This document shows, piece by piece, positions 1 through 64,000 of a stretch of 64,000 nt of DNA. The notes beneath the pieces were generated by a model that was given only the letters and a program-made list of their open reading frames with translations, ran no database searches and had not been told where the DNA came from. The translations under genes and the position numbers were made by a program. Origin of the DNA: a virus; the IMG/VR virus record IMGVR_UViG_3300046514_000858, positions 1-64,000 of that record, one strand, 5' to 3'. How positions within the stretch are numbered: the stretch's first letter is position 1; each line of letters begins with the position of its first letter.

Positions 1-167
1 TTTCGCTGGAGCCCGACGTCGTCAAGGCGCGGGAGGCGCTGCAGGTCGCCGAGCGCCAGAGCTCGGAGGCGGCCCTGATCAAGGACGCCTATTACCATCG
101 CCTTCAGGCGCTCATCAGCCTGTCCGCCAACGTGCGCAAGGAACAGTCTCAGCAGTCGTCGACATAA
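1..167 (+). CDS. 3' end of probable UvsY-like recombination mediator (partial)
   Basis: Frame from base 3 reads ...ALIKDAYYHRLQALISLSANVRKEQ..* (TAA 165-167); helical C-terminus and position just before SSB/RecA. Confidence 0.4.
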   Translation, partial: SLEPDVVKAREALQVAERQSSEAALIKDAYYHRLQALISLSANVRKEQSQQSST

Positions 168-190
168 TTTCTAGATCAGGAGAAGAAACC

Positions 191-1231
191 GTGGCTTTCA
201 AAACGAACATGCAGTCCGTCCAGCAGCGCCGTGACGTGATCCTCCGCCAGCGCAAGGAGCGGGAGGACATGGCCAACTTCTTCGAGGTGCAGGAAGGCAA
301 CAACTTCGTGCGCATCCTGCCACCGTGGTCCGCGGCCGGGGAGTGGCGCAAGCAGGCCGCCTACCACTACGGCATCCGCGAGAAGGGCACGGTCGTCTGC
401 CTGCAGAAGGTGTACAACCAGCCCTGCCCCGTCTGCGCCGAGGTGGAGCAGCTCTACAAGATGAAGGACGACGAGGCGCGCAACCTCGCCAAGGACATGC
501 GGGCGAAGGATCGCTTCTTCTGCAACGTTCTCGACGCGTCGAAGTCCGACGGCAAGGTCATGATCCTCGCGTTCGGCCCCAAGCTGGAGGAGGACCTCAC
601 GACCATGATGTTCGGCGGCACGGGTCCCGACGGCACGTCCTCGTTCGGATGCGGTGACGTCACCGACATCCAGTCCGGCCGGATCCTGCAGATCACCAAG
701 AAGACCAACCCCAAGGACAAGAAGCTGACGGACTACGGCGTCACGCCCGACTCCGTCGCTCGCCCGCTGGCCAACGCCGACGCCATCTGCGCGAAGCTGC
801 ACGATCTCGACGTGCTGGTGAACAAGGACACCTTCACCTTCGAGCAGATCGTCGGCATGATGAACAAGACGGCCCCCGCCCCCGCCCCCGCGGCGGCAGC
901 TCCCCACGCCCCCGCGCCCGGCGGCTTCGGAGCTCTTCCGGCCCAGCAGAACCAGCAGCCCACGCCCTCGCCGAGCACGTTCGGCGCTCCGCCCCCGGCC
1001 GCTCCGCCGCGCATGACGTCGGAGTTCGTCGCCCCGGGCGGGTTCGGAGCCGCCCCGGCGCAGCCGCAGGCGCAGGCCGCCCCCGCGCCCTTCACGCCGC
1101 CCCCCGCGGCCCAGACCCAGCCCTTCAACGCCGAGGCCGCGGGTGTCGCCCCGGCGCAGCCGTCCAACGCGCTGGAGCGCCTGAAGCAGATGCAGCGCCA
1201 GCAGAACCAGCAGCCTCCGGCCGCCAAGTAA
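191..1231 (+). CDS. T4 gp32-like single-stranded DNA-binding protein
   Basis: N-x-VRILPP, VCL...CPVC zinc motif, Pro/Ala-rich tail; recombination-cluster context. Confidence 0.75.
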   Translation: MAFKTNMQSVQQRRDVILRQRKEREDMANFFEVQEGNNFVRILPPWSAAGEWRKQAAYHYGIREKGTVVCLQKVYNQPCPVCAEVEQLYKMKDDEARNLAKDMRAKDRFFCNVLDASKSDGKVMILAFGPKLEEDLTTMMFGGTGPDGTSSFGCGDVTDIQSGRILQITKKTNPKDKKLTDYGVTPDSVARPLANADAICAKLHDLDVLVNKDTFTFEQIVGMMNKTAPAPAPAAAAPHAPAPGGFGALPAQQNQQPTPSPSTFGAPPPAAPPRMTSEFVAPGGFGAAPAQPQAQAAPAPFTPPPAAQTQPFNAEAAGVAPAQPSNALERLKQMQRQQNQQPPAAK

Positions 1232-1249
1232 ACGTCCCTTTCCTGATCC

Positions 1250-1282
1250 GCTCGGCTCTCCGCGCCATCCGGAGAGCCGAGC
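1250..1282 (+). other. 13-bp perfect stem hairpin after the SSB gene
   Basis: GCTCGGCTCTCCG-cgccatc-CGGAGAGCCGAGC; no U-tract, so more likely an mRNA stabiliser or processing site than a terminator. Confidence 0.5.
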
Positions 1283-1301
1283 AATATTCTGGGAGACAGC
1301 C

Positions 1302-1658
1302 ATGGGTCCGACCGAGCTCAAGCCCGAAGAGTCCGTGTGCGCCGAAGCCGACCGCATTGTGGCGGGCGACCGCCGCGGGGACTACGGACATCCGCTCGAC
1401 GACTTCTGCCGCGGTGCGGTCCTGTGGAGCGCCATCATCGGCAAGCAGGTCAGCTACAAGCAGTACGCCCTCTGCATGGACGCGGTGAAGACCAGCCGCG
1501 AAATCAACAAGGAGAAGCGCGACAACCGCACCGACAAGTGCGGCTACACGAAGTGCCTCGACATGTGCTACTCCGAGGAGAAGCGCCGTCTGGCCGACGG
1601 ATGGACCTTCGACCCGTTCACCGGATGGTGGCACAAGCCCGAGGACAAGAAAGTCTAA
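1302..1658 (+). CDS. DUF6378-like phage protein
   Basis: EADRIVAGDRRGDYGHP...WS...VKTSR...DN..D..GY pattern. Confidence 0.7.
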   Translation: MGPTELKPEESVCAEADRIVAGDRRGDYGHPLDDFCRGAVLWSAIIGKQVSYKQYALCMDAVKTSREINKEKRDNRTDKCGYTKCLDMCYSEEKRRLADGWTFDPFTGWWHKPEDKKV

Positions 1659-1659
1659 G

Positions 1660-2013
1660 ATGAAAAAGCTCGTCTACGTCGCGGGCCCGATCTCGAAAGG
1701 GCCGTACTGGATCAACGTCCGGAACGGCATCGACATGGGTCAGAAGATCCGGCAGGCCGGGATGGTGCCTTTCATCCCTCACCTCGACTTCCTCTGGGTC
1801 CTGATCTATCCCGAGACGACGTGGGAGGACAATCTGGTGTACGACGAAGAGATCATCCTTCGTTGTCAGGCCATCTTGCGACTGCCCGGCGAATCCAAGG
1901 GAGCTGACCGCGAGGAAGCCTTCGCGCTCGCCCACGGCATCCCGGTGTTCCACGAATTCTGGGAATTGAAGCTGTGGAACGAGAACAACGCCGATCCCGA
2001 ATTCAAAACGTGA
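1660..2013 (+). CDS. Nucleoside 2-deoxyribosyltransferase-like (DUF1937/DUF4406-type) protein
   Basis: VYVAGP...PFIPH...RC..ILRLPGESKGADRE...GIPVF. Confidence 0.65.
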   Translation: MKKLVYVAGPISKGPYWINVRNGIDMGQKIRQAGMVPFIPHLDFLWVLIYPETTWEDNLVYDEEIILRCQAILRLPGESKGADREEAFALAHGIPVFHEFWELKLWNENNADPEFKT

Positions 2014-2014
2014 G

Positions 2015-3028
2015 ATGATGCCCAAGAAGACCGCCGAGAAGAGGCCCAAGGCCGAGAAGAAAGTCAAGGCCGAAAAGCCCGCCGAGAAGCCGAAGACTCT
2101 ACAGGCTTTCCTTTCCAACTTTCACCACGTCGAGCCGTTCATCTGGCAACCCTCCGGCATCGTCGGGTTGGATCTCGCCATCGGCGCGGGCATCCCCCGC
2201 GGGCGGACCATCGAAATCTTCGGAGCAGAAGGCAGCGGCAAGAGCCTCATGGGCTGGTCGATCCTGAAGAGCATCCAGAACGCAGGCGGCGAGACGATGC
2301 TGCTGGAGAACGAAGCGACCGCTCCGCAGAAGTTCATGCGGCTGGTCGGAATGAACATGGAGCGCCTCGTCTACGAGCGCCCGGAGACCGTCGAGGAGTT
2401 CCGCGACACGACCGTCCGCTACGTGACCGGCGTGCGCAAGTTCACCAAGGCCCCCATCGGCATCATGCTCGACAGCATCGCCGGGGCCAGCGCCGAGAAG
2501 GAGTGGACCGACGAGGACGCCGAAGACATGGGCGGCGAGCGACCTCGTGATCAGGACATGGCGAGCAAGGCCATGGCCCTCTCCAATTTCTTCAAGCAGC
2601 ACACGGTCTGGATGGCCGAGAACGACGTTACGCTGATCTGCATCAACCAGCTCCGCGACAAGCCCGGCGTGAAGTTCGGCCGGACCAGCGATTCGCCCGG
2701 CGGGCGGGCGCTCAAGTTCTTCTCCTCCGTTCGGATCGAGCTCTACAAGGGCAAGGTCTTCGAGCGCGGCGGAGCGGAAGCGGGCTGTGATTGTGTCATG
2801 CGCGTCGAGAAGAACAAGTGCGCGCAGCCTCATCGCAAGACGACGCTGCGCATCAACTACAACGTCGGGTACGACCCGCACTTCGGCGCGCTGGACATGC
2901 TGGTTCAGGCCGGGCGCGTATCGGTCGAGCGGCCCGGCGTCTTCAAGGTCGGCGAGGAGACGTTCGCCGAGAAAGAGCTCCCGGATGTCCTGATCAAACA
3001 CCCCGAACTATTGGAGCCATGGCAGTGA
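2015..3028 (+). CDS. recA: RecA/UvsX recombinase
   Basis: GIPRGRTIEIFGAEGSGKS Walker A, LDSIA Walker B, INQLR, PGGRALKFFSSVRI, KNK. Confidence 0.93.
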   Translation: MMPKKTAEKRPKAEKKVKAEKPAEKPKTLQAFLSNFHHVEPFIWQPSGIVGLDLAIGAGIPRGRTIEIFGAEGSGKSLMGWSILKSIQNAGGETMLLENEATAPQKFMRLVGMNMERLVYERPETVEEFRDTTVRYVTGVRKFTKAPIGIMLDSIAGASAEKEWTDEDAEDMGGERPRDQDMASKAMALSNFFKQHTVWMAENDVTLICINQLRDKPGVKFGRTSDSPGGRALKFFSSVRIELYKGKVFERGGAEAGCDCVMRVEKNKCAQPHRKTTLRINYNVGYDPHFGALDMLVQAGRVSVERPGVFKVGEETFAEKELPDVLIKHPELLEPWQ

Positions 3029-3297
3029 TGACGAACTACAACATCTACAGGGTGACATACTTCTACAGCGCCCGCTGCGGCCGGGATACCACGTCGGAAA
3101 TCTCCGACAAGGCAACCGTCCGCGTCATCGCCCGCGACTTCGTACGAGCCATCAAGGGCGCGAAGCAGCAGTGCAAGGAGGAATGGAACATCCCCGAGAC
3201 CGACGAGCACGACCACAAGACGGGTCGGCACTACAACATGTGCCACTTCGAGGTCGACTCTGTGGAGAAAGAGAAGGACGGGGAGGTCTGGCTGTGA
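3028..3297 (+). CDS. hypothetical protein
   Basis: ATG overlaps the recA stop (TGATG); stop overlaps the sbcD start. Confidence 0.6.
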   Translation: MTNYNIYRVTYFYSARCGRDTTSEISDKATVRVIARDFVRAIKGAKQQCKEEWNIPETDEHDHKTGRHYNMCHFEVDSVEKEKDGEVWL

Positions 3298-4421
3298 AGA
3301 TCGCCGTCTTCTCAGACATCCATTTCCATCCGTTCCCGACTTTCGCCAAGGTCGGCGCGGATGGTCTGAACTCCCGACTGCAGCACACCTTCGACCGCGC
3401 CCGCGACATCGTGCGGATTGCGCGGGAGCAGGAGTGCGATGCCATTCTCTTCGGCGGGGATCTCTTCCATACGAAGAAGATCGACGCTGAGACCATCGAC
3501 ATTGCCGAACGAGCTTTTGCTGATTGTAGGATTCCCATCATCGGAGTGCCCGGCAATCACGACATGGCCACATTCGGCCCCGGGGCGCGGCACTCGGCCC
3601 GCGCCTTGTCGAAGCATATCCGTTGGTTGGATGGTACGGATCAATATGGGCGGAGCGCCGACATCACGATCTACGCCAGTCAGTCGAATCAGCAGACAGT
3701 GAAGGTATGGGGCATCCCATACGTTCATGACAAGAATCTGCTGCTGCAGGAGCTCGACAAGGTGCCCAAGGGGACCGACATCCTCTTGATGCACTGCGGC
3801 TTCGCGGGCGGATTCATGGGAAGCGACTACATCGCCGACCTCGGCGATTGCATCGACTACTTCTCGTGCAACGGCAAGGCCGATCTCGTCGTGTCCGGAC
3901 ACTTCCACCAGCCCCAGCTCATCACATGGAACGAGAAGGGCGACGTGAAGAACGACCGGCCGAGTGCGAACGGCCCGCAGTTCGGACGATGGGAGAAGGG
4001 CCGCGGCATCCTCGTGCCGGGCTCGCCCGAGCAGCATACGTGGGGCGACAAGGGATCGGCCCGCGGCTTCTGGATCGTGGACGTCACCGAGCGCAAAGCC
4101 CACTTCCAGCACCTCATGTCGCCGGAGTTCGTGGAGATTGACAAGGACTGGATGAGTACCGGCGCATCCATGAAGCACAATCAGTACGTGCGAGTGATAG
4201 GGACGCCCTCCGATGCCGATCTCACAGAGCTCAAGATGTGCACGCCGCATCTCGTCATCGAGGCCGCGCCGACGTCGATCACGCGCCCGCAGCGTTCCTT
4301 CGAGGTCGCTGTGGGAGATGCTCCGGGCGCACTGGTTCAGAAGTACGTCGCTGCGTCCGGCACCCCGCTGGATCAGGAGCGACTGATCAAGGAAGGGAAG
4401 AGGCTACTCGGATGCAACTGA
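3294..4421 (+). CDS. sbcD: SbcD/Mre11 (gp47-like) metallophosphoesterase nuclease
   Basis: SDIH, GGDLFH, PGNHD, GHFH, PGSP motifs; GTG start at 3294. Confidence 0.9.
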   Translation: MKIAVFSDIHFHPFPTFAKVGADGLNSRLQHTFDRARDIVRIAREQECDAILFGGDLFHTKKIDAETIDIAERAFADCRIPIIGVPGNHDMATFGPGARHSARALSKHIRWLDGTDQYGRSADITIYASQSNQQTVKVWGIPYVHDKNLLLQELDKVPKGTDILLMHCGFAGGFMGSDYIADLGDCIDYFSCNGKADLVVSGHFHQPQLITWNEKGDVKNDRPSANGPQFGRWEKGRGILVPGSPEQHTWGDKGSARGFWIVDVTERKAHFQHLMSPEFVEIDKDWMSTGASMKHNQYVRVIGTPSDADLTELKMCTPHLVIEAAPTSITRPQRSFEVAVGDAPGALVQKYVAASGTPLDQERLIKEGKRLLGCN

Positions 4422-6448
4422 AGACGCTGATCCTCGAAGACTTCCTGAGCTACAAGAGCGAGACCGTCGAATTCCCGACCGGCCTTGTCGCGGTCGTCGG
4501 CCACAATCACGACAGCGCAGGCAGCGGCTCGAACGGCGGCGGCAAGTCCGCTCTCTTCGACGCCGTGACGTGGGCGATCTACGGCAAGACTCTCCGGGAC
4601 ATCGGCACGGACGACGTGATCCGGATCGGGGAGAAGGCGTGCGAGGTCGCGCTGTCCTTCGAGCTGGACGGCGAGACCTATTTCATTCAGCGCAAGCGCA
4701 GCCGCAGCACCGAGCTGGTGTTCCTCCGCGGGCAAACCGATCTGTCCCAGTCCCAGCTCGCGCTGACGCAGGAGAAGATCGACCAGACCATCGGCATGGA
4801 CTACGCCATGTTCCGCACCGTCGCCACGTTTCAGGGCGATGCATTGCGGTTCGCCAACGCGACCGACAAGGAGCAGAAGGAGATCCTCGAAAAGCTCATG
4901 GGGCTGGAGGATTACGCGAAGGCCCTCGACGTCGCCCGGCGTGAGCTGAACCAGATCGTCCCCCGGATCGCCGCCAAGGTTCAGATCGTCGAGCAGGAGA
5001 AGGGCCTCCTCAAGATCCGCGCGGGCGAGATTCTCAAGCTGCAGATCCAGCAGGACGAGGCGCGCCGCAAGATGGCGCAGGCCGTCGACAGCATCAAGGA
5101 CAAGGTCAACGCGTGCAATGAAAACATCGCCCGGAACAATGCGGAGATCCTCAGCAACAAACACCTACGGACTCAGTGCGAAGCCAATTTGGCAGCGCTC
5201 GGCGGCGGAGACGATTCGTTCTATCGCGAGCTGGCCGAGGCGAAGAGCCATCACCGCTTCCATCTGAACTCCAAGGTGACCGCCGACCGCGAGGTGGCCC
5301 GCCTGAATCAGGAGTTGGCCCGGGTGCAGGCCCGCGTCGGGACGCCCTGCGGCGAGTGCGCCCGCAAGATCGAGGCCGCGCAGGTCGAGGCGCTGGCCAA
5401 CTCTCTGGCCGAGAAGATCATCGCCCAGATGGACGAATCCGCCGCCGCTCAGACCAAGATCGATTCGGCCGCCATCAGGGTCAACGAGCTGGAACAGAAG
5501 GAGAAGGCTTTCAGCGACGCCCTCGCGCTCGCCGCCCAGAAGCGAAACGAGGTCGTCAGTCAGATGCAGAACTACAGCCGTCGTAACGACGTGCTGGAGT
5601 CGGAGAATCGCGAGCTGACGGCTGTCATGGAGAGCCACCGCCGCTCGAAGCTGCAGATGGAGAACGAAGTCACGAACTACGACGGCCGGATCAAGGATGC
5701 CCAGAAGCGACTCGACGACGCCGAGAAGCTCATCGCCGAACGCTCGAAGGAGATCGAGCAGGAGCAGGAGCAGGCCGAGTATCTGAAGTTCTGGGAGAAG
5801 GGTTTCGGTTTCAGCGGCATCCGCTCCATGCTCCTCGACGGCATCGCCGAGAAGCTGACCGAGGAGACAAACCGGTACCTCAAGATCCTGTCCAGCGGCA
5901 CGCAGTGGTGCGAGTTCACCACCCAGTCGACCACCAAGGACGGGGAGATGCGCGAGAAGTTCGCGGTCAAGGTCTTCAACCAGCACGGGGCCGCGACGTA
6001 CGCGGGCAACAGCGCCGGAGAGCGCAAGCGCGTCGACATCGCGGTGGCCCTCGCCCTGCACAATCTTGCCCGGCACCGCGCGAGCCGGTGTCTGGGCTTC
6101 GCCATCATGGATGAGCTCTTCGAGTGCCTCGACGAGATGGGATGCGAGAGTGTCGTGAATCTGCTACGCACCGAGAAGGATCAGCTCGGGACGATCTTCG
6201 TCGTGTCCCACAATCCGGCCATGGGGACACGTTTCGGAGCGACCATCGAAGTGGCCAAGAAGGACGGCATCACGTCCATCGTTCACCGAGAGAAAGCGAC
6301 AGCACCATGCGCCGAATCAAAGCCCAGCTCCACTTCAACGAAAAAGGAGAAGTCGTCGCCGCGTTCCCCAAAGGGTACGCGTGCACCAAAAACGAGCTCT
6401 CCGAAGACTGGATCACCACAAGAGACGGCTTCATCGAAGTCCCCCTGA
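4412..6448 (+). CDS. sbcC: SbcC/Rad50 (gp46-like) ATPase
   Basis: NGGGKS Walker A, CGEC zinc hook in coiled coil, SAGE signature, IMDE Walker B, VSH. Confidence 0.92.
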   Translation: MQLKTLILEDFLSYKSETVEFPTGLVAVVGHNHDSAGSGSNGGGKSALFDAVTWAIYGKTLRDIGTDDVIRIGEKACEVALSFELDGETYFIQRKRSRSTELVFLRGQTDLSQSQLALTQEKIDQTIGMDYAMFRTVATFQGDALRFANATDKEQKEILEKLMGLEDYAKALDVARRELNQIVPRIAAKVQIVEQEKGLLKIRAGEILKLQIQQDEARRKMAQAVDSIKDKVNACNENIARNNAEILSNKHLRTQCEANLAALGGGDDSFYRELAEAKSHHRFHLNSKVTADREVARLNQELARVQARVGTPCGECARKIEAAQVEALANSLAEKIIAQMDESAAAQTKIDSAAIRVNELEQKEKAFSDALALAAQKRNEVVSQMQNYSRRNDVLESENRELTAVMESHRRSKLQMENEVTNYDGRIKDAQKRLDDAEKLIAERSKEIEQEQEQAEYLKFWEKGFGFSGIRSMLLDGIAEKLTEETNRYLKILSSGTQWCEFTTQSTTKDGEMREKFAVKVFNQHGAATYAGNSAGERKRVDIAVALALHNLARHRASRCLGFAIMDELFECLDEMGCESVVNLLRTEKDQLGTIFVVSHNPAMGTRFGATIEVAKKDGITSIVHREKATAPCAESKPSSTSTKKEKSSPRSPKGTRAPKTSSPKTGSPQETASSKSP

Positions 6449-6942
6449 AGAAGGGGACCGGCCGCTCCAAGGGTAACGGCTTCGAGATCATCGTCGCGAA
6501 GGCGTTCTCGACGTGGTTGTACGGCAACGACAAGGTGATGCGTCGCACCCCGCTGTCCGGCGGCTGGGGATCCGGCAAGCTGGGCGACATCACGATGGAC
6601 CCGGCGCTCGCGCAGGACCTCAAGCTCGTGCCGCCCAAGGTCTACGTCGAGTGCAAGAACTACGCCGACCTGCTACAGCACTCCTTCTTCCGCTGGCAGT
6701 GCTCCGGCGACGCGGGTCTGATCGGCGGCTGGATCGCGGACACCGCCATGAAGGCGAAGGGCATGCCGTGGTTCCTCGTCATGAAGGGCAACGGCACCGA
6801 CGCGTGGATTCTGACGCCAGAAATTCCGACGCCCCTATTCGACAGCATCCGGATTGATCACAAGGGGAAGCACTACTGGATGGTCCCGCTCGTGTCGCTG
6901 CAGTCTGCTTTCGATCACATCAAGACCAAGCTCATCGGGTGA
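6307..6942 (+). CDS. PD-(D/E)XK Holliday-junction resolvase
   Basis: SKGNGFE...RTPLSGG...GDI...VECKN. Confidence 0.75.
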   Translation: MRRIKAQLHFNEKGEVVAAFPKGYACTKNELSEDWITTRDGFIEVPLKKGTGRSKGNGFEIIVAKAFSTWLYGNDKVMRRTPLSGGWGSGKLGDITMDPALAQDLKLVPPKVYVECKNYADLLQHSFFRWQCSGDAGLIGGWIADTAMKAKGMPWFLVMKGNGTDAWILTPEIPTPLFDSIRIDHKGKHYWMVPLVSLQSAFDHIKTKLIG

Positions 6943-6945
6943 ACC

Positions 6946-7581
6946 ATGGCCTACTCCGTCGACATTCCGCGCCTTGAGTCTGTCTTCACCAAGCTCCGCA
7001 AGGACCCGAAGGACCAGCAGGGTCTCGTGGATCTTTGGGATCTTCTGAAGCCGATCATCAACCTCACGGTCGAGCGCTTCCCCGCCCACATGCATGACGA
7101 CATGGGGCAGGAGATCCGGATGTTCCTCATGAAGCGCGCGGCCTACCTGTCGAAGGCGTACTTCGACGGGAAGATCAAGAACCCCACGAACTACCTCTTT
7201 CGCGTCTGCTTCAACGCGGGCATCAACTACTACAAGAAGGAAGCGAAGACCGAGGACCACCTGATGCCCCTCGACGATCTGAAGATGGAGCCGATCTACA
7301 GGCACACCAACGCGCGCAAGGACAAGATCATCACCGAGATCCGGGAGGAGACGCAGGCGTTCATCAAGATGCACTTCCGCAAGCCCAACCAGCGTCAGAC
7401 GGCCGAGCGCTTCATGGTGGCGATGCTCCGCGGCGAGCGGCCCAGCTTCACGACCTTGAAGGTCTCCAAGTTCGCGAAGGCCACCCAGCGCCCGGCGAAG
7501 GACACCTTCAGCATCGTGCAGATCAAGATCCGGGAGCTGATGGCCAAGCGGATCAACGAGCTGCTGGATCAGGACGAGTAA
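6946..7581 (+). CDS. phage sigma-70/ECF-like RNA polymerase sigma factor
   Basis: Region-2-like DDMGQE...NYLFRVCFNAGINYYKK; size 211 aa. Confidence 0.6.
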   Translation: MAYSVDIPRLESVFTKLRKDPKDQQGLVDLWDLLKPIINLTVERFPAHMHDDMGQEIRMFLMKRAAYLSKAYFDGKIKNPTNYLFRVCFNAGINYYKKEAKTEDHLMPLDDLKMEPIYRHTNARKDKIITEIREETQAFIKMHFRKPNQRQTAERFMVAMLRGERPSFTTLKVSKFAKATQRPAKDTFSIVQIKIRELMAKRINELLDQDE

Positions 7582-7602
7582 CTGCTGCGTCGCAGCGTTC
7601 TT
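7578..7602 (+). promoter_or_regulatory. Class II (middle?) promoter RTWWY-N13-CGTTCYT, representative copy
   Basis: CGTTCYT at 7596, 9612, 9987, 14279, 16587, 23732, 26618, 28852, 28944, 32276, 34735, 38077, 43640 (+) and 42152, 43621 (-); usually 6-7 nt before ATG/GTG. Confidence 0.75.
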
Positions 7603-7609
7603 ATCTGTT

Positions 7610-8032
7610 ATGGAAAAACTTCTCACCGACCACCAGAGACAGATCGTCGATACCTGCGACTACCTCGATCTGGTTTCCTTCCGCAACCCCCAGCACAACA
7701 TCCTGAACCTGCGAGACATCGTCGGCGACGAGAAGTACTTGACCCTGATGGACAAGTTCGCCGGGAACTACACCCGCTTCCCCACGGCCAAGAATGCGCT
7801 GGAAGCCGTCGACGATCTGATCCTCATCACGCTGTGGGAGGATCTGAACGACAAGAAGAAGAACGGCACGACCGACCAGTGGAACGCGGCCGAGGCCGTC
7901 TTCATCAAGCACGGTCAGAAGATGGGGCTCAAGTTCATCAACGCCAAGCGCCGGGCCCGGGCCGTCACCAAGGAGCTGGTGCAGGCGCGCAACTGGGTGA
8001 ACGATCATGAGAAGAAGGGCACGGAGCATTGA
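7610..8032 (+). CDS. possible Mor/C-family transcription activator
   Basis: IVGDEKYLTLMDKFAGNYTRFP resembles the Mor G-x-E...L..FGG..Y.P motif; adjacent to the sigma gene. Confidence 0.35.
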   Translation: MEKLLTDHQRQIVDTCDYLDLVSFRNPQHNILNLRDIVGDEKYLTLMDKFAGNYTRFPTAKNALEAVDDLILITLWEDLNDKKKNGTTDQWNAAEAVFIKHGQKMGLKFINAKRRARAVTKELVQARNWVNDHEKKGTEH

Positions 8033-8115
8033 TGGATCCAGTACGAGAATGTCCACGTCCCGGGGCAAGACCCGACGATGAGGCGTTTCGAATGGTGGCA
8101 GAATGCAAGGAGATA

Positions 8116-8433
8116 ATGATGAACGACACGAAACAACTTGGGATGATCTGCCTTACGATCCTTCTGTGCGCAGCAATGATCCTCTGCGGGGTCTCGATCA
8201 GCATCAAGAGCGATGTCGCGCACCTGAAGACCGAGAACGAGAAGCTGACGCAGAGCGTCTTCTCGCTGGAGTCCCGCGAGCGCAGCTCGTCATCGGAAGC
8301 GAAGAAATACAAGGATCAGTACGACGAGATGATCCTTCGGCTGGAAACGAAGCTGGGCAAGGCGGAGAGCGTCGTCGACAAGATCATGAAGATGTCGCTG
8401 GCCGAGCTCAAGAAGATCGCAGAGGAGCGTTGA
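8116..8433 (+). CDS. membrane-anchored coiled-coil protein
   Basis: AAGGAG RBS, N-terminal hydrophobic helix, heptad-rich C-terminus. Confidence 0.6.
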   Translation: MMNDTKQLGMICLTILLCAAMILCGVSISIKSDVAHLKTENEKLTQSVFSLESRERSSSSEAKKYKDQYDEMILRLETKLGKAESVVDKIMKMSLAELKKIAEER

Positions 8434-8435
8434 TC

Positions 8436-8645
8436 ATGGACTTTCCGTACAAGTGCTTTCACGTCGTGATCTCGCTGCTGATCTGGGCCGTCGCAGCTCT
8501 CGTGCTGTGCTTCCCGATCCGCGTGATCTGGAACCATTCCATCTTCCATGGCGCGCCCGTTGGCTGCGTCACGTCATTCTGTTCCCTGCTCATCGTGGGA
8601 TGGATCGTCGTGTTGCTGCGCAAGCCTCCTGAACGAAAGGTCTAA
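8436..8645 (+). CDS. small two-TM membrane protein
   Basis: Two hydrophobic stretches; packed into the operon. Confidence 0.5.
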   Translation: MDFPYKCFHVVISLLIWAVAALVLCFPIRVIWNHSIFHGAPVGCVTSFCSLLIVGWIVVLLRKPPERKV

Positions 8646-8646
8646 G

Positions 8647-8955
8647 ATGCCATACATCGATCCCGCCCGCCGTCCCGAGCTGAACGATCACATGAAGCGT
8701 CTGGAGCAGGTCGTCAAGAACCCGGGCGATCTCAACTATGTGATCACCCGTCTGCTCGTGGGAATCCTCAAGGAGCGCCGCTTCCGGAATGGGCGCTGGG
8801 GCTACACCGACATCAACGAGCTCGTCGGCGCGATGGAATGCGCAAAGCTGGAGCTCTACCGCCGGGCTGCCGCGCCGTACGAGAACCTCAAGATGTCCGA
8901 GAACGGCGATGTCTACGACGATCTCTTCCCCAACGAATTTATGGAGAAGCCATGA
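8647..8955 (+). CDS. DUF6899-like phage protein
   Basis: MPYI...R...GDLNYVIT...GAMECAKLELYRR.AAPYE..K...NGDVY. Confidence 0.7.
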   Translation: MPYIDPARRPELNDHMKRLEQVVKNPGDLNYVITRLLVGILKERRFRNGRWGYTDINELVGAMECAKLELYRRAAAPYENLKMSENGDVYDDLFPNEFMEKP

Positions 8956-9344
8956 CCCGCACCGAAAGGCTCGACAAGATCATGTCCACGTTCTCCCTGC
9001 GCAAGGGGGAATGGGTGGAGTCCGAGAAGATGTTCTGCTGCGAGGCCGCGGTCAACATCGAGAAGGCTCAGCATCGTCTCATCAGCCGATGCTACATCTT
9101 GCCCGATGCATTCGATGATCCCGATCTGATGCTCATGCTGACGGATCGACTCAAGACCACCCTTCGCCTCTCGGCCGCGCTCTACATCGACGAGTCGGGA
9201 GAGAAGACGGTCCGGGCGGACGAGGCCGCGGAGCTCTTCCAGAATCCCAACTTCCGGGATCTCGGCAAATACTTCGAGGGCGAACTCATCGACGAAGGTG
9301 AGATCGGCACGATGGATGGCGTCCGGTACTTCGTCGGACAATAG
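8952..9344 (+). CDS. hypothetical protein with capsid-like C-terminal segment
   Basis: ATGA-coupled start; C-terminus LGKY...I..GEIG..DGV. Confidence 0.6.
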   Translation: MTRTERLDKIMSTFSLRKGEWVESEKMFCCEAAVNIEKAQHRLISRCYILPDAFDDPDLMLMLTDRLKTTLRLSAALYIDESGEKTVRADEAAELFQNPNFRDLGKYFEGELIDEGEIGTMDGVRYFVGQ

Positions 9345-9352
9345 GGGGCATC

Positions 9353-9595
9353 ATGAGCGATGTCATCAACAATCCCGCCCACTATGGCGGCAAGGACAAT
9401 CCCTTCGAAGTGATCAAGGTGCTCCGCGCGTGGGGCATGTTCGCCAACGCGCTTCGCTTCAATACCATCAAGTACCTCGCCCGGGCCGGGAAGAAGGACG
9501 ATCTGCTCCAAGACCTCAAGAAAGCCAAGTACTACTTGGAGGCGGAGATCGCCGAGCTGGAGATCGAGCGCGCCAAATCCGCTCCGCCAGTGTAA
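9353..9595 (+). CDS. DUF3310 protein
   Basis: INNPAHY...NTIKYLARAGKK...QDLKKA.YYL. Confidence 0.85.
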   Translation: MSDVINNPAHYGGKDNPFEVIKVLRAWGMFANALRFNTIKYLARAGKKDDLLQDLKKAKYYLEAEIAELEIERAKSAPPV

Positions 9596-9625
9596 TTGTC
9601 TGGATATCGCGCGTTCCTATAGGGC

Positions 9626-9739
9626 ATGTGCGATCACTTCTGTCCGAACGACGCCCAGCAACTCCTGTATGGATTGATGGGATTCCTCGCGTTCATCCCG
9701 TGGGTTCGAGCTCGACTTCTTTCAAGGAGAAAGCGTTGA
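9626..9739 (+). CDS. 37-aa leaderless membrane peptide
   Basis: ATG 7 nt after CGTTCCT; MCDHFCPNDAQQLLYGLMGFLAFIPWVRARLLSRRKR. Confidence 0.5.
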   Translation: MCDHFCPNDAQQLLYGLMGFLAFIPWVRARLLSRRKR

Positions 9740-9999
9740 ACACCTACCGCATGGAGTTCCAGAGCGTCGCGAGTCACAAAGACGGCGGCGTGATGGCGAC
9801 CAAGCATCTGGTCGTGCTCGAAGCCATCTGCGCGACCGAGGCGCTGGCGGAGGCCAATCGCCGCTTTGCTTCCGCCGGGCTGTCGTCGGCCAAGTTCAAG
9901 CGCATGCTGGCCATCCGCGTGGCGCGCAAGTCCATCACCACCCGCGTGCGAGTTCAGCCGGTCCTCGCGTAACCCCTGAGCAGGAGCGTTCCTTTAGTT

Positions 10000-10218
10000 A
10001 TGGCCCACATCGAACGGAAGCCGGTCGTCTCGACCAATATCGCGTCCATCGGATACGACAAAGACGCGCTGGTGCTGGAGGTGGAGTTCCGCAAGGGCGG
10101 GATCTATCGCTACAACGATGTGACCTTCGGCGAGTACAACGCCCTCATGACCGCCGAGTCGCAGGGACGGTACTTCGCCCAGTTCATCAGGGGCAAGACC
10201 TCGGAGAAGGTGGACTGA
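10000..10218 (+). CDS. KTSC domain protein
   Basis: VVSTNIASIGYD...LEVEF..G.IYRY.DV...Y..L..AES.GRYF. Confidence 0.9.
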   Translation: MAHIERKPVVSTNIASIGYDKDALVLEVEFRKGGIYRYNDVTFGEYNALMTAESQGRYFAQFIRGKTSEKVD

Positions 10219-10511
10219 TGGGCCGCCGTAATCAGTACCTGACCGAGGGCATGGCGCAGGTCCTGCGCATCATCGACGAGAGCGACGAGAAAGAGCTCGC
10301 GCAGTCCATCCCCGGCGGCTGGTGGGTGGGCGACCAAGAGGTCGACGGGCGCGTCTGCATGGCGCTGCTACGATTCTGCCTCCTCCATCAGGAGCATGAC
10401 AGCAGCGAGACGTTCATCCGCTACACGATCAACGAGGACGGCCGAGGTGTCATGAACGATCCGACCTACGTGCCAAAGATCGTGACGGCGATGAAGGAGA
10501 AGAAGCTGTGA
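10218..10511 (+). CDS. hypothetical protein
   Basis: TGATG coupling; codon usage typical of the genome. Confidence 0.55.
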   Translation: MGRRNQYLTEGMAQVLRIIDESDEKELAQSIPGGWWVGDQEVDGRVCMALLRFCLLHQEHDSSETFIRYTINEDGRGVMNDPTYVPKIVTAMKEKKL

Positions 10512-10737
10512 ACGAACACGCGCTCATGATCGTCATCACGGTGCTGAGCCTCTGCCTTTTCCTGTGGGCCTGCTTCCCGACGCGTAAGGGCACCTACGTC
10601 GCGGGCAACTGCTTCTTCTGCCACCACTTCCGCATCATCGGGACCTGCACCAGCGTCTACACCGGCCACAAGCGCCATTGTCTGGAGTGCTGCGAGGGCA
10701 GCACTGACTGGACGCCCGAGCGCAACCGCTGACCGAG

Positions 10738-10750
10738 GTCCAAGTGGGTG
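10738..10750 (+). promoter_or_regulatory. Class III (late) promoter GTCCAAG-N4-YR before the ART cassette
   Basis: GTCCAAG-tggg-TG; same motif precedes most morphogenesis genes. Confidence 0.75.
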
Positions 10751-11505
10751 TGCAGAACGACCGTCCGCCGAGTGATTTCGACCATCCCTTCATCAAGGGT
10801 GGCTCAGGCTCCGGCAACTACGGACATCAGGGTCGCAGCGGTGAGCGAGGCGGCAGCGCGCCCGGCCAGCCCCGATCCGTGGCGGGCAAGGAGTTCAAGG
10901 GCTTCCCTCCGGCCACGAGCCCCCGCAAGGGCAAGGGCGAAAAGGTCGACGGCAAGAAGTTCGGCGCAAAACTTACAGAAGCAGAATCCAAGGCGCTGTC
11001 CGATTACGTGAATCAGGGCAGCAGCAACATCAACGATCATCTTCGCAACGGCAAGGCGTTGTTTCCCGAGTACAACGACCACATTGCCGCGGTCAATTCC
11101 GCCATCGCCAAGGGCGACAACTCCGAGCGTCTGCTCTATCGCGGCGCGCGGATCCAGTCCATGGAATCTCCCGCCTTCGACTACAGCACCGAGCGCCGGG
11201 CGTTCGTGCAGAAGTTCGAGGACCAGATCGGGAAGACCGTCACCATGAAGGGCTTCCAGAGCACGACGACTAGCCCCGAGCTGGCGGCCGAATTCGCTGG
11301 CGTGAACGACAATCCGATCTTCGAGATCCGCGCGAAGGGCGGCGCGCCCATCGGTGATCTGTTCGGCGCGAAGGAGAACGAGGTCGTGCTGCCTCACGGC
11401 GCGAAGTACAAAGTGCTCGACGTTGTGCACAACGTGAAGTTCAACAATCCCAAGTACGGTGATCGCCGGAATCGGTTCACGGTGATTCGACTGGAGATGC
11501 AGTGA
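10750..11505 (+). CDS. Arg-type ADP-ribosyltransferase (VIP2/Alt-like) with Gly-rich virion-targeting-like leader
   Basis: LYRG, FQSTT and ENEVVLP (R-S-ExE); N-terminus FDHPFIK|GGSGSGNYGHQGRSGERGGSAPG; GTG at 10750 preferred because it lies at the motif's YR position. Confidence 0.85.
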   Translation: MQNDRPPSDFDHPFIKGGSGSGNYGHQGRSGERGGSAPGQPRSVAGKEFKGFPPATSPRKGKGEKVDGKKFGAKLTEAESKALSDYVNQGSSNINDHLRNGKALFPEYNDHIAAVNSAIAKGDNSERLLYRGARIQSMESPAFDYSTERRAFVQKFEDQIGKTVTMKGFQSTTTSPELAAEFAGVNDNPIFEIRAKGGAPIGDLFGAKENEVVLPHGAKYKVLDVVHNVKFNNPKYGDRRNRFTVIRLEMQ

Positions 11506-11588
11506 TGCACGATCCGAAGGAACGGCCCGAGTCCGAGCTCGAAGACAAGTTCCAGCAGCCGGTCGACGGGATCGAGTTCGATAATTAG
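11505..11588 (+). CDS. 27-aa acidic peptide, candidate ART immunity protein
   Basis: TGATG-coupled to the ART; MHDPKERPESELEDKFQQPVDGIEFDN*. Confidence 0.5.
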   Translation: MHDPKERPESELEDKFQQPVDGIEFDN

Positions 11589-11869
11589 ACCGCCGGGCAA
11601 TCCAAGAAATGGATCTGGGATGCCTGCGCAGTCCACGATCCGCTGCCCTTGAAGTCCCAGTAGAAGCGCAGCGACATCATTCCTTTCGCGATTTTCTGTC
11701 CGCACTCCTTACAGGTCGCGCGCCCGGTCGCGGTTACCAGTTCGAGGCAGCCGTACTCGATATACTGTCCGCCCCGGTCGAGATTGTCGAGCCGCTCTCC
11801 TGACACGGCATGTTGCTGGCCCACTTCGCGGATCCCCTGAGCCTGCCACTCCTTCAGCATATTCGCCAT
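11585..11869 (-). CDS. PARP-type zinc-finger protein
   Basis: ATGRATCKECGQKIAKG...IHFLDC (C-x2-C...H-x3-C); GGAGG RBS. Confidence 0.65.
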   Translation of the reverse strand: MANMLKEWQAQGIREVGQQHAVSGERLDNLDRGGQYIEYGCLELVTATGRATCKECGQKIAKGMMSLRFYWDFKGSGSWTAQASQIHFLDCPAV

Positions 11870-11877
11870 ATTTCCTC

Positions 11878-12420
11878 CTACCCTGCAGCGCTCACGATCA
11901 GGTCCACTGCCGCGGCAATCACCTCTGTCGCCAGCGACCGATCCACCCCGCCGATCATATCCACCAGCGCCAGAGATTCTATCCCGTACATCTCCCGGAA
12001 TTTCGGATCCGGGTTCGCGAGCATTCCCCGCAGATTGTCGAGCCGATCCAGCATCTTCAGGATCTTCACGGCCGGGCACTGCTGCCCAAGCCGCGCCGTT
12101 TCCATCTTCTTCCGATCCTTCCGCGGCACCACGCCCTTGAGGGCCTTCGTCGAGTTCGTCAGCCCCATCACCAAGACAAGCACATCCATCCCGCAGGCGG
12201 CCTCGATTTCCGCGGGGGTCAATGCCGTGTCCTCCAGTGAATCGTGGAGGAAGGCAGCGGCCACGAGCTCCGGCGTCGCGTCCGCCCGCGCGGCCATCAT
12301 CGCAGCCACCCGCGAGGGATGGACGAAATAGGGGGTTCCTTCAAACTTCCGCATCTGGCCTTCGTGGGCCTTCTGGCCCAGCTCCCGGGCCCGGACCACG
12401 AGGGGATCGCTCATCAGCAC
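11878..12420 (-). CDS. small alarmone hydrolase (Mesh1/SpoT-type HD domain)
   Basis: AHEGQ.RK..G.PY..HP, AA.LHDSLEDT, LV..LT, K..DRLDNLR. Confidence 0.85.
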   Translation of the reverse strand: MLMSDPLVVRARELGQKAHEGQMRKFEGTPYFVHPSRVAAMMAARADATPELVAAAFLHDSLEDTALTPAEIEAACGMDVLVLVMGLTNSTKALKGVVPRKDRKKMETARLGQQCPAVKILKMLDRLDNLRGMLANPDPKFREMYGIESLALVDMIGGVDRSLATEVIAAAVDLIVSAAG

Positions 12421-12428
12421 GTATTGGA

Positions 12429-12490
12429 GACGACCAGCCGTGCGAAATATAACGAAGAATTTGTTGTAATATCCAGAGGGGTGCGAAGTC
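12429..12490. promoter_or_regulatory. divergent Class I (early, ECF-type) promoter variants
   Basis: Minus strand CGTTAT-N16-CGTC (12454-12429); plus strand TGTAAT-N16-AGTC (12465-12490). Confidence 0.6.
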
Positions 12491-12506
12491 TCAACAATGG
12501 AGGTGA

Positions 12507-13322
12507 TTGATGGCGATTCGAGTGATGGTCAGCAAGGAACGGGCCGAGGAGCTGCTCGCGGCGGGCTCCAAGAAGATCGAGATCGTCCGGGACTATCCCG
12601 GCGCGGAGGAAGGTCGGATCTACCACGATTACGACAACTGCCCGATCCGGCAGGAAGAGAAGAAGACGGGTTTCATCGTCGGGAATCCCATCGCAGTCAT
12701 GATCGGCTGCACCAGCAACTGCCGCCCCGGCGGCCCGCTCTACATGGAGACTTCCCACGAGGGACTGGTTCTTTCCCTGCGCGAGCGGAACGGCTACGAG
12801 GACTCGGACTTCTATGCCCGGGTCTGGGATCCCATCAAGAAGACGACCAACGAGGTGACGTACGCCACGACCCGCGGCTGGAGCTATCCCAACAACGCGT
12901 GGGTCGACGCCACGCCCGAGGTGCTGGCGGAGTACGAGGAGTACAAGACCAAGCGCGACGAGGCCCTCGCCCGGGCCGCCGACAAATGCCGGAAGGACGA
13001 GGCCGCCCTCCGCTTCGCCCAAGAGCTCCTGATGCCCAAGCTGGGCCGCCGGGTGGTGGTCTTCAAGGGCCGGAAGGTTCCGGTCGGCACCGAGGGCGTC
13101 GTGATCTGGGAAGGCGACGGACAGTGGGGCACGCGGATCGGCATCAAGCGGGACGACGGCGGGCTGGAGTGGACGGCGGCCAGCAACGCCAAGGTGATTG
13201 CGCCCGACGCCGACGCGCTCCTCGACGTGGTCCAGATCGCCCTGTCCACCATCGCGTCGGAGAAGGAAATCAACGACCTCAAACTGTGCCACCTGATGGC
13301 GTCTGTGGGGATCCCGTGGTAA
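12507..13322 (+). CDS. hypothetical protein with SH3/KOW-like C-terminal barrel
   Basis: GGAGG RBS; VVVFKGRKVPVGTEGVVIW. Confidence 0.65.
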   Translation: MMAIRVMVSKERAEELLAAGSKKIEIVRDYPGAEEGRIYHDYDNCPIRQEEKKTGFIVGNPIAVMIGCTSNCRPGGPLYMETSHEGLVLSLRERNGYEDSDFYARVWDPIKKTTNEVTYATTRGWSYPNNAWVDATPEVLAEYEEYKTKRDEALARAADKCRKDEAALRFAQELLMPKLGRRVVVFKGRKVPVGTEGVVIWEGDGQWGTRIGIKRDDGGLEWTAASNAKVIAPDADALLDVVQIALSTIASEKEINDLKLCHLMASVGIPW

Positions 13323-13510
13323 TGCCCAAGTGCAAACTCTGCCGGAACGCGGCGGAGATGAGCTACGAGGTCCAGCGCGACAAGCCTATCCCGCTGTGCG
13401 GCAAGTGCTTCGGAAGCTGGGCTCCGCCGGAGCTGAACAGCCTACTCGGCATCACGCCCGACGACGAGCCCACGATTCCCTGTAATGCCGCGCCCCCGGC
13501 GGCGTCTTAG
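13322..13510 (+). CDS. small Cys4 zinc-finger protein
   Basis: MPKCKLC...LCGKC; coupled start. Confidence 0.5.
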   Translation: MPKCKLCRNAAEMSYEVQRDKPIPLCGKCFGSWAPPELNSLLGITPDDEPTIPCNAAPPAAS

Positions 13511-13517
13511 AATCGTG

Positions 13518-14069
13518 ATGAGCAAGGAGAAGCGAGTGGAAAAAGTGGAAGAGATGCGCGTCAACTCGAACGGCATGGAGATCGAGTCCTGCGGGCGCTG
13601 CGGCGGCTCCGGGCATTACTCCTACTGCCAGATGTACGGCACGACCTGCTTCGGCTGCAGCGGCTCGGGCCTGCGCTTCACGAAGCGCGGCGCGGCGGCG
13701 AACGCGTTCCTGACCCAGATCCGGTCGAAGCCCATCGCGGAGCTCTCGGTCGGGATGGAAATCTGGGATGATCCCTACTTCTCGAAGGCGGGCTGGGCCA
13801 AGATCGTGGCCTTCACGCCCAGCGAGCAGAGCTCGTGGAGCGTGGTGAACGGCGAGAAGGTGATCGTGCCCGGCACCTACGTCACGATGGAGACCGAGAA
13901 GTGCACCCACTCCGCGCTGCGGATGGAAGAGAGCAAGCTCTACCGGGTGCGGCAGAGCGCGGCCGACGCCGAGATCACGCGGATCCGGGCGATGGCCTTT
14001 CAGGACACGCTGAGCAAGAAGGGCGAACCCAAGAAAGTGAAACCCGCCAAGTCGGCGGCGAAGAAATAA
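13518..14069 (+). CDS. DnaJ-type CxxCxGxG zinc-finger protein
   Basis: CGRCGGSG...CFGCSGSG; Class I promoter at 13481-13506. Confidence 0.65.
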   Translation: MSKEKRVEKVEEMRVNSNGMEIESCGRCGGSGHYSYCQMYGTTCFGCSGSGLRFTKRGAAANAFLTQIRSKPIAELSVGMEIWDDPYFSKAGWAKIVAFTPSEQSSWSVVNGEKVIVPGTYVTMETEKCTHSALRMEESKLYRVRQSAADAEITRIRAMAFQDTLSKKGEPKKVKPAKSAAKK

Positions 14070-14295
14070 GGAGAACGGACCATGGGCAAGCGCAAGATCG
14101 TTCTGAAGCAGCTCGCGTCGTCCCCACTCGCGAAGTCGCCGGGCGTGCAGTACGAGGTCGTCCAGATGTCGAACACCGTGCAGTTCTCCATCGGCGACCG
14201 CCTCGGCAAGGCCGACGTCGACCACCTCCTCAGCAAGTCCTACATGGAAGTCGTGATCAAGTAATGCGCGAGCGCGCGCGTTCTTAGGAGAAGAG

Positions 14296-14631
14296 ATGGA
14301 CGCTTTCACGAGACTCAAGGCCAAGTTGCAGACGCTCGCCACCAATCGGTGGCGGAAGCTCTCGATCAAGGATCGCGAGGGCTGCATCCGCCTGACCTAT
14401 GTCGGCGCGCCCGAGAAGTCCATCAAGCGCATGGCCCGGGCCCGTACGCCCGCCGATTACCACGAGCTGCGCGTCATGATTCGTCTCTACACCGAGCTGG
14501 TGATCAAGAGCAATCCCAAGAAGCGCGCGGCCGAGCTCAAGCGTCTCAAGGATCGCTTCCCGTTCGCGGATACCGTCAAGGAATCCAACTGGCTGCGCGA
14601 GAAAATCCGTTTCTACGAGAGCGAGGATTGA
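14296..14631 (+). CDS. basic hypothetical protein
   Basis: AGGAG RBS and Class II motif upstream. Confidence 0.55.
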   Translation: MDAFTRLKAKLQTLATNRWRKLSIKDREGCIRLTYVGAPEKSIKRMARARTPADYHELRVMIRLYTELVIKSNPKKRAAELKRLKDRFPFADTVKESNWLREKIRFYESED

Positions 14632-14632
14632 C

Positions 14633-15250
14633 GTGAAGAAGCTGACCAAGAAAGACTGGGTCGCCCGCGGTGTTCACAACAACTCCGAAGTCGCCAAGCT
14701 CGGAGGCGCGACGATCTATCTCTCGTATCGTACAGCCGAGACCGGCCGCGCGTCTCAATCCGCCGCGTGGCAGGTCATCGACGTGAATGGCAAGAGCGAC
14801 CCGAACGCACATTGGCGCGACTACGGCAACGCGACCTTCTCGCTCTGGAATCGCACCGAGAACCAGAAGCGTCTCGACGAGGCAAAGAAGTTCGCGACCG
14901 AGAAGTATGGGATCAAGGAGTGGGAGAAGGGCGGCCCGTACGGCGACTGGTTCCCCGAAGGAACGCTGGCCATGGCCGCTCACGCGACCGAGGCGTTTGA
15001 TCCGAAGAATCGCATGGACGTCGAGATCATTGTCCGCGGGCCGATAAGGTGCGGCAAGACGACGTTGTCGCACATGATCGACGGTCTGCTGAAAAGCAAA
15101 GCCTTCGAGTCTCAGGTCATCGACCGCGTCAAACCGGGCGTGGTCGAAAATGAGAAGGTGAACGACGAAGCCCTGAATCATCCCTATCATGTCTTCGGCA
15201 AGCGCGTCAAGATCACGATTCGGACGGAGCAGACGCAGCGGACTTCGTAA
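14633..15250 (+). CDS. hypothetical protein with C-terminal P-loop-like motif
   Basis: IIVRGPIRCGKTT near the C-terminus; possibly a fusion. Confidence 0.5.
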   Translation: MKKLTKKDWVARGVHNNSEVAKLGGATIYLSYRTAETGRASQSAAWQVIDVNGKSDPNAHWRDYGNATFSLWNRTENQKRLDEAKKFATEKYGIKEWEKGGPYGDWFPEGTLAMAAHATEAFDPKNRMDVEIIVRGPIRCGKTTLSHMIDGLLKSKAFESQVIDRVKPGVVENEKVNDEALNHPYHVFGKRVKITIRTEQTQRTS

Positions 15251-15413
15251 TTGAACGCTATGAAGAAGCCTAAAAGAAAACGAAGGCTGCCACTCTGTTG
15301 GCTGTGCCGCAGCAGACTCCGGGAGGGATGGAAGTGGGTCGCCAGCAAATGCGGCCTTGTGCGAATGCATCCCAAGTGTCGTAAATTTTACTGGACATAG
15401 ACGAAAGAGCTAT
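15250..15413 (+). repeat. 164-bp repeat, copy 1 (inverted copy at 41181-41344); encodes a 46-aa basic Cys/His peptide at 15260-15400
   Basis: Direct comparison gives 11 substitutions over 164 nt and no indels. Confidence 0.92.
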
Positions 15414-15428
15414 TCGAGGGTAGACACT

Positions 15429-15848
15429 ATGCCGAAGACGCTATACGCCTGCCTGATTTGCGGACGCAATTTCGAGGCAGAACCACAAGCCGTCCTGTGC
15501 GAGACGCGGCCCGAGGACAAGCCGCTTGCCAAGGTCGGGGACATCTGCACGGTCGGTGGCGACCGCTTCGGTTGGTGCGACGGCGACCGACGCTGGCTGG
15601 TCAATCCGAAGGCCGAGAAGGGGCTCCAGTTTTACTACGTCCTGACCCACATCGACGGAGATCCGGAGAACCCCCATAGGACTCGCTACCACTTCTTCAC
15701 GAAAGCGATGAGCCCCAAGAGCGGCTACAACAAGGGTACGACGTTCAACGTCCACCACTTTACGCCGCGATTGATTCTGGAGCCCCCGGCCTTCGTCGTG
15801 AATGACTCAAAGGATCTGGTTGGGAAGATCGCGGAATACATTCTGTGA
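15429..15848 (+). CDS. hypothetical protein with N-terminal CxxC
   Basis: MPKTLYACLICG...; ORF integrity. Confidence 0.55.
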   Translation: MPKTLYACLICGRNFEAEPQAVLCETRPEDKPLAKVGDICTVGGDRFGWCDGDRRWLVNPKAEKGLQFYYVLTHIDGDPENPHRTRYHFFTKAMSPKSGYNKGTTFNVHHFTPRLILEPPAFVVNDSKDLVGKIAEYIL

Positions 15849-15859
15849 GAGACGAATCG

Positions 15860-18800
15860 TGACTACTGCGAATGATATTACACAGGCGGATTTCGATCTT
15901 GCTTGGTCGATCTTAGCGTGCCGTCCATGCAAAAACACCTACGCATGTAGCGAAGGTGAGGGCGGAAATAAGTGGGCAATTCAAGGGGCCGCCGAATGCG
16001 GCTCATGTTTGGCTGAACTGATTGCCGGACTTCGCCAATCCCAAGAAGGGCAGTAGACGAATAATGACAACTCCAAATCACGTCGACTTCGGCACCCTTG
16101 GCGTGCACAACATCCAGTACTACAACGACGACACCGGTTATGGCATGACCGAGTGTGGTCTGTGTATTTTCCCCGGAGATGTGGCGAACACCGACAAGCC
16201 GATTGACGGTTGCAACTATTGCACGCCAGAGAAAACTCAGGAGAAAGCATGAAGGCGATCAAGGTCGACAAATATCTATGCTCCGTCTGCGAGACGGCCT
16301 TCGATCACACATCGAACGCCGAACGATGCGAAGCTGTACATGCGCGTCTCCTTGCGATCTATAAGATCGGAGCCAACGTCAGATGGTCCAGTAGCTGTGG
16401 CGATTACGGTTACTACGTCTACGGACAGGTGGTCGGCTTCGCGGGTCTCGGCAAGCTGGTCATTCAGCAAAAAAATTACGACATGCAAGGGAGTGACCGC
16501 AGCATCAAGGATACGGCAGTGCTCACGCTCGTTGACGACGACGGGAAGGAAATCAGATGAAGATCCCGAATGTCGCGCAGTGCGAACGTTCCTAGAGGAT
16601 AGATGAAACAGTTCGGTGAAGTTGGGGGCCTCAGCATGCAGAACCACGGGCGCAAGGCGCGCGTGGGTTCGATCCGTCTCAAGGATCGCTGGAAGGTGCA
16701 GATCCAAATTGCGCCAGTGCCGGACAACGGCAACGCCCCCACCGCCATGTGCATGGAGCCCGCGACCGCGAGAGAGTTTGCGGCACATATCCTCAGCGTC
16801 GCGCATCTCGTGGATTCTATGCCCAACGAGGTGGCCGCGGTCAAGCACGATGCCGCGCAGACCGCCAAGATCAACTCCGGCATTCGCTACGAACAGCAGC
16901 GCCGTGCACGCGACATCATGCAGGCGGAGAACGAGGTCGCCCGTCTCAAAGGCCAGAAGCTGCCACATCCCGAGGAAGATTTCTGATGCACACGAAAGAG
17001 CCGTGGAGTCGTGGCCAGCTCCTGAATACCGCGATCACGCGGACGTGGAGCAAGGAAGCTCGTGAGGCCGCCGAAGAGGAAGAGCGCCAGTACGTTTTCG
17101 CAAATTTCTCGCCCTCTGATGAGGGCCGGGGGCGAAAACTAATCGCGCGCGTCTTCCCCGGTCACGACTTCGAGGGCAACCACCGGCTCATCACCGCGGC
17201 ACCCGATCTACTGTTCGCGGTGAACGCCGCGATCTCGGTGATCAATCCGTGCCGGGAGATCGATTTCACAGTACTGGAGATCCTGCGCTCCGCGCGCAAG
17301 ATCGCGACGAGAGGGAGAAAGAGTGATGCGTGACAATATCTGGGAAGTGCAAATCCTCCAAAACGGCGTCCATGCGACGTACAGATTCGAACCGAAGCCC
17401 GACGTCGAATTCGTGAACTCCCATTACACCAAGGTCAGCGGCATCACCGAGATGGGCGACCAACTGGAGCTCCGCATCGGCACTCAGCAGGTATGGAGCA
17501 TGATGGGGCCGATCAAGGAACGCGATCTGTGCGACAGGGGTAGCTGATGCCCGTGAAACTCCCATTCCCGGAGAAGGTGATCCAGCGTCTCGCCGCTCGC
17601 ATGTATCGAGCCGCGGTGGACTTCGGTTACCCAGACGTGACGATGCAGGAGATCGAGGACGCCACACGCAAGGCTCTGCGTGGCGAAGTCCCGTCTGGTC
17701 CGCCTTCGAGACTTGTGATCGAGATGCTGATCCGCGGATGGATGGAGGATGCGAAGGTCATCGATCCCATCCGGAAGAATCCCATCAAGAAGCCCCGGAA
17801 GAAACGGCACAAGGTCCATTTCTGCACCGGCTACTCCTGCACGACGTGCAACAAGCCCCATCCCACCAAGTGCGGGTCCTGCGGGAAACAGAGCCACTTC
17901 GGGAGATGCCATGAGTGATCCGCGCGTGCAGGCCGCCTACGAGTTCTCCCGGATCCTGATCGACGAGTACACGCAGGATCAGTACCTGCATCGGGAGGAC
18001 GCCAAGGCCATCGTCAAGGTCGCCAAGCGTATGCAGGACCTCCTGCTCACCACCAAGCCGCTGGACGAGCCGATCACCGAGGGCAAGAGACTCTCGTGCA
18101 TCTGCGGGTGGGGCCGGATCAGCCCCATCACGCCCAACAAGCTGACCACCGAGCAACTGATCCGAGACGTCGAGAAGCTGCCCGGCCACAATGACGAGTG
18201 CCCGGGATGCTGCGAGGGCATGAGGCAGCAGGTCATCCATTACCTCAAAGGTGGATTGCTGTGACCGAGACAGTCTACACCGATCCGGATTTTTTCAGTA
18301 GTGACTGGATCCGGGCGCACGGACCCCCTGACGCAGAGCCGGTCCATCTTGCCTTGAAACCAAAGGCGGGCGGATCGATTCGACAACTCGACGTCAAAGC
18401 TCGTTTCGACAAATGGTCTGGCCAGCTCACATTCTTCAACTGGGCTGTTCGACAGCTCAAGGGAGAGCATGGCGACACCCTCTGGATCGACTACCGCGAC
18501 CGCGGAGGGTTCAGCAAGGCGTATCGGGTCGTCGACGCCGCGGTCCACTACGGATCCATCCAGCGTGTACCTGAGAGCACATTCCGATATGAAGGGGTTG
18601 ACGCATGAGCCGTGAAACAGTCGAGGTCAAGTGGTTGCGTTCCGGACAGCCCCGGCGCTATGCCGACACCGTTCGGGAGGCCGAGATCATCGTGAAGGGG
18701 TACGTCGACGACGGCACCATTGAGAAGCAGAGCTCGTGGGATCCGGGAGAATCCGTCATCCGGGATCTCGCGCGCGTGCTCGTTGCGGACTTCGACGATC

Positions 18801-19820
18801 AGCCCACCCACGGACTCCAGCATCATCTCGAATCCATCAAGAAGCTCGCCCCGGGCCACTGGCGCGTCCTGATCATCGAACCGTATTGCGACTGAAGGAG
18901 ATCCCATGAACACCGCCGCCGCGATCTGTCTCGCCCTGACCTGTTTCTTCGGCATCGTCGCCGCCGTGCTCGCCTGCATTGCCATCCTGAGCATGCTCCT
19001 GATGCCCACGTACGTGGAACCCCCGCCCGAATCGAGCAATAGCTGGCGGGACCCCCGCGGGCACCGCTGGAGCGGCTGGCCGGGCGCGTACTGCTGGTAC
19101 TGCTACCACGAAGACCCCATGGAGATCGCCATCGCCGACTGGCTTGATCCGTTCGACGAGATCAGCGTGCGACACTTCACGAGCACCCTACAGCCCTGCC
19201 CCATCGGCGACGCAATCAAAGACCGCATCGACCTCGACATGAACCCGCGGAAGCCCTTGTGACCGTCTGGAAGTGCTACAACGGGTGGATGGGGAACGGC
19301 CCCGTGCGCGTGTACGTGATCGCCGAGACCGCCGCGCGCGCCCAAGAGCTGGCCCACATGCAGTACCGCAAGGAGAAGCCCCGCGACCCGAGCTGGTTCA
19401 AGACCCCGGCCGAGATCGACGTGGAGAGGCTGCTGGACTGCGCGCCGGGCCATGTGACCCCTTCGAGCGACGATTGACCCCATGAACCTCAAAGAGCTCG
19501 TCCCGTGTCGGGAATGCGGGAAGCACATCCCGGATTTCGACGTGCCGTACCTCGTCTGCCGCCAGTGCTTCAACCAGCCCGCCCCACGGGAGAGGGCCAC
19601 CAAGAGGCACTGGTGCCCGATCTGCCGCTACGGCATCATGCCCGGCGAGCGTGTGAAGCTCAACTACGGATCCGGCCGCTGGGTGCACGACTACTGCTGG
19701 AAGCCCGCCTTCCGCATCCCGGAGATCCACTGCCCCTGCCGGGACTGCGGCCGGGCGATCCATTACCGCGGAGGCCGATGTGCCCCGTGTGCCCGGAAGA
19801 CCGAATACTCCCAAAACTGA
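15860..19820 (+). other. tightly packed array of about 13 small hypothetical ORFs, many Cys-rich (e.g. 16603-16986, 16986-17333, 17547-17918, 17911-18264, 18605-18895, 18906-19262, 19482-19820)
   Basis: Overlapping ATGA/TGATG junctions on one strand; 16986-17333 has HTxxPW...RLITAAPDLL; no functional motifs recognised. Confidence 0.6.
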
Positions 19821-20042
19821 AAGGACAGCGCCCAGTGCGGAGGCCCTAGAAGGCGATTTAACGCGTTTTCCGGCGAGGGGTGGTGCTCTGAGTCCTCCTG
19901 CACGGAATGCGCTCGATGGCGACGGCAGCGCGCGCGGCGGCAGGGGGTTCTGGGGGAAGGGGACCCCGGGAGGACATAGGCCACAAGTCCGGTCCAAGAG
20001 AGTGTAAAGCGGACCTTACATCGAGTAAAGCGGGGTTTACAA

Positions 20043-20720
20043 GTGACCGACGAACGCCAGCCCGTACAGCCCGAAGCCCTTGAGCACAAAGAGGATAAGT
20101 CTCAGGAGCAGGCGGCCACTACGAAGGGGGGTGATCAAGCCGTCCCGGTGCAAGACACTGAGGGCGAGAAGGTTGTAACCGTTCCCGTGGGGAAGAAGAA
20201 GGGCGTCAAGGGGGATGTGGCGACAGGGGGCAAGGGTACGGCGGGAGGGGAGCCACCCGGGCCCGCCGGACAGGGCGACCTCGACCAGCCCCAGCTCGAC
20301 TACACGATCCCGGAAAGCGACACCGCCAACGGCCAGTCCCGCCCGCGCGCCGTCCGGATCCGGCTCGACCAGCTCACCCTCGCCGTGCAGGCCGAGCTAC
20401 AGGCCCTGCTGGACGCCCGGCGCACCATGACGTGGCACCAGCGCGAGCTGACCCGGCTGGCCCTCAAAGAGCTCACCGAGGTGCTGGTGGCCCTGCAGGA
20501 CCAGCGCGCCGCGCACCACCTGATCGAGCGGTACATGGAGATCATCGCCAGCGACCCCGCACACGCACAGAAACTGCCCGGCATGAAGGCGTTCAAGAAG
20601 GTTGCGGGCGCGATGGCCAACGCCGAGAAGGCGAGCAAGGGCGACGGGCGCAAGCAGGCTGAGAAGGGCAAGAAGGCAGGCGAGGCGCAGCTCGACGACC
20701 TCCTCAAGGACAGCGGTTAA
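20043..20720 (+). CDS. late-class hypothetical protein, candidate terminase small subunit
   Basis: GTCCAAG motif at 19992; low-complexity N-terminus plus helical core; flanked by two long non-coding palindrome-rich tracts. Confidence 0.35.
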   Translation: MTDERQPVQPEALEHKEDKSQEQAATTKGGDQAVPVQDTEGEKVVTVPVGKKKGVKGDVATGGKGTAGGEPPGPAGQGDLDQPQLDYTIPESDTANGQSRPRAVRIRLDQLTLAVQAELQALLDARRTMTWHQRELTRLALKELTEVLVALQDQRAAHHLIERYMEIIASDPAHAQKLPGMKAFKKVAGAMANAEKASKGDGRKQAEKGKKAGEAQLDDLLKDSG

Positions 20721-21005
20721 CTCGCACGGTTCCGCTAGAAAGCGTGCGAGTTCCCACCCCAGCAGCCCACAATCCAGCAGGGAAGCGTGCGAGTTCCACC
20801 TACCCGTTCTCGCGCGCGTGCTCGTCGAGGCCCGCGGCCGTGGCATGCCGTTTGCTCCCAGCAACTCTCGTGCCACGCGGAATTTTCCGCACTGTCAAAG
20901 TGGCACTGCCATAATGGCAGGGTGGGTCATTTTGGCGCACTCGACCGGTCGCCCGGTATAGTGGTGCTCCCGAAAAATACCCACTGCATTTCTGACCTCT
21001 TTCTC

Positions 21006-21031
21006 TGAAACGCCCCACGCCCCCGGGCGTC
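21006..21031 (+). promoter_or_regulatory. Class I (early) ECF-type promoter TGWHAY-N16-CGTC, representative copy
   Basis: Exact 16-nt spacing at 13481, 21006, 21258, 21584, 22023, 22975, 23516, 25743, 26152, 27455, 29826, 30499, 30788, 33712, 34259, 36198, 42171 (+) and 33662-33687 (-); often preceded by a T-tract. Confidence 0.85.
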
Positions 21032-21300
21032 CTACTTCCGTGGGATTCAGATACGCGAATGGCTTCCGGGTGTGCGGCCGGTGCGGTTCCGGATTCGCCG
21101 GATCTCCCGTCGGTCGGTACGGTGGGAAGTGCCGGACCTGCCGCGTCATCTGCAAGCGCGAAGATCAGGCCGCCGCTGCTGCGCGCCGCGCTGCGAAGGC
21201 TGCGGGGCCCGCGTTCCCTTGCTGACGTCCCACTCTCGTGCTCTTGGCCTGATTTCCTGAAACGCCAGCGCCCCCTCGCCGTCTCATCTCTGGAGGAACG

Positions 21301-21573
21301 ATGAAGAAGACGCTGGCCGCGACCCTGCCGGATGGCCGCCTCACCTCGCGCTCGACGGCCCACGCCTACGCCTTCGTGCTGGCCGGGCAGGACACCACGG
21401 AGACCTTCGACCCCCATGTCCGGACGATCCTGCCGGGCTGGCACGCGGTCTCGTGGCACGGCTCCCGCGCCCTCGCCCAGAAGGCCCTGAACGTGAAGCT
21501 CGGCTGGGAGGCGGACTGGGCTGCCGCCGGGAATCCCACCCGCGCCCTGAAGATCGTCCCGGTGAACGCCTGA
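21301..21573 (+). CDS. hypothetical protein, paralog A1 (of 26197-26472)
   Basis: Shared TLPDG..T.RST.HAY.FVLA...WH.VSWH.S...IVPVN. Confidence 0.75.
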   Translation: MKKTLAATLPDGRLTSRSTAHAYAFVLAGQDTTETFDPHVRTILPGWHAVSWHGSRALAQKALNVKLGWEADWAAAGNPTRALKIVPVNA

Positions 21574-21647
21574 TCGCTTTTCCTGAAACGGATGGCGGGG
21601 TGGGGCGTCCTACTCTCGTGATCGGTACGTGTGGAAAGGAGACCTCG

Positions 21648-22025
21648 ATGACCGTGGCAGCACCCCCGGTGGTGACCGAATACGAAAAGATGCGGCGCGG
21701 CGGCTGCGGGCGTTACGCGCTGATGGCTCTGGGGCTCCCCTCCGGCGGCCTCGCGCTCAACGACGACGGAGGCACGACCATGTGGGCCTTGCAGCTCGAA
21801 ATCGAGCGTCTAGGAGGTAAGATTCGTCGCTACTTCCGGCCCAACCTGACTGCGCGCGCGTTCGCCCGCCGTGAACAGTCCAGCAACAACATCTACCTCG
21901 TGATGGTGAAGAACCACGTCATGGCCCTGAAGCAGGGGCATCTGTTCAACTGCCTAGGGTTCGGAGAGGCGCAGATCCTCTGTGTGTGCCACGTCGAAAT
22001 CCCTCCAGAAATCGTGATCGCCTGA
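21648..22025 (+). CDS. papain-fold (C39-like) Cys peptidase-like protein, paralog B1
   Basis: GGCG..AL...HVMAL..G.L.N (candidate C-H-N triad); AAGGAG RBS. Confidence 0.55.
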   Translation: MTVAAPPVVTEYEKMRRGGCGRYALMALGLPSGGLALNDDGGTTMWALQLEIERLGGKIRRYFRPNLTARAFARREQSSNNIYLVMVKNHVMALKQGHLFNCLGFGEAQILCVCHVEIPPEIVIA

Positions 22026-22262
22026 CACAACGGGCAGTGGTGGGCGTCTTACTCTCGTGATGACTGTGAAGGAGACCGGCATGGAGAAGGTGCTCTTCGG
22101 AGTGAAGGTGGGTGATGAGGCGTGGAAGGAAACCGTCCTCTGCACTCAGCCCGCCCGGTTCGCCGAGGTGAAGAAGCTCGCCGCGAAGGATGGCTGGGGT
22201 CGCTTCCGGATCGCCACCATCGATCTGTCCGTTCCTCCTGATTTCTCGAAAGGGGTGAAGGC

Positions 22263-22595
22263 ATGACTCTCCCGCTCGACGCGCTCGACCAGTGGCCGGT
22301 CGACCAGTACCTCGAACACCTGCAGTCCCTGCCCGACTCGGTCGGCGAGATCGACCGCGAGTCGGCGCGCGAACGCGGCTCCCGCCAGCCGCACATCTGC
22401 TGGATCTCGTCCGACCGCGACGCGTGGTACCGGAACCCGTACTATCAGGGCCCGGACCAGCCCCATCCCGACGACCAGTGGTACGACGAGACCCCGCTCC
22501 CGCCCTCGAAGCCCGATCCGCTCGGTGACATCTTCCCGCCCATCGACCCGGCACCGCCCTTTGTGAACGGACAGGATTTCGACATGCCCTTTTGA
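22263..22595 (+). CDS. acidic Pro-rich hypothetical protein
   Basis: WI.SDRD.W..NPYY.GP.QPHP. Confidence 0.55.
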   Translation: MTLPLDALDQWPVDQYLEHLQSLPDSVGEIDRESARERGSRQPHICWISSDRDAWYRNPYYQGPDQPHPDDQWYDETPLPPSKPDPLGDIFPPIDPAPPFVNGQDFDMPF

Positions 22596-22604
22596 GGTTC
22601 CTCT

Positions 22605-22994
22605 ATGAAGCCTGAAACTCTGATGCCCGGGATGTACGTCATCACCAAGACGCTCGTCAATCCGAAGCCCGACAGGCGCAAGACCTGCAACTTCGGTGCG
22701 CAGATCGAATGGAAGAAGGGCACGCGCGTTGCGGTGGCGGCGGGGCTGTTCGACTCGCTCGACATCTTCCCGCCCGGGACCTACTCGTTCAATGGGGTCA
22801 CGGGGCGGCGGGGCTGCGACCGGAACCACCCGGGATGGCTCGCCGTGATCGAGGCGCTGGAGCCGGTTGAAATCACGGATGAGGAGTGGCTGAAGCTCAA
22901 CTGCTCGACGCCGCACCACACGCTCGTCAGGCTGATGAAGGCCGGGAAGCTCTCGCGCGCCGACATCGAATCCGTGAAACGGAAGACCGACTGA
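22605..22994 (+). CDS. hypothetical protein
   Basis: ORF integrity, codon usage. Confidence 0.55.
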   Translation: MKPETLMPGMYVITKTLVNPKPDRRKTCNFGAQIEWKKGTRVAVAAGLFDSLDIFPPGTYSFNGVTGRRGCDRNHPGWLAVIEALEPVEITDEEWLKLNCSTPHHTLVRLMKAGKLSRADIESVKRKTD

Positions 22995-23006
22995 GTCGTC
23001 TCATCT

Positions 23007-23510
23007 GTGGAGGTGATGATGATCGAAACCTGCTGGGACCGGAAGCTCGGGTCGGAGAAGTGCTGCGGGGCGTCCATGCGCGGCGACCACTGGTGCGAGA
23101 TGATGTCGCTCGCGCGCGCCAACGAGGCGCTCGTGGGGCTCTCCCCTCTCGACTCCCCCGGGACCGACGCCTATTTCGCCGCGGTCATGGCGGCCCACCG
23201 CCGCGATGCTGCCGCCCTCGGCACGCCCCCTGTGCCCGCCTCCAAGGCCCCCAAGCCCCGCGCCCTCAAGCTCTCCGCCGGGAAGGTCTTCTCGGGCCAA
23301 GCCTGCTTGAAGTGCGACCGGGCCATCCTGCCCGGAGAGTCCCTGTTCGCCGTCCCGGATTGGCCCGCGGTGGTGTGCGCCGCCTGCCAGCCCCACTGTG
23401 AGCACGACCGGTCGGCCGTGAAGGTGGTCGCGCTGGATGAGTGGTCCCCGCCGACGGGGAAGTGGGCGTATCGGTCCCCGCCGGTTCTCGTGCCGGTTCT
23501 GGCGGTCTGA
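23007..23510 (+). CDS. Cys-rich hypothetical protein
   Basis: Class I promoter; GGAGG RBS suggests the true start is near 23016. Confidence 0.55.
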   Translation: MEVMMIETCWDRKLGSEKCCGASMRGDHWCEMMSLARANEALVGLSPLDSPGTDAYFAAVMAAHRRDAAALGTPPVPASKAPKPRALKLSAGKVFSGQACLKCDRAILPGESLFAVPDWPAVVCAACQPHCEHDRSAVKVVALDEWSPPTGKWAYRSPPVLVPVLAV

Positions 23511-23745
23511 TTTCCTGAAACGCCAGTGTCTCTTCGACGTCTCATCTCTGGAGGTGATCCGATGACCTGCGAAGACCCCGCCTGTGGCGCGCCCCTGACC
23601 GCCGACCTGCAGTGCTCGAAGTGTGGCGTTTCCCACACGCATCCCGGTTGTCCGGAGTGTGGTCGGACCGGCTTTCACAAGGATGATTGCTCTCTGATCG
23701 GAGAGTACGTCGGATAACTCCTGTGGCCGGACGTTCTTGTATGTC

Positions 23746-23998
23746 GTGCAGCGTCTCGGCCTTTTGCGTTATCCCGGCGGCAAGGGCAAACTCTGGTCAC
23801 AACTCTCCGGGCCTCTGCAGCACATCATCGACCACGAGAAGCCGACGACTTACTGGGAGCCATTCTTTGGCGGTGGGTCTGTGGGCCTCTCGCTCATGAG
23901 TAGCGGCGCACAGTTCGCCGACTGGTATTTCAACGACAAGGACGACGCGCTCATCAAGCTCTGGACTGCCGTGCGCGACGAGCCCGCGAGGCTCTCTC
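23746..23998 (+). pseudogene. truncated Dam-family DNA adenine methyltransferase (N-terminus only)
   Basis: LRYPGGK...YWEPFFGGGSV...NDKD..LI.LW, then similarity stops; no DPPY motif. Confidence 0.75.
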
Positions 23999-24078
23999 GA
24001 AGTCGCCCGGGCCACTCCGGAGGAGGCGGCCAGTCTCTCGTACGCCTACGCCGACGCGATGATGATGGAGCGCCGCAA

Positions 24079-24528
24079 GTGAACATCGACGACATGCCCG
24101 CCGGGCCCGAGATGGACGCGCTCGTCGCCGAGAAGGTGTTCTGTGTGAAGCGAGCTGAGCACCCAGAGCATCTCTGGTATCTCCACAAGGACGGCACGCG
24201 TGACGACTGTGCGATGGACAACGACTTTCACAGTGGTCCCTGCTGTCAACGCTGCGGATACTCCTTCTGTCTGAGTTGCAAAAACGAAGGTCGCGAAAGA
24301 GGCGGGCTGCCCTGCATAGATGACGCCCTGCCATCGTACTCTACCACCTTCGCAGCCGCAGGGAAGGTACTGGAAAAATTCAAGTGGTTCACTCTGACCT
24401 CCTTCCCGAGTGGATGCCCCGAGGTCACCCGCTACGACTGCGGTCTGGCGGTGCCGAACGTGTACGGCCACGGGGAGACGATGCCGCTCGCGATCTGCCG
24501 TGCAGCTCTGAAGGTGGCAGGTCTATGA
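24079..24528 (+). CDS. phage ABA-sandwich-like domain protein
   Basis: AGPEMDALVAEKV...PSYSTT..AA..V.E...T.PLAICRAAL. Confidence 0.7.
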   Translation: MNIDDMPAGPEMDALVAEKVFCVKRAEHPEHLWYLHKDGTRDDCAMDNDFHSGPCCQRCGYSFCLSCKNEGRERGGLPCIDDALPSYSTTFAAAGKVLEKFKWFTLTSFPSGCPEVTRYDCGLAVPNVYGHGETMPLAICRAALKVAGL

Positions 24529-24989
24529 AGACCTCCAAGCTGAAGATCACGAAGCTCGGCGCGAGCCCGGAGCTGGACTACCTGATCGCCATCAAGATCA
24601 TGAAATTCCAGCCCCATCAGTGGCACAAGGGCGGCTCATGTCCGAGCGACGCCAAAATCATCAACCCCAACGATGCGTGGAGTGCTCGCGGCGAAGGCGG
24701 AACCTATCCCTACATTCTGTCCGGCAGCAACACCATGTTCCGCGTTCCGCACGCGTTCGGATTGACGTGGGCACCGAGCAAACTGATCGAGCAGGCGTGG
24801 GAGATCGTCGAACTCTTTCGCACCAAGAAGACATTGAAGTTCCGCGTTCAGGACATGGGCACGTTCTGGCGCGCCGCCCTTCGCGGTGAGCCGACGCCGT
24901 TCTACAACGACCGCGAGAAGTATTACGCTACCGGCGAGACTGCGGCCGAGGCCATCTGTCGCTGTGCCATGAAGACGGTGCAGCAGTGA
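24525..24989 (+). CDS. second phage ABA-sandwich-like domain protein
   Basis: ELDYLIA.KIM...PS..IEQAW.IVE...TAAEAICRCA. Confidence 0.7.
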   Translation: MKTSKLKITKLGASPELDYLIAIKIMKFQPHQWHKGGSCPSDAKIINPNDAWSARGEGGTYPYILSGSNTMFRVPHAFGLTWAPSKLIEQAWEIVELFRTKKTLKFRVQDMGTFWRAALRGEPTPFYNDREKYYATGETAAEAICRCAMKTVQQ

Positions 24990-25189
24990 AGACCACCTTC
25001 GCTCTCTTCCTGCTTCTCCTCTGCGGCTGCTCGGTGATCCCGCAGGACTTCACCAACGAGCTGAAGCGTCTGAACGACAATCTCGAAGCCTACAAGGCCG
25101 ACGTTCACCAGTTCGCGGCGACCGCCAAGAAGATCGAGGAGCACATCAAGTGGATCCGTCGGGAGTATCTGGAGAAGAAGGACGAGTGA
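24986..25189 (+). CDS. small lipoprotein
   Basis: MKTTFALFLLLLCGC lipobox-like signal. Confidence 0.6.
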   Translation: MKTTFALFLLLLCGCSVIPQDFTNELKRLNDNLEAYKADVHQFAATAKKIEEHIKWIRREYLEKKDE

Positions 25190-25776
25190 CCTCAGACGAG
25201 AAGGTCGGCGTCTTGACCGCGGCGCTGGAAACGATTCGCGAGGCCACGTTCGCCGAGTTCCAACTCGAATCCGACCCGCGGTTCGGGTTCCGCGCGCGTC
25301 GCGACGCCTGCCCCCTCTGCCGCCGCGCCAGCACGGCGCAGCACCTCGCGCAGAAGTGGGCTCTGATCCAGTCGGCCGCGGCCGATGCGCTGAGGAGTGT
25401 GGGCGAATGATCGATCTTCTCGACCGCACTGTGACGTGGCTGGAAGCCCATCCCGTTATGACCATAGTGGCTCTGCTTGTCTTCATCGCCGTGGTGATGA
25501 GCCTTCTTTCGGGCTGTGATAATTAGTATGCGCCGCTTCTCCAGCATCTCCGAGACACGCTTCCGCCGACGCCTTCTCACGGCTCTGCAGGATCGTCGTC
25601 TCCGAGCCCAGATCGCGCTGGACATCGCCCGAGGGATCGACGAGTACATCCTCTACGGCGGCCTGACCTTCCCGGAGTTCCAAGCCTTCCACGCGGCCAA
25701 CCGGGCATGGAAGAATCGCTGGTATACGACCCGCTGATTTCCTGAAACGCGGCATACCCTTGGGCGTCTCAGGTAC

Positions 25777-26154
25777 GTGCCCGTGATGAACGCGCCCGCC
25801 CGCCCGGCCCCCGTGACCGAGGCCCAGAAGATGGCCCGGGGCGGTTGCGGTCGGCTCGCCCTGATGCACCTCGGCTTCCTTCCGGATGATCTCGCCCTGA
25901 ACGACGGCGGCGGGGCTCAGGTGGGTGCCATTGTGGCAGAGATCGAGCGGCAGGGCGGTGTGGTGGATGGTCCCTTCTGCCCGGAGCCGGTGACGGCCCG
26001 GGACTTCGCCAAGAAGATGGGCCCCCTCGGGGAGTTCCTCGTGATCACGCCGGGCCATGTGATGGCCCTGTCCGGCGGTCGCCTCCTGAACCAGTCCGGT
26101 TGCGGGAATGACCGGGTGGCCGCGGTGTTCTGGCTGAAGGAACGGATTTCCTGA
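25777..26154 (+). CDS. papain-fold Cys peptidase-like protein, paralog B2
   Basis: KM.RGGCGR.ALM.LG...LALND.GG...HVMAL..G.L.N shared with B1. Confidence 0.6.
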   Translation: MPVMNAPARPAPVTEAQKMARGGCGRLALMHLGFLPDDLALNDGGGAQVGAIVAEIERQGGVVDGPFCPEPVTARDFAKKMGPLGEFLVITPGHVMALSGGRLLNQSGCGNDRVAAVFWLKERIS

Positions 26155-26196
26155 AACGACCGGCCCCCTCGGGCGTCTCATCTGTGGAGGAAAGAG

Positions 26197-26472
26197 ATGA
26201 TGAAACTGACCGTGACCCTTCCGGACGGTGTCCTCGCGACCCGCTCCACGGAACACGCCTACGAGTTCGTGCTGGCGGCCTTCGGGAAGGTCTGGGACAA
26301 GAAGACCTCGGCATGGGCCCCGACCCCCATCTGGCACGAGGTCTCGTGGCACCACTCTCTCCCCGCCGCGGAGAAGGCCCGCGCCCACAAACTCTCGGTC
26401 GCCGCGCGCCGGGGCTACGACACGAAGACTTTCCAGATCGTCCCTGTGAATCCCACGGAGGTGAAGGCGTGA
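26197..26472 (+). CDS. hypothetical protein, paralog A2
   Basis: See A1; has its own Class I promoter at 26152. Confidence 0.75.
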   Translation: MMKLTVTLPDGVLATRSTEHAYEFVLAAFGKVWDKKTSAWAPTPIWHEVSWHHSLPAAEKARAHKLSVAARRGYDTKTFQIVPVNPTEVKA

Positions 26473-28201
26473 TCCGCTTCTTCGAGGCCAACTGGATCCC
26501 GGTGCTGTGCCTTCTGGCGTTCGCCGTGGTCCTGCTCTACACGGAATTCCGTCCACACAAGAATTGACGAACCGTCAGTTACATTTCATTTCGCGCCCGA
26601 TTTCCCAAGAGACCATGCGTTCCTGAAAGTATGACCCGTGCCGACCGTACGCTCTGGATAGAGGCCGTGAAGGTGGTCGCCACGCGCGCGCGTACGCCCA
26701 AGCGCGCGAGATTCTTCTGGGACTGGCGCGCCGCGATTCGCTTCCGCCGTAAGCCTATGCCGGATCGATATCTCGCTTCGTTCTGTTGCGGCGGTTTCGG
26801 CTGTGTGCATAGGGGTCAAATGTGAAGCATCTCAAATCGTTCGGCGTGACCGTCTACAACGCCGCCATCTTCGCGACGACGTGGTTCTTTGTGGCGAAGT
26901 TCTGGATGTGGGTTCTCTCATAATCTCGGAGGCATCATGGAAGAGTTCGGAAAGTTCATGGTCTTCGTTCTGGCGTTCGCAGCCATCGTCACTATGTTCG
27001 TGCAGGCTTGCGGCCGGGCCGAGTACCGCCGGTACCTGCACGCGAAGGGCCTGACGGATGATTTCCTGAAGTGGCAGACAGACGACGCAATGGATCCGAG
27101 GGTCTGATGGCCGACTTCTGCCAGACCTGTGATCCCCTGCTGGGCGGCCTCGCCCACATCGCCCCTCCCCACGGCGTGGCGTGGGTGGTATGCGAGTGCT
27201 GCGGCCCCACGTACGTGAACTATGCAGGCGACTGTGTCTGGCGTGGCTGCGTCTGCTCGCACGACTTCTGCATCCACTCCGGCCCCATGAACGGCCACCA
27301 CGACCGGCAACTGATCATCTCCTCCCACTTCACGATCCTCCCCCGGCGGCTGGCCGACGGCGGGTGGTCGTGGTGGAGCTGGACCGTCAAGGTCTGGACG
27401 CCCTCCCGCACCCGCTACTACAGCGACGCCATCCATACCTAAAATCGCTTTTTCTGTTACGCCCGCCGGGGTGGGGCGTCTCAGATACGTGATGATTGCG
27501 TGTGGAAAGGAGACCTGCGTGAAGAAGGTGTGGGTTCTGGTGCTGTCCGGTCCGGCGGGAAAGAGCGAGTTCTACGCCGACCCGAACAAGAAGACGGTCG
27601 CGAAGATGTGGAAGAAGCTCGCCCCCAGCGCCAAGAAGGTGACGGCGGAGATCGTGAAGAAGGTTGCGTGAAGGAGATGAAAGCCATGAAATGCGCTCCA
27701 GTCCTTGAGGGTGACGCCCTCGACACTCTGCTGGAGGCCGTCCACTGCGCCGTGATCGACGGCAAGGGCGGCGTGTCCGCGAAGAAACTGAAGAAGTTCC
27801 TCTACCGCGCGTCGTTCGCGACGGTTCTTGATCTGGAGAAGGTCGCGAAGAGCATGCAGTTCTACTCCCTGTCCGTCGCGCTGGGCGCGCTGGCCAAGGA
27901 GCTGGTGGATCAGGCGGCCTTTGAGATGAAGGTGGTGACCCAGTGAACGCTTGGAAGAAGATCCACGCCGCGATGGTAGCCAACGAGCGCACGATGTTCT
28001 CGGCGGTGCGCGCCGCGAACAAGCAGGGCAAGCGCTTCAGCACCTGCAACGGCCTCTGGGGCAACTGGGCGAGCAAGGCCATCGACCGACTCGTGGAGAA
28101 GGGCCGGATCAAGTATCTCCCGTTCGTCTCGCGCCAGAACGCCCGCTCGACAAACGGCGGGTACATCGTGTCCGGAATGAAACTTCGGTAAGGAGGACGG
28201 C

Positions 28202-28831
28202 GTGGTGGATTTCAAAGCGAAGATGCAGGCAGAGCAGGACGAGAGACTCGCAAAGGCGAATCTGGTGGTCAAGGACTACCTCGCCGAGGTCGTGCGATTC
28301 ACCTCGGAGATCGGGCTGAAGATCTTCGTTCGCGAGCAGAGCAGTGCTCGCACGGTCTACATCAAGGACGAGATCGGGAATCCCGGTTACGACGAGTATT
28401 ACATCATCATCGAACCGGATTGGGCTGGATATGCCCATTACGGCCCAACCGGCGAGGTCAAGGTCAAGACGACCGAACCCAAGCCCGGCCGTGCGTATCG
28501 TCGGAAGACCGTGTCCCGCGATGCGATGAAGAACGGCGAGCTGAACACGGTCGAACTCTTCAAGTGGCTCAAGCGCCTCGTCGAGCTCCGCGACCATCGC
28601 GTGAAGTACCTCGCCGAGCGCAAGGTGGCAGCCAAGGCCGAGGCCGAGCTGCAGAAGGAATCCGAACGCATCCAGCAGGAACAGATCGGAGAAGTTCCCG
28701 CGGGCATGCGCGTCCTTCGTCAGGCATCTGGCGAGCACGCGGGCATGTACGTCGTCGAGTTTAACGTCGACGGCAACCGCTGGCTCAAGCCCGAGCAGGT
28801 CCGGGACATCATCAAGATCCTGAAGAGCTAA
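28202..28831 (+). CDS. hypothetical protein
   Basis: AAGGAGG RBS, 209 aa. Confidence 0.65.
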   Translation: MVDFKAKMQAEQDERLAKANLVVKDYLAEVVRFTSEIGLKIFVREQSSARTVYIKDEIGNPGYDEYYIIIEPDWAGYAHYGPTGEVKVKTTEPKPGRAYRRKTVSRDAMKNGELNTVELFKWLKRLVELRDHRVKYLAERKVAAKAEAELQKESERIQQEQIGEVPAGMRVLRQASGEHAGMYVVEFNVDGNRWLKPEQVRDIIKILKS

Positions 28832-28862
28832 CGATTTCTCAGGAACGAGAGCGTTCCTAATT

Positions 28863-28925
28863 ATTCCACCTCCTTCTCTCCTCTGCCCGGACCCCGCGCC
28901 GCCGAAAGGTTACGCGGGGTTTTTT
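28863..28925 (+). ncRNA. candidate anti-Shine-Dalgarno small RNA
   Basis: Perfect ATTTC-N13-CGTTCCT promoter, no ORF, CACCTCCTT at 28867-28875, intrinsic terminator at 28891-28925. Confidence 0.45.
28891..28925 (+). terminator. intrinsic terminator
   Basis: ACCCCGCG...CGCGGGGT stem plus T-run. Confidence 0.8.
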
Positions 28926-28972
28926 ATTTCCCATGCGCGTGCGCGTTCCTGTAGGTGTAGGAGAAAATCATT

Positions 28973-29590
28973 ATGAGCCAGTGGTTGATCGCAGGCAAGA
29001 CCAAGTTCGGTGTCTATGAGGCCATGGACATCATGAAGGCCGAGCCCGCCGAGTGCGATGACGAGGGCCGGGACCGCTGGATCGAGTTCCTCAAGAAGGA
29101 AGGGCGCTGGAACGACGAAGTCTGCGGCGCGCGGCCCATCGCCTCGGTCAACGTCGACGGCGGCGGCATGATGATGATCGGCGAGCCCGATGTCGCGTGG
29201 GAAGCCAACGGCTGCAAGTTCGAGACGCCCATGCGGCAGGTCCGCGATCTGCTGGAGCTGTTCAAGCGCCGCATCTTGAAGCCAGTCGAGGCGTTCCCGA
29301 GCTGCGGCGGCTTCGGCGGCTTCCATCGGAAGTACTTCTTCGCCCTGAAGACCATGCAGGACTCGATCCCGCTCCTCGAAAAGCTGGCCGACGAGTCGGA
29401 CAAGAAAGTCGAGGAGATCGAGAAGAAGCTGCAGGCCGCGCTGAACGCCTGTCCCAACGCGGTGAGCGTCCGGCCCTGCTCCTGTGCCTCCGGCCGCCAG
29501 TACGGCGACTGCTGCGGCAAGGCCGTGGAGTCGGCCGAGCACAAGGAGATGCGCCGGGGCATCAACGCGGGGGAGATTCAGAAGAACTAG
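28973..29590 (+). CDS. SEC-C motif protein
   Basis: PCSCASGRQYGDCCG near the C-terminus. Confidence 0.65.
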   Translation: MSQWLIAGKTKFGVYEAMDIMKAEPAECDDEGRDRWIEFLKKEGRWNDEVCGARPIASVNVDGGGMMMIGEPDVAWEANGCKFETPMRQVRDLLELFKRRILKPVEAFPSCGGFGGFHRKYFFALKTMQDSIPLLEKLADESDKKVEEIEKKLQAALNACPNAVSVRPCSCASGRQYGDCCGKAVESAEHKEMRRGINAGEIQKN

Positions 29591-29593
29591 GAG

Positions 29594-29809
29594 AATCCCC
29601 TAAGTGATCAGCCTCTGGTGCAGGGATCGAATCCCAGCGGGATCACGGCCGAGGATGAACCCTGATGAGGGGAGAACTCAGATCGCGAGTGAACTCGCCG
29701 ACAGAGAATAAGCGCCCCCGTATCTGCACGAATTCTAGACTCCCGTGCAGGGGCAAGGGTGACGAACCACCGGCCGATGCCGGGTAACAGGCTGATCACT
29801 TAGGGGATT
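29594..29809. ncRNA. 216-nt multi-hairpin element closed by a 21-bp perfect inverted repeat
   Basis: AATCCCCTAAGTGATCAGCCT (29594-29614) / AGGCTGATCACTTAGGGGATT (29789-29809); at least 5 internal hairpins; no credible ORF. Confidence 0.6.
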
Positions 29810-29876
29810 TTTGAATCGCTTTTCCTGTCATACCCTCCTCGTTCGGTCGTCTCTAATACGGCTGATGAAAGGAGAA

Positions 29877-30152
29877 ATGATGGGTGCCTCGCGACTGGTT
29901 CCGGTGATCGTGAAGTTCGTCTGCGCGGGAAACGTGGCTATGACGCCTTCCGCGTGGCAGTCGAAGTACTGCGGCAAGCCCAACGACGCGAATCTGGCCA
30001 AGCACATCGACCACCTCTCGAAGTCCTTCTTGCCCGGCGGTGTCAACGAGCACTGCGGCCCCACCAAGATCGTGTCCGCCGAGGTCATCCGTCAGTCGAC
30101 CGGTGAGGTGCTGGCGAAGTGGATGATGCCGATGTTCGAGGTGATCGCGTGA
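29877..30152 (+). CDS. hypothetical protein
   Basis: Class I promoter plus AAGGAG RBS. Confidence 0.6.
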   Translation: MMGASRLVPVIVKFVCAGNVAMTPSAWQSKYCGKPNDANLAKHIDHLSKSFLPGGVNEHCGPTKIVSAEVIRQSTGEVLAKWMMPMFEVIA

Positions 30153-30457
30153 GCGCCCCGACCTGCGGATGTCCGGTCGACGCACCCGAGGCCGACTCGA
30201 CCCAGTACCCGTGTCCCTGCGGGGATCATTGTCAGATTTGTAAGTGAAGTCAGAGGACACTATGAACAGCCTCGACAAGCAGATCGCCGCAGCCGACCGA
30301 GTATGGCGCGCACACGGGCAGCGCCTACTCGCTGTAGGCGCGATCTGGACACCCGTCCTGCAGCATCTCTTCGACATGAAGGAATACCTTGAATCCCAGC
30401 GTCGACATGCCCGGAAGTCCAAGCGTTCCTGTAAGAGTTGACTTCTTTCCGCAACCG

Positions 30458-30496
30458 CCCCCGGGATCGTACCACACACGATTCCGGGGGTTTTTT
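30458..30496 (+). terminator. intrinsic terminator
   Basis: CCCCCGGGATCGT / ACGATTCCGGGGG plus T6. Confidence 0.8.
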
Positions 30497-30550
30497 ATTG
30501 TTACGCTCCGCGCGCCGGGTCGTCTTACTCTCGTGATGAATGGAGGAAAA

Positions 30551-30763
30551 ATGATCGTGAGCAAGGAAGCCAAGGCCGCCGCGCGCGCCGAGAAGGCGCT
30601 GGACAAGCAGATCGAGGCCGAGTACTACAAGCAGGGCTCGGGCGTGATGGTCGACATCATGGACATCGGGAAAATCTTCCGCGACGTCAAGCTGGAGCTC
30701 GCCGCGGGGACGCCGTTGCCGACTGCCATTTCGGCAGCTATCGCCAAGTACCGCAAGAACTAG
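30551..30763 (+). CDS. hypothetical protein
   Basis: Class I promoter plus GGAGG RBS. Confidence 0.6.
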   Translation: MIVSKEAKAAARAEKALDKQIEAEYYKQGSGVMVDIMDIGKIFRDVKLELAAGTPLPTAISAAIAKYRKN

Positions 30764-31075
30764 ATTCCGTTTCCCGCGTCACTTTCCTGTTACGGCCGAT
30801 ACGGTGGGTCGTCTTACTTCCGTGATGAGAAAGATGATCGCGGCCCTGCGGGAGTGGTTCTCTGCGGGGCAGGTTGACCCGGCGGAGTTGAAGAAGGTGC
30901 TCGACGGGTTCTGGATCTAGCGGAAGGGAGACTCGGATGGAGATGAAGATGTCGGAAGGGGAGCTGCTGGTGATGGCGCTGGGCGGAGATCCGGCGGAAG
31001 CGTGGGAGCTGTTCGAGCCCGCCCCGGTGGCCCCCGCCCCGGCTCTGGTCTTGGTGGAAGCGTAAGGAGGATCGG

Positions 31076-31990
31076 ATGGCGAAGAAAGAAGAGAAGCTGA
31101 CCCCGGGCCTCGACAAGGTGAAGGCATCGCTCGACGCGACCTTCGCCCGTATCGAGCCCAAGCTGAAGAGCATCCTGCAGGCGGCCTACCGCAAGGACGC
31201 GGATCGAGCCTTCGCGGCTCTGATGGAGTACGCGCCGAAGGCCAAGACGGGAGACCGACTGGGTGAGTACGGTTCCCCGTCGGAAAATTACTACCACTGG
31301 ACCCAGTACGACAAGGACGCCGCCATGAAGGTGTGGTACGCGTCCTTCAAACGCACCGCCGACGACTCGGTGCCCGCCGCGGCTTACAAGACGATGCCTC
31401 CAGATCACATGCAGTCTTTCGCCGACATCGTGGAATGGGCCAAGTACCTCTCGGTCAGCTACCACAACGCTGACAAGCGCGCGAAGGATTCCGTCGAGAA
31501 CGCGCGGGACTCCTTCGTTCGGAAGAACGTCGCGAAGTTCGGCAACGTCCTCGTCGCCTGCGACATCACCACGGTCGACGGTCGCGTCGAGTGGAAGGGT
31601 GGATACTTCGAGGGCTTTCTGAAGATCGGCCTGCCGACCGGCCTGATCACGGCCGAGGTCTCCCTGAAGTACGTGCTGCGCCGGATCCCCCGGACGACGC
31701 CCTACTACCAGTATCCCCTGATCTTCCTCTGCGCCAAGATCGGCGAGAAGGAAATGAACCGTCCCTCGGAGGCCGAGCTCCGCGAGGCGCTCGGCAACGG
31801 CAAAGCCCCGACTCCCGCGGAGGTCTTCGCCGCCAAGGGCTACTGCCCCGGGTCCGGGAAGGAATCGCACCCGACGTTGAAGGCGTGGGGCCGCGACCGC
31901 AAGATTTGCAGCGAGTGCAAGGGCGTGTTCTACGCGAGCCCCACGTCCGGACTCGTGCGTGCCCACCGCGCCTACGTGAAGAAGAGCTAG
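31076..31990 (+). CDS. hypothetical protein with C-terminal zinc finger
   Basis: CPGSG...CSEC...H; AAGGAGG RBS. Confidence 0.7.
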   Translation: MAKKEEKLTPGLDKVKASLDATFARIEPKLKSILQAAYRKDADRAFAALMEYAPKAKTGDRLGEYGSPSENYYHWTQYDKDAAMKVWYASFKRTADDSVPAAAYKTMPPDHMQSFADIVEWAKYLSVSYHNADKRAKDSVENARDSFVRKNVAKFGNVLVACDITTVDGRVEWKGGYFEGFLKIGLPTGLITAEVSLKYVLRRIPRTTPYYQYPLIFLCAKIGEKEMNRPSEAELREALGNGKAPTPAEVFAAKGYCPGSGKESHPTLKAWGRDRKICSECKGVFYASPTSGLVRAHRAYVKKS

Positions 31991-31999
31991 GAGGATTCA

Positions 32000-32272
32000 A
32001 TGAGTCGCTACGACGAGAATTCGCCGCGCGCGCTGATCGCCAAGATCCGCGAGAGCTACAAGCAAAACTGCGTGATCGACATGCGCGGCTTCTGGATGCC
32101 CGCCGACGAGAGCGGCAAAGAGCCGGTGCAGCTCACGGACGAGCAGAAGCTCGCCGTCGAGACGCGTCTCAAGGACAACTTCCGGATCTGGTGGCAGACG
32201 TGGGTCGGCCCGCGGCTCGATATGATCGAAGACCGCGTCGTCAAGAATCGCAAGCCGATTCCTCCGGCCTAG
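32000..32272 (+). CDS. hypothetical protein
   Basis: GGAGG RBS. Confidence 0.55.
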   Translation: MSRYDENSPRALIAKIRESYKQNCVIDMRGFWMPADESGKEPVQLTDEQKLAVETRLKDNFRIWWQTWVGPRLDMIEDRVVKNRKPIPPA

Positions 32273-32545
32273 TCGCGTTCTTAGATGGTATGAACGTCAC
32301 AAGGTGGTACAAGACCTTCGCAGCAATCGCCGGGTGGAAGAAGCGCCGCCTTCATGATCGTGCCGAGTACGTCGGCACCGACTTCCGCTGCTTCGTGGTG
32401 AATCACGACGCGCTGGTGAGCTGGTCGCGCAAGTTCAAGTTCGATTTCTACATCAGCGACGACAAGGTGTCCATCCACGAGCCCGGACTCATCATCCACG
32501 CGGGCTGGATCGTCGCCGTGATCCGCTGGCCGTTCGGCCGTCGCA

Positions 32546-33079
32546 TCAGGTAGGCTTGGCCGCGTAGCGTTCCAGCGCCCCGAGGCTGCGCTTGGCGCGC
32601 TTCAGTCGCGTGGTGAGAGCCTTGATCTTCCGCTCCAGTCCCTTGATCTGCCGCTGGCGCTTCTCGATCTTCTTCGCCCGGATGTCAGCGATCAGCGGAG
32701 GAGGGATCGGCGGGAGCTCGGCTTTCTTCAGAGCGCCATTCATCCAGCCGTTCTTGATTGCCCATGCCCGCAGCTTCCGCTCGATCCGCGCGTGCACTTT
32801 CGAGTGGGGCCGCCCTCCGATCTTCTCGGTGTAGTACCAGTGCGAGAAGAGGTGGATCAGATCACCCCATCCCTTCTCGACGTTGACACGGAACTCGCTT
32901 CCGCGCAGCCACGTATAGCGGTTGCCGGAAGTCTCCGTGATCCGGTAGGGGAATTTGTGGCCGCTGAGATGTCGGTACATCTTCCGGACTGCTCGGGTGG
33001 CCTCGTCGAGGGTCAGTGGAGTGACCGGGTCGACCGGCTTGATCAGGTTCACTTTCTCGTACGCCTGCGCGATGTTCAC
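32546..33079 (-). CDS. hypothetical protein (HxxxH...H, SprT-like) with basic coiled-coil tail
   Basis: LIHLFSH...PHS; AGGAGG RBS; last gene of a minus-strand Class I operon. Confidence 0.55.
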   Translation of the reverse strand: MNIAQAYEKVNLIKPVDPVTPLTLDEATRAVRKMYRHLSGHKFPYRITETSGNRYTWLRGSEFRVNVEKGWGDLIHLFSHWYYTEKIGGRPHSKVHARIERKLRAWAIKNGWMNGALKKAELPPIPPPLIADIRAKKIEKRQRQIKGLERKIKALTTRLKRAKRSLGALERYAAKPT

Positions 33080-33088
33080 GCCGTCCTC

Positions 33089-33409
33089 CTAGAATTTCAA
33101 CTGGCCGTTGATCTTGTCCCGTAGATTCCTCGCAGCCACGAGCCGCCCGCGGGAATCGACGTCGTTGTTATCGCTCGCGATATCGATGATGCTTCCGCAA
33201 ACGGTCTCAGCCAACCACTTCGCATCGCGGTCATTCAACTCCAGCCACGACCGTGTCTCCTCCGCGCGCGCGAGGCGCGCGTACAGGTGCGTCGCATACC
33301 CCAGCGCGCAGGTCTTGTACTGCTCGACGCCCTCGTCTTCGATCCATGCTTCGAGGTCGTTCCACACCGCGCGTTCCTGAGCCCGCGTGACTTTCACCCG
33401 CACCGTCAT
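33089..33409 (-). CDS. hypothetical protein
   Basis: AAGGAG RBS before MTVRVKV. Confidence 0.55.
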   Translation of the reverse strand: MTVRVKVTRAQERAVWNDLEAWIEDEGVEQYKTCALGYATHLYARLARAEETRSWLELNDRDAKWLAETVCGSIIDIASDNNDVDSRGRLVAARNLRDKINGQLKF

Positions 33410-33419
33410 ATCTCTCCTT

Positions 33420-33623
33420 CTAGCTCTGGGCCAGAACCGCCAGTCCGAACACGATGGCCTTGTCGAACGCGTCGTCGTCCAGTTTCTCCAGTTTCTCCCA
33501 CGACTCCGCACTCACGAGGTACCCGTACTTCGGGATCACGCCCGAGGTTTTCGCGAAAATCTTGAAGCCCTTCTTGGTTTGCTGGGCTTTGAAATTCGCC
33601 GTCTCTTTCACCGCAACGCCCAT
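33420..33623 (-). CDS. hypothetical protein
   Basis: Class I promoter at 33687-33662 and GGAAAGGAG RBS. Confidence 0.6.
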   Translation of the reverse strand: MGVAVKETANFKAQQTKKGFKIFAKTSGVIPKYGYLVSAESWEKLEKLDDDAFDKAIVFGLAVLAQS

Positions 33624-33927
33624 GCCGATCTCCTTTCCACACGTACCGATCACGTAATATAGACGACCCACCCCGCCGATCATGACACGAAATCGCGATT
33701 ATCATTTTCTTTGTTATACCCGCCCGGGTGCGGCGTCTTACTGTCGTGATGAGCGAAGGAGGTCGAGTGAGTGTGAAGCGCGGGCCCGGGAAGAAGAGCT
33801 ACTGGCTGACCTGCTGGGCGATGAAGGCAAGCGCGGCTGGCATGCCCATGGAAGAGATCAAAGTGAAGATGGCGGAGATGAAGAAGAAGTCCATCGCCGA
33901 GATCATGGCGTGGACGAAGGAGAACTC

Positions 33928-34248
33928 ATGAAAGCGAAACTGAAGCGCCTCCCGGTGTACCGCTCGGCCCTCGGCGATTCCTCGAACGACGGGATCTCCG
34001 GGAAGGAATCCCACGTCTATCTGATCGAGCTCGACGGCTTGATCCCGCCCCAGATCCCGCTAGAGGCCGTCTTCCGCGCCGAACAGCGCGGTCCGAAGTA
34101 CTTCGCCCTGATTCCCTTCGTGTCGCCCGTCAAGATGTGCGGCCCGATGTTCGGCGGGAACCTCGCCATGGACGAGGATTCCGGCCGGATCTACAAGATC
34201 CACGACCGCTTCGAGACGCCGGAGCTGAATGCACTGTTGAGTTCTTGA
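33928..34248 (+). CDS. conserved-looking phage hypothetical protein
   Basis: D.SN.GIS...GPMFGGN...IHDRFE. Confidence 0.6.
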   Translation: MKAKLKRLPVYRSALGDSSNDGISGKESHVYLIELDGLIPPQIPLEAVFRAEQRGPKYFALIPFVSPVKMCGPMFGGNLAMDEDSGRIYKIHDRFETPELNALLSS

Positions 34249-34331
34249 CGCTTTTTCCTGTCACGGGCGTCGGGGTCGGGCGTCTCAGATACGTGGCGAT
34301 GATGATCGGAAACTGCGGAAAGGAGATCGGT

Positions 34332-34712
34332 ATGAGCGAGCTGAATCTGGTGGCCCTGTTCGGGAAGGCCCACGCGGCGGGGAACGCGGCGGCTGCGGCC
34401 TTGATCCCGGTTCCCATGATCGTCGCGGAGCACGCGAGTCCGCTGGATGACGCCTCCCCGGTGGTCCAGAGCTGGCAGGTGGAAGGCGGGGTGTGCGGCT
34501 TCGCGTGGGTGACGATCTCCCCCGGGACCTCGAAGGCAGCGCGGTTCGCGAAGGAGCACTACGGCGCGCGGAAGGGGTACTACGGCGGAATGGAGCTCCG
34601 GGTGTCCCAGTTCGGGCAGAGCATGCAGAAGAAGGAAGCCTACGCCGGAGCGTTCGCCGCGGTCCTGAGCGCCGCGGGGATCACGGCCTACTCCGGTTCT
34701 CGGATGGACTAA
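34332..34712 (+). CDS. conserved-looking phage hypothetical protein
   Basis: GVCGFAWV...QSM..KEAYA.AFA.VL...GI.A..SR.D. Confidence 0.7.
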   Translation: MSELNLVALFGKAHAAGNAAAAALIPVPMIVAEHASPLDDASPVVQSWQVEGGVCGFAWVTISPGTSKAARFAKEHYGARKGYYGGMELRVSQFGQSMQKKEAYAGAFAAVLSAAGITAYSGSRMD

Positions 34713-34748
34713 GCGCATTTCTTCCGAGATCACGCGTTCTTGTCTGGT

Positions 34749-35210
34749 GTGAAATGTACGCAATGTCCCCGTATCGCGCAATACGATAGGCGACGTTGTC
34801 CTAAGTGTTTGGCAACTTCGCGCGCTTGTGCTAGGGCATATTATGCCGCCAACCCCGAACGTGCTCGTGCTGCGGTTCGAGCCTATCAGGCAACTCACAA
34901 GGCGGCGCTGAGACTCTACAACCGAAAGTGGCGCACCAAGAAATGTCGGGAGTACAATTCTTGGGCGTGCATGATTCAGCGTTGCACAAATTCCAAACAC
35001 CATGCCTTTCACAACTACGGTGGCCGCGGCATTAAGGTCTGCGCGCGCTGGCGTAATTCCTTTGAGCACTTTCTCGCCGACATGGGTCCGCGGCCAAGTC
35101 CGAAGCATTCCATCGACCGCTTCCCCAACAACGACGGCGACTACGAGCCCGGCAACTGTCGCTGGGCTACGGCGAGAGAGCAGGCGCGTAATCAACGAGG
35201 GCGTGTATGA
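34749..35210 (+). CDS. HNH homing endonuclease
   Basis: W..MIQRC...YGGRGIKVC.RW...F..DMG.RP...SIDR..N.G.YEPGNCRWAT..EQ.RN; visibly lower GC. Confidence 0.85.
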   Translation: MKCTQCPRIAQYDRRRCPKCLATSRACARAYYAANPERARAAVRAYQATHKAALRLYNRKWRTKKCREYNSWACMIQRCTNSKHHAFHNYGGRGIKVCARWRNSFEHFLADMGPRPSPKHSIDRFPNNDGDYEPGNCRWATAREQARNQRGRV

Positions 35211-35473
35211 CCATAAAATTTATCGACGTCGACCAGAAAGCCATCGCGGATCGGGACCCGAACCCCATCAACATCCGCATCCGGACGCCGATGCCATCTC
35301 CCCTCGGAGAGTTCGCGTGCCTGCGCGCGCGCGAGGTATTTATCTCCGGCCCCAGTGAGATCCGCTACTGCCCGGTTCATCCCCAGCCGTTCGGTGCGCG
35401 CGTCTGGGTTCAGACCGATTCACCGATCATGTACAAGTCCAGCGAATTATTGGACTGGCAGCGAATCCCGTGA
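35207..35473 (+). CDS. hypothetical protein
   Basis: Coupled start; GPS...Y.P......GARVW. Confidence 0.55.
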   Translation: MTIKFIDVDQKAIADRDPNPINIRIRTPMPSPLGEFACLRAREVFISGPSEIRYCPVHPQPFGARVWVQTDSPIMYKSSELLDWQRIP

Positions 35474-35961
35474 ACTCCACGCTGGCCGCCCCGACCCTCG
35501 ATCTCAAGGTTGAGCCGATCCTGCGACCCGACGGCAAGGCCCGGGCCTACGCCATCAACGGGCGCATGCACACGCTGATCGACCGGGACAACCAGCGCTA
35601 TCTCTACCGCCTCGGGCGTTTCATCGTCAAGGTCGGCGTGCAGAGCAAGATGGAGGCCGCTCGCGCAGCCGGGTCGTGCGCCGGGTCGCCCTACTTCTGG
35701 CCGCTCGTCGGCTCGGGCAAGGTGAACGGCCTCAAGTACGACGACGTCTGGTGGACCGCGCAGGAGATCCTGCCGTTGAAGCGCGCGATCTACACCTACG
35801 ACCGGGACGAGTGGTGCGCGGCCTACCATGTGATCCTCGGGGTGGCCGCCGATCACCACATCTACGATATCGAGCTGGACGAATTCCCGGACGGCCTGAT
35901 GAGGCCGCACAACTGGACCATTTTCCGGGACACCCCGGTCATCTACGACTACGGCATGTAA
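35470..35961 (+). CDS. divergent protein-kinase-like fold protein
   Basis: FIVKV...E...W..QE...RPHNW...VIYDYG. Confidence 0.4.
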   Translation: MNSTLAAPTLDLKVEPILRPDGKARAYAINGRMHTLIDRDNQRYLYRLGRFIVKVGVQSKMEAARAAGSCAGSPYFWPLVGSGKVNGLKYDDVWWTAQEILPLKRAIYTYDRDEWCAAYHVILGVAADHHIYDIELDEFPDGLMRPHNWTIFRDTPVIYDYGM

Positions 35962-36249
35962 GGAGGACAACATGGGACAGCAGAAGAAAGACGCGCCCGT
36001 TCAGAAAACCCCCAAGAAGGGCAAGAGTGTGCACACGGTGCACTCCTCGGTGAAGTACGCCATCCGGCACGGCTACACGCCGGGATCGAGCCCGCGTCGC
36101 ACGGGCAAGCGCTGGAATTCCGGCCGTCGCGAGCGCATGCTCAACGCCCCGACGAAATCGGCGGGCCTGCCGAAGGTGCACTGACCGCCGCTTTTTCTGT
36201 TACGCCGCGCCTCCATGGTCGTCTCTATTACGTGATGAATGGAGGAAGC

Positions 36250-36720
36250 ATGGACGCCAAGGCAGCCGGTCCGATCAAGCAGGTCTGGGAAGGCGCGGTC
36301 GGGACGGCCAAGCGCTGTCGCGCGGTTCTAAAAGCCAAGTTCCCCGGCACCAAGTTCTCGGTCCGCTCCAAGACGTACTCCGGCGGATCCTCGGTTTACA
36401 TCGACTGGACCGATGGTCCCCTGACGGAAGCTGTCGACAAGCTCGTGAAACCCTTCGAGGGCGCGTCCTTCGACGGCATGGTCGACCTGATGAGCTACGT
36501 CGACGTGGTCGTGGTGGATGAGTCCGGCGAGCTGGTTCAGATCCACGGCGCGAACTACATCCTGACCCAGCGTTCCCGCTCGGCTGAGCGCGAGAAGCTG
36601 ATCGAGGCGGAGCTCCGGCAGTACTGGTGCGAGAAGGAAGCAGAGGAAGCGATCAAGTTCCACGACTGCCGCCTGTACGCGGAGTCGGAAGCTCGGATGA
36701 TGAAGGAGGGCAAGCTGTGA
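36250..36720 (+). CDS. LPD29-like (large polyvalent protein domain) protein
   Basis: LKAKFPGTKFSVRSKTYSGGSS..I.WTDGP...FDGM.D. Confidence 0.75.
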   Translation: MDAKAAGPIKQVWEGAVGTAKRCRAVLKAKFPGTKFSVRSKTYSGGSSVYIDWTDGPLTEAVDKLVKPFEGASFDGMVDLMSYVDVVVVDESGELVQIHGANYILTQRSRSAEREKLIEAELRQYWCEKEAEEAIKFHDCRLYAESEARMMKEGKL

Positions 36721-37052
36721 TGGATCAAGCGAAGATGGTCGGCGTGCTGGTGCTGGCTCGGGTCGCCGCGGAGGACTCCGTGCGTCCGTTCTCGGACGGC
36801 GGGACCTGCAATATGGATTCCTGCGTGATCGTCGCCCCGCCGGAGGTGAACATGGCGCTGGCGTGCGCCGCGGCCGGGCTGGGCTCCTACTACCGCGGAG
36901 GCAGCAAGAAGCGCGACATGTGGGCCGGGAAGTGGTTTCTGCACGCGCCCAAGGGCGGGCAGGGCGACGCCCGCACGAAGCAGGCCGAGGCGATGGACAA
37001 GGTCATGAAGGAGTACGGCATCGAGTCGACGGTGTACTACCAGATGGATTGA
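36720..37052 (+). CDS. hypothetical protein
   Basis: DGGTCNMD...QG..RT..AEAM...YY.MD. Confidence 0.6.
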   Translation: MDQAKMVGVLVLARVAAEDSVRPFSDGGTCNMDSCVIVAPPEVNMALACAAAGLGSYYRGGSKKRDMWAGKWFLHAPKGGQGDARTKQAEAMDKVMKEYGIESTVYYQMD

Positions 37053-37068
37053 TGGTCCAAGAGGGTGC

Positions 37069-37818
37069 ATGTTGAAAGCGTCTCGTCCCAGTTCTCCCTT
37101 CGACGACCCCTTCCGTAAGGGCAACGCGAACTCCGGCAACCATGGCCATTCCGGTCGCCCGGGCCAAGTCGGAGGCAGCGCCCCCGGCGGCGGGCAGAAC
37201 GCGGCGGTCAATCCCGTGATCCGGGCCCAGACCGAGCACGTCATGGCGCAGGCCCGGGCGATGGACAACAAGATCACGCCTCTGATCGCCATGACCGTCG
37301 ACACGAGCGGTGGCCAGATGATCGGTCTCGAACATCGCATCAAGACCTCGGCCGACCGCATCTCCCAGAAGATCGCCGAGAAGATGGCCACCGAGAATCT
37401 CACGCCTGAGCAGGCGCGTAACAACATCTACGACTCCCTCCGCTTCACGGCATCGTTCAGTCCGGACCAGTACACCGCCGGAGTGGAGAAGCTGTTGTCC
37501 AACCTCAAGGCGCAGGGTATCGAAGCAGCCCCGGGCAAGGACAAGAATTATTGGCCCCCGCCGCCCGGTGTCTACCACGGCCTCAACTACGTGATGACCG
37601 ACAAGAGCGGCTTCAAGTTCGAGCTCCAGTTCCACACGCCCGAGAGCTTTGCCATCAAGCAGCAGAACCACACCGTCTACGAAGCATTCCGGAACGCGGG
37701 AGGCAGCAAGGAGCAGCGCCTCCAGCTCTGGAACGAGATGAACCAGCGCTGGGCTGGCGTGACCGTGCCGCCGGGCGTCAAGCGGCTCGGCCGGTCGGTG
37801 AATCAGGAACAGGCATGA
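37069..37818 (+). CDS. RelA/SpoT-family toxic nucleotide pyrophosphokinase (Apk2/Tas1-like) with Gly-rich leader
   Basis: GLEHRIKT...KI, DSLRFT, KNYW, YHGLN, FELQFHTPES, H.VYE..R; N-terminus FDDPFRK|GNANSGNHGHSGRPGQVGGSAPG; GTCCAAG at 37055. Confidence 0.85.
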   Translation: MLKASRPSSPFDDPFRKGNANSGNHGHSGRPGQVGGSAPGGGQNAAVNPVIRAQTEHVMAQARAMDNKITPLIAMTVDTSGGQMIGLEHRIKTSADRISQKIAEKMATENLTPEQARNNIYDSLRFTASFSPDQYTAGVEKLLSNLKAQGIEAAPGKDKNYWPPPPGVYHGLNYVMTDKSGFKFELQFHTPESFAIKQQNHTVYEAFRNAGGSKEQRLQLWNEMNQRWAGVTVPPGVKRLGRSVNQEQA

Positions 37819-37828
37819 GGAGGATGGT

Positions 37829-38059
37829 ATGACGAAGATCCGCTACTTCGAGTTGCAGCCCGCCACGGAACCCAAGCCGACCGGGATCCTGCGCCTCACG
37901 ATCACGGACACCCAGCTCACGCTGGAGCACTACGATCCCAAGTCGGCCACATGGATCGATGACCCCAAGGCCCTCGACTTCCTCAACGGCGACGACGCCG
38001 ACGCCGAGGAGATCCCGTCGGGCGAGGCCCTCAAGTTGATCTTGCAGCTCACCGTCTGA
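37829..38059 (+). CDS. cognate immunity protein (IapK-like)
   Basis: 76 aa, acidic; RYF...LRL...E.Y...W...G....EEI...EA..LI; own GAGGAGG RBS directly after the toxin. Confidence 0.65.
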   Translation: MTKIRYFELQPATEPKPTGILRLTITDTQLTLEHYDPKSATWIDDPKALDFLNGDDADAEEIPSGEALKLILQLTV

Positions 38060-38089
38060 TTTGTAGCATCTGGCGGCGTTCCTACAAGT

Positions 38090-38767
38090 ATGAGGATGCT
38101 GCTGGCCCTCCTATTCCTGATCCCGCAGGACTGCGAACAAGAGCACCCCAACCGCGACGGCCTGAGTACGGACGATCTCGTCGAGGCCCTCGAAGCGGCC
38201 GATATAGACGCGGCCAACTGGCGGGCGTCGTACCATCGCATTGACTTAGAGAACGACGAGATCATAGCGCGCATGTCGCTCGTCTCCGCCGAGTGGGAGT
38301 TCATGGTCAATGAGTGCGAGCGCGCGGGACAGGCCCACGTCCTGAACACTCTTGAGCGCGTGCTGGTGCAGCGCTTTATCGAACCTCTCGATCTCTGGAT
38401 GTCGAATCCCCATGTGACGGGCCATCCCTTCCCTCGCTTCGTCGACGGCGAGTGCTGGTACGCCATCGTGATCCAGCCTCTGGACGCACTGAAGAGCGAT
38501 CCGGTCTGGCTGAAGTTCCCGCTGGAGACGAAGAAATACGGCAGCGCCCTCGGTTATGGAGACGATAAGAACGAGAGCATCCTCCAGCTCCACTACAAGC
38601 GCACGATGCGCAAGAGCATCTTGGATTCGCTGGAGCACCATCTCGTGCTGCTATTGGACCAGCCCGAGTGCGTCACCACACTCATCACCGGAACGCCGCA
38701 CCTCTACCGCCTGACCTTCCGGGAGAGCAACATAGAGCATCTCCGCAAGGAAGATCGGATCTATTGA
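38090..38767 (+). CDS. signal-peptide hypothetical protein
   Basis: MRMLLALLFLIPQD; leaderless Class II start. Confidence 0.6.
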   Translation: MRMLLALLFLIPQDCEQEHPNRDGLSTDDLVEALEAADIDAANWRASYHRIDLENDEIIARMSLVSAEWEFMVNECERAGQAHVLNTLERVLVQRFIEPLDLWMSNPHVTGHPFPRFVDGECWYAIVIQPLDALKSDPVWLKFPLETKKYGSALGYGDDKNESILQLHYKRTMRKSILDSLEHHLVLLLDQPECVTTLITGTPHLYRLTFRESNIEHLRKEDRIY

Positions 38768-39219
38768 TGGGCGCGCACATCCTTGGCGATTTCCGCACGC
38801 AGCCGCACTGCGAATTGCCCGAGTCCTACTTCACCGGCCGAGACTGCTGGGTCGACTGTCGCGCGCCCGACATGTTGCACATCTCCCGGGACTGCAACAT
38901 CGGCTGGGAGGCCCGGCTGGTCTGTCAGTCCCACAACCCGATGCCCGGCAAGTTCGGCGACGTGACCGCGCGCTCGATTATCATTCGGCCCAAGGCGTTT
39001 ATCGCCGGGTTCGCGACGCTCTACAACTGCGAGATCGGCGAGGGGTCTGTCGTGGCGCTCGGGGCCGTGGTGAGAAGTCGGATCGTGCCGCCGTGGGTGA
39101 TCGTCGAGGGGAATCCGGCGCGCATCGTGAGCAGCTTCGACCATGTGCTCGGGAAGTGGGTCGAGGTGCCGGGGGAATCAGGACTTGGGGAGAACCTTCC
39201 AATGCGTCATCGGCGGTAG
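38767..39219 (+). CDS. left-handed beta-helix O-acetyltransferase
   Basis: EIGEGSVVALGAVV...VPP..IVEGNPARIV. Confidence 0.8.
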   Translation: MGAHILGDFRTQPHCELPESYFTGRDCWVDCRAPDMLHISRDCNIGWEARLVCQSHNPMPGKFGDVTARSIIIRPKAFIAGFATLYNCEIGEGSVVALGAVVRSRIVPPWVIVEGNPARIVSSFDHVLGKWVEVPGESGLGENLPMRHRR

Positions 39220-39729
39220 GACCTCGCCATCGGGCACGACGATCCCGTAGCCCGCGACCGGCACGGGCACCGAGTAGTCGGGCACGATCACCCGGCCGTA
39301 CTGCTGGAGCACCGCGGGCGGGACCTTGTGGCATCCGGCCTGCCCGCAATCCAAGTCGACGTTGTTGACGTAGAGGATCCCTTCCGGGAAACGATTGTGG
39401 ACGATAGCCAGCTCTTCGCCGAGCGGTCTCTCCGATCCCCACGTCGTGTCGAAGTAAAACACCGACGGCCGGGGCGCGTCGACCTCGCGCAGGTATTCAA
39501 CGGAGCTGGCGACCTTGAGCTGCAGCCACGGGTACCGGCCCCGCGCGATCTCCAGCGTCTCGGCGTTGATGTCGCATCCCATCCCGATCTTGCCGGGCAC
39601 GAGCTCCGAGAAGTACCCGACGGTCTCGCCCTCGTGCACGCCGACCTCGACCCAACCCTTGATCTGGAACCGGCCGATCATCCAACCCGTGATGCACATG
39701 CGCTGGAAATTGTCTTGATGAGTGGTCAC
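39178..39729 (-). CDS. class I SAM methyltransferase-like protein (glycan-associated type)
   Basis: VEVGVHEGET...GCDIN...SS..YL...FYFD; late motif on the minus strand at 39741-39735. Confidence 0.6.
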   Translation of the reverse strand: MTTHQDNFQRMCITGWMIGRFQIKGWVEVGVHEGETVGYFSELVPGKIGMGCDINAETLEIARGRYPWLQLKVASSVEYLREVDAPRPSVFYFDTTWGSERPLGEELAIVHNRFPEGILYVNNVDLDCGQAGCHKVPPAVLQQYGRVIVPDYSVPVPVAGYGIVVPDGEVLPPMTHWKVLPKS

Positions 39730-39734
39730 GTAAT

Positions 39735-39750
39735 CTTGGACCAGTCCAAG
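39735..39750. promoter_or_regulatory. back-to-back divergent late promoters
   Basis: CTTGGAC-CA-GTCCAAG palindrome between divergent genes. Confidence 0.75.
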
Positions 39751-39770
39751 AGAATATCAAGGGAATAATT

Positions 39771-40376
39771 ATGATCGACAAAGGACTGCTGTGGGACGAC
39801 ACCAAGATGATGGGATTCTATCCCGTGATCGATCCCGTGTACGGCCCGGACTATTGGGCCAAGTACGAGGGCTACGGCAAGACGCCCATGGGCAAGGCCA
39901 TCACCGCGTGCCGGGCGTGGTTCGTGGGCCAGTGCCTGAAGCCGGACGAGCAGCTCCTTGACGTCGGCATCGGATCGGGCGACTTCGTTCGGTCCCGTCC
40001 TAACACGTTCGGGCAGGACGTGAACCCTGTCGCGCTGGCGTGGTTGCAGGGCCTCGACCTGCTCGGCAACTACGACGAGATCCCCAACTACAGTTTTTGG
40101 GACACGCTCGAACACATCTTGGACGCGAAGGGCGTCGTCGCCAAGATCAAGAATTACTGCTTCGTCTCGCTCCCGATCTTCCGCGACCGCGAGCATGTCC
40201 TGAAGAGCAAGCACTTCCGGCCCGACGAGCATTACTGGTATTGGACTGAAGTGGGTCTGATCAACTGGTTCGATGAGCAGGGCTTCGCTCTGCGCAGGAT
40301 GACTTCGATTGAGTCAGTGCTCGGCCGCGAAGACATCATGAGCTACGCCTTCCAGCGCTACGGCGTTCGGTCGTGA
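39771..40376 (+). CDS. class I SAM-dependent methyltransferase
   Basis: LLDVGIGSG.F...G.DVN...FWDTLEHI...EHYWYW. Confidence 0.8.
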   Translation: MIDKGLLWDDTKMMGFYPVIDPVYGPDYWAKYEGYGKTPMGKAITACRAWFVGQCLKPDEQLLDVGIGSGDFVRSRPNTFGQDVNPVALAWLQGLDLLGNYDEIPNYSFWDTLEHILDAKGVVAKIKNYCFVSLPIFRDREHVLKSKHFRPDEHYWYWTEVGLINWFDEQGFALRRMTSIESVLGREDIMSYAFQRYGVRS

Positions 40377-41074
40377 ACGCAGCCGTCCTTGTCCCTAGCT
40401 ACGACAAGTACGCGGACGTCTGGCCCATCGCCGAGACGTGCTTCTCCCGCTTCTGGCCCGACCGCTCCATCCCCATGTACTGGATGACGAATGGGCTTCC
40501 GGTCCCGCGCATGGCCACGGGCGTGTGCGTGCCCGCGCGCGCGAGGCAAGAGTGGGGTGAGGGCATTGCTCAGGCGCTGGACTCCGTGCCCGAGGATCTG
40601 GTGCTCTTCTGGATCGAGGAGGTCTTGCTTCTCAGTCCCGTCCCCAATCAGCGGATCATGGAAGCCATTCGTCTGATGAACGAGGATCCCACCATTCAGG
40701 TCGTCAACGTCAACCGGTACTACTACGCCGCCGCTGCGGGCGATGGCTTCATTGACGCGCCCGACAAGATGTTCGACGTGATGGCGATGCCCGCGATCTA
40801 CCGGAAGTCCGTGCTGAAGAGGCTGGTGTTAGAGAACCCGGACCCGCCGGAGTTCGAGCGCCGCTCGGCGATCAGCTTCCACAAGCTCTACCCCGACGGC
40901 CGAGTCCTGATCCCGGGCTCGAAGATGTTTCGCTTCTGCGACAACCTCATGATCATCGGCCGCTGGCGGAAGTGTGCGCTGAATCACTTGCAGGAGTTGC
41001 AGATCCCGGTCGACGCGTCCATCCGCGGCGTCGCCGATGACGACTGTCGCTTCATGAACGGGACGGATCAATAA
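40373..41074 (+). CDS. GT-A-fold glycosyltransferase-like protein
   Basis: VLVPSYDKY.DVW...F..FWPD...W...AL..V....VL...EE. Confidence 0.6.
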   Translation: MNAAVLVPSYDKYADVWPIAETCFSRFWPDRSIPMYWMTNGLPVPRMATGVCVPARARQEWGEGIAQALDSVPEDLVLFWIEEVLLLSPVPNQRIMEAIRLMNEDPTIQVVNVNRYYYAAAAGDGFIDAPDKMFDVMAMPAIYRKSVLKRLVLENPDPPEFERRSAISFHKLYPDGRVLIPGSKMFRFCDNLMIIGRWRKCALNHLQELQIPVDASIRGVADDDCRFMNGTDQ

Positions 41075-41075
41075 T

Positions 41076-41164
41076 TGGTCGCAGGTGGAGGAGTCGAACC
41101 TCTGCCCACCGCCGGAGACTTGGCCTTGGGACACGGGAGCTACCCGTCCTCCGGATCACCCGCG
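41076..41164 (-). tRNA. non-canonical tRNA-like RNA (89 nt, encoded CCA)
   Basis: CGCGGGT/ACCTGCG acceptor stem, discriminator A plus CCA, GAGG-TTCGACT-CCTC T-arm; D and anticodon arms irregular (central CAA). Confidence 0.55.
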
Positions 41165-41180
41165 ATTTGTTGTGCACCGT

Positions 41181-41344
41181 ATAGCTCTTCCGTCTATGCC
41201 CAGTAAAATTTACGACACTTGGGGTGCATCCGCACAAGGCCACATTTGCTGGCGACCCACTTCCATCCCTCCCGGAGTCTGTTTCGACACAGCCAGCAGA
41301 GCGGCAGCCTTCGTTTTCTTTTAGACTTCTTCATAGCGTTCAAT
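41181..41344 (-). repeat. 164-bp repeat, copy 2; encodes the 46-aa peptide at 41334-41194
   Basis: Reverse complement matches 15250-15413. Confidence 0.92.
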
Positions 41345-41675
41345 CGTGTGTCTGCTTACAAGCAGGGCACGGGTAACCGGGAACGTAGGCCGCCGCCTCG
41401 CACTTCGGGGTTGGACGAATCCGCTTTTCTGTTGCCGTCAGAATATCTTCCATGCTGTTCGCGGCCTGCCGGATCGTGAACCAGTGGCGTTTTAGTTCGT
41501 CAATCTGCAGGTTTGCTGTGCGCAATTCGAGGGTTCGCGTATTGGCGAGATCCCACCCCTCCTTCGCGTGCTTCTTCATCAACTCCAATTCGGCCTTGTT
41601 GCAGTAGCTTTCCGGGTGTGGCTCATGCGGTAGAGACTTGCTCCCGCAAATCTTGCACGTTCTAAAGTCGCTCAT
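41340..41675 (-). CDS. Cys-containing hypothetical protein
   Basis: MSDFRTCKICG...CPAC; coupled to the cupin gene stop. Confidence 0.5.
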   Translation of the reverse strand: MSDFRTCKICGSKSLPHEPHPESYCNKAELELMKKHAKEGWDLANTRTLELRTANLQIDELKRHWFTIRQAANSMEDILTATEKRIRPTPKCEAAAYVPGYPCPACKQTHD

Positions 41676-42145
41676 GCTTCGATCTCGTAGCGGTCGTGCC
41701 GCACCCAGCCCTTCTTGGTCCAGAACCCCCAGCTCCGGCGGATCGCGCCGCAGAAGACTAGAGTCACGATGGGGCGGCTGCTGACCCAAGTGATGGCGTG
41801 CCTGTCTTCGGCGCGCTTCCAGTTCACCCACCGGACGTGCCGCGGCTCACGGTCGGCATCACAGTCGTCGCACCGGCACGGGCCGCAGCAGGGTTCGGTC
41901 GGCACGTCCTCGACGTAGCTGCCCCAGAGCACGAGGGACAGGAACGACCACGGATGGTCGTGCAGGTCCCGCTGCTGGTCCGGGCGGTAGATCAGGTGCA
42001 GCTTGATGGAGAACCACGGGGTGAGGAGAATGTTCAGGCGGCGCATGTACACGCTGCGCCCGTCGCCGATGATCTTCCAGTACCACCAGCCCCACTTGCG
42101 AGCGGCCTTGGGGTCGGTCAGCTCGTCGCCTTCCAGCTTCTCCAT
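41672..42145 (-). CDS. cupin-fold phage protein
   Basis: LH.I...D..RDLHDHPW.F.S..L.G.Y.E...H...WGF. Confidence 0.75.
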   Translation of the reverse strand: MEKLEGDELTDPKAARKWGWWYWKIIGDGRSVYMRRLNILLTPWFSIKLHLIYRPDQQRDLHDHPWSFLSLVLWGSYVEDVPTEPCCGPCRCDDCDADREPRHVRWVNWKRAEDRHAITWVSSRPIVTLVFCGAIRRSWGFWTKKGWVRHDRYEIEA

Positions 42146-42222
42146 GTCTACAAGAACGCGCGCATTTTCCTGTAATGCGCATGGGCGTGGGTCGTCTTAT
42201 AGGCGTGATGAAAGGAGCCGAC

Positions 42223-42441
42223 ATGACCTGCGAAAACTGTGGGAAGCGCACGATCACCGCGACGTTCGTCTACTGTTGCGCCCGCGCGACTTTCCTGCCC
42301 ATCGCCTGCTCGGCCAAGTGCCAGAAGGCCCTCGGCGGTGTCGACCCGACCAAGGTCGCCGACTGCGGTGAACACTGTGCCTGCGGGGACTGCGTCGACT
42401 GTGATCTGGCGGCCCGCGACAAGGCCGCGCTCAAGAGCTAG
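42223..42441 (+). CDS. Cys-rich small protein
   Basis: Class I promoter at 42171 plus AAGGAG RBS. Confidence 0.55.
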   Translation: MTCENCGKRTITATFVYCCARATFLPIACSAKCQKALGGVDPTKVADCGEHCACGDCVDCDLAARDKAALKS

Positions 42442-42450
42442 GAGACTGCG

Positions 42451-43053
42451 ATGAAACAGTGGGATCTCCACCGGACCGAGCTACTTCAAGATCGCGAGTG
42501 GTCGAAGCTGAAGCGCTTCCTCGACGACGAGTCGGATCTCGCCGAGTTGAATGGCAACCGCACTGCCATCCAGAACCGCGTGATCTGTTACGTAGCGGTC
42601 TGGGCCGGGCTCCGGCGCGCCGAGATCGCGAGCCTCGACCTCGACGACTTGTACCTGACGAACGACTCTCCCTTCCTCGTCGTGAAGGACGGCAAGGGCG
42701 GCAAGCGCCGGGAGGTCATGATCTCCCCGATCCTCCGGGCCATCCTTAAGAAGTTCATTCGCGGCATGGAACCGGGCCCCGTCTTCCGGCCCCAGCGCGG
42801 CGAGCGGTACACGGGCAACGGCCTCTGGCGCGTGTGGGCGGTCGCCTGCGCGGGCGCGGGGATCCTGCCTCGGTCGATCCACAAGGCCCGTCACTTCTAC
42901 GGTCAGAAGCAGTACGAGGCGACCAACGATCTCCGCTTCGTCCAGAAGCAACTCGGCCACTCCCGGATCGTGACCACTCAGGTCTACGTCGAGATTTCCA
43001 ATACGAAGGCGGTGGAGAATCTGGCGGGCCTCGACAAGGTGCTGCGGGCTTAG
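42451..43053 (+). CDS. tyrosine recombinase (catalytic domain only)
   Basis: GLRRAEI, GKGGK.R, H..RH, LGHS...TQVY. Confidence 0.9.
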   Translation: MKQWDLHRTELLQDREWSKLKRFLDDESDLAELNGNRTAIQNRVICYVAVWAGLRRAEIASLDLDDLYLTNDSPFLVVKDGKGGKRREVMISPILRAILKKFIRGMEPGPVFRPQRGERYTGNGLWRVWAVACAGAGILPRSIHKARHFYGQKQYEATNDLRFVQKQLGHSRIVTTQVYVEISNTKAVENLAGLDKVLRA

Positions 43054-43337
43054 GCTATTGCGGCCTGTGGGGTGCGGTTACCTTTTATCTTATTACATTT
43101 AGCGCAGAGAACCTGCAACTTCCCTTCCTTCTCCTCCTGCTCGTAGCGCCTCACGCGGCCGAGCTGGGAGAACGCCCGGAGGTACCAGTCCCGCGGCTTC
43201 TTGTGGTCGACTTCGAGCTTGTTCTTCTTCGAGCCCTTGGTGCCGCAGTGGACGCACTTCCGACCGAGGCGATCAATGATCGCTTCCCGGCGGACCTGCG
43301 CCCGCAACGCCCGCTGTCGTGTCTCTAGGTTGCCCAC
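43050..43337 (-). CDS. HNH endonuclease
   Basis: CVHCG...LEVDH...LC.KCN..K. Confidence 0.8.
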   Translation of the reverse strand: MGNLETRQRALRAQVRREAIIDRLGRKCVHCGTKGSKKNKLEVDHKKPRDWYLRAFSQLGRVRRYEQEEKEGKLQVLCAKCNKIKGNRTPQAAIA

Positions 43338-43614
43338 TCTCTAAGGAATGCTCGGATCCTGCAGCTTTCAACGCCGCCATGATTTTCGCCATCTCTGTGG
43401 CGTCCTTGATCGTGCCCTGCTGGTCTCGCTCGGTGATGAGACGGTCGACGATCTGCCGCGGGCCCGGCCCCGGCAGGTCGACGTAGGCGTTCATGAAGAA
43501 CTCCAGCGCCGCGGCGATCACCCGGCCCCGTCCCATGCGGGTGGCCGTGCACAGATGGACCAGCACGTCGTCGGCATCTCCCACCATTTGGATTGTTTCG
43601 AGTTCGTGCTTCAT
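43273..43614 (-). CDS. hypothetical protein (possible ribbon-helix-helix)
   Basis: Leaderless Class II start; overlaps the HNH gene 5' end. Confidence 0.45.
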   Translation of the reverse strand: MKHELETIQMVGDADDVLVHLCTATRMGRGRVIAAALEFFMNAYVDLPGPGPRQIVDRLITERDQQGTIKDATEMAKIMAALKAAGSEHSLESGQPRDTTAGVAGAGPPGSDH

Positions 43615-43652
43615 ATTTACAGGAACGCTTGTGTGCGCGCGTTCTTATTGGC

Positions 43653-43991
43653 ATGGAAGCAACGCCCAAAGAAATCGCGCTGAAGACCATCGCCCGGATG
43701 CGGCCCGAAGTCGCCCGCCGGTCGCTGCTGGTGGGCCGCTGGTACAACGGCGGCTTCTACGTCGCGCCCGACTTCTCGTGCTGCTGCCCCTTCGGTGCTG
43801 GCGTGATCACCAATCCCCGCCACGCAACAGCCGAGTCCTACTGCGCGGTCGACGAGGAGGTCAGCCGCGCGTTCCGGATGGCCGGGTTCTACGACGCCGA
43901 GCAGATGCTCCTCTCCAAGTTCGTGGCCGGACTGCCCGAGCTCACGCAGGAGGAGATCCGCGCGGCCATCGCGGAGGCGATGATCCAGTGA
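43653..43991 (+). CDS. hypothetical protein
   Basis: Leaderless Class II start (CGTTCTT at 43640). Confidence 0.55.
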   Translation: MEATPKEIALKTIARMRPEVARRSLLVGRWYNGGFYVAPDFSCCCPFGAGVITNPRHATAESYCAVDEEVSRAFRMAGFYDAEQMLLSKFVAGLPELTQEEIRAAIAEAMIQ

Positions 43992-44259
43992 AGAAGATCG
44001 AGATGTTCTACGTCCAGCGCAGCACGGACGGCCACGTTTTGTACATCCGCAAGGCTCCCAACAAGCGGTGGGAGGCGAAGATCGACCAGATCCACGGGTC
44101 GGCGTACCTGTTCGAAGACATCGCGCCGGGCACAGGGGGCTGGTATTTTTTCGAGCCCGTCGTTTCTCCGACACAGATCAAGAACATCGACGTCACAGAA
44201 GTATCGCTCGTGGCGAAAGCGCCACACGGAAAAAGATTTCTATTGAAAGGAGATAGGTC

Positions 44260-44694
44260 ATGAAAAGAGGTTTCACGCTCTTTGAAGGCATGGTTGTCTT
44301 CGCCGCCGTCGCGATCCTCGCACTCCTCTTCCTGCCGTTCGTCCTGTGCCTCTTCCCGTCCGGCTGCGATCCGTCGTATTCCGACGGCGACCGGGTCGGA
44401 GTGGTGACGAAGCTGAGCCACAGGGGCCTCAGCATGAAGAGCTGGGAAGGCCAGCTCAACGTGGGGAGCACGAGTACCGACGGGAACGGTGTCGCCGTTC
44501 CCACCACATGGGCGTTCAGCGTCGAAGACGAGGCCGTCGTGCAGCGGCTCAAGGAGGTCGCCCAGACCGGCCAGCGAGCAACGCTCCACTACCACCAGTA
44601 TCTGGTCAAACCGTGGCGATTCGACACGGAATACGTGATCGACAGCGTGGACGTCGAGAAACCGGACGGCACGAACAAGAGCCTCCGACACTGA
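44260..44694 (+). CDS. membrane protein with prepilin-type N-terminus
   Basis: MKRG|FTLFE plus hydrophobic helix, then SGC and YSDG.RVG...K.S..G...WEG.L. Confidence 0.65.
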   Translation: MKRGFTLFEGMVVFAAVAILALLFLPFVLCLFPSGCDPSYSDGDRVGVVTKLSHRGLSMKSWEGQLNVGSTSTDGNGVAVPTTWAFSVEDEAVVQRLKEVAQTGQRATLHYHQYLVKPWRFDTEYVIDSVDVEKPDGTNKSLRH

Positions 44695-44710
44695 AGTACG
44701 AGTCAACCGA

Positions 44711-44741
44711 AGCCCGGGGATGCAAAGTCCCCGGGCTTTTT
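44711..44741 (+). terminator. intrinsic terminator before the late packaging operon
   Basis: AGCCCGGGGA/TCCCCGGGCT plus T-run. Confidence 0.8.
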
Positions 44742-44782
44742 CTTTGCCCCGCACCCATACCGCAGGTGCGGTCCAAGATGGT

Positions 44783-44914
44783 ATGCTCCGCGCCATCGGT
44801 CGGAAGGTCGCCATCATCGCGGCGACCATCGTGCTCACCGCCTTCATCTTCGCGTTCGCGACGGAGTTCTTCCGGGCCGTCTCGCGCACCAAGCAGGATC
44901 TGCAGGTGCCCTGA
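44783..44914 (+). CDS. 43-aa single-TM late peptide
   Basis: ATG 5 nt after GTCCAAG (44771); coupled to terL. Confidence 0.5.
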   Translation: MLRAIGRKVAIIAATIVLTAFIFAFATEFFRAVSRTKQDLQVP

Positions 44915-46710
44915 TGAAGATCACCCCGCAGATCCTCGCCAACGACGACCGCATGACGGCCGACGAGGTGGACAAGATCACCGCGGCCTACGCCGGGAAG
45001 ACCCCCGCCCAGATCGTGGCCAAGGATGAGAAGATCCTCCTCCACTACCTCAAGAATCCGCCCCAGCGCGAGATCGAGCTCTACACCTTCCTGACCGCGC
45101 TGACGCATGAGCCGATGCCGTGGCAGTCGATCTGTGAAGACCACTGCACGCCTTGGGATTTCATCTGGTACAGCTACCGGGTCGACCTGCCGCAGTTCCG
45201 GGAGAAGACGTCCCGCCATCTCATCTACGTCGGCCCCCGCGGGGGCTACAAGACCCTGTCCGTGGCGAAGCTGATCGCCGCCGAGCTCCTGCTCAAGCGC
45301 GGCTGTTGGACCGTCGGGATGGGTGCCATCGAAGCGCACGCCAAGCGCACGTACCAGTACGTTCAGCGCTACCTGTCCCACCCAGTGCTGCTGAGCCTCA
45401 AGGCCGCCGAGCTGATGACGATGGCCGAGACCAAGATGTGGAACGGCTCGGTCTACAATCAGGTCTGCGCGACGTGGGCGGGCGTGAACTCCCAGCACCC
45501 GCACAAGATGCGCACCGAGGAGAACGACCTCATCTCCGACCCCTTCATTCTAGAAGAGGCGAAGATGATGCCGAGCTCGCACGGCAAGCTGCGGGCGCAC
45601 ATGTCCTACGTCTCCTCGCGCAAGTTCGAGGACGGGATCATGGACCAGCTCGTCGCCAACGCCGATGCCAAGGGCTACGACTACATGATCTCGTGCTACA
45701 AGGACTCGGCCGAGCAGTGCACCGAGGCTCGGCACGGTGAACGCGCCGTTGCGCCGCTGGAGGTCGAGGATCTGGAAGACCCCACCAAGACGGTCATTCT
45801 CCCGCCCGACAAGATTTTCAAAAACTGTGTAACCTGCCCGATCCTGCCGTCGTGTCAGGGCGACCTCGCGCGCGCGCACGGGGCCGTCGCCATCGACGAC
45901 GTCATCTCCGACTGGCGCGTCCTCGACCGCGACGTCTGGATGTGGCAGAAGGAATGCAAGCGCACCCGGTCCTCCGCGACGTTCTTCCAGTTCTGGAACG
46001 AGCATGTGCAGGAGGGCGATTTCAACTTCCGGCCGGAGTGGGGCCCCGTCGATCTCTCCTTCGACTTCACCGGAGGCGGCGAGGATCCGACCGTCATGGG
46101 CGTCTGGCAGACCGACCCCGTGAACGACAACGATTTCATGATCGGCGAGAAGGTCTGGGACGGCGCGAAGCTGGCCGACTTCGTCTTCGCCGACGCCATC
46201 GAATATCTGCAGAAGCTGGGCGTGCAGTCCATCCGCAACATGATGGGCGACTCGGCCGCCCAGACGTGGATCAACGAGCTCAACAGCAAGATCAACCCGG
46301 CGACCGGCAAGGAGTTCTTCCACATCAAGCCGGTCAAGAAGATCGAGCGGGTCGAGGGCTGGAAGCTGATGCGCCAGCGGGTCCGGGACAATTCCGGCTG
46401 GCACCACATCTTCGCGAACAAGAAGGAGTGCCCGCTCTTCTGTGCTGAGGTCCGGCGGGCGAAGAAGCACAAGACCATCAAGGACGACATCCCCAAGAGC
46501 TGCTCCGACCACTCCCTCGACCAGTGCCGGTACCGGCTGGTGGAGCTACGGTACAGCGGTCTCCGGCAGCCCAACATCCGATTCGTGGGGGAGGGGCACA
46601 CCTACCGAAGTGACCCCGCAGCCATCGCCGACCAGCGGTCCAAGGATTCAGCGAGCGGTGCAGGTCTGACCCGCATGCTCCACCTTGACCCTGATCTGGA
46701 CGACGAGTAA
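44914..46710 (+). CDS. terL: terminase large subunit
   Basis: GPRGGYKT Walker A, EEND Walker B-like, acidic nuclease residues (SFDF, GDSA, DHSLD..RY); precedes the portal gene. Confidence 0.85.
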   Translation: MKITPQILANDDRMTADEVDKITAAYAGKTPAQIVAKDEKILLHYLKNPPQREIELYTFLTALTHEPMPWQSICEDHCTPWDFIWYSYRVDLPQFREKTSRHLIYVGPRGGYKTLSVAKLIAAELLLKRGCWTVGMGAIEAHAKRTYQYVQRYLSHPVLLSLKAAELMTMAETKMWNGSVYNQVCATWAGVNSQHPHKMRTEENDLISDPFILEEAKMMPSSHGKLRAHMSYVSSRKFEDGIMDQLVANADAKGYDYMISCYKDSAEQCTEARHGERAVAPLEVEDLEDPTKTVILPPDKIFKNCVTCPILPSCQGDLARAHGAVAIDDVISDWRVLDRDVWMWQKECKRTRSSATFFQFWNEHVQEGDFNFRPEWGPVDLSFDFTGGGEDPTVMGVWQTDPVNDNDFMIGEKVWDGAKLADFVFADAIEYLQKLGVQSIRNMMGDSAAQTWINELNSKINPATGKEFFHIKPVKKIERVEGWKLMRQRVRDNSGWHHIFANKKECPLFCAEVRRAKKHKTIKDDIPKSCSDHSLDQCRYRLVELRYSGLRQPNIRFVGEGHTYRSDPAAIADQRSKDSASGAGLTRMLHLDPDLDDE

Positions 46711-49154
46711 TGCGCGCCATCGACTTCATCACCAACAGCGCCCGCCAGTACCTCGGAGCTCCGGAATCGATCCGTAAGGCCGCCCCACTCCCGCCGCCCG
46801 CCCCCGTGCGCGACACCCGCGAAGTCGAGCTGGAGAAGGCCCGGGAAGCACTGCGCTCGACGCAGGCGCAGATGGAGCGTCTGATCAAGGTCCAGCAGGG
46901 CCGCATCACCGACCCCAACGAGATTGAGCGGCACGAGCCGATGGAGGCTCCGCTCATCTCCGAGCGGTTCAGCTACGTCGACCTCCGCAACTTCCTCAAG
47001 CTCTACGGCAACCACGTCTGGACGTATCGCTGCTCCAGCGTGATCGCGGCGTCCTGCGCCTCGGTGAAGTTCGTCTGGAAAGAGAACGGCGACCCGGTCA
47101 AGCCCAACAAGCTGTCCGGATTCTACATCAAGCCGAACTCGTACATGACGTGGCACGACCTGATCGAGGTCGCGTTCATCCACATGGAGCTGGCGGGCAA
47201 CGCCTTCTGGGAAGTTCAGCGCGACTCCAAGGGTAAGATCGTCGCCATCTATCCCCTCCGCCCCGACCGCGTCCGCATCATCCCGGACGCCAAGAAGCGC
47301 ATCAAGCGGTACGAATACTGGGTCCCGGGCGCGGCCGACTACATCAAGTACGAGCCGCAGGAGATCCTGCATCTGAAGTACGCCGACTCCATGTCGGAAT
47401 ACTATGGCATCCCTCCCTGCGCCGCCGCGCAGAACGACATCATCCAAGACCTGTACATGACGGCGTGGAACAAGAAGTTCTTCATCGAAGGAGCCACGCC
47501 CGGCGGCGTCCTGAAGACCCCGAACACGCTGACCGAGATCGCCTACAACCGCCTCATGAAGGTGTTCGCGCGGAAGCACCGCGGGAACCCGGCGGAGATC
47601 GCGATCCTCGAAGAGGGTCTGGACTTCGTGCCCGTCGGATCCAAGCACACCGACATGCAGTACCTACAGGGCAAGGAACAGCAGCGCGACATCGTCATCG
47701 CCGCGTACGGCGTGCCCCCGGTGCTGGTGGGCGTCGTCGGCCGCTCGACGGGCGCGGTCAACGACGAGAAGAAGATTTTCTGGCAGCACAACATCATCCC
47801 GAAGATTCAGCGCTTCGAGAGTTTCCTGAACGACTTCCTCCTCCTGACCGGATTCCAGATCGACTTCATCACGAAGACGCTGGCGACGATCATTGAGGAC
47901 GAGAAGATCAAGGCCGACATCGCCCAGTCGAACGTCACCCACGGCATTTGGACCATCAACGAGGCGCGTCTCATTGAGTGGGACATGCCGCCGGTCGAAT
48001 GGGGTGACTCGTGGTGGGCTCCGGTCGGCCTCTACGACGTCAAGAACCCGACCAAGACCCATCCCACCGCCATCGCGGCCAAGTACGCCGCCCAGCAGGC
48101 GGCGGCAGCTCCGAGCGTGGGCAAGGATCCCATCGGCCGGGCGCAGCCCGGGGTCGGTGAGACCGCCGCCGCGGGGAGTCCGACGCAGGTCGCGAGTCTG
48201 CAGAAGCCTGTGGGGCGGCCCAAGACCAAGAGCGAGGACGACCACATCTGGATCGACAAGCGCGAGCTGGCCGAGCCGGACTGGACCAACCGCCAGCAAG
48301 TCGCGGACTACACAGAGTACCTCGTTTGGAAGCAGTCGGCCGGGCCGGACGAGCGCGAGCTGTACAAGCGCGTCCGCGGGCTCTTCGCCGATCAGGGCCA
48401 GCGGATCATCGCCTCCCTGAATAATCACTGGCCCTTCCGCAAGGCGGACGGAGAGAACGACGACCTGATCGTCGACGCTGTCTTCGACGCCCAGCAGGAG
48501 GACAACTCCACGCGCGTTGTGCTCATGGCGGGTGCGGAGAAGCTCCTCAAGAAGTACGGCTCGGCTCTGCTGAGCTCGCTCGGCATCAACAAGGACTTCC
48601 GCCTCACCAACGACCGCGTCCAGAAGTTCCTCGCGGACTACGCGGCCGAGAAGGTTCGGATCATCAACGAGACGACCCGCAACCTGCTGCGTGAGGCTCT
48701 GTCCGAGGCGTACAAGAACGAGACGCCGTACAAGGAGCTGATCGGGAAAATCGCCGACATCTTCGACGGCGACGTCTCCGTCAGCCGGGCCGAGCGGATC
48801 GCCCGCACGGAGATGGTCACGCTCACGAACACCGCGCGCTACGAGGCCGCGGTCGACAGCGGCGTCGTCCAGTACAAGCGTTGGATCAGCGAGCAGATCC
48901 CGACCACCCGCCAGCGTCCCGGCGGCGAGAACCACGTCATCCTGCACGGCGTTGTGAAGGCACTCGACGAGCCCTTCGAGGCGCGCAGCCGGACGGGTGT
49001 GGACATGATGAGCGCCCCCGGCGATCTGAACGCGTCCGGCGAGAACGTATGCGGCTGCTTGTGCATCGCCAGCTACTACTCGGGGACCTCGGAATTCGCC
49101 GACCTCCTCCTGCCGGACGGCGTTCCGGCGGCGGACTCGGGCGAAGCGCCCTAA
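46710..49154 (+). CDS. HK97-type portal fused to a MuF (SPP1 gp7-like) minor head domain
   Basis: GNAFW, PLRPDRV, YYGIPP, AYGVPP, TINEAR portal motifs; C-terminal RAERIARTE...K.W...H..LHG...PGD...C.C. Confidence 0.9.
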   Translation: MRAIDFITNSARQYLGAPESIRKAAPLPPPAPVRDTREVELEKAREALRSTQAQMERLIKVQQGRITDPNEIERHEPMEAPLISERFSYVDLRNFLKLYGNHVWTYRCSSVIAASCASVKFVWKENGDPVKPNKLSGFYIKPNSYMTWHDLIEVAFIHMELAGNAFWEVQRDSKGKIVAIYPLRPDRVRIIPDAKKRIKRYEYWVPGAADYIKYEPQEILHLKYADSMSEYYGIPPCAAAQNDIIQDLYMTAWNKKFFIEGATPGGVLKTPNTLTEIAYNRLMKVFARKHRGNPAEIAILEEGLDFVPVGSKHTDMQYLQGKEQQRDIVIAAYGVPPVLVGVVGRSTGAVNDEKKIFWQHNIIPKIQRFESFLNDFLLLTGFQIDFITKTLATIIEDEKIKADIAQSNVTHGIWTINEARLIEWDMPPVEWGDSWWAPVGLYDVKNPTKTHPTAIAAKYAAQQAAAAPSVGKDPIGRAQPGVGETAAAGSPTQVASLQKPVGRPKTKSEDDHIWIDKRELAEPDWTNRQQVADYTEYLVWKQSAGPDERELYKRVRGLFADQGQRIIASLNNHWPFRKADGENDDLIVDAVFDAQQEDNSTRVVLMAGAEKLLKKYGSALLSSLGINKDFRLTNDRVQKFLADYAAEKVRIINETTRNLLREALSEAYKNETPYKELIGKIADIFDGDVSVSRAERIARTEMVTLTNTARYEAAVDSGVVQYKRWISEQIPTTRQRPGGENHVILHGVVKALDEPFEARSRTGVDMMSAPGDLNASGENVCGCLCIASYYSGTSEFADLLLPDGVPAADSGEAP

Positions 49155-49188
49155 GCCCGACGCGCGCGACCTGTCCAAGAGGATAGCA

Positions 49189-50407
49189 ATGAACTCATTG
49201 AACGCACTCGCCCCCTCCAAGAAATACCGCATCGTCTACCGCGGCAAATCCTACCTCGCCGACGTGATCGACTGGGACCAGTCGAGCGGCATCCTGACCT
49301 ACGACGGCACCGCGATGATGATCTTCCGACCCGACGAGCTGGCCATCCTGCGTACTGATCAGATTTCTCTCTGACATTGAAGGAACATCGCATGTCCGAC
49401 GACGCCTCGAAGTTCAAGCCGTTCAGCGCCAAGGGTCGTGAATTCTTCGAAGATGGTATCTGGATCCTCGTCGTGGTGGGCGGGGCCGAGTACTACGTCA
49501 AGGTCGACAAGGACAACCTGAAGGCGGCCTTCGAGGGCAAGTCCTTCGACGCGCACATGCCCATGGCGATCCAGCTCCAGCAGCCGCCGATCTTCATGCC
49601 GAAGCTCTACGGCACCATCGACGCCTTCCGGATCCACGGCGGTTCGTTCTCGACGACCGCGCTTGTCCATCCGGAGCTCTCGGCCGCGCTGGACAAGCAG
49701 CTCCAGCATGGCCTCTCGATCATCGACGTCGTGACGGAAGGTGACGCTCCTCCTCCGCCGAAGCCCGGAGAGAAGGTGAAGCTCCACCTCACATGAACCG
49801 CCCGGCCCCGACCGGGGAGGGCGCATGGAATACAGACTCCGATGGGGAGTGATTGAAGTTCGGGCGACCCTCGACGTTCAGGGCCTCCTGCACTTCGCCT
49901 GCCCGTTCTACGGGCGGGATACGTTCTTTCGACCCGATGACTTCCGCGCGAGCGCGCGCGAGATCCGGACGGTCGGGGTAGCACTGTGCGAATTCCGCGG
50001 ATGTAACGTGCCGTACGAGATCGTGCACTCGTACTTCATGCCGTTGCGATTCGAGGACCTCAACAAAATGTGCATGTACCAGCAGTGGTACATGCCCGAG
50101 ATGATGCACGCAGTCTGGAAGGCCCGCAATGAGCGACGACGCGAATAACATTGACTTCACCCTCGACAATCCCAAGACTAAGAAGCGCCGCCGCATGCTC
50201 TTCTTCAAGCGGCCGAAGGGATCGAGCATCCCCGTCGGCCTCAAGTGGACCTGCCTCTGCGGGACGGTGAACGTGCTCAACGACAAAGAAAAGCAGTACT
50301 GCGCCGACTGCGGGAGTTGCCTGCAGAATCAGGAGAACCTGAACCCGGCGCACACGTACTACACCCTCGTGATCGTCGCGCATTTCAACCCCGCAATTCG
50401 CCGCTGA
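49189..50407 (+). other. four small ORFs inserted in the head module (49189-49374, 49377-49796, 49825-50148, 50129-50407 zinc ribbon)
   Basis: Late motif at 49173; same-strand packing; last ORF has WTC.CG..N...C..CG. Confidence 0.55.
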
Positions 50408-50459
50408 GTATTTCGGTTCCTATGGTCCAAGGGAATAGACCGTAGGAGCTGAAATACCC

Positions 50460-51212
50460 ATGCGCAACATCAAGCTGTCGAGCGTTTCCTTCACCATCTC
50501 CAAGGCCGCGAAGGCCCCCAAGGCACCCCTGAGCGCCCCGTCCGGCGCGCCCACGGATGTCGTCGATCCGAACGATCCCGGCGACATGGATCAGTGCTGC
50601 GACGACCACGCCCCCACCTCCCCCGTCATGAAGGGCATGTCCCACGTCGAAGCGTACGGCGTGCGCAAGCTCTGCAAGGCCGCGAAGGGCGAGCATTACC
50701 CCTTCAGCCAGTGCCTGATCGACCGCCAGAAGGACGGCTACTCGCAGGAGTCCGCCTCCAAAATCTGCGGTGCCATCAAGGCCGGGACCGTCGTGCACAA
50801 GAACGAGTTCATCGTCACCCCGAACGAGGATGGCTCGGTCAACTGGAAGCTCAACGTGGAGTTCACCAAGGTCGACGCCGAAGAGCGGATCGTCAAGGGC
50901 GTCGTCTACGAGCCCGACGTCGTCGATTCGCAGGGCGACAGCGCCTCCGCCGACGAGATCCGCAAGGCGTGTCACGGCTTCATGGCCGACTCGAAGACGC
51001 TCGGCGTGATGCACAAGGAGACCGCCGGACCCCGCGCGTCCATCGTCGAGAACTACATCACCGACAACGACCAACGAATCGGCAACCAGTCCGTCAAAAA
51101 GGGAACGTGGATGATGGCCGCGAAGGTCCACGACGACGAGCTGTGGAACGCGATCAAGAAGGGCGACATCACCGGTTTCTCCATGGGCGGGCGCGCGGAA
51201 AACGCGGACTGA
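50460..51212 (+). CDS. XkdF-like prohead serine protease with N-terminal extension
   Basis: ERIVKGVVYEPD..DSQGD...EI.KA...MH...VE.Y...KGTW...W..IK.G..TGFSMGG. Confidence 0.88.
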   Translation: MRNIKLSSVSFTISKAAKAPKAPLSAPSGAPTDVVDPNDPGDMDQCCDDHAPTSPVMKGMSHVEAYGVRKLCKAAKGEHYPFSQCLIDRQKDGYSQESASKICGAIKAGTVVHKNEFIVTPNEDGSVNWKLNVEFTKVDAEERIVKGVVYEPDVVDSQGDSASADEIRKACHGFMADSKTLGVMHKETAGPRASIVENYITDNDQRIGNQSVKKGTWMMAAKVHDDELWNAIKKGDITGFSMGGRAENAD

Positions 51213-51262
51213 CGCGAAAAACAGAAGCACCGCGCGGGATGTGCTGTCCAAGAGAGTAGACC

Positions 51263-51625
51263 ATGAAACTCAAGAACATGCGAATCGACGAGGTGAGCCT
51301 CGTGGACAAGGCGGCCAACCGCCGGGCGTTCGCAGTCGTGAAGCGCGACCTGTCGAAGTCGGCGGAAGACGAGGCGGTCAAGGCGAAGGCGGAGGCCGAT
51401 GCTAAGATCGCCGCGGAAAAGGCCGCGTCCGATAAGGCTGCCGCCGATAAGGTGGCCGCGGATGCGAAGGCCGAAGCCGACCGGAAGATCGCCGAGAAGA
51501 TCCGACTTGAGACAGAAGAGGCTCAGCGTACCGCCGCGAAAGCGAAGGAAGACGCCGAGCTGAAGGAAGCGAACGAAACGCTTCAGGCCGCGAAGGCTTT
51601 GCTGGAGCTGGTCACGCAGCTCTGA
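51263..51625 (+). CDS. scaffold-like protein with N-terminal EVSLVD-x-AAN protease strand
   Basis: LKNMRIDEVSLVDKAAN followed by an Ala/Lys/Glu helical repeat. Confidence 0.65.
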   Translation: MKLKNMRIDEVSLVDKAANRRAFAVVKRDLSKSAEDEAVKAKAEADAKIAAEKAASDKAAADKVAADAKAEADRKIAEKIRLETEEAQRTAAKAKEDAELKEANETLQAAKALLELVTQL

Positions 51626-51732
51626 GCCGCCCTCGCAAATTTTCACATCGACACCTCATTGAACCAACCGCATAGCGGGTATGTGCCCGCGCGGTCACGT
51701 CCTTAGACTCCAAGCAGCCGACGAGAAAAATC

Positions 51733-53091
51733 ATGGACCTCAAGAAGATTCAGGACGAGATCGCGCAGACGATGGCCGAAGCGCGCAAGCAGATCGAGAA
51801 GAAGAACGCCGGTCAGGGCTCCTTCAACGCCGAGGCGTTCGAAGCGAAGTTCATGAAGGCGCTCGCCGACCGCGACGCCATCCACGCCGCCGAAAAGCGG
51901 AAGGCCCCCTTCATCATGGAAGAGGAGCCCACCAAGCCCCAGCCCCGCGTGCTTCTGGAGAAGTCCGAGCGGCCGGAGGTCAAGGAGTTCCAGAAGTTCA
52001 ACGACGACTGCGTCATGCTGGCGTCGCTGACCCGGAAGCACCCCACCACGCTGGAGTACTTCCAGAAGAACAAGGACCGCTTCCTCGACGAGCGCGGCAG
52101 CACCGAAGTCGCCAAGGCCATGGCCGCCGCGACCGGCGGCTCCGGCGCGGACTGGGTCCCGACCGAGTTCAGCTCCGATCTCTACGACCGCGTCCGGCTT
52201 GACGCCGTGATCGCGGGGCAGTTCGCCGAGATCCAGATGCCGACGCCCATCTACAAGCTGCCCACGGGCGACACCGATCCGACCACGTATCTCACGCCCG
52301 AGAACACGTCGGACACCCCGAACCTGTACCCGGCGTCCACGCCCTCGACGGGCAACGTCACCCTGACCGCGTCGAAGCTGACCACGAACATGGTCTTCAG
52401 CGACGAGATCACGGAGGACTCGATCATCCCGATTCTGGAGTACCTCAAGAACCGCCTCGCGAAGTCCATGATGTACACGCTGGAGGACGCCTACCTGAAC
52501 GGCGACAACTCCACGACCCACATGGACGCCGACGTCACGGTTTCGACCGACGCCCGCAAGGTCTGGAAGGGCCTGCGCAAGCTGGCGCTGGTCTCGAAGG
52601 ACACGTCCTTCTCCTCGTGGGCTCCCGCGGTGGTCGCCACCGGCATCGGCCTGCTCCGCTCCATGCGCTCGAAGATGGGTCGCTACGGCACCCTGCCCAG
52701 CAAGCTGGCCTACATGGTCGGCGTGCGCGGCCTGATCGCGCTGCTGAGCATGCCCGAGATCATGACGCTGGAGAAGTACGGCCCGCAGGCCACGATCCTG
52801 ACCGGCGAGATCGGCAAGGTCGACAACATCTCGGTGCTCGTCTCCGAGAAGTTCCGCGAGGACCTGAACGCGTCCGGCTTCAACGACTCGACGACCAACG
52901 TCCGCGCGGCGATCCTGCTCGCCCACCTCCCCGCCTTCGTGCGCGGCACGCGGCGTGGACTCCGGGTCCGGCCGTGGGTCGACCCGCGCTCCGGCACCCA
53001 GAACCTCGTGCAGGACTGGCGCGGCGACTTCCAGCCGGTCTTCGCCACGGGCCAGCCCTACGTGGTCAAGGGCGTGGACTGGGGCATCTGA
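51733..53091 (+). CDS. HK97-fold major capsid protein
   Basis: N-terminal delta-like region, AK|AM...GADWVPTEFS, AYLNGD, GEIG; followed by a terminator. Confidence 0.9.
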   Translation: MDLKKIQDEIAQTMAEARKQIEKKNAGQGSFNAEAFEAKFMKALADRDAIHAAEKRKAPFIMEEEPTKPQPRVLLEKSERPEVKEFQKFNDDCVMLASLTRKHPTTLEYFQKNKDRFLDERGSTEVAKAMAAATGGSGADWVPTEFSSDLYDRVRLDAVIAGQFAEIQMPTPIYKLPTGDTDPTTYLTPENTSDTPNLYPASTPSTGNVTLTASKLTTNMVFSDEITEDSIIPILEYLKNRLAKSMMYTLEDAYLNGDNSTTHMDADVTVSTDARKVWKGLRKLALVSKDTSFSSWAPAVVATGIGLLRSMRSKMGRYGTLPSKLAYMVGVRGLIALLSMPEIMTLEKYGPQATILTGEIGKVDNISVLVSEKFREDLNASGFNDSTTNVRAAILLAHLPAFVRGTRRGLRVRPWVDPRSGTQNLVQDWRGDFQPVFATGQPYVVKGVDWGI

Positions 53092-53118
53092 TCCCGGCTC
53101 TGCAACCAAGTCACTAAG

Positions 53119-53160
53119 ACCCCGGGTCTGTCCAAGTGGATGGACCCGGGGTTTTTCTTT
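53119..53160 (+). terminator. intrinsic terminator after the capsid gene, containing a GTCCAAG motif
   Basis: ACCCCGGGTC...GACCCGGGGT plus T-run; GTCCAAG at 53130. Confidence 0.8.
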
Positions 53161-53178
53161 TTCATTGCAGAGCACCGC

Positions 53179-53985
53179 ATGACGCTATACGCCTGCCTGA
53201 ACGTCTATCAGGAGGAAGCGCTCCTCCCTGACTGCCTCCGCTCAATCCGTCACGTTCTTCCGCAGGCCAAGATCATCCTGATCGACGGGGCCTATGCGTC
53301 GTGGGTCCGGCACGTCCGGATCGAAGCCGCCGTCGAGCTGTCGCTCGGCAACACCGGCATCGGCAACGACATGCTGGCGCGCTTCGTCAGCGCCGAATCG
53401 ACCGACCGCACCATTGAGATCGCCAAGTCCTTCGACGTCGAGCACATCGTGATGCCGAAGACCCAGTGCATGTGCGGCGGCAAGAAGTTCGACTACGGGT
53501 ACTACGAGAAGGGCGCGTACCTGCCGTGGCCGACCGAGTGGGAGAAGCGCAATCGATTCTTCGAGTTCGGCAAGAACGGGGACTACTACTTCATCGTCGA
53601 CGGCGACGAGCGCCTGCGCGGCACCCTGCCGGAGCTCAAGGAGGACCACTACAACGTGATGCTCCAGCGCGACGACGAAATGGGGGCCTATCCCGTGCAG
53701 CGCGTCTTCAAACACCAGCCCGGCATCAAGATGGAGGGCGCGCACATGGCGGTCTGGGTCGACAGCCCCGCGGGCCCGCGGCTGCTGCGTCGCCTAGATC
53801 GCAAGGACAAGCAAGGCAACGTGATCGAGAAGTCCGACGCCCACCTCCTGCAGGGCATCACCATCGACCATCTCTTCAACGAGCGCGGCTCGACCGATCA
53901 GGTCCGGCACATGGCGAAGGGCGCGTATTACCGGCATGGCCTCAGCAAGGAAGAGGAAGGCTTCCGTCAGAAGTTCGACGTATGA
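53179..53985 (+). CDS. family 2-like glycosyltransferase
   Basis: LNVYQEE..L..CL.SI...IDGAY...STDRT...EKRN...VDGDE. Confidence 0.8.
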   Translation: MTLYACLNVYQEEALLPDCLRSIRHVLPQAKIILIDGAYASWVRHVRIEAAVELSLGNTGIGNDMLARFVSAESTDRTIEIAKSFDVEHIVMPKTQCMCGGKKFDYGYYEKGAYLPWPTEWEKRNRFFEFGKNGDYYFIVDGDERLRGTLPELKEDHYNVMLQRDDEMGAYPVQRVFKHQPGIKMEGAHMAVWVDSPAGPRLLRRLDRKDKQGNVIEKSDAHLLQGITIDHLFNERGSTDQVRHMAKGAYYRHGLSKEEEGFRQKFDV

Positions 53986-54551
53986 CCGAGCCAATTTTCA
54001 CGATTCAGGTCTCGGGCACGGTTGAGCTCATCGCCAAGCTGCAGCAGCTCGCGTACCTCCCGAAGTCGCCCCGCATGCGGGCGCTGCTGGAAGACGCGGG
54101 CAATGCATACGTCGTGCTCGCCATGCAGGACGTGCCCAAAGCGACCCGCTTCCTGAAGGCGTCGATCAACCATCAAGTCGAGGGCTGGGGCAGCGACAAC
54201 CCCGGCGTTCGGATCGGCGCGGGCGGCCCGGGCGCGGGCTACGCGTACTACGTCGAGGTCGGGACCCGGCCGTCGGTCCGCTTCGCTCGGCAGCGGCGCT
54301 TCATGCACTGGTTCATGGAGGGCGGCAAGACCCTGCAGGTCCCCTTCGGGCCCCGCGGCATGACCGCGTACGGCGTCTCCATCGCCAGCGGCTCGGCCGA
54401 GAGCGTCTTCGCCAAGAAGGTGCGCCACCCCGGCACCCGGCCCCAGCCGTTCTTCTTCAAGCAGATGGAGATCATCGGCCCGCGGTTCCTCGAAGCTCTG
54501 GCGCGCCTGATCAACGAAGACATGGCAGTCGGGGGACCCTCACCCTCCTGA
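53982..54551 (+). CDS. HK97 gp10-like neck/tail-completion protein
   Basis: VP..T..L..SI...YAYYVE.GT...V.HPGT.PQPF. Confidence 0.75.
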   Translation: MTEPIFTIQVSGTVELIAKLQQLAYLPKSPRMRALLEDAGNAYVVLAMQDVPKATRFLKASINHQVEGWGSDNPGVRIGAGGPGAGYAYYVEVGTRPSVRFARQRRFMHWFMEGGKTLQVPFGPRGMTAYGVSIASGSAESVFAKKVRHPGTRPQPFFFKQMEIIGPRFLEALARLINEDMAVGGPSPS

Positions 54552-54585
54552 AGAGGGTCCAAGGAAGTAGATCGTAGGAGCCGAT

Positions 54586-55167
54586 ATGACCGATTGGACC
54601 ACCCTCGCGCGCGTGAAGCGTCATCTCAACCTCGACGCTGACAACACGGATCTGGACGACAAGATCAACGACCTGATCCCGGCCGCGTCCCTCGCGCTCG
54701 AACATCACATCGGCCACCCGCTCCATGAGGCGACCTACACGGAGTACTACGACGGCGACCGCACGAACGAGATCATCCTCGACCACTATCCGGTCAGCGC
54801 GATCACCTCGATCAACGACGATCTGACGCGCGTCTTCGATGCCGCGTCTCTCCTGCTGCCCGCCAACTACGTGTACGACGCGAACGGCCAGCGCAACATC
54901 GGCAGCGTGCGCCTGTTTCAGGGCACGGCCACCTTCTTCCAGCGCGGCATCCAGAACGTGAAGGTCGTCTACGTCGCCGGGTACGCCACCCTCCCGGAAG
55001 ACGCGGAGATGGCGGCGGTGCACCTCGTCGCGTGGCTGCTCAGCCGGTCCGGCTCCGAAGGCATGTCCGCGGCCACTCTCGGCGCGAAGAGCGAGAGCTA
55101 CGAGCCCGATTCCATCCCGCCCTACATCAAGCGCATGGTGGCGGCCTACAAGAAGTACGCTGTCTGA
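54586..55167 (+). CDS. head-tail adaptor (gp6/gp15-like)
   Basis: TTLARVK.HL...L..YPV...V.Y.AGY...PED. Confidence 0.8.
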   Translation: MTDWTTLARVKRHLNLDADNTDLDDKINDLIPAASLALEHHIGHPLHEATYTEYYDGDRTNEIILDHYPVSAITSINDDLTRVFDAASLLLPANYVYDANGQRNIGSVRLFQGTATFFQRGIQNVKVVYVAGYATLPEDAEMAAVHLVAWLLSRSGSEGMSAATLGAKSESYEPDSIPPYIKRMVAAYKKYAV

Positions 55168-55520
55168 TGAACTACCGCTCGCTGCACTTCTTCAACCAGA
55201 AGGCTCGCATCCTCCGTGCCAACTACATGGTGGACGTGACCACCATTCGGGACCGCATCCTGACGGACTACTCGACCGTCAAGGACAAGGTGTCCTGCAT
55301 GGTGCAGGATGGCGGCAACGACGTGATCAATCACCCGCTCGCGGGCATGATCTCCGTCGACCGCGCCGATGTCTACTTCCCGGGGAATTGTGGCGTGCTA
55401 CCCAACGACCTCCTCTTGATCCGCGGCGTGTACTACGACGTCGGCCAGATGGACGATCATTCCTTCAACGGCTGGGAGATCGTCGCGCACTGCGTCAAGC
55501 GGAACATCCAGCGGAGCTGA
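55167..55520 (+). CDS. head closure protein
   Basis: Synteny, size, beta-rich sequence. Confidence 0.55.
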   Translation: MNYRSLHFFNQKARILRANYMVDVTTIRDRILTDYSTVKDKVSCMVQDGGNDVINHPLAGMISVDRADVYFPGNCGVLPNDLLLIRGVYYDVGQMDDHSFNGWEIVAHCVKRNIQRS

Positions 55521-55521
55521 T

Positions 55522-56016
55522 ATGACGACCAACGCCTACCCCGTCCTGCCGATCTGGAACGAGCTCGCACGCCTGCTGGAAGCCGAGCTGAAGTCTTCGA
55601 TGGGCCTGAAGTCCATCATCCAAGGCAGCTTTGCGTCCCAGCCCACCCCGGGCCTTGCCACCCTCGTGCCCGGCATCTGGGTCCATCCCTCCCCGGCCAT
55701 GACCGTCGAGGAGACGGAGATGCCCCGGGTCATGATCCAGAAGCACAATTTCCGCCTCATCTACCTCCGCAAGATGGGGCTCAACGAGAACCCCACCCAG
55801 ATCACGGCGGCCGACGCCGTCACCATCGCCAACATGCTGACGGCCAACTTCACCCTGCCCGCGGCCTCCATGCCCGCCAACGCCCAGATCCTCTGGATGA
55901 TGGTCAGGACCGTGGAGTTCGAGCCGCAGGAGGACGATCTCGTCGCCACTATCTCGGCCGACGTCCGCGCGGCGGCCCTGCAGGTCGAGGTGACGGTCCG
56001 GGTTAACGCCCGCTGA
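55522..56016 (+). CDS. tail terminator protein
   Basis: Synteny before the tail tube gene; size. Confidence 0.55.
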   Translation: MTTNAYPVLPIWNELARLLEAELKSSMGLKSIIQGSFASQPTPGLATLVPGIWVHPSPAMTVEETEMPRVMIQKHNFRLIYLRKMGLNENPTQITAADAVTIANMLTANFTLPAASMPANAQILWMMVRTVEFEPQEDDLVATISADVRAAALQVEVTVRVNAR

Positions 56017-56114
56017 GCCTGCAGAGCATCCTCGTACCTCCTGTCCAAGAGAATAGCCCCCGTCCTATGGGGATGGTCTCGTTTTACTCCACTCTTTGAC
56101 AGGACATTAGGACC

Positions 56115-57095
56115 ATGGCGCAGAATGTTGGCCTCGGCATGCGGTCTCACATCGGCTTCGGAGACGAAGTCGTTTGGGGAAGCGCAGTCGCCCGCACCCA
56201 CTTCATCGAACTCATCTCCGAAAGCATCTCGAAGCAGGTCGCGCGGATCGAGTCCAACTCCGTTCTCCGCCGCGGCGTCCTGAACGACCACGTCATCGCC
56301 GGGATGATCTCCGTGGCGGGCGATCTGGTCTTCGACGCGACGTACGGCGGATGGCTCAAGATCGCCAAGCACGCCTTCGGCTCCGTCGACACGACCCAGC
56401 CGGACGTGACGAACGCGCCCACCGCGTACCAGCACGTCTTCACAATCTCCGACACCCCGCTCGCGGGCATGACCATGGAGGTCTTCCGCGACAGCTCCCA
56501 GTTCGTGACGGAGCCCAACAAGGCGTTCGTCTACCGGGGCATGAAGGTGTCGAGCATCGAGTTCTCGTGCGGCGTCGACGAGATCCTGCGCGTGACCGCG
56601 AGCCTGATCGGCACCGACGAGACGCGCGAGGCGAAGAGCACGCCCTCGTACGGCACCTCGAAGGTCTCCGTCTACCATCAGGGCATCGTCAAGTGGAACG
56701 ACGTCGACGTCGAAGTCGACCACTTCACCCTGAAGCTCGACAACGGCTTCGGCCCCCGTCCCAAGCTGGGGTCCCAGTACAGCCGCGAGCCGGTGCCCGA
56801 GAACAAGCTGTCCCTGTCCGGCTCCTTCGAGATGGAGTTCGCCTCGTGGGCCGAGTACGACGACTTCTCGGCGACGACCCAGCGCGAGTTCAAGGTCTCC
56901 TTCACGGGCGACCTCATCGCCGCGGGGGTCTACGAGGAGATCATCCTGACCTGCCCCGTCTCGCTGCTCGACAACGTGCGCGTCCTGATCGACAAGCCCG
57001 GCCGCATCAAGATCGCGGCCGACTTCAAGGCGTACCGCACCACGCTGGCGAACGAGTGCACCATGACCGTGCGCAACACGGACACCGTGATCTGA
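56115..57095 (+). CDS. tail tube (major tail) protein
   Basis: G.E..WG...E..SES...YQHVFT...T.E...G.KV...F...L; no sheath gene seen. Confidence 0.8.
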   Translation: MAQNVGLGMRSHIGFGDEVVWGSAVARTHFIELISESISKQVARIESNSVLRRGVLNDHVIAGMISVAGDLVFDATYGGWLKIAKHAFGSVDTTQPDVTNAPTAYQHVFTISDTPLAGMTMEVFRDSSQFVTEPNKAFVYRGMKVSSIEFSCGVDEILRVTASLIGTDETREAKSTPSYGTSKVSVYHQGIVKWNDVDVEVDHFTLKLDNGFGPRPKLGSQYSREPVPENKLSLSGSFEMEFASWAEYDDFSATTQREFKVSFTGDLIAAGVYEEIILTCPVSLLDNVRVLIDKPGRIKIAADFKAYRTTLANECTMTVRNTDTVI

Positions 57096-57166
57096 ACCGG
57101 CTCGGGCCCCGCGGGACCTTGTAAGCCCCGGGGTCCAGCCGCCATTGCTGAGTTTTTGAGGAACGT

Positions 57167-57583
57167 ATGGAAACCGCCAAAGAGACCCCCACCTCCGAGC
57201 TGCGCGAAATGGCCAAGGGCAGTCTCGTGACCGCTCCGGTCGTCAAGGATCGCGACGGCAAGGATTGGACCCTCCTTCCCCTCGACCTCTCCGATATCGT
57301 CGACTACGAAGAGTCGGTCGGTGATTCGCTGTTCAGCGAGTCGCTCGGACAGATCAAGGCCAAGAACATCATGTTTCTGATGTACCTCTCGCTCCGCAAG
57401 ACCGGCTGCAGCGATGCCGATCTGGAAGCGAAGAAGTACGCCTTCCCCGGCTACCGCGCCTTCCTCCGCCGGTTCAACGTCGGAGCGTTCGTGGAGTCGG
57501 TCACGGCCCTGCCCGCGCTCCTGCAGATGTCGGGGCTGGATCAGGAGAAGAGTGCCGCAAACCCTCAGAAGGCGGACCAGTAA
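57167..57583 (+). CDS. tail assembly chaperone (gpG-like)
   Basis: Between tail tube and tape measure genes. Confidence 0.7.
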   Translation: METAKETPTSELREMAKGSLVTAPVVKDRDGKDWTLLPLDLSDIVDYEESVGDSLFSESLGQIKAKNIMFLMYLSLRKTGCSDADLEAKKYAFPGYRAFLRRFNVGAFVESVTALPALLQMSGLDQEKSAANPQKADQ

Positions 57584-57813
57584 AGCGGCGGCGCAAACTC
57601 AGGGACGCCACCATCGACTGGTTCGCCCTCTACAAGGGCCTCCGCAACGAACACATCGTTACGTCGCGCAGCGAGTTTATGCGACTGAACATCGGACAGA
57701 TCCGCTTCTTCCTCCGTAAGCAGGACGAGCAGGCGGCGCTGAAGAAGAAGTCCAAGGAGCTGAACGACAAGCTGAAGGCGCAGGAGGCTGCGCGTAAGAA
57801 GCTGGACACATAA
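57559..57813 (+). CDS. -1 frameshift extension of the tail chaperone (gpGT-like)
   Basis: A-AAC-CCT X-XXY-YYZ heptamer at 57559-57565; -1 frame open to TAA 57811-57813. Confidence 0.65.
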   Translation, partial: KPSEGGPVKRRRKLRDATIDWFALYKGLRNEHIVTSRSEFMRLNIGQIRFFLRKQDEQAALKKKSKELNDKLKAQEAARKKLDT

Positions 57814-57814
57814 G

Positions 57815-60316
57815 ATGGGCGTAACGAACGAACAGGTCCTGACCGCGGTCCTTCGCATGCGCGACGAGCTGTCGCCGGGCATGAAGAAGGCTCAGCAGGC
57901 GACCAGCGATTTCGACAAGACGATGGGCGGCGTCAAGAAGACGCTCATCACCCTCGGAACCATACTGGCCGGGCTACAGGTCGCCCAGTTCATCAAGAGC
58001 ATCATCAACACCGCCAGCGAGCTCGAAAAGCTGTCGAAGCAGACGGGCGTCTCCACCACCAACCTGCAGAAGATCGCCGCGTCCGCCAAGTCCGCGGGCG
58101 GGGACATTCAAGACGTCGCGATGGGCTTCCGCACGCTCAGCATCAACGCCCAGCAGGCCGCCGCGGGCAATGATGTGGCGCGGGCTAAGTTCGAAGGTCT
58201 CGGCATCAGCATTCGTGACGCCAGCGGCAAACTCAAGAGCGCCGAGATTCTCTTCGGTGAGGTCGCGGATGTCATCCACGACACCGAGAGCTCGACCCTG
58301 CGCATGACCATCGCTCAAGAGCTGTTCGGACACTCTGCCCTGCGCCTCCTCCCGACACTCGAACAGGGCCGGGATGGTCTGTACGCTGTCGGCGATGCAG
58401 CGGAGCGGTTCGGCGGGATCCTGAGCAAGGACTCGGTCAAGGCCCTCGACGATTTCGGGAATCAACTCACCGCGACCAAGGATGTCATGACGGCGGTGAT
58501 CGGCAACTGGCTGGTCCAGTCGGGCGTCACCGTGCCCGCGATCATCGACCTGTTCGGCAAGCTGGTGCAGGGCGTGCAGGGCGTCATGCTGGGCTGGAAG
58601 ATCATTTTCAATTCCGCGTGGCAGACGATCAAGTTCTTCGCCAACGCGGTCAATGATATCCTGACCGGCATTGTCACGACCATCGCGGTCTTTCTCGCCA
58701 AAGCCCTGCATCCTATGACCGAGTTCGCCAAGACTCTGCTCCAGTGGTTCGGCAAATACCTGCCGGATGGCATCAAGGATACCCTCGGCGGCCTGATTTC
58801 CTTCGCCGACAACCTTGCGGGCAAGGGACTCGTCGATCCGCTGCAGGAGACTATCTCCAAGATCGACAAAGGTTGGGAGCAGCTCGGCACGAACGTCGAC
58901 AAGTACAACAACGAGACCGCGGCGAACACCGTCGAAAAGGTCGACCTGACCCTCAACAAGCTCGAAGAGCTCAAGGCCGCCATCGGAGCGGTCAGCGGCA
59001 CGGCTAAGAAGGCCGCCGCCACGCCTGTTCTGAGTGCTTCGGCCGCGCTCGACGATCTCCTCCGTCTCGGCGGCGAGGCGACAAACGCCGGACCGAACGG
59101 CAAGGTCTCGGATGCAGAGCGCGAGATCCGCATGAAGGAAGCCTCTCTGCGGAGCAAGCTGCAGGCTTTTCAGGAGGAAACCGGCATCAAGGTCACCACC
59201 GAACAGCTCCGCCAACTCGCTATCGCGGCGCAGCAGGGCGATGAGTCGCTCAAGAAGATGCTGGACGACATCAAGCGGATGGCGGAGGCCGACCCGTTCA
59301 CCGGTTTCGAGCTGGCGATCTACGATCTGTCGAAGGCGTCCTACTCCTTCCGCGACGCGTGGACGGGGATTTTCAATGACCTGAAGTCTGGCTTCTCGGA
59401 CATGTTCGCCAACGCCATCGAGGGCACGGACAGCTTCTCGAACGGCTTCAAGAAGGCGATGAAGTCCCTTAAGCACGACCTGATCAAAATGTTCACGGAC
59501 TTCGCCACATCGTCGCTGTTCCAGTCGGCGGGCGGCGGCCTCCTCGGAATGCTGGGCCTCGGCGGGGGCGTGAGCGGAGCTCCGGGATCCACGACCGGCC
59601 CCGGCAGCAACAACATGGCGCAGCAGGGCACGAACATCGCCGGGCAGGCGCTCTCCTCCGGCGGCGTGACCATGTCCAACTTCACCACCGCTCTGGGCGG
59701 GGTCGGCATGAGCGCGGGATCGCTCGGTGCGGTGGCCGGGCTCGGCGCGGCCGGTACTGCGCTGGCGGTGAGCGGCGTCTCGAACGGCAACGTCACACAG
59801 GGCACGGTCGGCGGCATCGTGGCGGGCGCGAGCATGGGCGCTATCGTGGGATCCATCATCCCGGGCCTCGGCACCGTGGCGGGCGCGGTCATCGGTGGCA
59901 TCATCGGCGGCGTCACGGGCTACCTCGGCTCCAGCCGCAAGAAGCGCAAGAAGGCGCGCGAGGCCGCCCGGCACGCGGCGGAGGCGCTGGCCGCCTACAA
60001 CGCTGCCATCGCCAAGGCCCGCGTCGTCCTGAAGCAGGACATCCGGAATAAGATGGGCGGCGGGCTGGCGACCGAGGAAGCGGCCTCCGACTACGGGCGG
60101 CTCTTCTCCGGTGACCTCTCGGCCGACGAGATCATGGCCTTCGGCGATCCCGCCGCGGTGGCCGCGAAGGCGTCCGAGGTGAACCGGCAGACCAACGTCA
60201 ACGCGCCCATCACGGTGAACGCGCAGATCACAGGCTCGTACGACGTTGCCGTTCTCGCGCAGGAGCTGAGCTACCATCTGCAGAATCAGATGGGCGGTTC
60301 GGCGGGAGGCATCTGA
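57815..60316 (+). CDS. tape measure protein
   Basis: 833 aa, Ala/Gly-rich helical; LRMRDELS, LS..TG.S...LQ, F..LGI. Confidence 0.88.
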   Translation: MGVTNEQVLTAVLRMRDELSPGMKKAQQATSDFDKTMGGVKKTLITLGTILAGLQVAQFIKSIINTASELEKLSKQTGVSTTNLQKIAASAKSAGGDIQDVAMGFRTLSINAQQAAAGNDVARAKFEGLGISIRDASGKLKSAEILFGEVADVIHDTESSTLRMTIAQELFGHSALRLLPTLEQGRDGLYAVGDAAERFGGILSKDSVKALDDFGNQLTATKDVMTAVIGNWLVQSGVTVPAIIDLFGKLVQGVQGVMLGWKIIFNSAWQTIKFFANAVNDILTGIVTTIAVFLAKALHPMTEFAKTLLQWFGKYLPDGIKDTLGGLISFADNLAGKGLVDPLQETISKIDKGWEQLGTNVDKYNNETAANTVEKVDLTLNKLEELKAAIGAVSGTAKKAAATPVLSASAALDDLLRLGGEATNAGPNGKVSDAEREIRMKEASLRSKLQAFQEETGIKVTTEQLRQLAIAAQQGDESLKKMLDDIKRMAEADPFTGFELAIYDLSKASYSFRDAWTGIFNDLKSGFSDMFANAIEGTDSFSNGFKKAMKSLKHDLIKMFTDFATSSLFQSAGGGLLGMLGLGGGVSGAPGSTTGPGSNNMAQQGTNIAGQALSSGGVTMSNFTTALGGVGMSAGSLGAVAGLGAAGTALAVSGVSNGNVTQGTVGGIVAGASMGAIVGSIIPGLGTVAGAVIGGIIGGVTGYLGSSRKKRKKAREAARHAAEALAAYNAAIAKARVVLKQDIRNKMGGGLATEEAASDYGRLFSGDLSADEIMAFGDPAAVAAKASEVNRQTNVNAPITVNAQITGSYDVAVLAQELSYHLQNQMGGSAGGI

Positions 60317-61089
60317 TGGCCACTCCTTCGATCAAGTTCGATAGCGTCGACCTCGCCGAGTACATCGCGACGTGGGGCGAGAACGCCAACGCCCGCATCA
60401 ACGCCGTCACGGTCCCCCGGCGGCACGGTGCCCTCATCACGGAATCCGTGGTCGAGGACGCCCGGACCATCAACGTCGCGGGCCGGATCTCCGCCGACAC
60501 CGCCTCGGGCCTGCGCGATCTGCTGGACGCTCTGTCCGAGCTCTTCACGCGCCGCGGCAAGCGTCTGCAGCTCTGGGACGACCGGTACATCGTGGCCTAC
60601 AAGGCGACCTTTGCCTTCGCGTACGTGGTCGGCTCGGCCCTGCGGGCGGTCGACTTCACGCTCCAGTTCTTCTGCCCCGACCCGTTCTGGTACGGCACCT
60701 CGGCAGAGACCACGAACTACGACCTGACCGAGGCCGACGTCCCGCTCGACATCACCAACAACAAGTACCGCCGGACGATCACGATCAACAACCCCGGCAG
60801 CGCCTACATCTTCCCGCTCATCACGGTCACGACCGGCCTTGAGCCCCTGACCACGATTGTGGTGCGGAACATCACCAGCGGCCGGTATTTCGTGTACACC
60901 GGGACGCTTCCCATCGGCAAGGCGCTCGTGATCGACATGGCCAATTTCACGGTCAACAACGACGGCGTCGAGGACCTGACCAACTTTCAGGGCGACTTCT
61001 TTGCCCTCCAGCCGGGGGACAACGAGATCCAGATCGAGGGCACCGCCCCGGCCAACTACCAGTTCGACTACCCCATCCGGTACAACTGA
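60316..61089 (+). CDS. distal tail protein (Dit)
   Basis: VP.RHG...F.CPDPFWY...NPGS...P.I...GDFF.LQPG.N.I. Confidence 0.8.
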   Translation: MATPSIKFDSVDLAEYIATWGENANARINAVTVPRRHGALITESVVEDARTINVAGRISADTASGLRDLLDALSELFTRRGKRLQLWDDRYIVAYKATFAFAYVVGSALRAVDFTLQFFCPDPFWYGTSAETTNYDLTEADVPLDITNNKYRRTITINNPGSAYIFPLITVTTGLEPLTTIVVRNITSGRYFVYTGTLPIGKALVIDMANFTVNNDGVEDLTNFQGDFFALQPGDNEIQIEGTAPANYQFDYPIRYN

Positions 61090-61766
61090 TGAACCGGGAG
61101 GACTTCCTCTTCCCGGCCGGTACCGTCGCCGCCCGGCCCCGGCGGAGGGGTCTGGCCCGTATGATGGTGCTGGACCGCGCCACGGGCGATTTAACGCATC
61201 GTACGGTCCAAAACCTCCCAGAGTACCTTTCCGGCTGGGAAACGTGGGCAAACGCCTCCTACGCAGCGCAGCACCCCAATCCAGAGCTGCACCCCCTCTA
61301 CGCCGCCGTTCCGGGGTCCCACGCCACCCCCAGCGCCGGGATCCCCCTGCCCGAGGATGTGGTCAAACGGCTGGAAATCAAGACGTTCACTCTCCACATC
61401 GGCGGTCCAAGAGATCAGCCGGACATTCGCCAAGGATTCAAGACCGGGGTGGGCTGGCGGGAATGGTACCAAATTCCCGCCCCGCCCAAGACCCCGGTCG
61501 CTGCCATCGGAACGACGGCGGTCAAGGCCATGGAGACGTGGGCTCGAACCGGCCAGCTTGAAGGCTGGAGCGACCTCTTCATCCAGCCCCCCTTCGAGTT
61601 CAAGGCTGTCGGGAAGCTGCTGACGAATTGGCACTTTCCCGGCGAGCCGCTGCTGGCGCTGACCTGCGCCTTCGGCGGATATGAATTTGTGCGTGAGGCA
61701 TACGAGGCGGCTGTGGCCGAGAAGTATCTCTTCTCCTGCTACGGCGACCGCCTCCTGATCATCTGA
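61089..61766 (+). CDS. QueA-like SAM ribosyltransferase homologue lacking the inserted beta-barrel domain
   Basis: RMMVLDR..G...H, YA..PGS.A.PSAG, TLHIG, AIGTT.V.A.E, LFI.P, L.TNWHFP, AY..A....Y.F..YGD..LI. Confidence 0.8.
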   Translation: MNREDFLFPAGTVAARPRRRGLARMMVLDRATGDLTHRTVQNLPEYLSGWETWANASYAAQHPNPELHPLYAAVPGSHATPSAGIPLPEDVVKRLEIKTFTLHIGGPRDQPDIRQGFKTGVGWREWYQIPAPPKTPVAAIGTTAVKAMETWARTGQLEGWSDLFIQPPFEFKAVGKLLTNWHFPGEPLLALTCAFGGYEFVREAYEAAVAEKYLFSCYGDRLLII

Positions 61767-64000
61767 TGAGTTGCACGGGTCCGGCCCCGACCTTCGCGGA
61801 TATCGGCGATTGGGTCCTCTCTCACGACGGATCCGGTTGCGAGAACACCGCCACCATCCACGTCAACGCCGAGTGCGGCTCGTCCGGCTACACCGTCAAG
61901 CTCATCCGCACCATCGACGGATCCGACACGACGGTCTACACGGCCTCCATCCCCAACGGACCTTTGACGGCGATGGCGTTCTCGTACGAGGACCTTCCGC
62001 CGTGCGGGCACAAGACCATCGAATACCGCTGGGAGATCCAGTGCGACGGCGTCCTGCAGTCGACCAGCTACAACATGTCGACGGATCAGGGTGGCGGCCA
62101 GACCCTGACCGGGCACACGATCAATGTCTCCTCGTGCGAGGCCACCGACCAGATCCGGGTGCAGCAGAATTGCGGCAACTGCGCGGCCACCCTCAAGCTC
62201 TATCGGTCGGCCATCAACTCCTCGGTCACCTTCGATCCGGGCGAGGTGATTTACACGGTTTCCGTCGGCGCGGGCGTGACCGACCAGACGTACTCGTACG
62301 GCGACACTCCGACCTGCGGCTACGGCCAGTACCACTACCAGTGGCGGCTCACGCCGTCCGATGACGCGGCGATCACGTCGGACGAGCAGACGTACGATCA
62401 GGAAACCGCCCCGACAGTCGACGGCTTCACGCTGACCCCCGCAGGTTGCGACAACGTTGCCAGCGTCCACGTTCTCCAACCCTGCGGCCGGTGCGGTGCG
62501 ATCCTGAAACTATACCGCCACTTCAACGGCTCGGTGGCCTTCAGTCCCGACGAAGTCATCCACACGGAAGATGTGCCGCAGGGATTCTCCGATGCCACGT
62601 ACAGCTACACCGACACGCCCTCTTGCGGTAAGGGAACGTGGCACTACGCGTGGAAGCTGGAATGGGACAACGGCTCGACCGGCGTCGCGGAGCTCACGGC
62701 CGATGGCGCGCTCCCGGCAACCCTCGTCGATCACGAGATCGCCAAAGACGCCGAGTGCAACATCACCAACAAGATCAAGGTCACGAATCCCTGCCTCGCG
62801 TGCGCGGGCACGATCAAGCTCTATCGGAAGCTCAACTCCGCGCCCGCGGGCGTGCCGGGCGAGCTGATCTATACCGACGCCGTCCCGGCGGGGCTGATCG
62901 TCCACAAGCAGTACATCTACACCGAGCATCCGGGAGACGGGCACTGGTACTACGAGTGGTCGGTCGTGGATGTGGACGGCAACGTCGACGACACGCTGCC
63001 TCCCAAGGACATCACGGTCGACTGCACGGTCTACGTTCCCGCCCGGGTCACGCTGCCTTCGGATGCGTTCGAGAAGCAGGTCGTGCTCGTGCAGGTCACG
63101 GGATCCCCCGCGGGCGGGCTGATCTTCACCGACAAGCAGATTCTCAATCTCGCCGAGCAGCGGCTGGAGTGGTGGTACCACAAGAACGGCGGCTGTGCCT
63201 ACTTCCGGATCCTGACCCACGAGTTCCTCGACGGCGCGGACTTCACCGACGCGATGGATGAGTCGTGGGAGGTCCACGTCCGCATCAAGCTGGGCGGCGA
63301 GGACACGTACACGACGTGGTACCGCGGCGTCATCCGATCCATCAAGCAGCAGGAACAGGGCACCGACCTCTACATGGACGTCCGCGGCTACGGCTACGTC
63401 GAGATGCTCAACAACATCATGGTCCAGCGGGAGTATCCCGTGGGCATGACGGTCAAAGAGATCGTCGACGACATCATCGACAAGGACGTCCGGCCGTGGA
63501 CTCGCATCGTCCGGCCGAGCGACATCGACGTCACGAACGGCGACAGCGGCGTCGATCCGTCCGGCTATGCCATCAAAGACCGCGTCCACTTCGAGTGCTC
63601 CGCCCTCACCGCGATCAAGTTCCTCGCCGAGCTGCAGGGCGACCGTGAATGGGGAGTTGACGCCCTCCGGCGCTTCTACTTCCGGGCCAACAACTCGGAT
63701 GTCGTGGCCAACTTCTTCCTGCTGAAGGACGTCATCGACCGCGTCGCGGGCGGCAAGATCCTCGGCCAGACCAACAGCTACAAGATGGCGGGCAAGTCCT
63801 TCGGCGCACGCGACTATCTCAAGGTGCGCGCGGACGTGACGGACGCCACCGCCGTGGGCCGCCGCGAGAAGGCAGTCGAGCTGCCGTGGCTGGAGGGCGA
63901 CCTCGACGCCAGCCGCTGGGCCGACAACATCATCGGCATCAATCGGGGTGGGCAGCAGTGGGCCGTCATCACGAAGAAGCACGTCACCCAGCGCCTCGAC
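61766..64000 (+). CDS. baseplate hub/Tal-like protein with four N-terminal Cys-rich Ig/FN3-like repeats (runs off the window; absent from the ORF track)
   Basis: ATG at 61766 (TGATG); four ~100-aa repeats C...C(xxC)...KL(Y/I)R...Y.D.P.CG...Y.W, then NGGCAYF...WYRG.I...GYGY...L hub-like region. Confidence 0.7.
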   Translation, partial: MSCTGPAPTFADIGDWVLSHDGSGCENTATIHVNAECGSSGYTVKLIRTIDGSDTTVYTASIPNGPLTAMAFSYEDLPPCGHKTIEYRWEIQCDGVLQSTSYNMSTDQGGGQTLTGHTINVSSCEATDQIRVQQNCGNCAATLKLYRSAINSSVTFDPGEVIYTVSVGAGVTDQTYSYGDTPTCGYGQYHYQWRLTPSDDAAITSDEQTYDQETAPTVDGFTLTPAGCDNVASVHVLQPCGRCGAILKLYRHFNGSVAFSPDEVIHTEDVPQGFSDATYSYTDTPSCGKGTWHYAWKLEWDNGSTGVAELTADGALPATLVDHEIAKDAECNITNKIKVTNPCLACAGTIKLYRKLNSAPAGVPGELIYTDAVPAGLIVHKQYIYTEHPGDGHWYYEWSVVDVDGNVDDTLPPKDITVDCTVYVPARVTLPSDAFEKQVVLVQVTGSPAGGLIFTDKQILNLAEQRLEWWYHKNGGCAYFRILTHEFLDGADFTDAMDESWEVHVRIKLGGEDTYTTWYRGVIRSIKQQEQGTDLYMDVRGYGYVEMLNNIMVQREYPVGMTVKEIVDDIIDKDVRPWTRIVRPSDIDVTNGDSGVDPSGYAIKDRVHFECSALTAIKFLAELQGDREWGVDALRRFYFRANNSDVVANFFLLKDVIDRVAGGKILGQTNSYKMAGKSFGARDYLKVRADVTDATAVGRREKAVELPWLEGDLDASRWADNIIGINRGGQQWAVITKKHVTQRLD

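Follow-up and report, generated by a model that had tools for sequence, protein, structure and literature searches.

The locus raises the question of why an uncultured soil phage, with a genome of 93,745 bp, carries two unrelated toxin genes 26 kb apart that begin alike, and where their products act. The window, a stretch of 64,000 nucleotides of this genome, contains these two genes and their leaders:

10750-11505, plus strand: stand-alone ExE-type ADP-ribosyltransferase (ART), assigned by its Pfam match, catalytic residues and homology to the protein P0125.
10750-10881, plus strand: ART leader, residues 1-44, with the N-terminal piece RPPSDFDHPFIK and then the tag core GGSGSGNYGHQGRSGERGGS (10798-10857).
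37069-37818, plus strand: stand-alone Apk2/Tas1-like RSH alarmone synthetase toxin, assigned by matches of its sequence and AlphaFold2 model.
37069-37200, plus strand: synthetase leader, residues 1-44, with the N-terminal piece RPSSPFDDPFRK and then the tag core GNANSGNHGHSGRPGQVGGS (37120-37179).

An earlier note on this DNA had named the toxins as an ART and a RelA/SpoT-type synthetase, and both identities held. The ART open reading frame, which starts at a GTG at either 10744 or 10750 and ends at 11505, was matched by Pfam ADPrib_exo_Tox at 4e-17 and keeps the R, STT and ExE residues (YRG132, STT173 and ENE211); judged from its sequence, it encodes an arginine-type (R-STT-ExE) ADP-ribosyltransferase, and module 2 of the two-module protein P0125 shares 63% identity with it. 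Pfam RelA_SpoT gave no match to the protein encoded at 37069-37818, which is nevertheless an RSH synthetase: its sequence matched PDB 8vx3 at 1.3e-13, its AlphaFold2 model matched 8vx3 (TMt 0.83) and also Tas1 (6ox6) and SAS1/2, and it shares approximately 33% identity with the Apk2tox domains of MuF-Apk2 proteins from pneumococcus, Mannheimia and Pasteurella. The product of the synthetase is probably (p)ppApp.

The two toxins share a leader of approximately 40 residues, as had been claimed, with 23 of 39 positions identical (E = 6e-12, BLASTP), and no further copy was found in the whole genome. In this leader a lineage-specific N-terminal piece, RPxSxFDxPFxK, leads into a near-universal 20-residue tag, GGxGSGNxGHxGRPGxxGGS, of which nearly all invariant residues are kept in both toxins. 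The N-terminal piece is conserved in three proteins from two phages. In the relative P0125, the same N-terminal leader is followed by an ART-like module, an internal tag and then the orthologous ART. The toxin leaders are predicted to be disordered, with an AlphaFold2 pLDDT below 50 throughout the synthetase leader and approximately 90 in the toxin domain.

A profile of the leader matched 1,606 protein clusters at E ≤ 1e-3. The 150 best-scoring proteins, from which the copy statistics were drawn, hold 593 copies of the tag at a median spacing of 236 residues, with up to 9-10 copies per protein. In 64 of the 145 proteins used for position statistics, no more than 30 residues separate the first copy from the N terminus, often 9-26, and more than 150 residues follow the last copy in 130; the C terminus is within 30 residues of the last copy in one protein. 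The tag is a prefix of modules. A tally of 100 of these proteins counted ADPrib_exo_Tox (16), ART-PolyVal (9), MuF (7) and XkdF protease (3) as tagged modules, together with GNAT, Zeta toxin, NUDIX, Fic, HipA, RelA_SpoT, PARP and Tpt1, and no conjugative-element domains; a metallopeptidase domain of any kind was present in only about 10% of tagged proteins. Small free-standing genes that begin with the tag recur in IMG/VR contigs, often in arrays. Homologues of the leader were found on many unrelated toxin and effector domains, and its proposed portability stands, although it is better described as a module prefix of polyvalent proteins than as a stand-alone signal. When copies from one genome were compared, four-fold-degenerate third positions were identical at a rate of 0.33-0.43, against 0.33-0.40 expected, and the residues were near-invariant; the synonymous sites are thus randomised, and selection acts on the peptide. 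The motif NPxHDxxGRF was absent from this genome and from the 150 tagged proteins examined, and a literature search found no paper describing the tag.

Two other genes in the window bear on whether the leader has a present function:

36232-36720, plus strand: stand-alone LPD29 (large-polyvalent-protein-associated domain 29) gene.
42451-43053: small tyrosine-recombinase-like gene.

A temperate lifestyle may be indicated by the recombinase-like gene, temperate phages are the typical carriers of MuF toxins (PMC5576092), and the LPD29 gene and other polyvalent-type pieces adjoin the synthetase. These features could point to ordinary prophage toxin-immunity or moron cassettes for lysogen competition or superinfection exclusion, or to remnants of polyvalent-protein fission in which the leader is a vestigial linker. 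We consider this very improbable. A vestigial leader would not be expected to retain almost every invariant tag residue in both toxins, to be under purifying selection with saturated synonymous sites, to keep its N-terminal piece across two phages or to recur at the front of free-standing genes in many phages.

The effectors that carry the tag are repeatedly joined to head proteins, and three head-protein genes lie in the window:

46710-49154, plus strand: portal-MuF fusion, with PFRK at 48432-48443 at the portal/MuF junction.
50460-51212, plus strand: XkdF-like (Peptidase_S78_2) prohead protease, which ends where its fused homologues start the tag.
51733-53091, plus strand: HK97-fold major capsid protein with an N-terminal delta region and a proposed EVAK/AM site (the slash marks the cut) at residues 123-128.

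In fused proteins the tag comes directly after MuF or after the XkdF domain, and the MuF and protease of this phage stop exactly at the point where the tag starts in the fused forms. As the earlier note stated, MuF here carries no toxin; the portal-MuF fusion has no C-terminal extension. Such toxin domains do occur as fusions to head proteins, again as proposed: the ART domain matched the C terminus of the PHROG family ‘head maturation protease’, and the synthetase domain matched the C termini of ‘head morphogenesis/minor head protein’ families and of characterised MuF-Apk2 toxins (PMC12226406, PMC10083569).

These junctions bear on the proposal that the leader is a capsid-targeting sequence cut after lysine by the XkdF-like protease at PFxK/G, with further sites at PFRK/A in portal/MuF and EVAK/A at the capsid delta region. 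The HK97 protease cuts after lysine. PFRK is present where MuF had been said to begin, at residue 575 of the portal-MuF protein, with MuF homology starting at about residue 590. Among 27,331 predicted residues, PF[IR]K was found three times, once in each leader and once at this junction, against approximately 0.3 expected (three reached in 2 of 500 shuffles), but the leaders are homologous, so this count holds one independent extra site, noticed post hoc. A hydrophobic-x-K/small pattern also stands at the expected capsid delta boundary, and in four polyproteins the tag follows the XkdF domain at once. Lysine or arginine precedes the GG of the tag in 60% of copies, and the residue at this position is 91% uniform within a protein compared with 53% after shuffling, a pattern that co-evolution with a protease pocket specific to the lineage would produce. 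However, lysine itself precedes only 45% of copies, approximately 40% have a non-basic residue there (L, A, N, E, D or other), and it is the 20 residues following the putative cut that are invariant, an unusual feature if the tag were simply a cleavage site. XkdF (PF14550) is encoded by only 1 of 10 long tagged contigs, and neither MuF nor any of four prohead-protease families was detected in three tagged phage genomes of 90% completeness or more. The specific link to XkdF was not upheld, and we regard cleavage by this protease as an unlikely explanation of the leader. Any role of the tag as a head label would have to be independent of MuF and of these prohead-protease families.

We then considered the genes that adjoin the toxins:

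11505-11588, plus strand: 27-codon acidic ORF, overlapping the ART stop by TGATG; candidate micro-immunity gene.
11585-11869, minus strand: gene downstream of the HD gene, encoding a 94-aa protein that zf-PARP matched weakly (2e-4).
11878-12420, minus strand: small alarmone hydrolase (HD_4), which resembles Lmo0812/MESH1-type SAH most closely and Aph1 less.
37829-38059, plus strand: 76-aa acidic ORF (pI 4.4) in the position of IapK, with weak but collinear similarity to it.

Each toxin had been credited with an adjacent small acidic ORF. The one directly downstream of the synthetase fits this description and may tentatively be seen as an IapK-like binding immunity partner. The 27-codon ORF after the ART had no detectable homologues, and it is doubtful that it is an ART immunity gene; the true neighbours of the ART are the zf-PARP-like gene and the HD hydrolase gene, which is convergent with it. 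It is possible that this hydrolase, 25 kb from the synthetase, provides immunity by degrading the product of the synthetase.

Expression of the toxins was assessed from the following elements:

10738-10753, plus strand: 16-nt GTCCAAG...T motif, directly before or overlapping the ART start.
36198-36224, plus strand: ECF-type promoter motif TGTTAC-N16-CGTCT at the head of the LPD29 operon, which precedes the synthetase.
37055-37070, plus strand: 16-nt GTCCAAG...T motif, with the synthetase ATG 14 nt from the motif start.

The claimed GTCCAAG motif is thus present at both toxin starts. The window contains 17 copies of it, against 8.2 ± 2.7 expected (17 reached in 0 of 100 shuffles). The full motif spans approximately 16 nt, GTCCAAGRGRRTRGAC, and position 12 is T in 16 of the 18 copies that are intergenic. 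Structural genes stand after most copies, which elsewhere precede portal-downstream, protease, scaffold, connector and tail-tube genes. Exclusively late expression is not established for the synthetase: no terminator was found between it and the ECF-type promoter, which could also transcribe it.

This promoter, and the position of both toxin genes amid host-takeover genes, 7-36 kb from the head module, count against carriage in the head. They would fit a tag unrelated to the capsid. Such a tag would be a conserved, disordered spacer whose universal partner, bound either in the producing cell or once the protein has been delivered, could be DNA, a nucleotide, or a conserved host protease or chaperone by which modules are separated or activated; both proteins would then be host-takeover enzymes at work inside the infected cell. 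The tag is near-invariant across phages that have no common MuF or protease type, with its aromatic, His and Arg positions conserved at 93-100%, which suggests a universal partner (DNA or a host factor) over a fast-evolving phage head protein. Its aromatic-His-Gly-Arg-Pro core is reminiscent of the AT-hook GRP, but this likeness spans only three residues. Proteins internal to the head (MuF, portal and prohead protease) recur as its fusion partners, conjugative-element domains are missing from the tally, and candidate immunity genes together with a structural-gene motif fit toxins that are made here and used elsewhere. We therefore judge a tag unrelated to the capsid to be rather improbable.

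We lean, if only slightly, towards the two genes being single-module, MuF-uncoupled versions of head-carried effectors, with the tag as their address or processing label. They would be free-standing ‘tag + effector’ units of the kind elsewhere strung together in polyvalent proteins or placed behind MuF, portal or prohead-protease domains, and the tag is probably a label, not previously described, that marks proteins for carriage in the phage head. Sequence analysis established the domain identities, the distribution and prefix position of the tag, the purifying selection on it, its predicted disorder and the shared upstream motif; we infer the timing of expression, packaging, trimming and ejection. 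The toxins would be made alongside head proteins through the GTCCAAG-type motif and taken by the tag into the procapsid, where they may be trimmed; they would then enter the next host along with the ejected DNA, and immunity proteins would keep the producing cell alive until assembly is finished. Phage ARTs need not be packaged, as T4 ModA and ModB illustrate.

One related system is the T4 capsid-targeting sequence (CTS), a short N-terminal peptide common to unrelated cargo (the internal proteins and Alt), including an ADP-ribosyltransferase. This cargo is made late in infection, enters the prohead, is trimmed there by the prohead protease and is then injected. The leader likewise heads unrelated proteins, among them an ADP-ribosyltransferase. 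The T4 CTS, of approximately 10 residues and cut after Glu by gp21, has no sequence similarity to the tag, which has at least 20 invariant residues, internal copies and a distribution over very diverse phages. MuF polymorphic toxins, including Apk2-IapK-Aph1 (Jamet 2017 PMC5576092; Ahmad 2023 PMC10083569; Paulet 2025 PMC12226406), have a homologous toxin domain with an RSH fold, a small ORF directly downstream and an HD alarmone hydrolase in the genome, and ARTs also occur as MuF fusions (Bxa). Unlike those toxins, the ones described here are unfused to MuF, which is instead fused to portal, and are encoded away from the head module; the hydrolase gene is unlinked and on the opposite strand, and the pneumococcal MuF-Apk2 lacks the glycine-rich tag. 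Text searches of the paper on phage-type polyvalent proteins (Iyer, Burroughs, Anand, de Souza and Aravind 2017 PMC5512222) found no mention of the tag; as described there, these proteins are predicted to be delivered with DNA, and an embedded zincin protease (MPTase) is proposed to process them. They contain the same effectors (ART-PolyVal, RelA/SpoT, MPTase, LPD domains and MuF), which the tag punctuates, whereas in this phage each effector is a separate single-domain gene.

The two toxin genes of the window are:

10744 or 10750 to 11505, plus strand: ADP-ribosyltransferase (ART) ORF, ADPrib_exo_Tox match at 4e-17
37069-37818, plus strand: ORF with an alarmone synthetase-like product

Their products are alike over the first 40 residues alone (23/39 identical, E 6e-12), which bears out the suggestion of the earlier note that a common leader precedes two otherwise unrelated toxins. 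This leader comprises the approximately 44 N-terminal residues, an RPxSxFDxPFxK piece followed by a glycine-rich tag with a 20-residue core. Chance or low complexity was rejected as the source of the likeness, given the E value of the pair and the 1,606 protein clusters matched by a profile of the two leaders. The leader motif was absent from the other frames of the phage genome, and word-index searches with either leader returned the query itself only. Against INPHARED phages, tblastn with the leader by itself yielded no match, a result probably due to the low-complexity filter. AlphaFold2 modelled the leader as unstructured (pLDDT 31-38), and a partner presumably recognises it.

The product of 37069-37818 is identified as an RSH synthetase of the Apk2/Tas1 type, because its sequence matches an exported small alarmone synthetase (8vx3, 1.3e-13), its modelled fold matches as well and it is homologous to MuF-Apk2 toxin domains. 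The AlphaFold2 model had a pLDDT of ~90 over residues 49-240, and Foldseek matched it to 8vx3 (4e-13, TMt 0.83) and Tas1 (6ox6_A, 5.5e-7) and also to SAS1, SAS2 and RelP; Pfam RelA_SpoT gave no match. By tblastn, residues 52-240 are 31-33% identical to C-terminal toxin domains of pneumococcal, Mannheimia and Pasteurella MuF proteins, which are experimentally characterised Apk2 (p)ppApp synthetases (PMC12226406, PMC10083569); according to both papers the physiological role is not understood. The syn motifs FELQFHT, DSLRFT and YHGLN pair with FEMQYHT, DALRYT and YKGVN of phage IPP60. Among solved structures the synthetase is nearest to an exported SAS, whose family is reported to make (p)ppApp or (p)ppGpp (PMC12691689). 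The ART scored 62.6 bits against Pfam ADPrib_exo_Tox (gathering cut-off 23.4), has the R / S-T-S / E-x-E triad in place (YRG132, STT173 and ENE211) and has Vip2 and iota-like toxins as its nearest solved structures. Searched at full length against phages it found no match; it is 63% identical to the C-terminal ART of a tagged relative, P0125.

A search of 1.84 billion representative proteins with the two-leader profile yielded 1,606 clusters at E <= 1e-3, of which 368 reached E <= 1e-10. The best 150 of these 1,606 matches are 545-3,154 residues long with 2-10 matching stretches each, and a regular expression found 593 tag copies in them at a median spacing of 236 residues. The consensus over the 593 copies is h-x-[K/L/R]-GGPGSGNFGHAGRPGEVGGS-AP, in which G, H and S are invariant and R is present in 93%. 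In three tagged proteins the residue before GG is constant from copy to copy yet differs from protein to protein, being Ala/Leu after Arg/Lys-x in P0004, Asn in P0013 and Glu in P0028. A Pfam scan of 100 tagged proteins found ADPrib_exo_Tox in 16, ART-PolyVal in 9, MuF in 7, Zeta toxin in 4 and XkdF protease in 3, along with GNAT, NUDIX, Fic, HipA-like, RelA_SpoT, PARP and Tpt1 modules and several metallopeptidases, a set typical of conflict effectors. Leader homologues are thus linked to many effector domains, and the idea of the earlier note, in which the leader sends toxins into the prohead, therefore survives. Judged from these profile matches, the leader is best read as the module prefix of phage polyvalent proteins and not this phage's own invention.

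Of 145 proteins, 64 have their first tag copy no further than 30 residues from the N terminus. In 130 of them more than 150 residues come after the last copy, and in only one protein does that copy stand 30 residues or less from the C terminus. In IMG/VR contigs the MuF signature (…PPLHPNCRCAL…) and the XkdF domain each lead straight into the tag; the MuF and protease of the window stop exactly where these fused forms begin the tag. Small free-standing genes with the tag 5-20 residues from Met are present in many contigs, often as arrays. From this prefix position and these tag-first genes, we therefore infer that 'tag + domain' is the unit of evolution, of which the window shows two as separate genes. 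Arrays of tagged genes with 1-5 copies per gene were seen at loci L033 (278-5968), L006 (3293-7453), L017 (1916-8111) and L027 (3257-4405), and two of the array-bearing phages have complete genomes, of 74 kb and 79.6 kb with direct terminal repeats, in which MuF and a prohead protease were not detected.

The tag peptide is kept by selection on the protein. At 11 loci with at least four copies, four-fold-degenerate third positions were 0.27-0.62 identical between copies, against 0.33-0.51 expected from codon use; ten of the loci fell within ~0.05 of the synonymous expectation, the exception being L031 (0.62 versus 0.51). Synonymous sites between copies thus stand near random expectation, which points to protein-level selection as the source of the conservation, and a DNA recombination site or recent gene conversion was rejected. 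The peptide NPxHDxxGRF was absent from the phage genome and from the 150 tagged proteins examined.

The N-terminal piece of the leader is distributed otherwise. P0125 (572 aa) begins with a leader, MRKIERPHSPFDHPLTKGG…, as in the window toxins, and continues with an ART-like module, an internal tag and the ART. The RPxSxFDxPhxK piece is found on the three N-terminal copies only and is missing from the internal copy of P0125, which suggests that it was added to the universal tag in this lineage. A second metagenome scan gave 34 further tag loci, none with the RPxSxFDxPFxK piece at the N terminus, and a search of viral, metagenome and genome contigs for the genomic context of P0125 gave no match.

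The window covers the initial 64 kb of a phage genome that has 93,745 bp, 62% G+C and direct terminal repeats. Its sequence comes from soil and rhizosphere metagenomes, and contigs of four such runs contain the same phage and a relative that is ~94% identical. A 200-aa tyrosine-recombinase/integrase-like gene (42451-43053; phrog_216, 1.7e-30) is present in this phage with direct terminal repeats. The head module comprises a terminase, a portal-MuF fusion, an XkdF-type protease, a coiled-coil scaffold-like protein and an HK97-fold capsid protein, the last being distantly related to capsids of T5-like phages (24%):

44.9-55 kb: head module
46710-49154: portal-MuF fusion, 814 aa, with portal at residues 106-422 and MuF at 661-758 (Pfam), without a C-terminal extension
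50460-51212: XkdF-type protease (Peptidase_S78_2)

The stretch from portal to MuF in the fusion is ~150 residues long, acidic and rich in Ala and Pro.

What the tag does is on balance best read as marking head-carried proteins, with an address label, a processing label or both as its function, and we hold this to be slightly more likely than not. A sub-case, as proposed earlier, is that the XkdF-like protease cuts the leader after Lys. The residue before GG is 91% uniform within a protein (53% on shuffling) and varies by lineage (K in 45%, L in 19% and R in 15%, with A, N, E and D among the others), the tag directly follows the XkdF domain in four polyproteins, and PF[IR]K is limited to three sites in the 27,331 predicted residues of the phage, one in each leader and one at the portal/MuF junction, against ~0.3 expected. 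However, PF14550 was found in only one of ten long tagged contigs and MuF in one of five; S78_2, S78, ClpP and S49 were all undetected in three tagged genomes of 90% or higher completeness; and the invariant residues come after the proposed cleavage point, so that we regard cleavage by XkdF as unlikely. A partner of the tag that is independent of the capsid, either DNA or a host factor, seems similarly improbable. Weighing the points for and against cleavage, we therefore retain an address and/or processing label as the best reading. A more specific form, which we offer tentatively, is that the tag is a general cargo label of tailed phages: a tagged protein, whether single or one unit of a polyprotein, would be taken into the head, be split at the tag from its neighbours and be injected, regardless of MuF or the type of prohead protease, and in this phage the PFxK piece would add the lineage's protease site, as between portal and MuF. 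Modification of an N-terminal glycine by a QueC-type enzyme found no support, there being no QueC in the phage genome.

The DNA likeness of the toxin genes reaches upstream into GGTCCAAGnGGGTG. GTCCAAG, which had been reported ahead of both toxins, does stand there and proved to be part of a ~16-nt motif, GTCCAAGRGRRTRGAC; GTCCAAG has 17 copies against 8.2 expected, a number reached in none of 100 shuffles. The 18 intergenic copies of GTCCAAGRGRRTRGAC lie mostly ahead of structural genes, and a start codon follows after 6-35 nt. A second, ECF-sigma-like promoter motif has 10 copies against 0.07 expected, all in the non-structural half:

39744, 49173, 50425, 51246, 53130, 54557 and 56043 of the window and 66479-84835 of the genome: GTCCAAGRGRRTRGAC before structural genes
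13481, 27455, 29826, 30499, 30788, 33661 (minus strand), 33712, 34259, 36198 and 42171 of the window: TGTHAY-N16-CGTCT, ECF type

GTCCAAGRGRRTRGAC, a candidate promoter or RNA-level element, ties both toxins to the structural genes. Some copies would yield near-leaderless mRNAs, and elsewhere the purine part could act as a Shine-Dalgarno sequence. The ECF-type motif at 36198 could transcribe the synthetase gene through read-through. Directly upstream of that gene, at 36232-37052, are a stand-alone gene for LPD29, a polyvalent-protein-associated domain, and a phrog_23592 gene, which together look like a polyvalent protein split into separate genes; the ART cassette is preceded, at 9353-10218, by small DUF3310 and KTSC-domain genes.

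Of the small acidic ORFs that the earlier note had placed after each toxin, the one after the synthetase codes for 76 aa, and the one after the ART has 27 codons and no homologue. Candidate immunity genes and their surroundings are:

11 nt downstream of the synthetase gene: 76-aa acidic ORF, pI 4.4, in the position of IapK
Overlapping the ART stop: 27-codon acidic ORF, candidate ART immunity
11878-12420, minus strand, beside the ART gene: small alarmone hydrolase (HD_4, 5e-14)

The 76-aa product is weakly similar to IapK by BLASTP (E 0.015) and, in hhalign against five IapK sequences, weakly but collinearly over 69 columns (probability 17%, E 1.5e-3); a homologue search returned the query itself only, and its low-confidence model (pLDDT 63) had no structural match. 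The phage genome contains neither an ARH nor a Macro gene as enzymatic ART immunity. The HD_4 hydrolase is 36% identical to that of IPP60 and nearer to SAH of the Lmo0812/MESH1 type (3e-16) than to Aph1 (7smg, 9e-5); it lies on the opposite strand from the synthetase gene, is not linked to it, and may degrade the synthetase's product or have another purpose. It forms a convergent pair (11585-12475, minus strand) with a 94-aa protein that weakly matches a PARP-type zinc finger, a curious neighbour for an ART gene, and a sigma-70-like site, TGGATA-18-TATATT, lies upstream of the pair.

A literature search for the tag motif strings found no paper containing them, and neither a glycine-rich linker nor a cleavage motif came up in text searches of Iyer 2017 and Jamet 2017. 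The tag bears on the route by which MuF toxins and polyvalent proteins enter the virion and on their possible cutting into units, and a near-invariant short prefix under purifying selection across over 1,600 protein clusters is a testable handle. The window offers a clean natural case, in which two unrelated, well-identified toxins carry one tag each behind the same upstream DNA motif, with separate candidate immunity genes and with MuF and protease as tag-less proteins. New from it are this minimal two-copy case, the lineage's extra N-terminal piece, found again at the portal/MuF junction, the common upstream motif and the synonymous-site test. If the proposed role holds, the tag could be used to load chosen proteins into phage heads, and injected effectors could be recognised in metagenomes by sequence alone.

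Among known systems, leaders of the T4 CTS type are N-terminal peptides cut off by the prohead protease after loading; the leader of the window toxins is N-terminal and predicted to be disordered. In MuF polymorphic toxins (Jamet 2017, PMC5576092) the toxin is fused to an N-terminal MuF and encoded in the head module, whereas here both toxins are free-standing, MuF has no extension, and the toxin genes, at 10.7 kb and 37.1 kb, are outside the head module at 44.9-55 kb. MuF toxins have a small immunity ORF (<150 aa) downstream, which compares with 76 aa after the synthetase and 27 codons after the ART. Aph1, a (p)ppApp-specific HD hydrolase, is linked to apk2, whereas the HD_4 hydrolase is unlinked and on the opposite strand. 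Polyvalent proteins (Iyer 2017, PMC5512222) have at least two effector domains per polypeptide, as P0125 does, whereas the window proteins have one each after the leader. The repertoire is nevertheless common to both: ART and RSH modules like those of the window occur within the tagged polyproteins P0125, P0072, P0008, P0053, P0023, P0103 and P0052, and LPD29-type domains, which are found in polyvalent proteins, are represented here by the gene adjoining the synthetase.

Follow-up and report, generated by a model that had tools for sequence, protein, structure and literature searches.

A phage ADP-ribosyltransferase with the leader of polyvalent proteins and a coupled 27-codon reading frame that may encode its partner

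Among the described phage ADP-ribosyltransferases (ARTs), T4 Alt, with ModA and ModB, has the same R-S-ExE site as the phage-encoded enzyme analyzed here. No antitoxin is known for Alt, ModA or ModB, and Alt is not known to have a glycine-rich leader of the kind seen in this enzyme. Alt also has no coupled small open reading frame (ORF), unlike the present ART gene, and the likeness between the two is confined to the catalytic core, as the Alt N-terminal region is absent here. Relatives of the present ART are fused to head proteins, while its own gene is not found in a late or baseplate context. Alt modifies host RNA polymerase, EF-Tu and MazF at arginine (PMC8120803), and this activity is taken here as the functional model; the same source gives the ExE motif as typical of arginine-modifying ARTs.

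Polyvalent proteins (Iyer et al. 2017, PMC5512222) contain modules that are homologous to both the ART and its leader. The junction motif of the present protein also occurs in portal-, MuF- and XkdF-containing ORFs, which relates it to the Alt/VIP2 ARTs fused to MuF or portal proteins (PMC9503650). Head packaging is predicted for such portal/MuF-type ART fusions in PMC5512222 and PMC9503650. The module described here differs from these fusions in being encoded on its own, well away from the head genes. MuF polymorphic toxins (Jamet et al. 2017, PMC5576092) share with this locus a phage-borne ADP-ribosyltransferase-type toxin domain and a small ORF directly after it. However, in this phage the portal protein, rather than the ART, carries Mu F, and the candidate partner of 27 aa is far below the "less than 150 aa" given for MuF toxin immunity proteins (PMC5576092).

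Bxa with Bsi and BAH (PMC11699363), which also has a phage-borne toxin domain of the ADP-ribosyltransferase type, is a precedent for an enzyme with a partner. No ADP-ribosylhydrolase gene is found near the present ART. In the Tre1-Tri1 pair of the Serratia proteamaculans T6SS, Tre1 is an R-S-E ART that is related to the present enzyme at the profile level. Part of the immunity conferred by Tri1 comes from a short extension at its N-terminus, which blocks the active site (PMC8120803), and by analogy this occlusion is the mechanism proposed below for the peptide encoded after the ART. Unlike the bare peptide proposed here, Tri1 consists of a complete DraG-like hydrolase plus the extension. The best profile and fold matches belong to Vip2, iota Ia, CDTa, C2-I and the C3 exoenzymes, whose arginine-modifying members share the ExE motif. 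Identity to these binary-toxin components is ~20-25%, the present ART is a single domain without an N-terminal adaptor domain, and its phage setting leads one to expect a bacterial rather than a eukaryotic target.

The window, that is, the whole stretch of DNA that was analyzed, comprises 64,000 nucleotides (positions 1 to 64,000 of IMG/VR record IMGVR_UViG_3300046514_000858). The source of the ART gene is an uncultured soil phage. The features discussed below are collected in Table 1.

Table 1. Coordinates of the features discussed, as positions in the window
Feature	Position	Strand	Remarks
ART gene	10744..11505	+	253 aa, GTG start; leader residues 1-39, catalytic domain ~41-253
Leader	10744..10860	+	RPPSDFDHPF then KGGSGSGNYGHQGRSGERGGS; first ~40 residues of ART; junction motif of polyvalent proteins
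GGAG Shine-Dalgarno-like tetramer	11493..11496	+	8 nt before ATG 11505
Micro ORF	11505..11588	+	27 codons, acidic; TGATG overlap with ART stop; TAG overlaps stop of convergent gene
94-aa gene, PARP-type zinc-finger-like motif	11585..11869	-	Convergent on micro ORF
HD_4 (RelA/SpoT-type HD) phosphohydrolase gene	11878..12420	-	First gene of short minus-strand unit
Second leader-bearing effector gene	37069..37818	+	249 aa; N-terminal leader as in ART
76-aa acidic ORF, putative immunity gene of second cassette	37829..38059	+	Follows 37069 gene
Integrase-family gene	42451-43053		
Portal protein fused to Mu F domain	46710..49154	+	Presumed docking/assembly context for head-delivered effectors
XkdF-type (S78_2) prohead protease	50460..51212	+	Candidate leader-processing enzyme

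The enzyme is an R-S-ExE ART of the Alt/VIP2/C2/iota clade, and the family itself is ordinary. Residues 71-231 match PF03496 (ADPrib_exo_Tox) with an E value of 4e-17 and 62.6 bits, the curated cut-off being 23.4 bits. An earlier note on this DNA had described the R/STT/ExE catalytic pattern as intact, and this is borne out by R133 (in YRG), S173-T-T and E211-N-E213, which occur in order; R133, S173, E211 and E213 are invariant in an alignment of 13 sequences. The same note had begun the gene at 10750; the ORF is present, but that position lies 6 nt inside the true start. Profile matches in the PDB include Vip2 (E 7e-21), iota Ia, CDTa and C2-I, as well as the Tre1 entries 6drh/6dre (E ~1.5e-9). 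The AF2 model of the ART has a pLDDT of 82.5 and a pTM of 0.77, and Foldseek matches this model to C2-I, Vip2 and iota Ia with E ~5e-11 and a query-normalised TM of 0.52-0.56. Among the PHROG families, the protein matches phrog_595 (MuF+ART family; E 1.2e-8) and, weakly and partially, phrog_802 (Alt-like; E 2.2e-5). It contains one catalytic domain, compared to 2-15 effector domains in polyvalent proteins, and has no match to a Mu F domain. Searches of GenBank phages by tblastn and megablast gave no match to the ART, its region or the terminase-like protein. The ART appears active and may be an arginine-type mono-ADP-ribosyltransferase, a specificity read solely from the ExE motif, and RNA polymerase or the translation machinery could be proposed as targets by analogy only.

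The leader has the consensus RPxSxFDxPF-KGGSGSGxxGHxGRxGxxGGS, with K18, G19-20, G22-S23-G24, G27-H28, G30-R31, G33 and G36-G37-S38 invariant in alignment A3. A phmmer search returned 976 matches, among them proteins of 1,000-7,300 aa that contain the leader 3-10 times; it separates the effector domains of giant phage polyvalent proteins. P0007 has 9 PF03496 domains, P0009 has an XkdF protease domain, and P0006, with 65% identity to the ART, has the order leader-ART-leader-ART. Many ART relatives have ART domains in tandem, without a separate small gene or room for partners. Among the 67 leader-bearing IMG/VR ORFs that were scanned, out of 102 found, 11 have a portal (6), Mu F (4) or XkdF (1) domain in the same polypeptide. 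In addition, P0044 is a portal-ART fusion, and at locus L010 a portal gene lies directly downstream of the ART gene. The present ART is a free-standing copy of a module found elsewhere in giant polyvalent proteins or in arrays of translationally coupled genes, with portal, MuF or the XkdF prohead protease as their anchor. A description of the leader motif was not found in PMC5512222, and among the papers listed by a literature search none was relevant to it by title or abstract, although an earlier description may exist.

Because this leader also occurs in polyvalent proteins, some of which include a portal, MuF or XkdF part, the ART is most likely a solo head-delivered effector. The earlier note had likewise supposed an injected enzyme, and virion delivery is plausible from the shared leader and the portal-ART fusion in P0044; the position of the gene outside the late genes counts against it. 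The ART gene is found in a plus-strand run of DNA-metabolism genes (SSB, RecA-like, SbcCD-like, nuclease), ~34 kb upstream of the portal gene rather than among the late/structural genes, and this location is a poor fit to a late, packaged protein. The integrase-family gene fits a temperate lifestyle. With its gene among DNA-metabolism genes, it is conceivable, though rather unlikely, that the ART is unpackaged and acts as an early/middle intracellular host-takeover enzyme like T4 ModA/ModB, its leader being a flexible linker inherited from polyvalent ancestors. The prediction that the leader is disordered (pLDDT <50 in the AF2 model) would agree with this, as would the absence of the leader motif from the head proteins of this phage. 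However, leader conservation is strong, beyond the needs of a linker, and the leader co-occurs with portal, MuF or XkdF in single polypeptides. The possibility of an unpackaged enzyme concerns the ART alone, is compatible with any reading of the micro ORF described below and is weighed apart from those readings.

A second leader-bearing effector gene occurs in the window; PHROG "head morphogenesis/minor head protein" families match the C-terminal domain of its product through their own C-terminal parts. It had been claimed that the small ORF after the ART occupies the same position as the immunity gene of this other cassette. The cassette does exist and an acidic ORF does follow its effector gene, but 10 nt downstream and without overlap. 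The lead on the function of that 76-aa ORF is sub-threshold.

At the end of the ART gene, the stop codon TGA (11503-11505) overlaps the ATG at 11505, so that the reported TGATG-coupled 27-codon ORF is present, with the translation given earlier, MHDPKERPESELEDKFQQPVDGIEFDN. Of the residues of the peptide, 9 are acidic and 3 basic. At 62% GC, open frames of 27 codons are not rare in themselves. The codon-usage log-odds of this micro ORF is 0.76 bit/codon, which places it at the 55th percentile among 773 in-frame windows taken from real genes, and just 0.5% of the genome's 424 small ORFs score as high; no other of the six frames over this stretch scores as well. A Shine-Dalgarno-like tetramer such as the GGAG upstream of its ATG is found before 64 of 114 genes compared to 10% of all ATGs, but here it is not independent evidence, because it lies within conserved Leu-Glu codons of the ART C-terminus. 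Family profile searches gave no match to the micro ORF. The gap after the ART folds no better than shuffled sequences (z -0.67 and +0.62), contains no terminator-like site and has no Rfam family near its gathering score.

Two further interpretations of the peptide were considered and not supported. For a -1 frameshift that would join peptide and ART, inspection shows no slippery heptamer, and because the reading frame of the peptide is open from 11463 onward and no earlier, the fused product would lack the last ART strand. Nor does the micro ORF appear to be a copy of the RPxSPFD pre-leader of the ART: built on 7 relatives, a profile of this pre-leader detects both the ART (E 1.5e-4) and the 37069 gene (E 0.02) and misses the micro ORF.

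The ORFs that follow ART genes elsewhere were compared with the micro ORF, using 80 leader-ART relatives kept of 234 found. In 10 of 12 distinct ART-terminated ORFs, the next ORF starts between -8 and +4 nt from the stop. Peptides of 24-33 residues open these post-ART ORFs ahead of a leader. Stand-alone small acidic ORFs also follow ARTs at L052 (26 aa, coupled on both sides), L007 (60 aa) and L002 (89 aa), while in 4 of 12 loci (L004, L008, L021, L054) the equivalent peptide runs on into the next leader-bearing module, and at L009 it runs on into a degenerate leader. In the IMG/VR loci, the motif [KR][FY]x4-6[DEG][LIV][IVT] opens 7 of 11 ORFs after ART genes, a count that is partly by construction because the motif was defined after viewing the ART set, and 0 of 81 ORFs after other leader-bearing genes. 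Among modules with an N-terminal leader, it follows 3 of 4 ARTs compared to 0 of 47. This ART-specific placement of related peptides suggests an ART-linked role rather than that of a generic module N-terminus.

The similarity of the micro ORF itself to these peptides is marginal. In Smith-Waterman comparisons with 127 post-ART peptides, the best scores were obtained with P0044 (49), the L004 family (36) and P0032 (34), and the similarity is significant at P = 0.002 (1000 shuffled queries) and P = 0.005 (400 random-window sets). By inspection, the last position of its KFQQPVDGIE departs from the strict post-ART motif. When a profile was made of residues 1-26 of the 12 next ORFs, it missed the micro ORF in the six frames of the genome, its top match lying inside RecA (E 0.06), and a profile of 8 motif-bearing peptides ranked the micro ORF 9th (E 9.4). 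The micro ORF came first (E 0.062) with a profile that included P0044, P0017 and P0039, which were chosen by eye and therefore bias this result. With the peptide as query, blastp-short and phmmer gave marginal matches (E 0.097 and 2.8). A degenerate DNA pattern for KF[QNK]QP[VL]D[GA][IV]EF was found in neither metagenome contigs nor viral contigs, and the P0044 tail (residues 800-866), used as query, matched nothing beyond P0044 itself. Docking of the equivalent peptide in cis in P0044 was considered and not supported: residues 828-866 have pLDDT <50 in an AF2 model that is poor overall (mean pLDDT 56.8), and as this homologous tail is disordered, there is no sign of such docking.

The micro ORF is intact in contigs of three other runs (X3, X4, X5). 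Its sole listed variant among the strains is synonymous, which is too little variation to weigh; the ART gene has 13 synonymous and 7 non-synonymous strain variants. A 298-bp stretch (11590-11887) that holds the zinc-finger gene is missing from the contigs of X4 and X5, and the joint that removes this gene falls one base past the micro ORF stop. A promoter-like site is found at 12475-12446, by the HD_4 gene and its minus-strand unit. Searches for the DNA of close relatives returned little: alignment A1 found one distant locus (L001) in viral contigs, whereas the single ART protein and the neighboring genes (HD, 271-aa ORF, terminase-like) found none there, alignment A2 found nothing in metagenome contigs or genome contigs, and P0006 found nothing in genome contigs. 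Conservation of the micro ORF was judged from the strains and the distant loci, with the closest relatives, P0002 and P0006 (62-65% identity), standing outside this comparison. From its sequence and placement, the micro ORF is probably a real small gene tied to such ARTs.

The earlier note had proposed that the peptide is a micro-antitoxin, and complex prediction lends weak support to its binding to the ART. The ART with the peptide scored 0.47, compared to 0.01 for the best control, but a chain of fewer than 30 residues lies outside the calibration of the method. Among 157 solved complexes, 116 came up to that mark, as did 2 of 215 mismatched pairs; just 18 of the 157 solved complexes, but both of the passing mismatches, did so with a score of 0.60 or lower. 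The partner has a pLDDT of at least 50 and the runs agree in at least 64% of contacts, yet no interface was obtained from the prediction. A role of the 27-aa peptide as an antitoxin or ART partner is plausible but unproven.

A model that would account for these observations joins a leader-directed, packaged ART to a real, coupled micro ORF encoding an ART-binding peptide. The leader would direct the ART into the prohead and be trimmed there, and the enzyme would be ejected with the DNA and modify host proteins early in infection. The micro ORF may be translated by termination-reinitiation at the TGATG and would correspond, as a separate gene, to the 24-33-residue peptide with which ORFs right after ART genes open. 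Its most likely role would be immunity-like, comparable to that of the Tri1 extension on Tre1: the peptide would bind the ART and, in the producing cell, hold it quiet or escort it. The model builds on the family, catalytic residues, fold, shared leader, coding signature, strain retention and ART-specific peptide placement, and to these it would add packaging, cleavage, translation, binding, inhibition and a target. As a whole, it is offered tentatively, at somewhat less than an even chance.

The micro ORF might instead be an evolutionary stub, the leftover pre-leader (or ART tail) of a lost downstream module, perhaps translated but functionless, next to an ART that is free of partners. That module would have disappeared as the convergent HD/zinc-finger unit was brought next to the ART. 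In favor of this are the continuation of the equivalent peptide into the next module in 4 of 12 loci, with a degenerate leader in a fifth, and the length of the pre-leaders, whose 24-33 residues agree with the 27 here. Moreover, the 298-bp indel marks the region as a hotspot of gene gain and loss, and polyvalent relatives exist that have several ARTs and no partners. Codon bias decays slowly, so that the coding signature alone is compatible with a relic. On the other hand, three other strains have kept the frame intact, with its one synonymous change, although that variation is too scant to weigh, the independent lineage L052 has a similar 26-aa ORF coupled at both ends, and related peptides are specific to ARTs. 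A stub is for these reasons held to be rather unlikely. That the micro ORF is no gene at all, its 80 nt between convergent genes being a spacer open in one frame by chance, is very unlikely: the frequency of 27-codon open frames at this GC content, the lack of a family match, the empty degenerate-pattern scans of the metagenome and viral collections and the negative outcome of 2 of 3 profile tests would agree with it, but it is opposed by gene-typical codon usage in the best of six frames, the Shine-Dalgarno-like site with the TGATG overlap, the similarity to post-ART peptides (P ~0.002-0.005) and the lack of a terminator or stable RNA structure to account for a conserved spacer.

The preferred model of a packaged ART with a peptide partner can be extended to a more general and distinctly speculative proposal. 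Head-delivered ARTs would carry a dedicated acidic "plug" peptide of 25-35 residues, encoded at the ART stop, which would keep the enzyme occluded up to its packaging or ejection. This plug could take the form of a micro-gene (here and at L052), a small protein (L002, L007) or a cleavable N-terminus of the next module (L004, L021, L054). If true, the plug would be the smallest known ART immunity element, and it would provide a general rule for silencing the toxins of polyvalent effector arrays in the producing cell.

The leader (GSGxxGHxGRPGxxGGS) marks module borders in hundreds of phage polyvalent proteins and ties solo genes such as this ART to a head-delivered effector arsenal. As a simple tag in the sequence, it may help to find phage proteins that are injected, and it is a candidate prohead-protease site. 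If the peptide is a working partner, gene callers would systematically miss micro-immunity genes beside phage toxins, and the peptide would offer a minimal inhibitor scaffold for R-S-E ADP-ribosyltransferases.

The 93,745-bp contig whose first 64 kb form the window has a GC content of 62%. Pfam and PHROG scans of the 88 plausible genes in the window, nearly all of them on the plus strand, identify a tailed phage; parts of the window are present in 13 metagenome runs from soil, rhizosphere, and freshwater.

Features of the ART region, the second leader-bearing cassette, and the phage genome around them
Feature	Position	Strand	Basis or remark
74-aa protein, one hydrophobic helix, cysteine/histidine-rich tail; directly upstream of ART	10508-10732		no family match
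ART, 253 aa, GTG start	10744-11505	+	ORF and PF03496 match
Micro ORF, 27 codons, acidic	11505-11588	+	
94-aa gene, PARP-type zinc-finger-like CxxC...HxxxC motif	within 11590-11887		PF00645 E 9e-4, under cut-off
RelA/SpoT-type HD_4 phosphohydrolase	11878-12420	-	E 5e-14; phrog_990
Solo LPD29 (large polyvalent-protein-associated domain 29)	36232-36720		E 4e-21
Second leader-bearing gene	37069-37818	+	
76-aa acidic ORF	37829-38059	+	
Integrase-family gene	42451-43053		Pfam/PHROG scans
Portal fused to Mu F domain	46710-49154		Pfam/PHROG scans
XkdF-type prohead protease	50460-51212		Pfam/PHROG scans
gp32-like SSB, RecA-like protein, SbcCD-like nuclease, PDDEXK nuclease	window		Pfam/PHROG scans
HK97-type capsid, tail tube, tape measure, and Dit-like proteins	window		Pfam/PHROG scans

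The PF03496 match of the ADP-ribosyltransferase (ART; E 4e-17) is well over the cut-off, and the R/STT/ExE pattern described in the earlier note is intact, with R133, S173 (STT), E211, and E213 invariant in a 13-sequence alignment. A profile of this alignment matches solved structures of Vip2, BEC, CDTa, iota Ia, and Lmo0066, as well as Vis, Certhrax, C3, ExoS/T, HopU1, and Tre1 entries, while Foldseek matches the AF2 model (pLDDT 82.5) to C2-I, Vip2, and Ia. Four other strains differ in the gene by 13 synonymous and 7 non-synonymous changes. Family match, triad, structural matches, and strain variants together mean that ART is a live gene and a new member of a known, well-studied enzyme family.

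Residues 1-39 of ART, predicted to be disordered in the AF2 model, form a two-part leader, RPPSDFDHPF-IKGGSGSGNYGHQGRSGERGGS, which also starts the second leader-bearing gene. In an exhaustive phmmer search (976 matches), the leader is the matching stretch in most of the best 150, where it is repeated 3-10 times in proteins of 1,000-7,300 aa. Among these homologs, P0007 has nine PF03496 domains with junctions between them, P0006 has the layout leader-ART-leader-ART (its second ART is 65% identical to that of the window), P0009 has an XkdF protease domain along with six leaders, and P0044 is a portal-ART fusion. Used as a query against IMG/VR, the leader had 554 pattern matches, and 234 relatives were confirmed; the 70 loci analysed contain 102 distinct leader-bearing ORFs. 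In the 67 of these scanned for domains, the same polypeptide carries a portal (6), Mu F (4), or XkdF (1) domain, and other domains include Zeta toxin, Ntox50, ART-PolyVal, NUDIX, topoisomerase I, restriction-endonuclease-like, and kinase-like. The leader is thus common to portal-, MuF-, and protease-linked proteins of the architecture that Iyer et al., in their account of it (PMC5512222), named polyvalent proteins. ART is accordingly best interpreted as a stand-alone module from this polyvalent arsenal, and the modular leader and R-S-E ARTs within such proteins extend published descriptions.

Several giant multi-domain phage proteins (P0007, P0011, P0014, and P0022) contain 2-9 PF03496 R-S-E ART domains each. 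A second junction motif, F-x-F-D-P-x-x-H-P-[HRK]-G-x-x-G-[RHK]-[WF], follows ART domains in P0007, P0008, P0024, P0084, and P0130, and its H..G..GR core is similar to that of the GHxGRPG leader; to judge from sequence, the two may be variants of a single processing or docking signal. Zeta-toxin kinase domains are also leader-bearing modules of phage effector arrays (IMG/VR loci L008:5618-6640 and L024:71-2224), in L008 directly after a portal-ART fusion.

Since the solo LPD29 immediately precedes the second leader gene, the components of a disassembled polyvalent protein seem to be present in this phage as individual genes. For the C-terminal domain of the second leader protein, the sole matches are to the C-terminal regions of families labelled 'head morphogenesis/minor head protein' in PHROG (phrog_7625, E 2e-20), the same position at which MuF proteins carry toxins. 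The 76-aa ORF after it starts MTKIRYFELQPA; the Atlas clusters closest to it consist of small proteins from phages and actinobacteria, with scores below 0.9, and are leads only. Near ART, the HD_4 gene is a small minus-strand unit in an otherwise plus-strand genome, with a sigma-70-like site at 12475-12446. Its product is possibly an alarmone hydrolase, and its location next to a gene of toxin type is reminiscent of the alarmone hydrolases adjoining MuF Apk2 toxins.

Head packaging and injection are predicted for polyvalent proteins in the relevant passages of PMC5512222 and a later survey (PMC9503650). By this route, the leader would load ART into proheads, with trimming by the XkdF protease, and ART would be ejected along with the DNA and ADP-ribosylate arginines of host proteins. 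The ART gene is surrounded by genes of DNA metabolism and separated by about 34 kb from the portal gene, which counts against packaging and speaks for an unpackaged, ModA-like ART. Such an ART is somewhat unlikely, and the question is separate from the nature of the micro ORF.

The 27-codon ORF that the earlier note placed at a TGATG overlap with the ART stop is present, and overlaps of this type occur at 49/114 confident gene ends. GGAG lies 8 nt upstream of its start; GGAG or GAGG precedes 64/114 genes compared to 274/2,647 of all ATGs, although the weight of this site is tempered by its position within conserved Leu-Glu codons of ART. The GC content by codon position is 0.68/0.21/0.79, the frame is the best of six, and the codon log-odds rank at the 55th percentile among windows of real genes, a level that just 0.5% of 424 small ORFs attain. 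Neither a terminator nor a stable fold nor an RNA family is present to account otherwise for the 80-nt gap. Among metagenome runs with matching contigs, treated as other strains, those of X3 span the micro ORF with zero differences. Contigs of X4 and X5, from different studies, join 11589 to 11888 with 7 other letters, so they lack the zinc-finger gene; they keep the micro ORF to one base beyond its stop, beside which the join brings the stop of the HD_4 gene. The 298-bp stretch 11590-11887 is thus a strain-variable insertion or deletion. The sole listed micro ORF variant, 11552 C>T (X5, X6), is synonymous, and variation is too small for a selection test. A functionless stub is unlikely, and a chance open frame, set beside this coding signature, is distinctly improbable.

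Other phages also have ART-specific following peptides. In 10/12 distinct IMG/VR contexts of ART-terminated ORFs, an ORF starts -8 to +4 nt from the stop. The next ORF continues into another leader plus module in L004, L008, L021, and L054 and into a degenerate leader in L009, and is small, acidic, and leaderless in L052 (26 aa, coupled at both ends), L007 (60 aa), and L002 (89 aa). Many begin with [KR][FY]-x4-6-[DEG][LIV][IVT], found in 7/11 next ORFs after ART-terminated leader ORFs versus 0/81 after other leader ORFs, and, among modules with an N-terminal leader, in 3/4 after ARTs versus 0/47 elsewhere. Only the zero counts are unbiased, since the motif was defined after the ART set was seen; they link the element to the preceding ART rather than to module starts in general.

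The peptide of the window belongs to this group at most as a divergent representative. By inspection it fails the strict motif, a 12-sequence profile does not find it, an 8-sequence profile ranks it only 9th, and it ranks first only with a profile including three sequences picked by eye. Against 127 distinct post-ART peptides, an unbiased Smith-Waterman comparison does make it stand out, with P values of 0.002 (1000 shuffled queries) and 0.005 (400 random-window sets). The in-frame tail of P0044, AEKFNQPLDAVEF, scores highest (49), followed by the L004 family, ERYVQPADGVVF (36), and P0032, DDFVQPIEIQ (34); blastp-short and phmmer place the first two on top with marginal E-values.

Complex prediction weakly supports binding of the peptide to ART, with a score of 0.47 (runs 0.38, 0.47, and 0.49; best control 0.01) for a 27-residue chain outside the calibration, in which passes at 0.60 or below comprise just 18/157 solved complexes and both of the 2 passing mismatched pairs (n=215). 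Partner pLDDT is at least 50 and contact agreement between runs at least 64%. The homologous P0044 tail is disordered in a single-chain model of poor quality. The peptide would be produced by reinitiation, bind ART, and keep it inactive or escort it before packaging. Analogues are the occluding N-terminal extension in the description of Tri1 (PMC8120803) and the small immunity proteins in those of MuF toxins (PMC5576092) and Bxa (PMC11699363). The favored reading, tentatively, is a packaged, injected ART with an ART-binding peptide made by reinitiation; actual neutralization of ART is a doubtful part of it. If true, a partner of peptide size that is specific to ARTs would add a novel form of toxin-immunity logic.

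Follow-up and report, generated by a model that had tools for sequence, protein, structure and literature searches.

MicL and DapZ exemplify the type I 3′-UTR-derived small RNAs (sRNAs), which are transcribed from an internal promoter. Other regulatory RNAs target the Shine-Dalgarno (SD) sequence. These include RsaE/RoxS, C-rich anti-SD sRNAs of Gram-positive bacteria, and the icaR mRNA of S. aureus, in which a pyrimidine-rich anti-SD in the 3′ UTR pairs in cis with the SD on its own 5′ UTR. As infection by phage T4 advances, a protein, the endoribonuclease RegB, inactivates early mRNAs at their GGAG-type SDs. Mycobacterium also has a C-rich anti-SD sRNA, 6C (PMC6486639), and the c4 RNA of phages P1 and P7 is a phage antisense RNA that blocks ribosome binding sites (RBSs; PMC12197685). 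The phage RNAs named in the latter review are solely target-specific ones such as c4 (PMC12197685), and a full-text literature search found no description of a phage-encoded global anti-SD RNA.

The phage cassette described here (28834–28925) resembles each of these systems in part. Like MicL and DapZ, it has a promoter motif at or after the end of the upstream gene, shares a terminator with that gene, and places a short unpaired seed before a hairpin, with no ORF. Unlike them, it is phage-encoded, carries a phage-specific class of promoter and a generic SD-complement seed, and has no homology that we could find. Its unpaired C/U-rich motif would oppose the G-rich SDs of several mRNAs, as in 6C and RsaE/RoxS. 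However, the latter are encoded by conserved genes of the chromosome and expose the motif in hairpin loops, whereas the cassette would present it as a linear 5′ tail of 19 nt. As with c4 and the sar RNA of P22, we propose a phage RNA that would pair around the RBS of phage mRNAs and block their translation and, as with c4, would act in trans from the same transcription unit. The complementarity of c4 and sar is long and directed at one specific target, whereas the tract in the cassette (tract A) matches the SD core only. A sister tract (tract B) and the tracts of a related phage (G001), which match a family of leaders over 11–13 nt, are nearer to the c4/sar pattern. The end result that we propose equals that of T4 RegB, which cuts the SD that RNA pairing would mask here. 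Finally, the cassette and icaR both place a pyrimidine-rich anti-SD within a 3′ UTR, but the sister tracts clearly match leaders on other operons.

The cassette belongs to an IMG/VR phage record of 93,745 bp (GC ~62%) flanked by 127-bp direct terminal repeats. The window, i.e., the whole stretch of DNA analyzed, covers its first 64 kb. The plus strand carries nearly all of the genes, and the gene calls behind the counts given below are rough. The phage codes for gp32-like, RecA/UvsX-like and Mre11/Rad50-like proteins, a DnaB, a primase, a DnaE-type polymerase-UDG fusion, sugar-modifying enzymes, an ADP-ribosyltransferase, and portal, capsid and tail proteins. Outside the window, positions 88719–89279 of the genome (L004:8719–9279) encode a 186-aa protein whose N-terminal half is like region 2 of ECF sigma factors (…FYRLYIQKIAQKH…EDIFQELSMVLWQ…) and whose C-terminal …LVDTLPPETKQAALDA… is region-4-like. 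The protein has no significant match by sequence in Pfam, PHROG or PDB; it might be a phage sigma factor that serves one of the promoter classes.

The GenBank phage collection contained no similar phage, and searches with the capsid, terminase and upstream proteins returned no relatives. The sole relative found was G001, a syntenic genome of 96.8 kb with ~70% nucleotide identity; a metagenome scan returned it again and a scan of genome contigs yielded none. The epimerase gene was uninformative about the host, with matches of at most 42% identity spread over many phyla. Restriction-type sites are strongly avoided in both genomes: CCWGG, CGATCG, GCCGGC, GGCGCC, CTCGAG and CAGCTG have no copies in the phage described here (G000), nor do GCCGGC, CAGCTG, CCGCGG, AGATCT and GAGCTC in G001. 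In addition, G001 has a strand-asymmetric deficit of CCTC (227 CCTC versus 488 GAGG).

The phage genes fall behind distinct promoter motifs. Class I (ECF-type) promoters, represented by 18 TGWHAY-N16-CGTC sites, precede short leaders with strong SDs such as GGAGGTGAT, GGAGGAA and GAAAGGAG; the GGAGGTG SDs that a first-pass annotation had placed near 12499, 23008 and 23550 are present. At most Class I promoters (e.g., 30499, 36198, 42171, and 27455), a GTG(ATGA) lies 8 nt past CGTC; next come a strong SD and another start codon, which is in frame in the cases checked. This arrangement may provide dual leaderless and SD-led starts. GTCCAAG(-N4-TAG) sites precede late genes and often abut the ATG. 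Class II sites (ATTTC-N13-CGTTCCT) number ~12 and are mostly intergenic and mostly on the plus strand, where near-matches are four-fold more common. With one mismatch at most, the two-block motif occurs five times in the window versus 0.28 expected, a count reached by none of 100 shuffles. Genome-wide, with spacers of 12–14 and up to two mismatches, there were 20 matches on the plus strand, some of them overlapping registers of one site, and 5 on the minus strand, compared with 1–9 per shuffle. In G001, the Class II motif is not above chance.

The distance to the start codon is also consistent. It lies 6–9 nt past CGTTCCT at eight sister Class II sites, seven with ATG (9612, 9987, 16587, 26618, 32276, 38077 and, on the minus strand, 43627) and one with GTG (34735). 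A variant, CGTTCTT, on the minus strand ahead of gene 41672–42145 is a further ATG case, and CGT-N10-ATG is kept in the G001 orthologues of 35470 and of 38090, the latter behind a Class II promoter in this phage. We read CGTTCCT as a –10-like element that would serve leaderless mRNAs. The contrast drawn at first between SD-led Class I genes and leaderless Class II genes is broadly right, in that Class II and late motifs mostly abut starts, but it does not extend to the operon-internal genes, which have SDs in every class.

The cassette lies on the plus strand between the last gene of a Class I operon (28202–28831), called from its ORF and codon score, and a gene led by GGAG (28973–29590). The former codes for a 209-aa protein with no Pfam or PHROG match and the latter for a Cys-rich 205-aa protein of no family. 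A Class II motif (28834–28858) with zero mismatches, formed by ATTTC (28834–28838) and CGTTCCT (28852–28858), separates the stop codon at 28831 from the C/U tract. As the first-pass annotation stated, no gene follows it: the region 28832–28972 contains no start of an ATG, GTG or TTG ORF of at least 30 aa on either strand. The motif behaves as a promoter, and we infer that the copy at 28834 is transcribed. The position of the start codons at the sister sites places its predicted start at ~28863–28865, 1–3 nt ahead of tract A (CCACCTCCTTCTCTCCTCT, 28866–28884, plus strand), and predicts an RNA of 57–62 nt. The motif's spacer contains AGGAACG (28841–28847), a perfect 7-bp inverted repeat of CGTTCCT with a 4-nt loop. 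The repeat (28841–28858) would give the upstream mRNA a hairpin in its 3′ UTR; alternatively, it could be an operator-like palindrome.

The 19-nt tract A is unpaired and leads into an intrinsic terminator on the same strand (28889–28925), composed of a GC-rich hairpin (28889–28922) and T6 (28920–28925) followed by ATTT. In the predicted fold of 28860–28925, the first 29 nt are unpaired and the hairpin has a free energy of –22.8 kcal/mol (z –2.6), which agrees with the initial proposal of a ~60-nt RNA ending at this site. Strong plus-strand terminators number only about six in the genome, that at 28920 included. Tract A was unpaired in both the minimum free energy (MFE) and centroid folds of the short RNA. 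In the read-through and 3′-UTR contexts, the centroid also left it unpaired and the MFE fold had only weak partial pairing. Past the terminator, a second perfect Class II motif (28926–28950, plus strand), GGAG and the ATG at 28973 follow in order, so the downstream gene has its own promoter, as initially noted. Promoter motif, unpaired tract and terminator in the absence of an ORF support an sRNA-gene anatomy. Tract A and the terminator would also form the 3′ UTR of the 28202 operon mRNA.

Other annotations of the locus were considered and rejected. An SD-like AAGGAGGTG on the minus strand is followed by GTG-GAA-TAA alone, and a long antisense frame starts 120 nt off and scores as the shadow of gene 28202. 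A leaderless peptide from the ATT at 28863 is unlikely, with a non-canonical start and 37 open codons that cross the terminator. Masking of the gene 28973 RBS in cis on read-through transcripts was also discarded: the pairing is absent from the fold (z –0.9) and the duplex reaches –13.3 kcal/mol. There is no tRNA or tmRNA, and no paralogous copy or recent duplication of 28834–28925. No Rfam family matched it at the gathering score, and only a minus-strand ylbH-leader (17 bits versus a cut-off of 50, E = 1) appeared at E values up to 5.

The C/U tract was described at first as a match to the anti-SD of 16S rRNA, and positions 28867–28875 (CACCTCCTT) are indeed identical over 9 nt to the core of the 16S rRNA 3′ tail (CACCUCCUU). 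The 9-mer has one copy in the 93.7-kb genome, none of it on the minus strand, versus an estimated ~0.35 per strand from base composition; it is unremarkable alone and notable for its position. The 20 nt ahead of the hairpin are 90% pyrimidine (background P 0.0004). Tract A would form duplexes of –14 kcal/mol or stronger with 17 of the 18 Class I leaders, with a mean of –16.0 versus –11.6 for random windows. For example, it pairs over 7 bp (–14 kcal/mol) with GGAGGUG leaders and over 9 bp with GAAGGAGGU at 33712. Longer complementarity (at least 11 nt) was limited to two sites in the phage, one of them its own antisense, versus 1.6 in shuffles. The genome-wide duplex scan was similarly unspecific: purine-rich coding sequence dominated, with RBSs in 6 of the 30 top sites. 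By these measures, the complementarity of tract A is generic, comprising 7–9 nt of the SD core without a specific phage target. The notion that the RNA masks SD-led early mRNAs is thus only partly borne out. Tract B and the G001 tracts match Class I RBSs over 11–13 nt, but tract A offers the SD core alone and is predicted to bind GGAGGUGAU leaders less tightly (–14 kcal/mol) than the 16S tail does (–17 to –19 kcal/mol).

We also identified a sister cassette (cassette B; 30417–30496, plus strand) with a similar order of elements. GTCCAAG and CGTTCCT abut at 30417–30430, within the last codons of a small ORF (30263–30441), and are followed by tract B (CTTCTTTCCGCA, 30442–30453), a –26.7 kcal/mol hairpin and T6. 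The tract at 30442 (CUUCUUUCCGCA) can pair over 12 nt, including one or two G-U pairs, with UGYGGAAAGGAG, the RBS sequence of four Class I leaders (21630, 27501, 34314 and, on the minus strand, 33641). No sense-strand match elsewhere in the genome is longer, and their count was reached in 1 of 300 shuffles.

Tracts of this kind recur in both phages. In five of the ten strongest plus-strand terminators of the two genomes, the 20 nt leading up to the hairpin are at least 70% pyrimidine, a share found in 5% of background 20-mers. We define the module by this pyrimidine content next to a strong plus-strand terminator, past a stop codon and in the early/middle region. All five fit this placement, whereas late terminators have no tract. 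Two modules are in the phage described here (28920, 90% pyrimidine; 30491, 70%) and three in G001 (49447, 50433, and 53052; 70–75%), all on the plus strand. CGTTCCT is 7–12 nt ahead of the tract in both modules of this phage, a placement with an estimated chance of ~0.0025 per module, and in none of the G001 modules. The cassette at 28834 is, by sequence, one copy of a recurring module of C/U tract and terminator.

The G001 modules (L007, plus strand, tract plus terminator at ~49402–49452, 50390–50438, and 53003–53058) provide a comparison. Two of them are paralogous, with a common tract (CCTTTCTGTTCT) and near-identical loops, and their stem arms diverge yet stay complementary. A CCAAG-N3-TAG before these tracts (49382) was rejected as a late-type promoter, as it does not fit GTCCAAG-N4-TAG. 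The G001 tract CCUUUCUGUUCU can pair over 11–13 nt with GAAC(A/G)GAAAGG, located 6–8 nt before the ATG. Four of these RBS matches (15078, 40445, 51532 and, on the minus strand, 51435) are behind TGTAAC-N16-CGTCT promoters and a fifth (43076) has no recognizable promoter. In total, this G001 tract has 8 sites versus 0.85 expected, a number reached by none of 300 shuffles. The leader RBSs differ between the two phages (UGYG-GAAAGGAG here, GAACA-GAAAGG in G001) and so do the tracts, with complementarity kept. Thus, tract and leader co-vary, which favors pairing between them. The leader copies are paralogous, so the covariation rests on few independent events in two genomes.

Directly after gene 28973 is a separate element of ~225 nt (29591–29815, plus strand) with a closing stem of ~22 bp, a T5 end and a predicted MFE of –104 kcal/mol (z –6.2). 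Its counterpart in the relative (L006:18867–19082) is 75% identical and in a different neighborhood. Of the 61 predicted pairs, 13 are kept through two-sided changes, six of them in the closing stem. The element has no Rfam or tRNA match and is predicted to be a conserved structured RNA or a mobile hairpin element.

The explanation that we favor, although tentatively, is that the cassette is an anti-RBS element carried both by a ~60-nt sRNA and by the upstream operon mRNA in its 3′ UTR. A G-free C/U ‘anti-RBS’ tract located past a stop codon and directly 5′ of a strong terminator would remain single-stranded and pair with the purine-rich SD regions of Class I leaders, lowering their translation. 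In this phage, the module at 28866–28925 would have acquired its own perfect Class II promoter. Tract and terminator could then exist in two forms, as the 3′ end of the upstream operon mRNA and as a separate ~60-nt RNA with a 5′-terminal seed, like a 3′-UTR-type sRNA with an internal promoter. Tract A would be a generic SD complement (CACCUCCUU plus CUCUCCUCU) rather than leader-specific and, therefore, could act broadly on GGAGG- and AAGGAG-type sites. That the RNA accumulates, pairs in vivo and represses translation is predicted from sequence. Function would not require a separate sRNA, given that tract A is in the upstream 3′ UTR and that the G001 tracts are promoterless.

This last point leads to the simpler view that the locus is a terminator and 3′-UTR module only, where the 28834 promoter adds read-through or is incidental and a separate sRNA is unimportant. 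The tract could then be a G-free spacer that lets the hairpin fold, a U-rich module of the Hfq type, or a cis-acting anti-SD as in icaR. We regard this as a serious contender but an unlikely one. All three G001 modules have the stop codon 5–10 nt upstream and no promoter motif, and the module may consequently have begun as a 3′-UTR element and not as an sRNA. Hfq is known to bind a layout in which a hairpin and poly-U follow a pyrimidine- or U-rich stretch, and by analogy the order of tract, hairpin and poly-U would fit it. Furthermore, when 140 gene starts are compared, the RBS with which tract A forms its strongest duplex (–26.1 kcal/mol) is that of gene 28202, on the very mRNA that carries the tract. 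However, this duplex is equalled by 3% of shuffled tracts, and the targets of the sister tracts are on other operons, i.e., in trans. CGTTCCT is directly upstream of both modules in this phage, once within a perfect two-block promoter. Read-through is also not needed for expression of gene 28973, because the gene has its own perfect promoter past the terminator.

The promoter could instead be an orphan left by a deletion. In this scenario, a small leaderless Class II gene, once located between the 28834 promoter and the tract and terminator that closed its operon, was lost, its promoter now abuts a 3′ UTR, and any short RNA is a by-product. Consistent with such a scar, there is no ATG where the sister promoters have one, and the small early genes are highly mosaic, with a G001 homologue for only 9 of the 71 called genes that start in 20–44 kb. 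Nor is the cassette or its seed conserved: the locus is absent from G001, the sole relative found. Gene 28973 is the only flanking gene kept there (61% aa identity), where it follows a different gene without an intervening promoter or terminator. Other contigs encode matches to the 28973 product, at 100% identity or, on an NCBI contig, at 97%. In IMG/VR, exact tract A has no match, and the 97 matches to CGTTCCT-N3-12-CACCTCCTT are all unrelated, with no blastn similarity to the phage. Yet the promoter matches the consensus perfectly and shows no decay, a search for a coding remnant or paralogous fragment found none, and the module at 30417–30496 repeats the geometry of promoter motif followed by tract. 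A deletion scar is, for these reasons, an improbable origin of the cassette.

More doubtful still is the global role envisioned in the first-pass annotation, in which a mimic of the 16S 3′ tail titrates the SDs of host and early mRNAs and leaves ribosomes to the leaderless phage mRNAs. If true, an RNA would switch the mode of translation initiation genome-wide. The 9-nt identity to the anti-SD core is in its favor, as is the contrast between leaderless first genes of Class II and late operons and SD-led Class I leaders. However, the caveat that late genes still have SDs proved well founded: the 16S tail forms duplexes of –8 kcal/mol or stronger at 57 of the 140 called starts (~40%), including late, replication and operon-internal Class II genes. 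A global anti-SD RNA would, therefore, hit the phage’s own genes too. It would also have to out-compete the ribosomes, which bind the best SDs tighter. Additionally, G001 has no equivalent, with no CACCTCC on its plus strand and avoidance of CCTC on the coding strand, and the sister tracts are leader-specific rather than generic. The proposed bias of ribosomes toward leaderless transcripts is, accordingly, unsupported. Reviews describe MazF-family toxins that cut the anti-SD (PMC5408214), but a decoy that soaks up such a toxin, another defense nuclease or a pyrimidine-binding protein is barely credible, its sole support being the 16S-tail identity with CUCCU and UCCUU, while no defense or anti-defense gene is linked to the cassette and the sister tracts are unlike the 16S tail and yet match leaders.

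If the anti-RBS module works as proposed, RNA would have a share in setting the timing of gene expression in this phage lineage. The tracts ahead of operon terminators would shut off translation from the SD-led leaders that belong to one promoter class and, in this phage, would also be issued as separate ~60-nt RNAs from a second. For tract A alone, the question is whether an anti-SD RNA of generic sequence could act at all in competition with ribosomes, and the covariation of tracts and leaders offers concrete base pairs that can be mutated. Such a module would be an RNA counterpart of T4 RegB and a rare case of sRNA-type control in a lytic-type phage whose gene classes are split between leaderless and SD-led initiation.

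Follow-up and report, generated by a model that had tools for sequence, protein, structure and literature searches.

A gene-free stretch of 216 nt in an uncultured phage begins and ends in the two halves of a perfect inverted repeat, and it raises the question of what such a stretch is for. The phage is known as a 93,745-bp IMG/VR virus record (IMGVR_UViG_3300046514_000858) with direct terminal repeats. We analyzed the first 64 kb of this record, which we call the window; it is 62% G+C and carries nearly all of its genes on the + strand. From a comparison of the element (29594–29809) with its counterpart in one related phage, we think that the 216 bases probably encode a folded RNA that is outside the RNA catalogues, and that the relative keeps the fold through matching base changes. 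On balance we favor reading the element as a structured RNA module that stands by itself, about 216 nt long and made from the + strand, which founds a family of two members.

Pfam matches in the phage include a portal-MuF fusion, an HK97-type capsid protein and siphovirus tail proteins, as well as RecA, a gp32-like single-strand binding protein and SbcCD, and judged by these matches the virus is a tailed, siphovirus-like bacteriophage. We looked for relatives through proteins, using the gene upstream of the element, a 326-aa protein (56115–57095) and a TerL alignment. This yielded one related phage, also uncultured (IMGVR_UViG_3300028024_000105, 96.8 kb, called G001 here), and one 18-kb fragment that does not have the element. 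The genomes of the two phages are collinear and most of their proteins are 40–70% identical. The 326-aa protein, which is probably the tail tube, is the best-conserved structural protein, with 73% identity to its G001 homologue. Its sole match among 50,697 GenBank phage records is in Haloarcula hispanica tailed virus 1 and is only 25% identical, so this is a lineage without a cultured relative. The protein atlas offered no host taxon.

An earlier note on this DNA had described a perfect 21-bp inverted repeat, and that description was accurate: the arms are 21 nt long, 100% complementary and 174 nt apart, with a multi-hairpin core between them. The arm sequence occurs at only these two sites in the window (0.00 expected in shuffles), and the element is the only perfect long inverted repeat spanning up to 3 kb in the whole window. 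The + strand has a fold energy of −100.4 kcal/mol (z −5.8 against dinucleotide shuffles) and the − strand of −99.1 kcal/mol (z −5.7); the copy in G001 is also more stable than its shuffles (z −5.0). What had been said about the edges was right as well. The element starts 3 nt past the TAG stop codon of the upstream ORF, a T-run stands at its end, and neither phage shows a target-site duplication (the flanks are GAG and TTT in the window, ATGA and TCGA in G001). By both blastn and a covariance model, each of the two genomes has one copy.

The G001 copy, at 38870–39082, has 75% nucleotide identity over element positions 3–216. Whole-genome blastn between the two phages gave 37 aligned segments, and the element is one of them, near the top of the 66–79% identity range. 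Two other aligned segments seemed to be intergenic and were considered as further RNAs. Both are ORFs that had been missed by the ORF list, which leaves the element as the only non-coding DNA that is conserved between the two phages. The base of the closing helix, P1, marks both limits of the homology. The neighbors differ: the G001 copy has small ORFs on either side and sits in a run of co-directional small genes that is non-syntenic with the site in the window phage, within a region bounded by homologues of window genes 9353–9595 and 10000–10218. Since the neighboring genes are different in the two phages, the module would work independently of any particular neighbor, and the element is better conserved in sequence than most of the two phages' proteins even as its neighbors change, which points to a function of its own. 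As a separate observation, a small ORF that our GC3-based ORF filter missed is conserved at 44004–44260 of the window, between 43991 and the gene at 44260, with about 70% nucleotide identity to G001 66963–67074.

We obtained a consensus fold with RNAalifold on the two sequences. The fold is derived from the same pair that it describes, so the covariation counts that follow are suggestive and are not a statistical test. The consensus has 60 pairs in eight helices (Table 1), and all of them form in both phages (120 of 120 pair cells are standard). Twelve of the 60 pairs are changed on both sides, five of them in the closing stem P1 and seven in inner helices (three in P4, two in P5 and one each in P7 and P8). 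When the 3' partners were slid by 1–3 columns as a control, 31–43% of the cells paired and 0–2 double changes were seen. Outside the variable tip, 22 of the 114 paired positions differ between the phages, and every substitution keeps the pairing. Of the 31 columns in the hairpin tip of P5, 24 differ, and both phages nonetheless form a hairpin there. P1 has no wobble or mismatch in either one, being perfect over 21 bp here and over 19 bp in G001.

About 50 unpaired nucleotides are invariant. Three unpaired blocks are identical in both phages, namely CGACAGAGAATAAG, the loop of P7 with its TCTAGA palindrome (apart from one A/G difference) and GCAAGGGTGACGAA. The AGAAU of the junction could pair with the AUUCU of the P7 loop over 5 bp, and the GUUCU of G001 would keep this as a wobble.

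Table 1. Positions of the element's predicted parts and of the features on either side of it (window coordinates; P1–P8 are helices of the consensus fold).
Feature	Position	Strand	Observation
Promoter-like motif ATTTC-N13-CGTTCCT	28926–28950	+	Heads the upstream ORF; hairpin and T-run just before it
Upstream ORF, 205 aa	28973–29590	+	No Pfam or PHROG family; G001 homologue with 61% aa identity
P1 extension as RNA	back to 29591	+	G·U and A-U pairs possible
P1, 5' arm	29594–29614	+	21-nt perfect repeat; five pairs doubly changed in G001, still pairing
P2, 5' strand GGTGC	29617–29621	+	Pairs with 29712–29716; invariant; conserved U·G is a C·A mismatch on the − strand
P3 hairpin (GGGAT, 3-nt loop, ATCCC)	29623–29635	+	Stem invariant; loop CGA here, CGC in G001
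P4-P5 long hairpin	29637–29698	+	Base (29637–29649 with 29685–29698) covaries: three double changes in P4, two in P5
P4-P5 tip	29650–29680	+	Hairpin kept, sequence not; G001 forms its own hairpin
Purine-rich junction CGACAGAGAATAA	29699–29711	+	100% identical in both phages
P2, 3' strand GCGCC	29712–29716	+	Consensus fold
P6 (CCC 29717–29719 with GGG 29757–29759), enclosing P7	29717–29759	+	Consensus fold
P7 stem	29724–29730 with 29744–29750	+	One pair doubly changed
P7 loop, 13 nt	29731–29743	+	Palindrome TCTAGA; identical save one A/G
Single-stranded block TGACGAA...	29760–29769	+	GCAAGGGTGACGAA, 100% identical in both phages
P8 hairpin CCGGC-CGAT-GCCGG	29770–29783	+	G001 has CCGCC-tgat-GGCGG: one pair doubly changed
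P1, 3' arm	29789–29809	+	Perfect repeat; consensus fold; covariation
T5 run directly after P1	29808–29812	+	In the window phage; absent in G001
Promoter-like motif TGTCAT-N16-CGTC	29826–29851	+	17 nt past the element; heads ORF 29880–30152

The hairpins that the earlier note had listed between the arms held up in part. GGGAT-cga-ATCCC, CTGCACG-N13-CGTGCAG and CCGGC-cgat-GCCGG are present and are kept in G001, but the three others are outside the conserved fold: GAG-gggagaa-CTC sits in the variable tip, GCGAG-tgaa-CTCGC gives way to a longer covarying helix, and GGT-gacga-ACC falls in a conserved single-stranded block. Its reading of the stretch as a structured non-coding RNA, for which it had proposed a covariation check on homologues, is supported by the 60 of 60 pairs kept in the sole homologue, the 12 of them that are changed on both sides, and the lack of a conserved reading frame.

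That no reading frame is conserved across the element is seen from the alignment, which has 2-nt and 1-nt indels that shift the frames. ORFs on the − strand over the element are unrelated between the two phages, and similar peptides appear in all frames only where the nucleotides are identical. We rejected a small ORF as a candidate: an 18-codon frame on the + strand lacks a start codon in G001, and frames on the − strand are thrown out of register by the indels. As for the strand of the RNA, the flanking genes are all on the + strand. Four pair cells are G·U or U·G (one U·G that is conserved in both phages and three cells in single sequences), and on the − strand each of them would read as a C·A mismatch. 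The consensus fold reaches −94.05 kcal/mol when computed for the + strand and −88.75 kcal/mol for the − strand, which loses P2. The G·U pairs and the gene direction mildly favor an RNA made from the + strand; this preference is modest, with a − strand RNA or a fold in single-stranded DNA as the alternatives.

The Rfam scan that had been proposed matched the element to no family. With Rfam 15 (cmscan, permissive filters), the 1.4-kb neighborhood and each element alone gave best scores of 10–21 bits against gathering thresholds of 37–114, and no family was common to both copies. ARAGORN found no tRNA or tmRNA in the window. Several specific candidates were tried and rejected. A tRNA-like RNA is recognized by a cloverleaf with a T-loop (U54-A58), and the T-arm-like GGGATCGAATCCC, which might suggest a T-loop or tRNA mimic, has A for T54 and becomes GGGATCGCATCCC in G001. 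For a hammerhead ribozyme, CUGAUGAG is present only in the variable tip of the window copy and is absent from G001. An integron attC site does not fit a single copy with no R' and R'' boxes and a recombinase that is too small. Antisense regulation of phage mRNAs was set aside when the conserved loops were found to have no conserved antisense target in either phage genome.

No third copy turned up when 2.9 million viral contigs, JGI metagenomes and 185,579 genomes were scanned for exact motifs. Within IMG/VR, exact or gapped motif scans returned only G001 or chance matches in coding DNA; the scan of JGI metagenomes recovered nothing beyond the contig from which G001 itself comes, and the GTDB genome scans returned nothing or chance matches. 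There was also no copy by blastn in GenBank phages or PLSDB plasmids. As far as these scans can tell, the family is currently one of two members, the window phage and G001, among the collections searched.

Two kinds of promoter-like motif are found around the element. ATTTC-N13-CGTTCCT has 5 sites in the window (26600, 28834, 28926, 34717 and 38059) against 0.28 expected, and the ECF-sigma-like TGWHAY-N16-CGTC has 18 against 1.4 expected. With the site at 28926 heading the upstream ORF and the site at 29826 standing after the element, the element in the window phage is predicted to make up the untranslated 3' portion of a transcription unit with a single gene, and the T5 run may terminate the transcript, though only in the window phage. 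The setting in G001 is another one. The next gene begins 29 nt downstream of the element, there is no T-run and we found none of the window phage's promoter-like motifs near the element, so transcription must read through there. The G001 homologue of the upstream gene is 15 kb away from the G001 element and runs straight into another ORF.

Some further observations concern these motifs and the upstream gene. The TGWHAY-N16-CGTC sites span 13481–42196, and 17 of the 18 point along the + strand and stand where genes of the accessory region begin; in G001 the motif is found at only 7 sites, with another spacer consensus. The 205-aa upstream protein has a Cys-rich, SEC-C-like C-terminus (CxC...CCG), falls in only three clusters among 5.8 billion proteins, and is among the few variable-region genes common with G001. 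A further homologue, 49% identical, is on a 2.3-kb contig.

From the conserved fold and its setting, we infer how the RNA would be transcribed, processed and recognized. In the fold, a perfect closing helix P1 of 19–24 bp opens into a multi-way junction bearing three parts: a domain made of P2, P3 and the variable P4-P5, a domain made of P6 and P7 with the conserved 13-nt loop, and P8. Three invariant single-stranded blocks connect these parts. The transcript in the window phage would run from the motif at 28926 through the upstream ORF and the element to the T-run, and in G001 the element would be made within the run of co-directional small genes. Enzymes of the RNase III type act on perfect double-stranded RNA of about 20 bp, and we believe that such a double-strand-specific RNase would cut or protect P1 and leave a stable core RNA, whose invariant loops and junctions would bind a partner or make a tertiary fold. 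The length of P1 is kept while five of its pairs are replaced, which points to a helix that would process or stabilize the transcript and deliver the conserved core. A putative RNase III-type processing or stabilizing site in P1 (at least 19 bp) is plausible for a perfect helix of this length, in line with the earlier note's suggestion of release by dsRNA processing. It is somewhat unlikely that we are dealing with a new class of phage non-coding RNA in which a core of about 170 nt is excised from mRNAs at P1 and acts alone. Such an independent core might be a decoy or inhibitor of a host protein (in anti-defense or take-over), might self-associate via the palindromic UCUAGA loop, or might be a new ribozyme.

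Phage genomes hold many folded RNAs and some of them are remarkable, such as ROOL and GOLLD, phage-borne structured RNAs that form nanocages (PMC12286853). Like the orphan phage RNAs (rnaC and rnaD of T4, also called species 1 and 2, as well as ROOL and GOLLD), the element is non-coding and multi-helix, has compensatory changes and invariant loops and junctions, is located among small early or accessory genes, and is without a known function. At 216 nt, however, it is far smaller than ROOL and GOLLD. It also differs from the orphan RNAs in that it is not beside tRNA genes (the window has none), has no Rfam sequence or model match, has an unusually long perfect closing helix, and has only two known members. 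The element is compact and sharply bounded, with a defined secondary structure and invariant loops, and its lineage has no other conserved non-coding sequence. Its small size makes it amenable to direct biochemical and structural tests.

Among the other explanations, the one that survives best is a purely cis-acting module at the 3' end of the upstream gene, that is, a large terminator, an exonuclease block or a T7-like RNase III site, with no function in trans. We regard it as unlikely. The element does sit after one gene and ahead of the promoter-like motif that follows, T5 comes directly after P1, and the motif at 30499 has an ordinary hairpin and T-run terminator directly before it, in the equivalent slot to the one that P1 and its T-run hold. 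As an intrinsic terminator, though, P1 would have an atypical "loop" of 174 nt, and the T-run is absent in G001, where read-through is required to reach the next gene. In addition, the helix alone would suffice for such a role, which leaves the roughly 50 invariant unpaired nucleotides and the four conserved, covarying inner helices unexplained. Comparison with the known RNase III helices gives a similar picture. The early intergenic sites of T7 and the stems flanking 16S and 23S rRNA are likewise helices of about two turns, located between genes or flanking an RNA within a longer transcript. The T7 sites, however, are hairpins of about 60 nt with an internal bubble and no structured cargo, whereas the helix of the element encloses a conserved 174-nt core; its cleavage is putative.

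Two readings place the cause at the DNA level. The wobble-free and mismatch-free P1 could also stem from DNA-level homogenization of inverted repeats, and the sharp homology edges, the differing location and the wobble-free P1 would be just as expected if the element were mobile DNA or an inverton. Together we give these two readings about a fifth of the probability.

A non-autonomous, MITE-like mobile element with 21-bp terminal inverted repeats, similar to Correia or ERIC elements, that moved within the lineage is the first of the two, and we think it decidedly unlikely. It would account for the perfect terminal repeats, for G001 homology that starts and stops at the repeat ends, and for non-syntenic sites in two otherwise collinear genomes, and the arms change together, as ends bound by one transposase would. 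Correia and ERIC MITEs are, like the element, intergenic, with a length of 100–250 bp and terminal inverted repeats of 20–26 bp, and Correia transcripts fold into long hairpins that are cut by RNase III. But MITEs are multi-copy and have target duplications such as TA, while the element occurs once per genome, is flanked by no target-site duplication in the window phage or in G001, and encloses several covarying helices in an interior that is as conserved as its ends. The scans of viral contigs, metagenomes, genomes, phages and plasmids gave no extra copy, and no transposase was identified among the neighboring or shared ORFs scanned (a subset of all ORFs). The earlier note had named a dispersed MITE as an outcome that would count against an RNA, and one copy per genome is what we found.

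In the second, which is very improbable, the 21-bp repeats would be the crossover sites at which a site-specific recombinase flips the 174-bp core. The length and spacing of the repeats are typical of invertons, recombination would maintain the perfect identity of the arms, and both phages encode a 200-aa tyrosine recombinase (PF00589, E 2.5e-20) in the size class of FimB and FimE. Its gene in the window (42451–43053) is, however, 12.6 kb from the element. The core has neither of the promoter-like motifs, the downstream gene has its own motif outside the segment, and, with respect to transcription, the core is oriented alike in the two phages. The seven compensatory changes in the inner helices are also left unexplained at the level of double-stranded DNA.

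A retron msr-msd RNA or a CsrB-like protein sponge, both suggested by the earlier note, is barely credible. The element is like an msr-msd RNA (about 150–250 nt, structured and closed by terminal arms) in that its 21-bp complementary arms resemble a1/a2, although that feature alone does not define the family; retrons have an adjoining reverse transcriptase, and the absence of one from the window, which had already been remarked on, extends to the full 93.7-kb record (no PF00078 match at E <= 1, while control genomes scored). The sevenfold GAA(C/T) of the window copy is real (P about 0.001 against shuffles) but is found once in G001, and GGA is at chance frequency (5 occurrences against 5.2 expected) and in none of the conserved loops, which are CGA/CGC, the 13-nt loop without GGA, and CGAU/UGAU.

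Apart from the structured RNA module that we favor, two other places in the window deserve a mention. Downstream of the ATTTC-N13-CGTTCCT site at 28834 come a pyrimidine tract, CCACCTCCTTCTCTCC, and a strong hairpin and T-run at about 28895–28926, with no ORF; a short RNA could be made here, immediately ahead of the gene before the element. The tyrosine recombinase gene, which has a 51% homologue in G001, lies in a 1.5-kb segment (42141–43657) that holds divergent small genes and is bounded by a 24-nt, 88% inverted repeat (42141–42164 and 43634–43657), for which we saw no clear equivalent in G001. This segment may be invertible or excisable.
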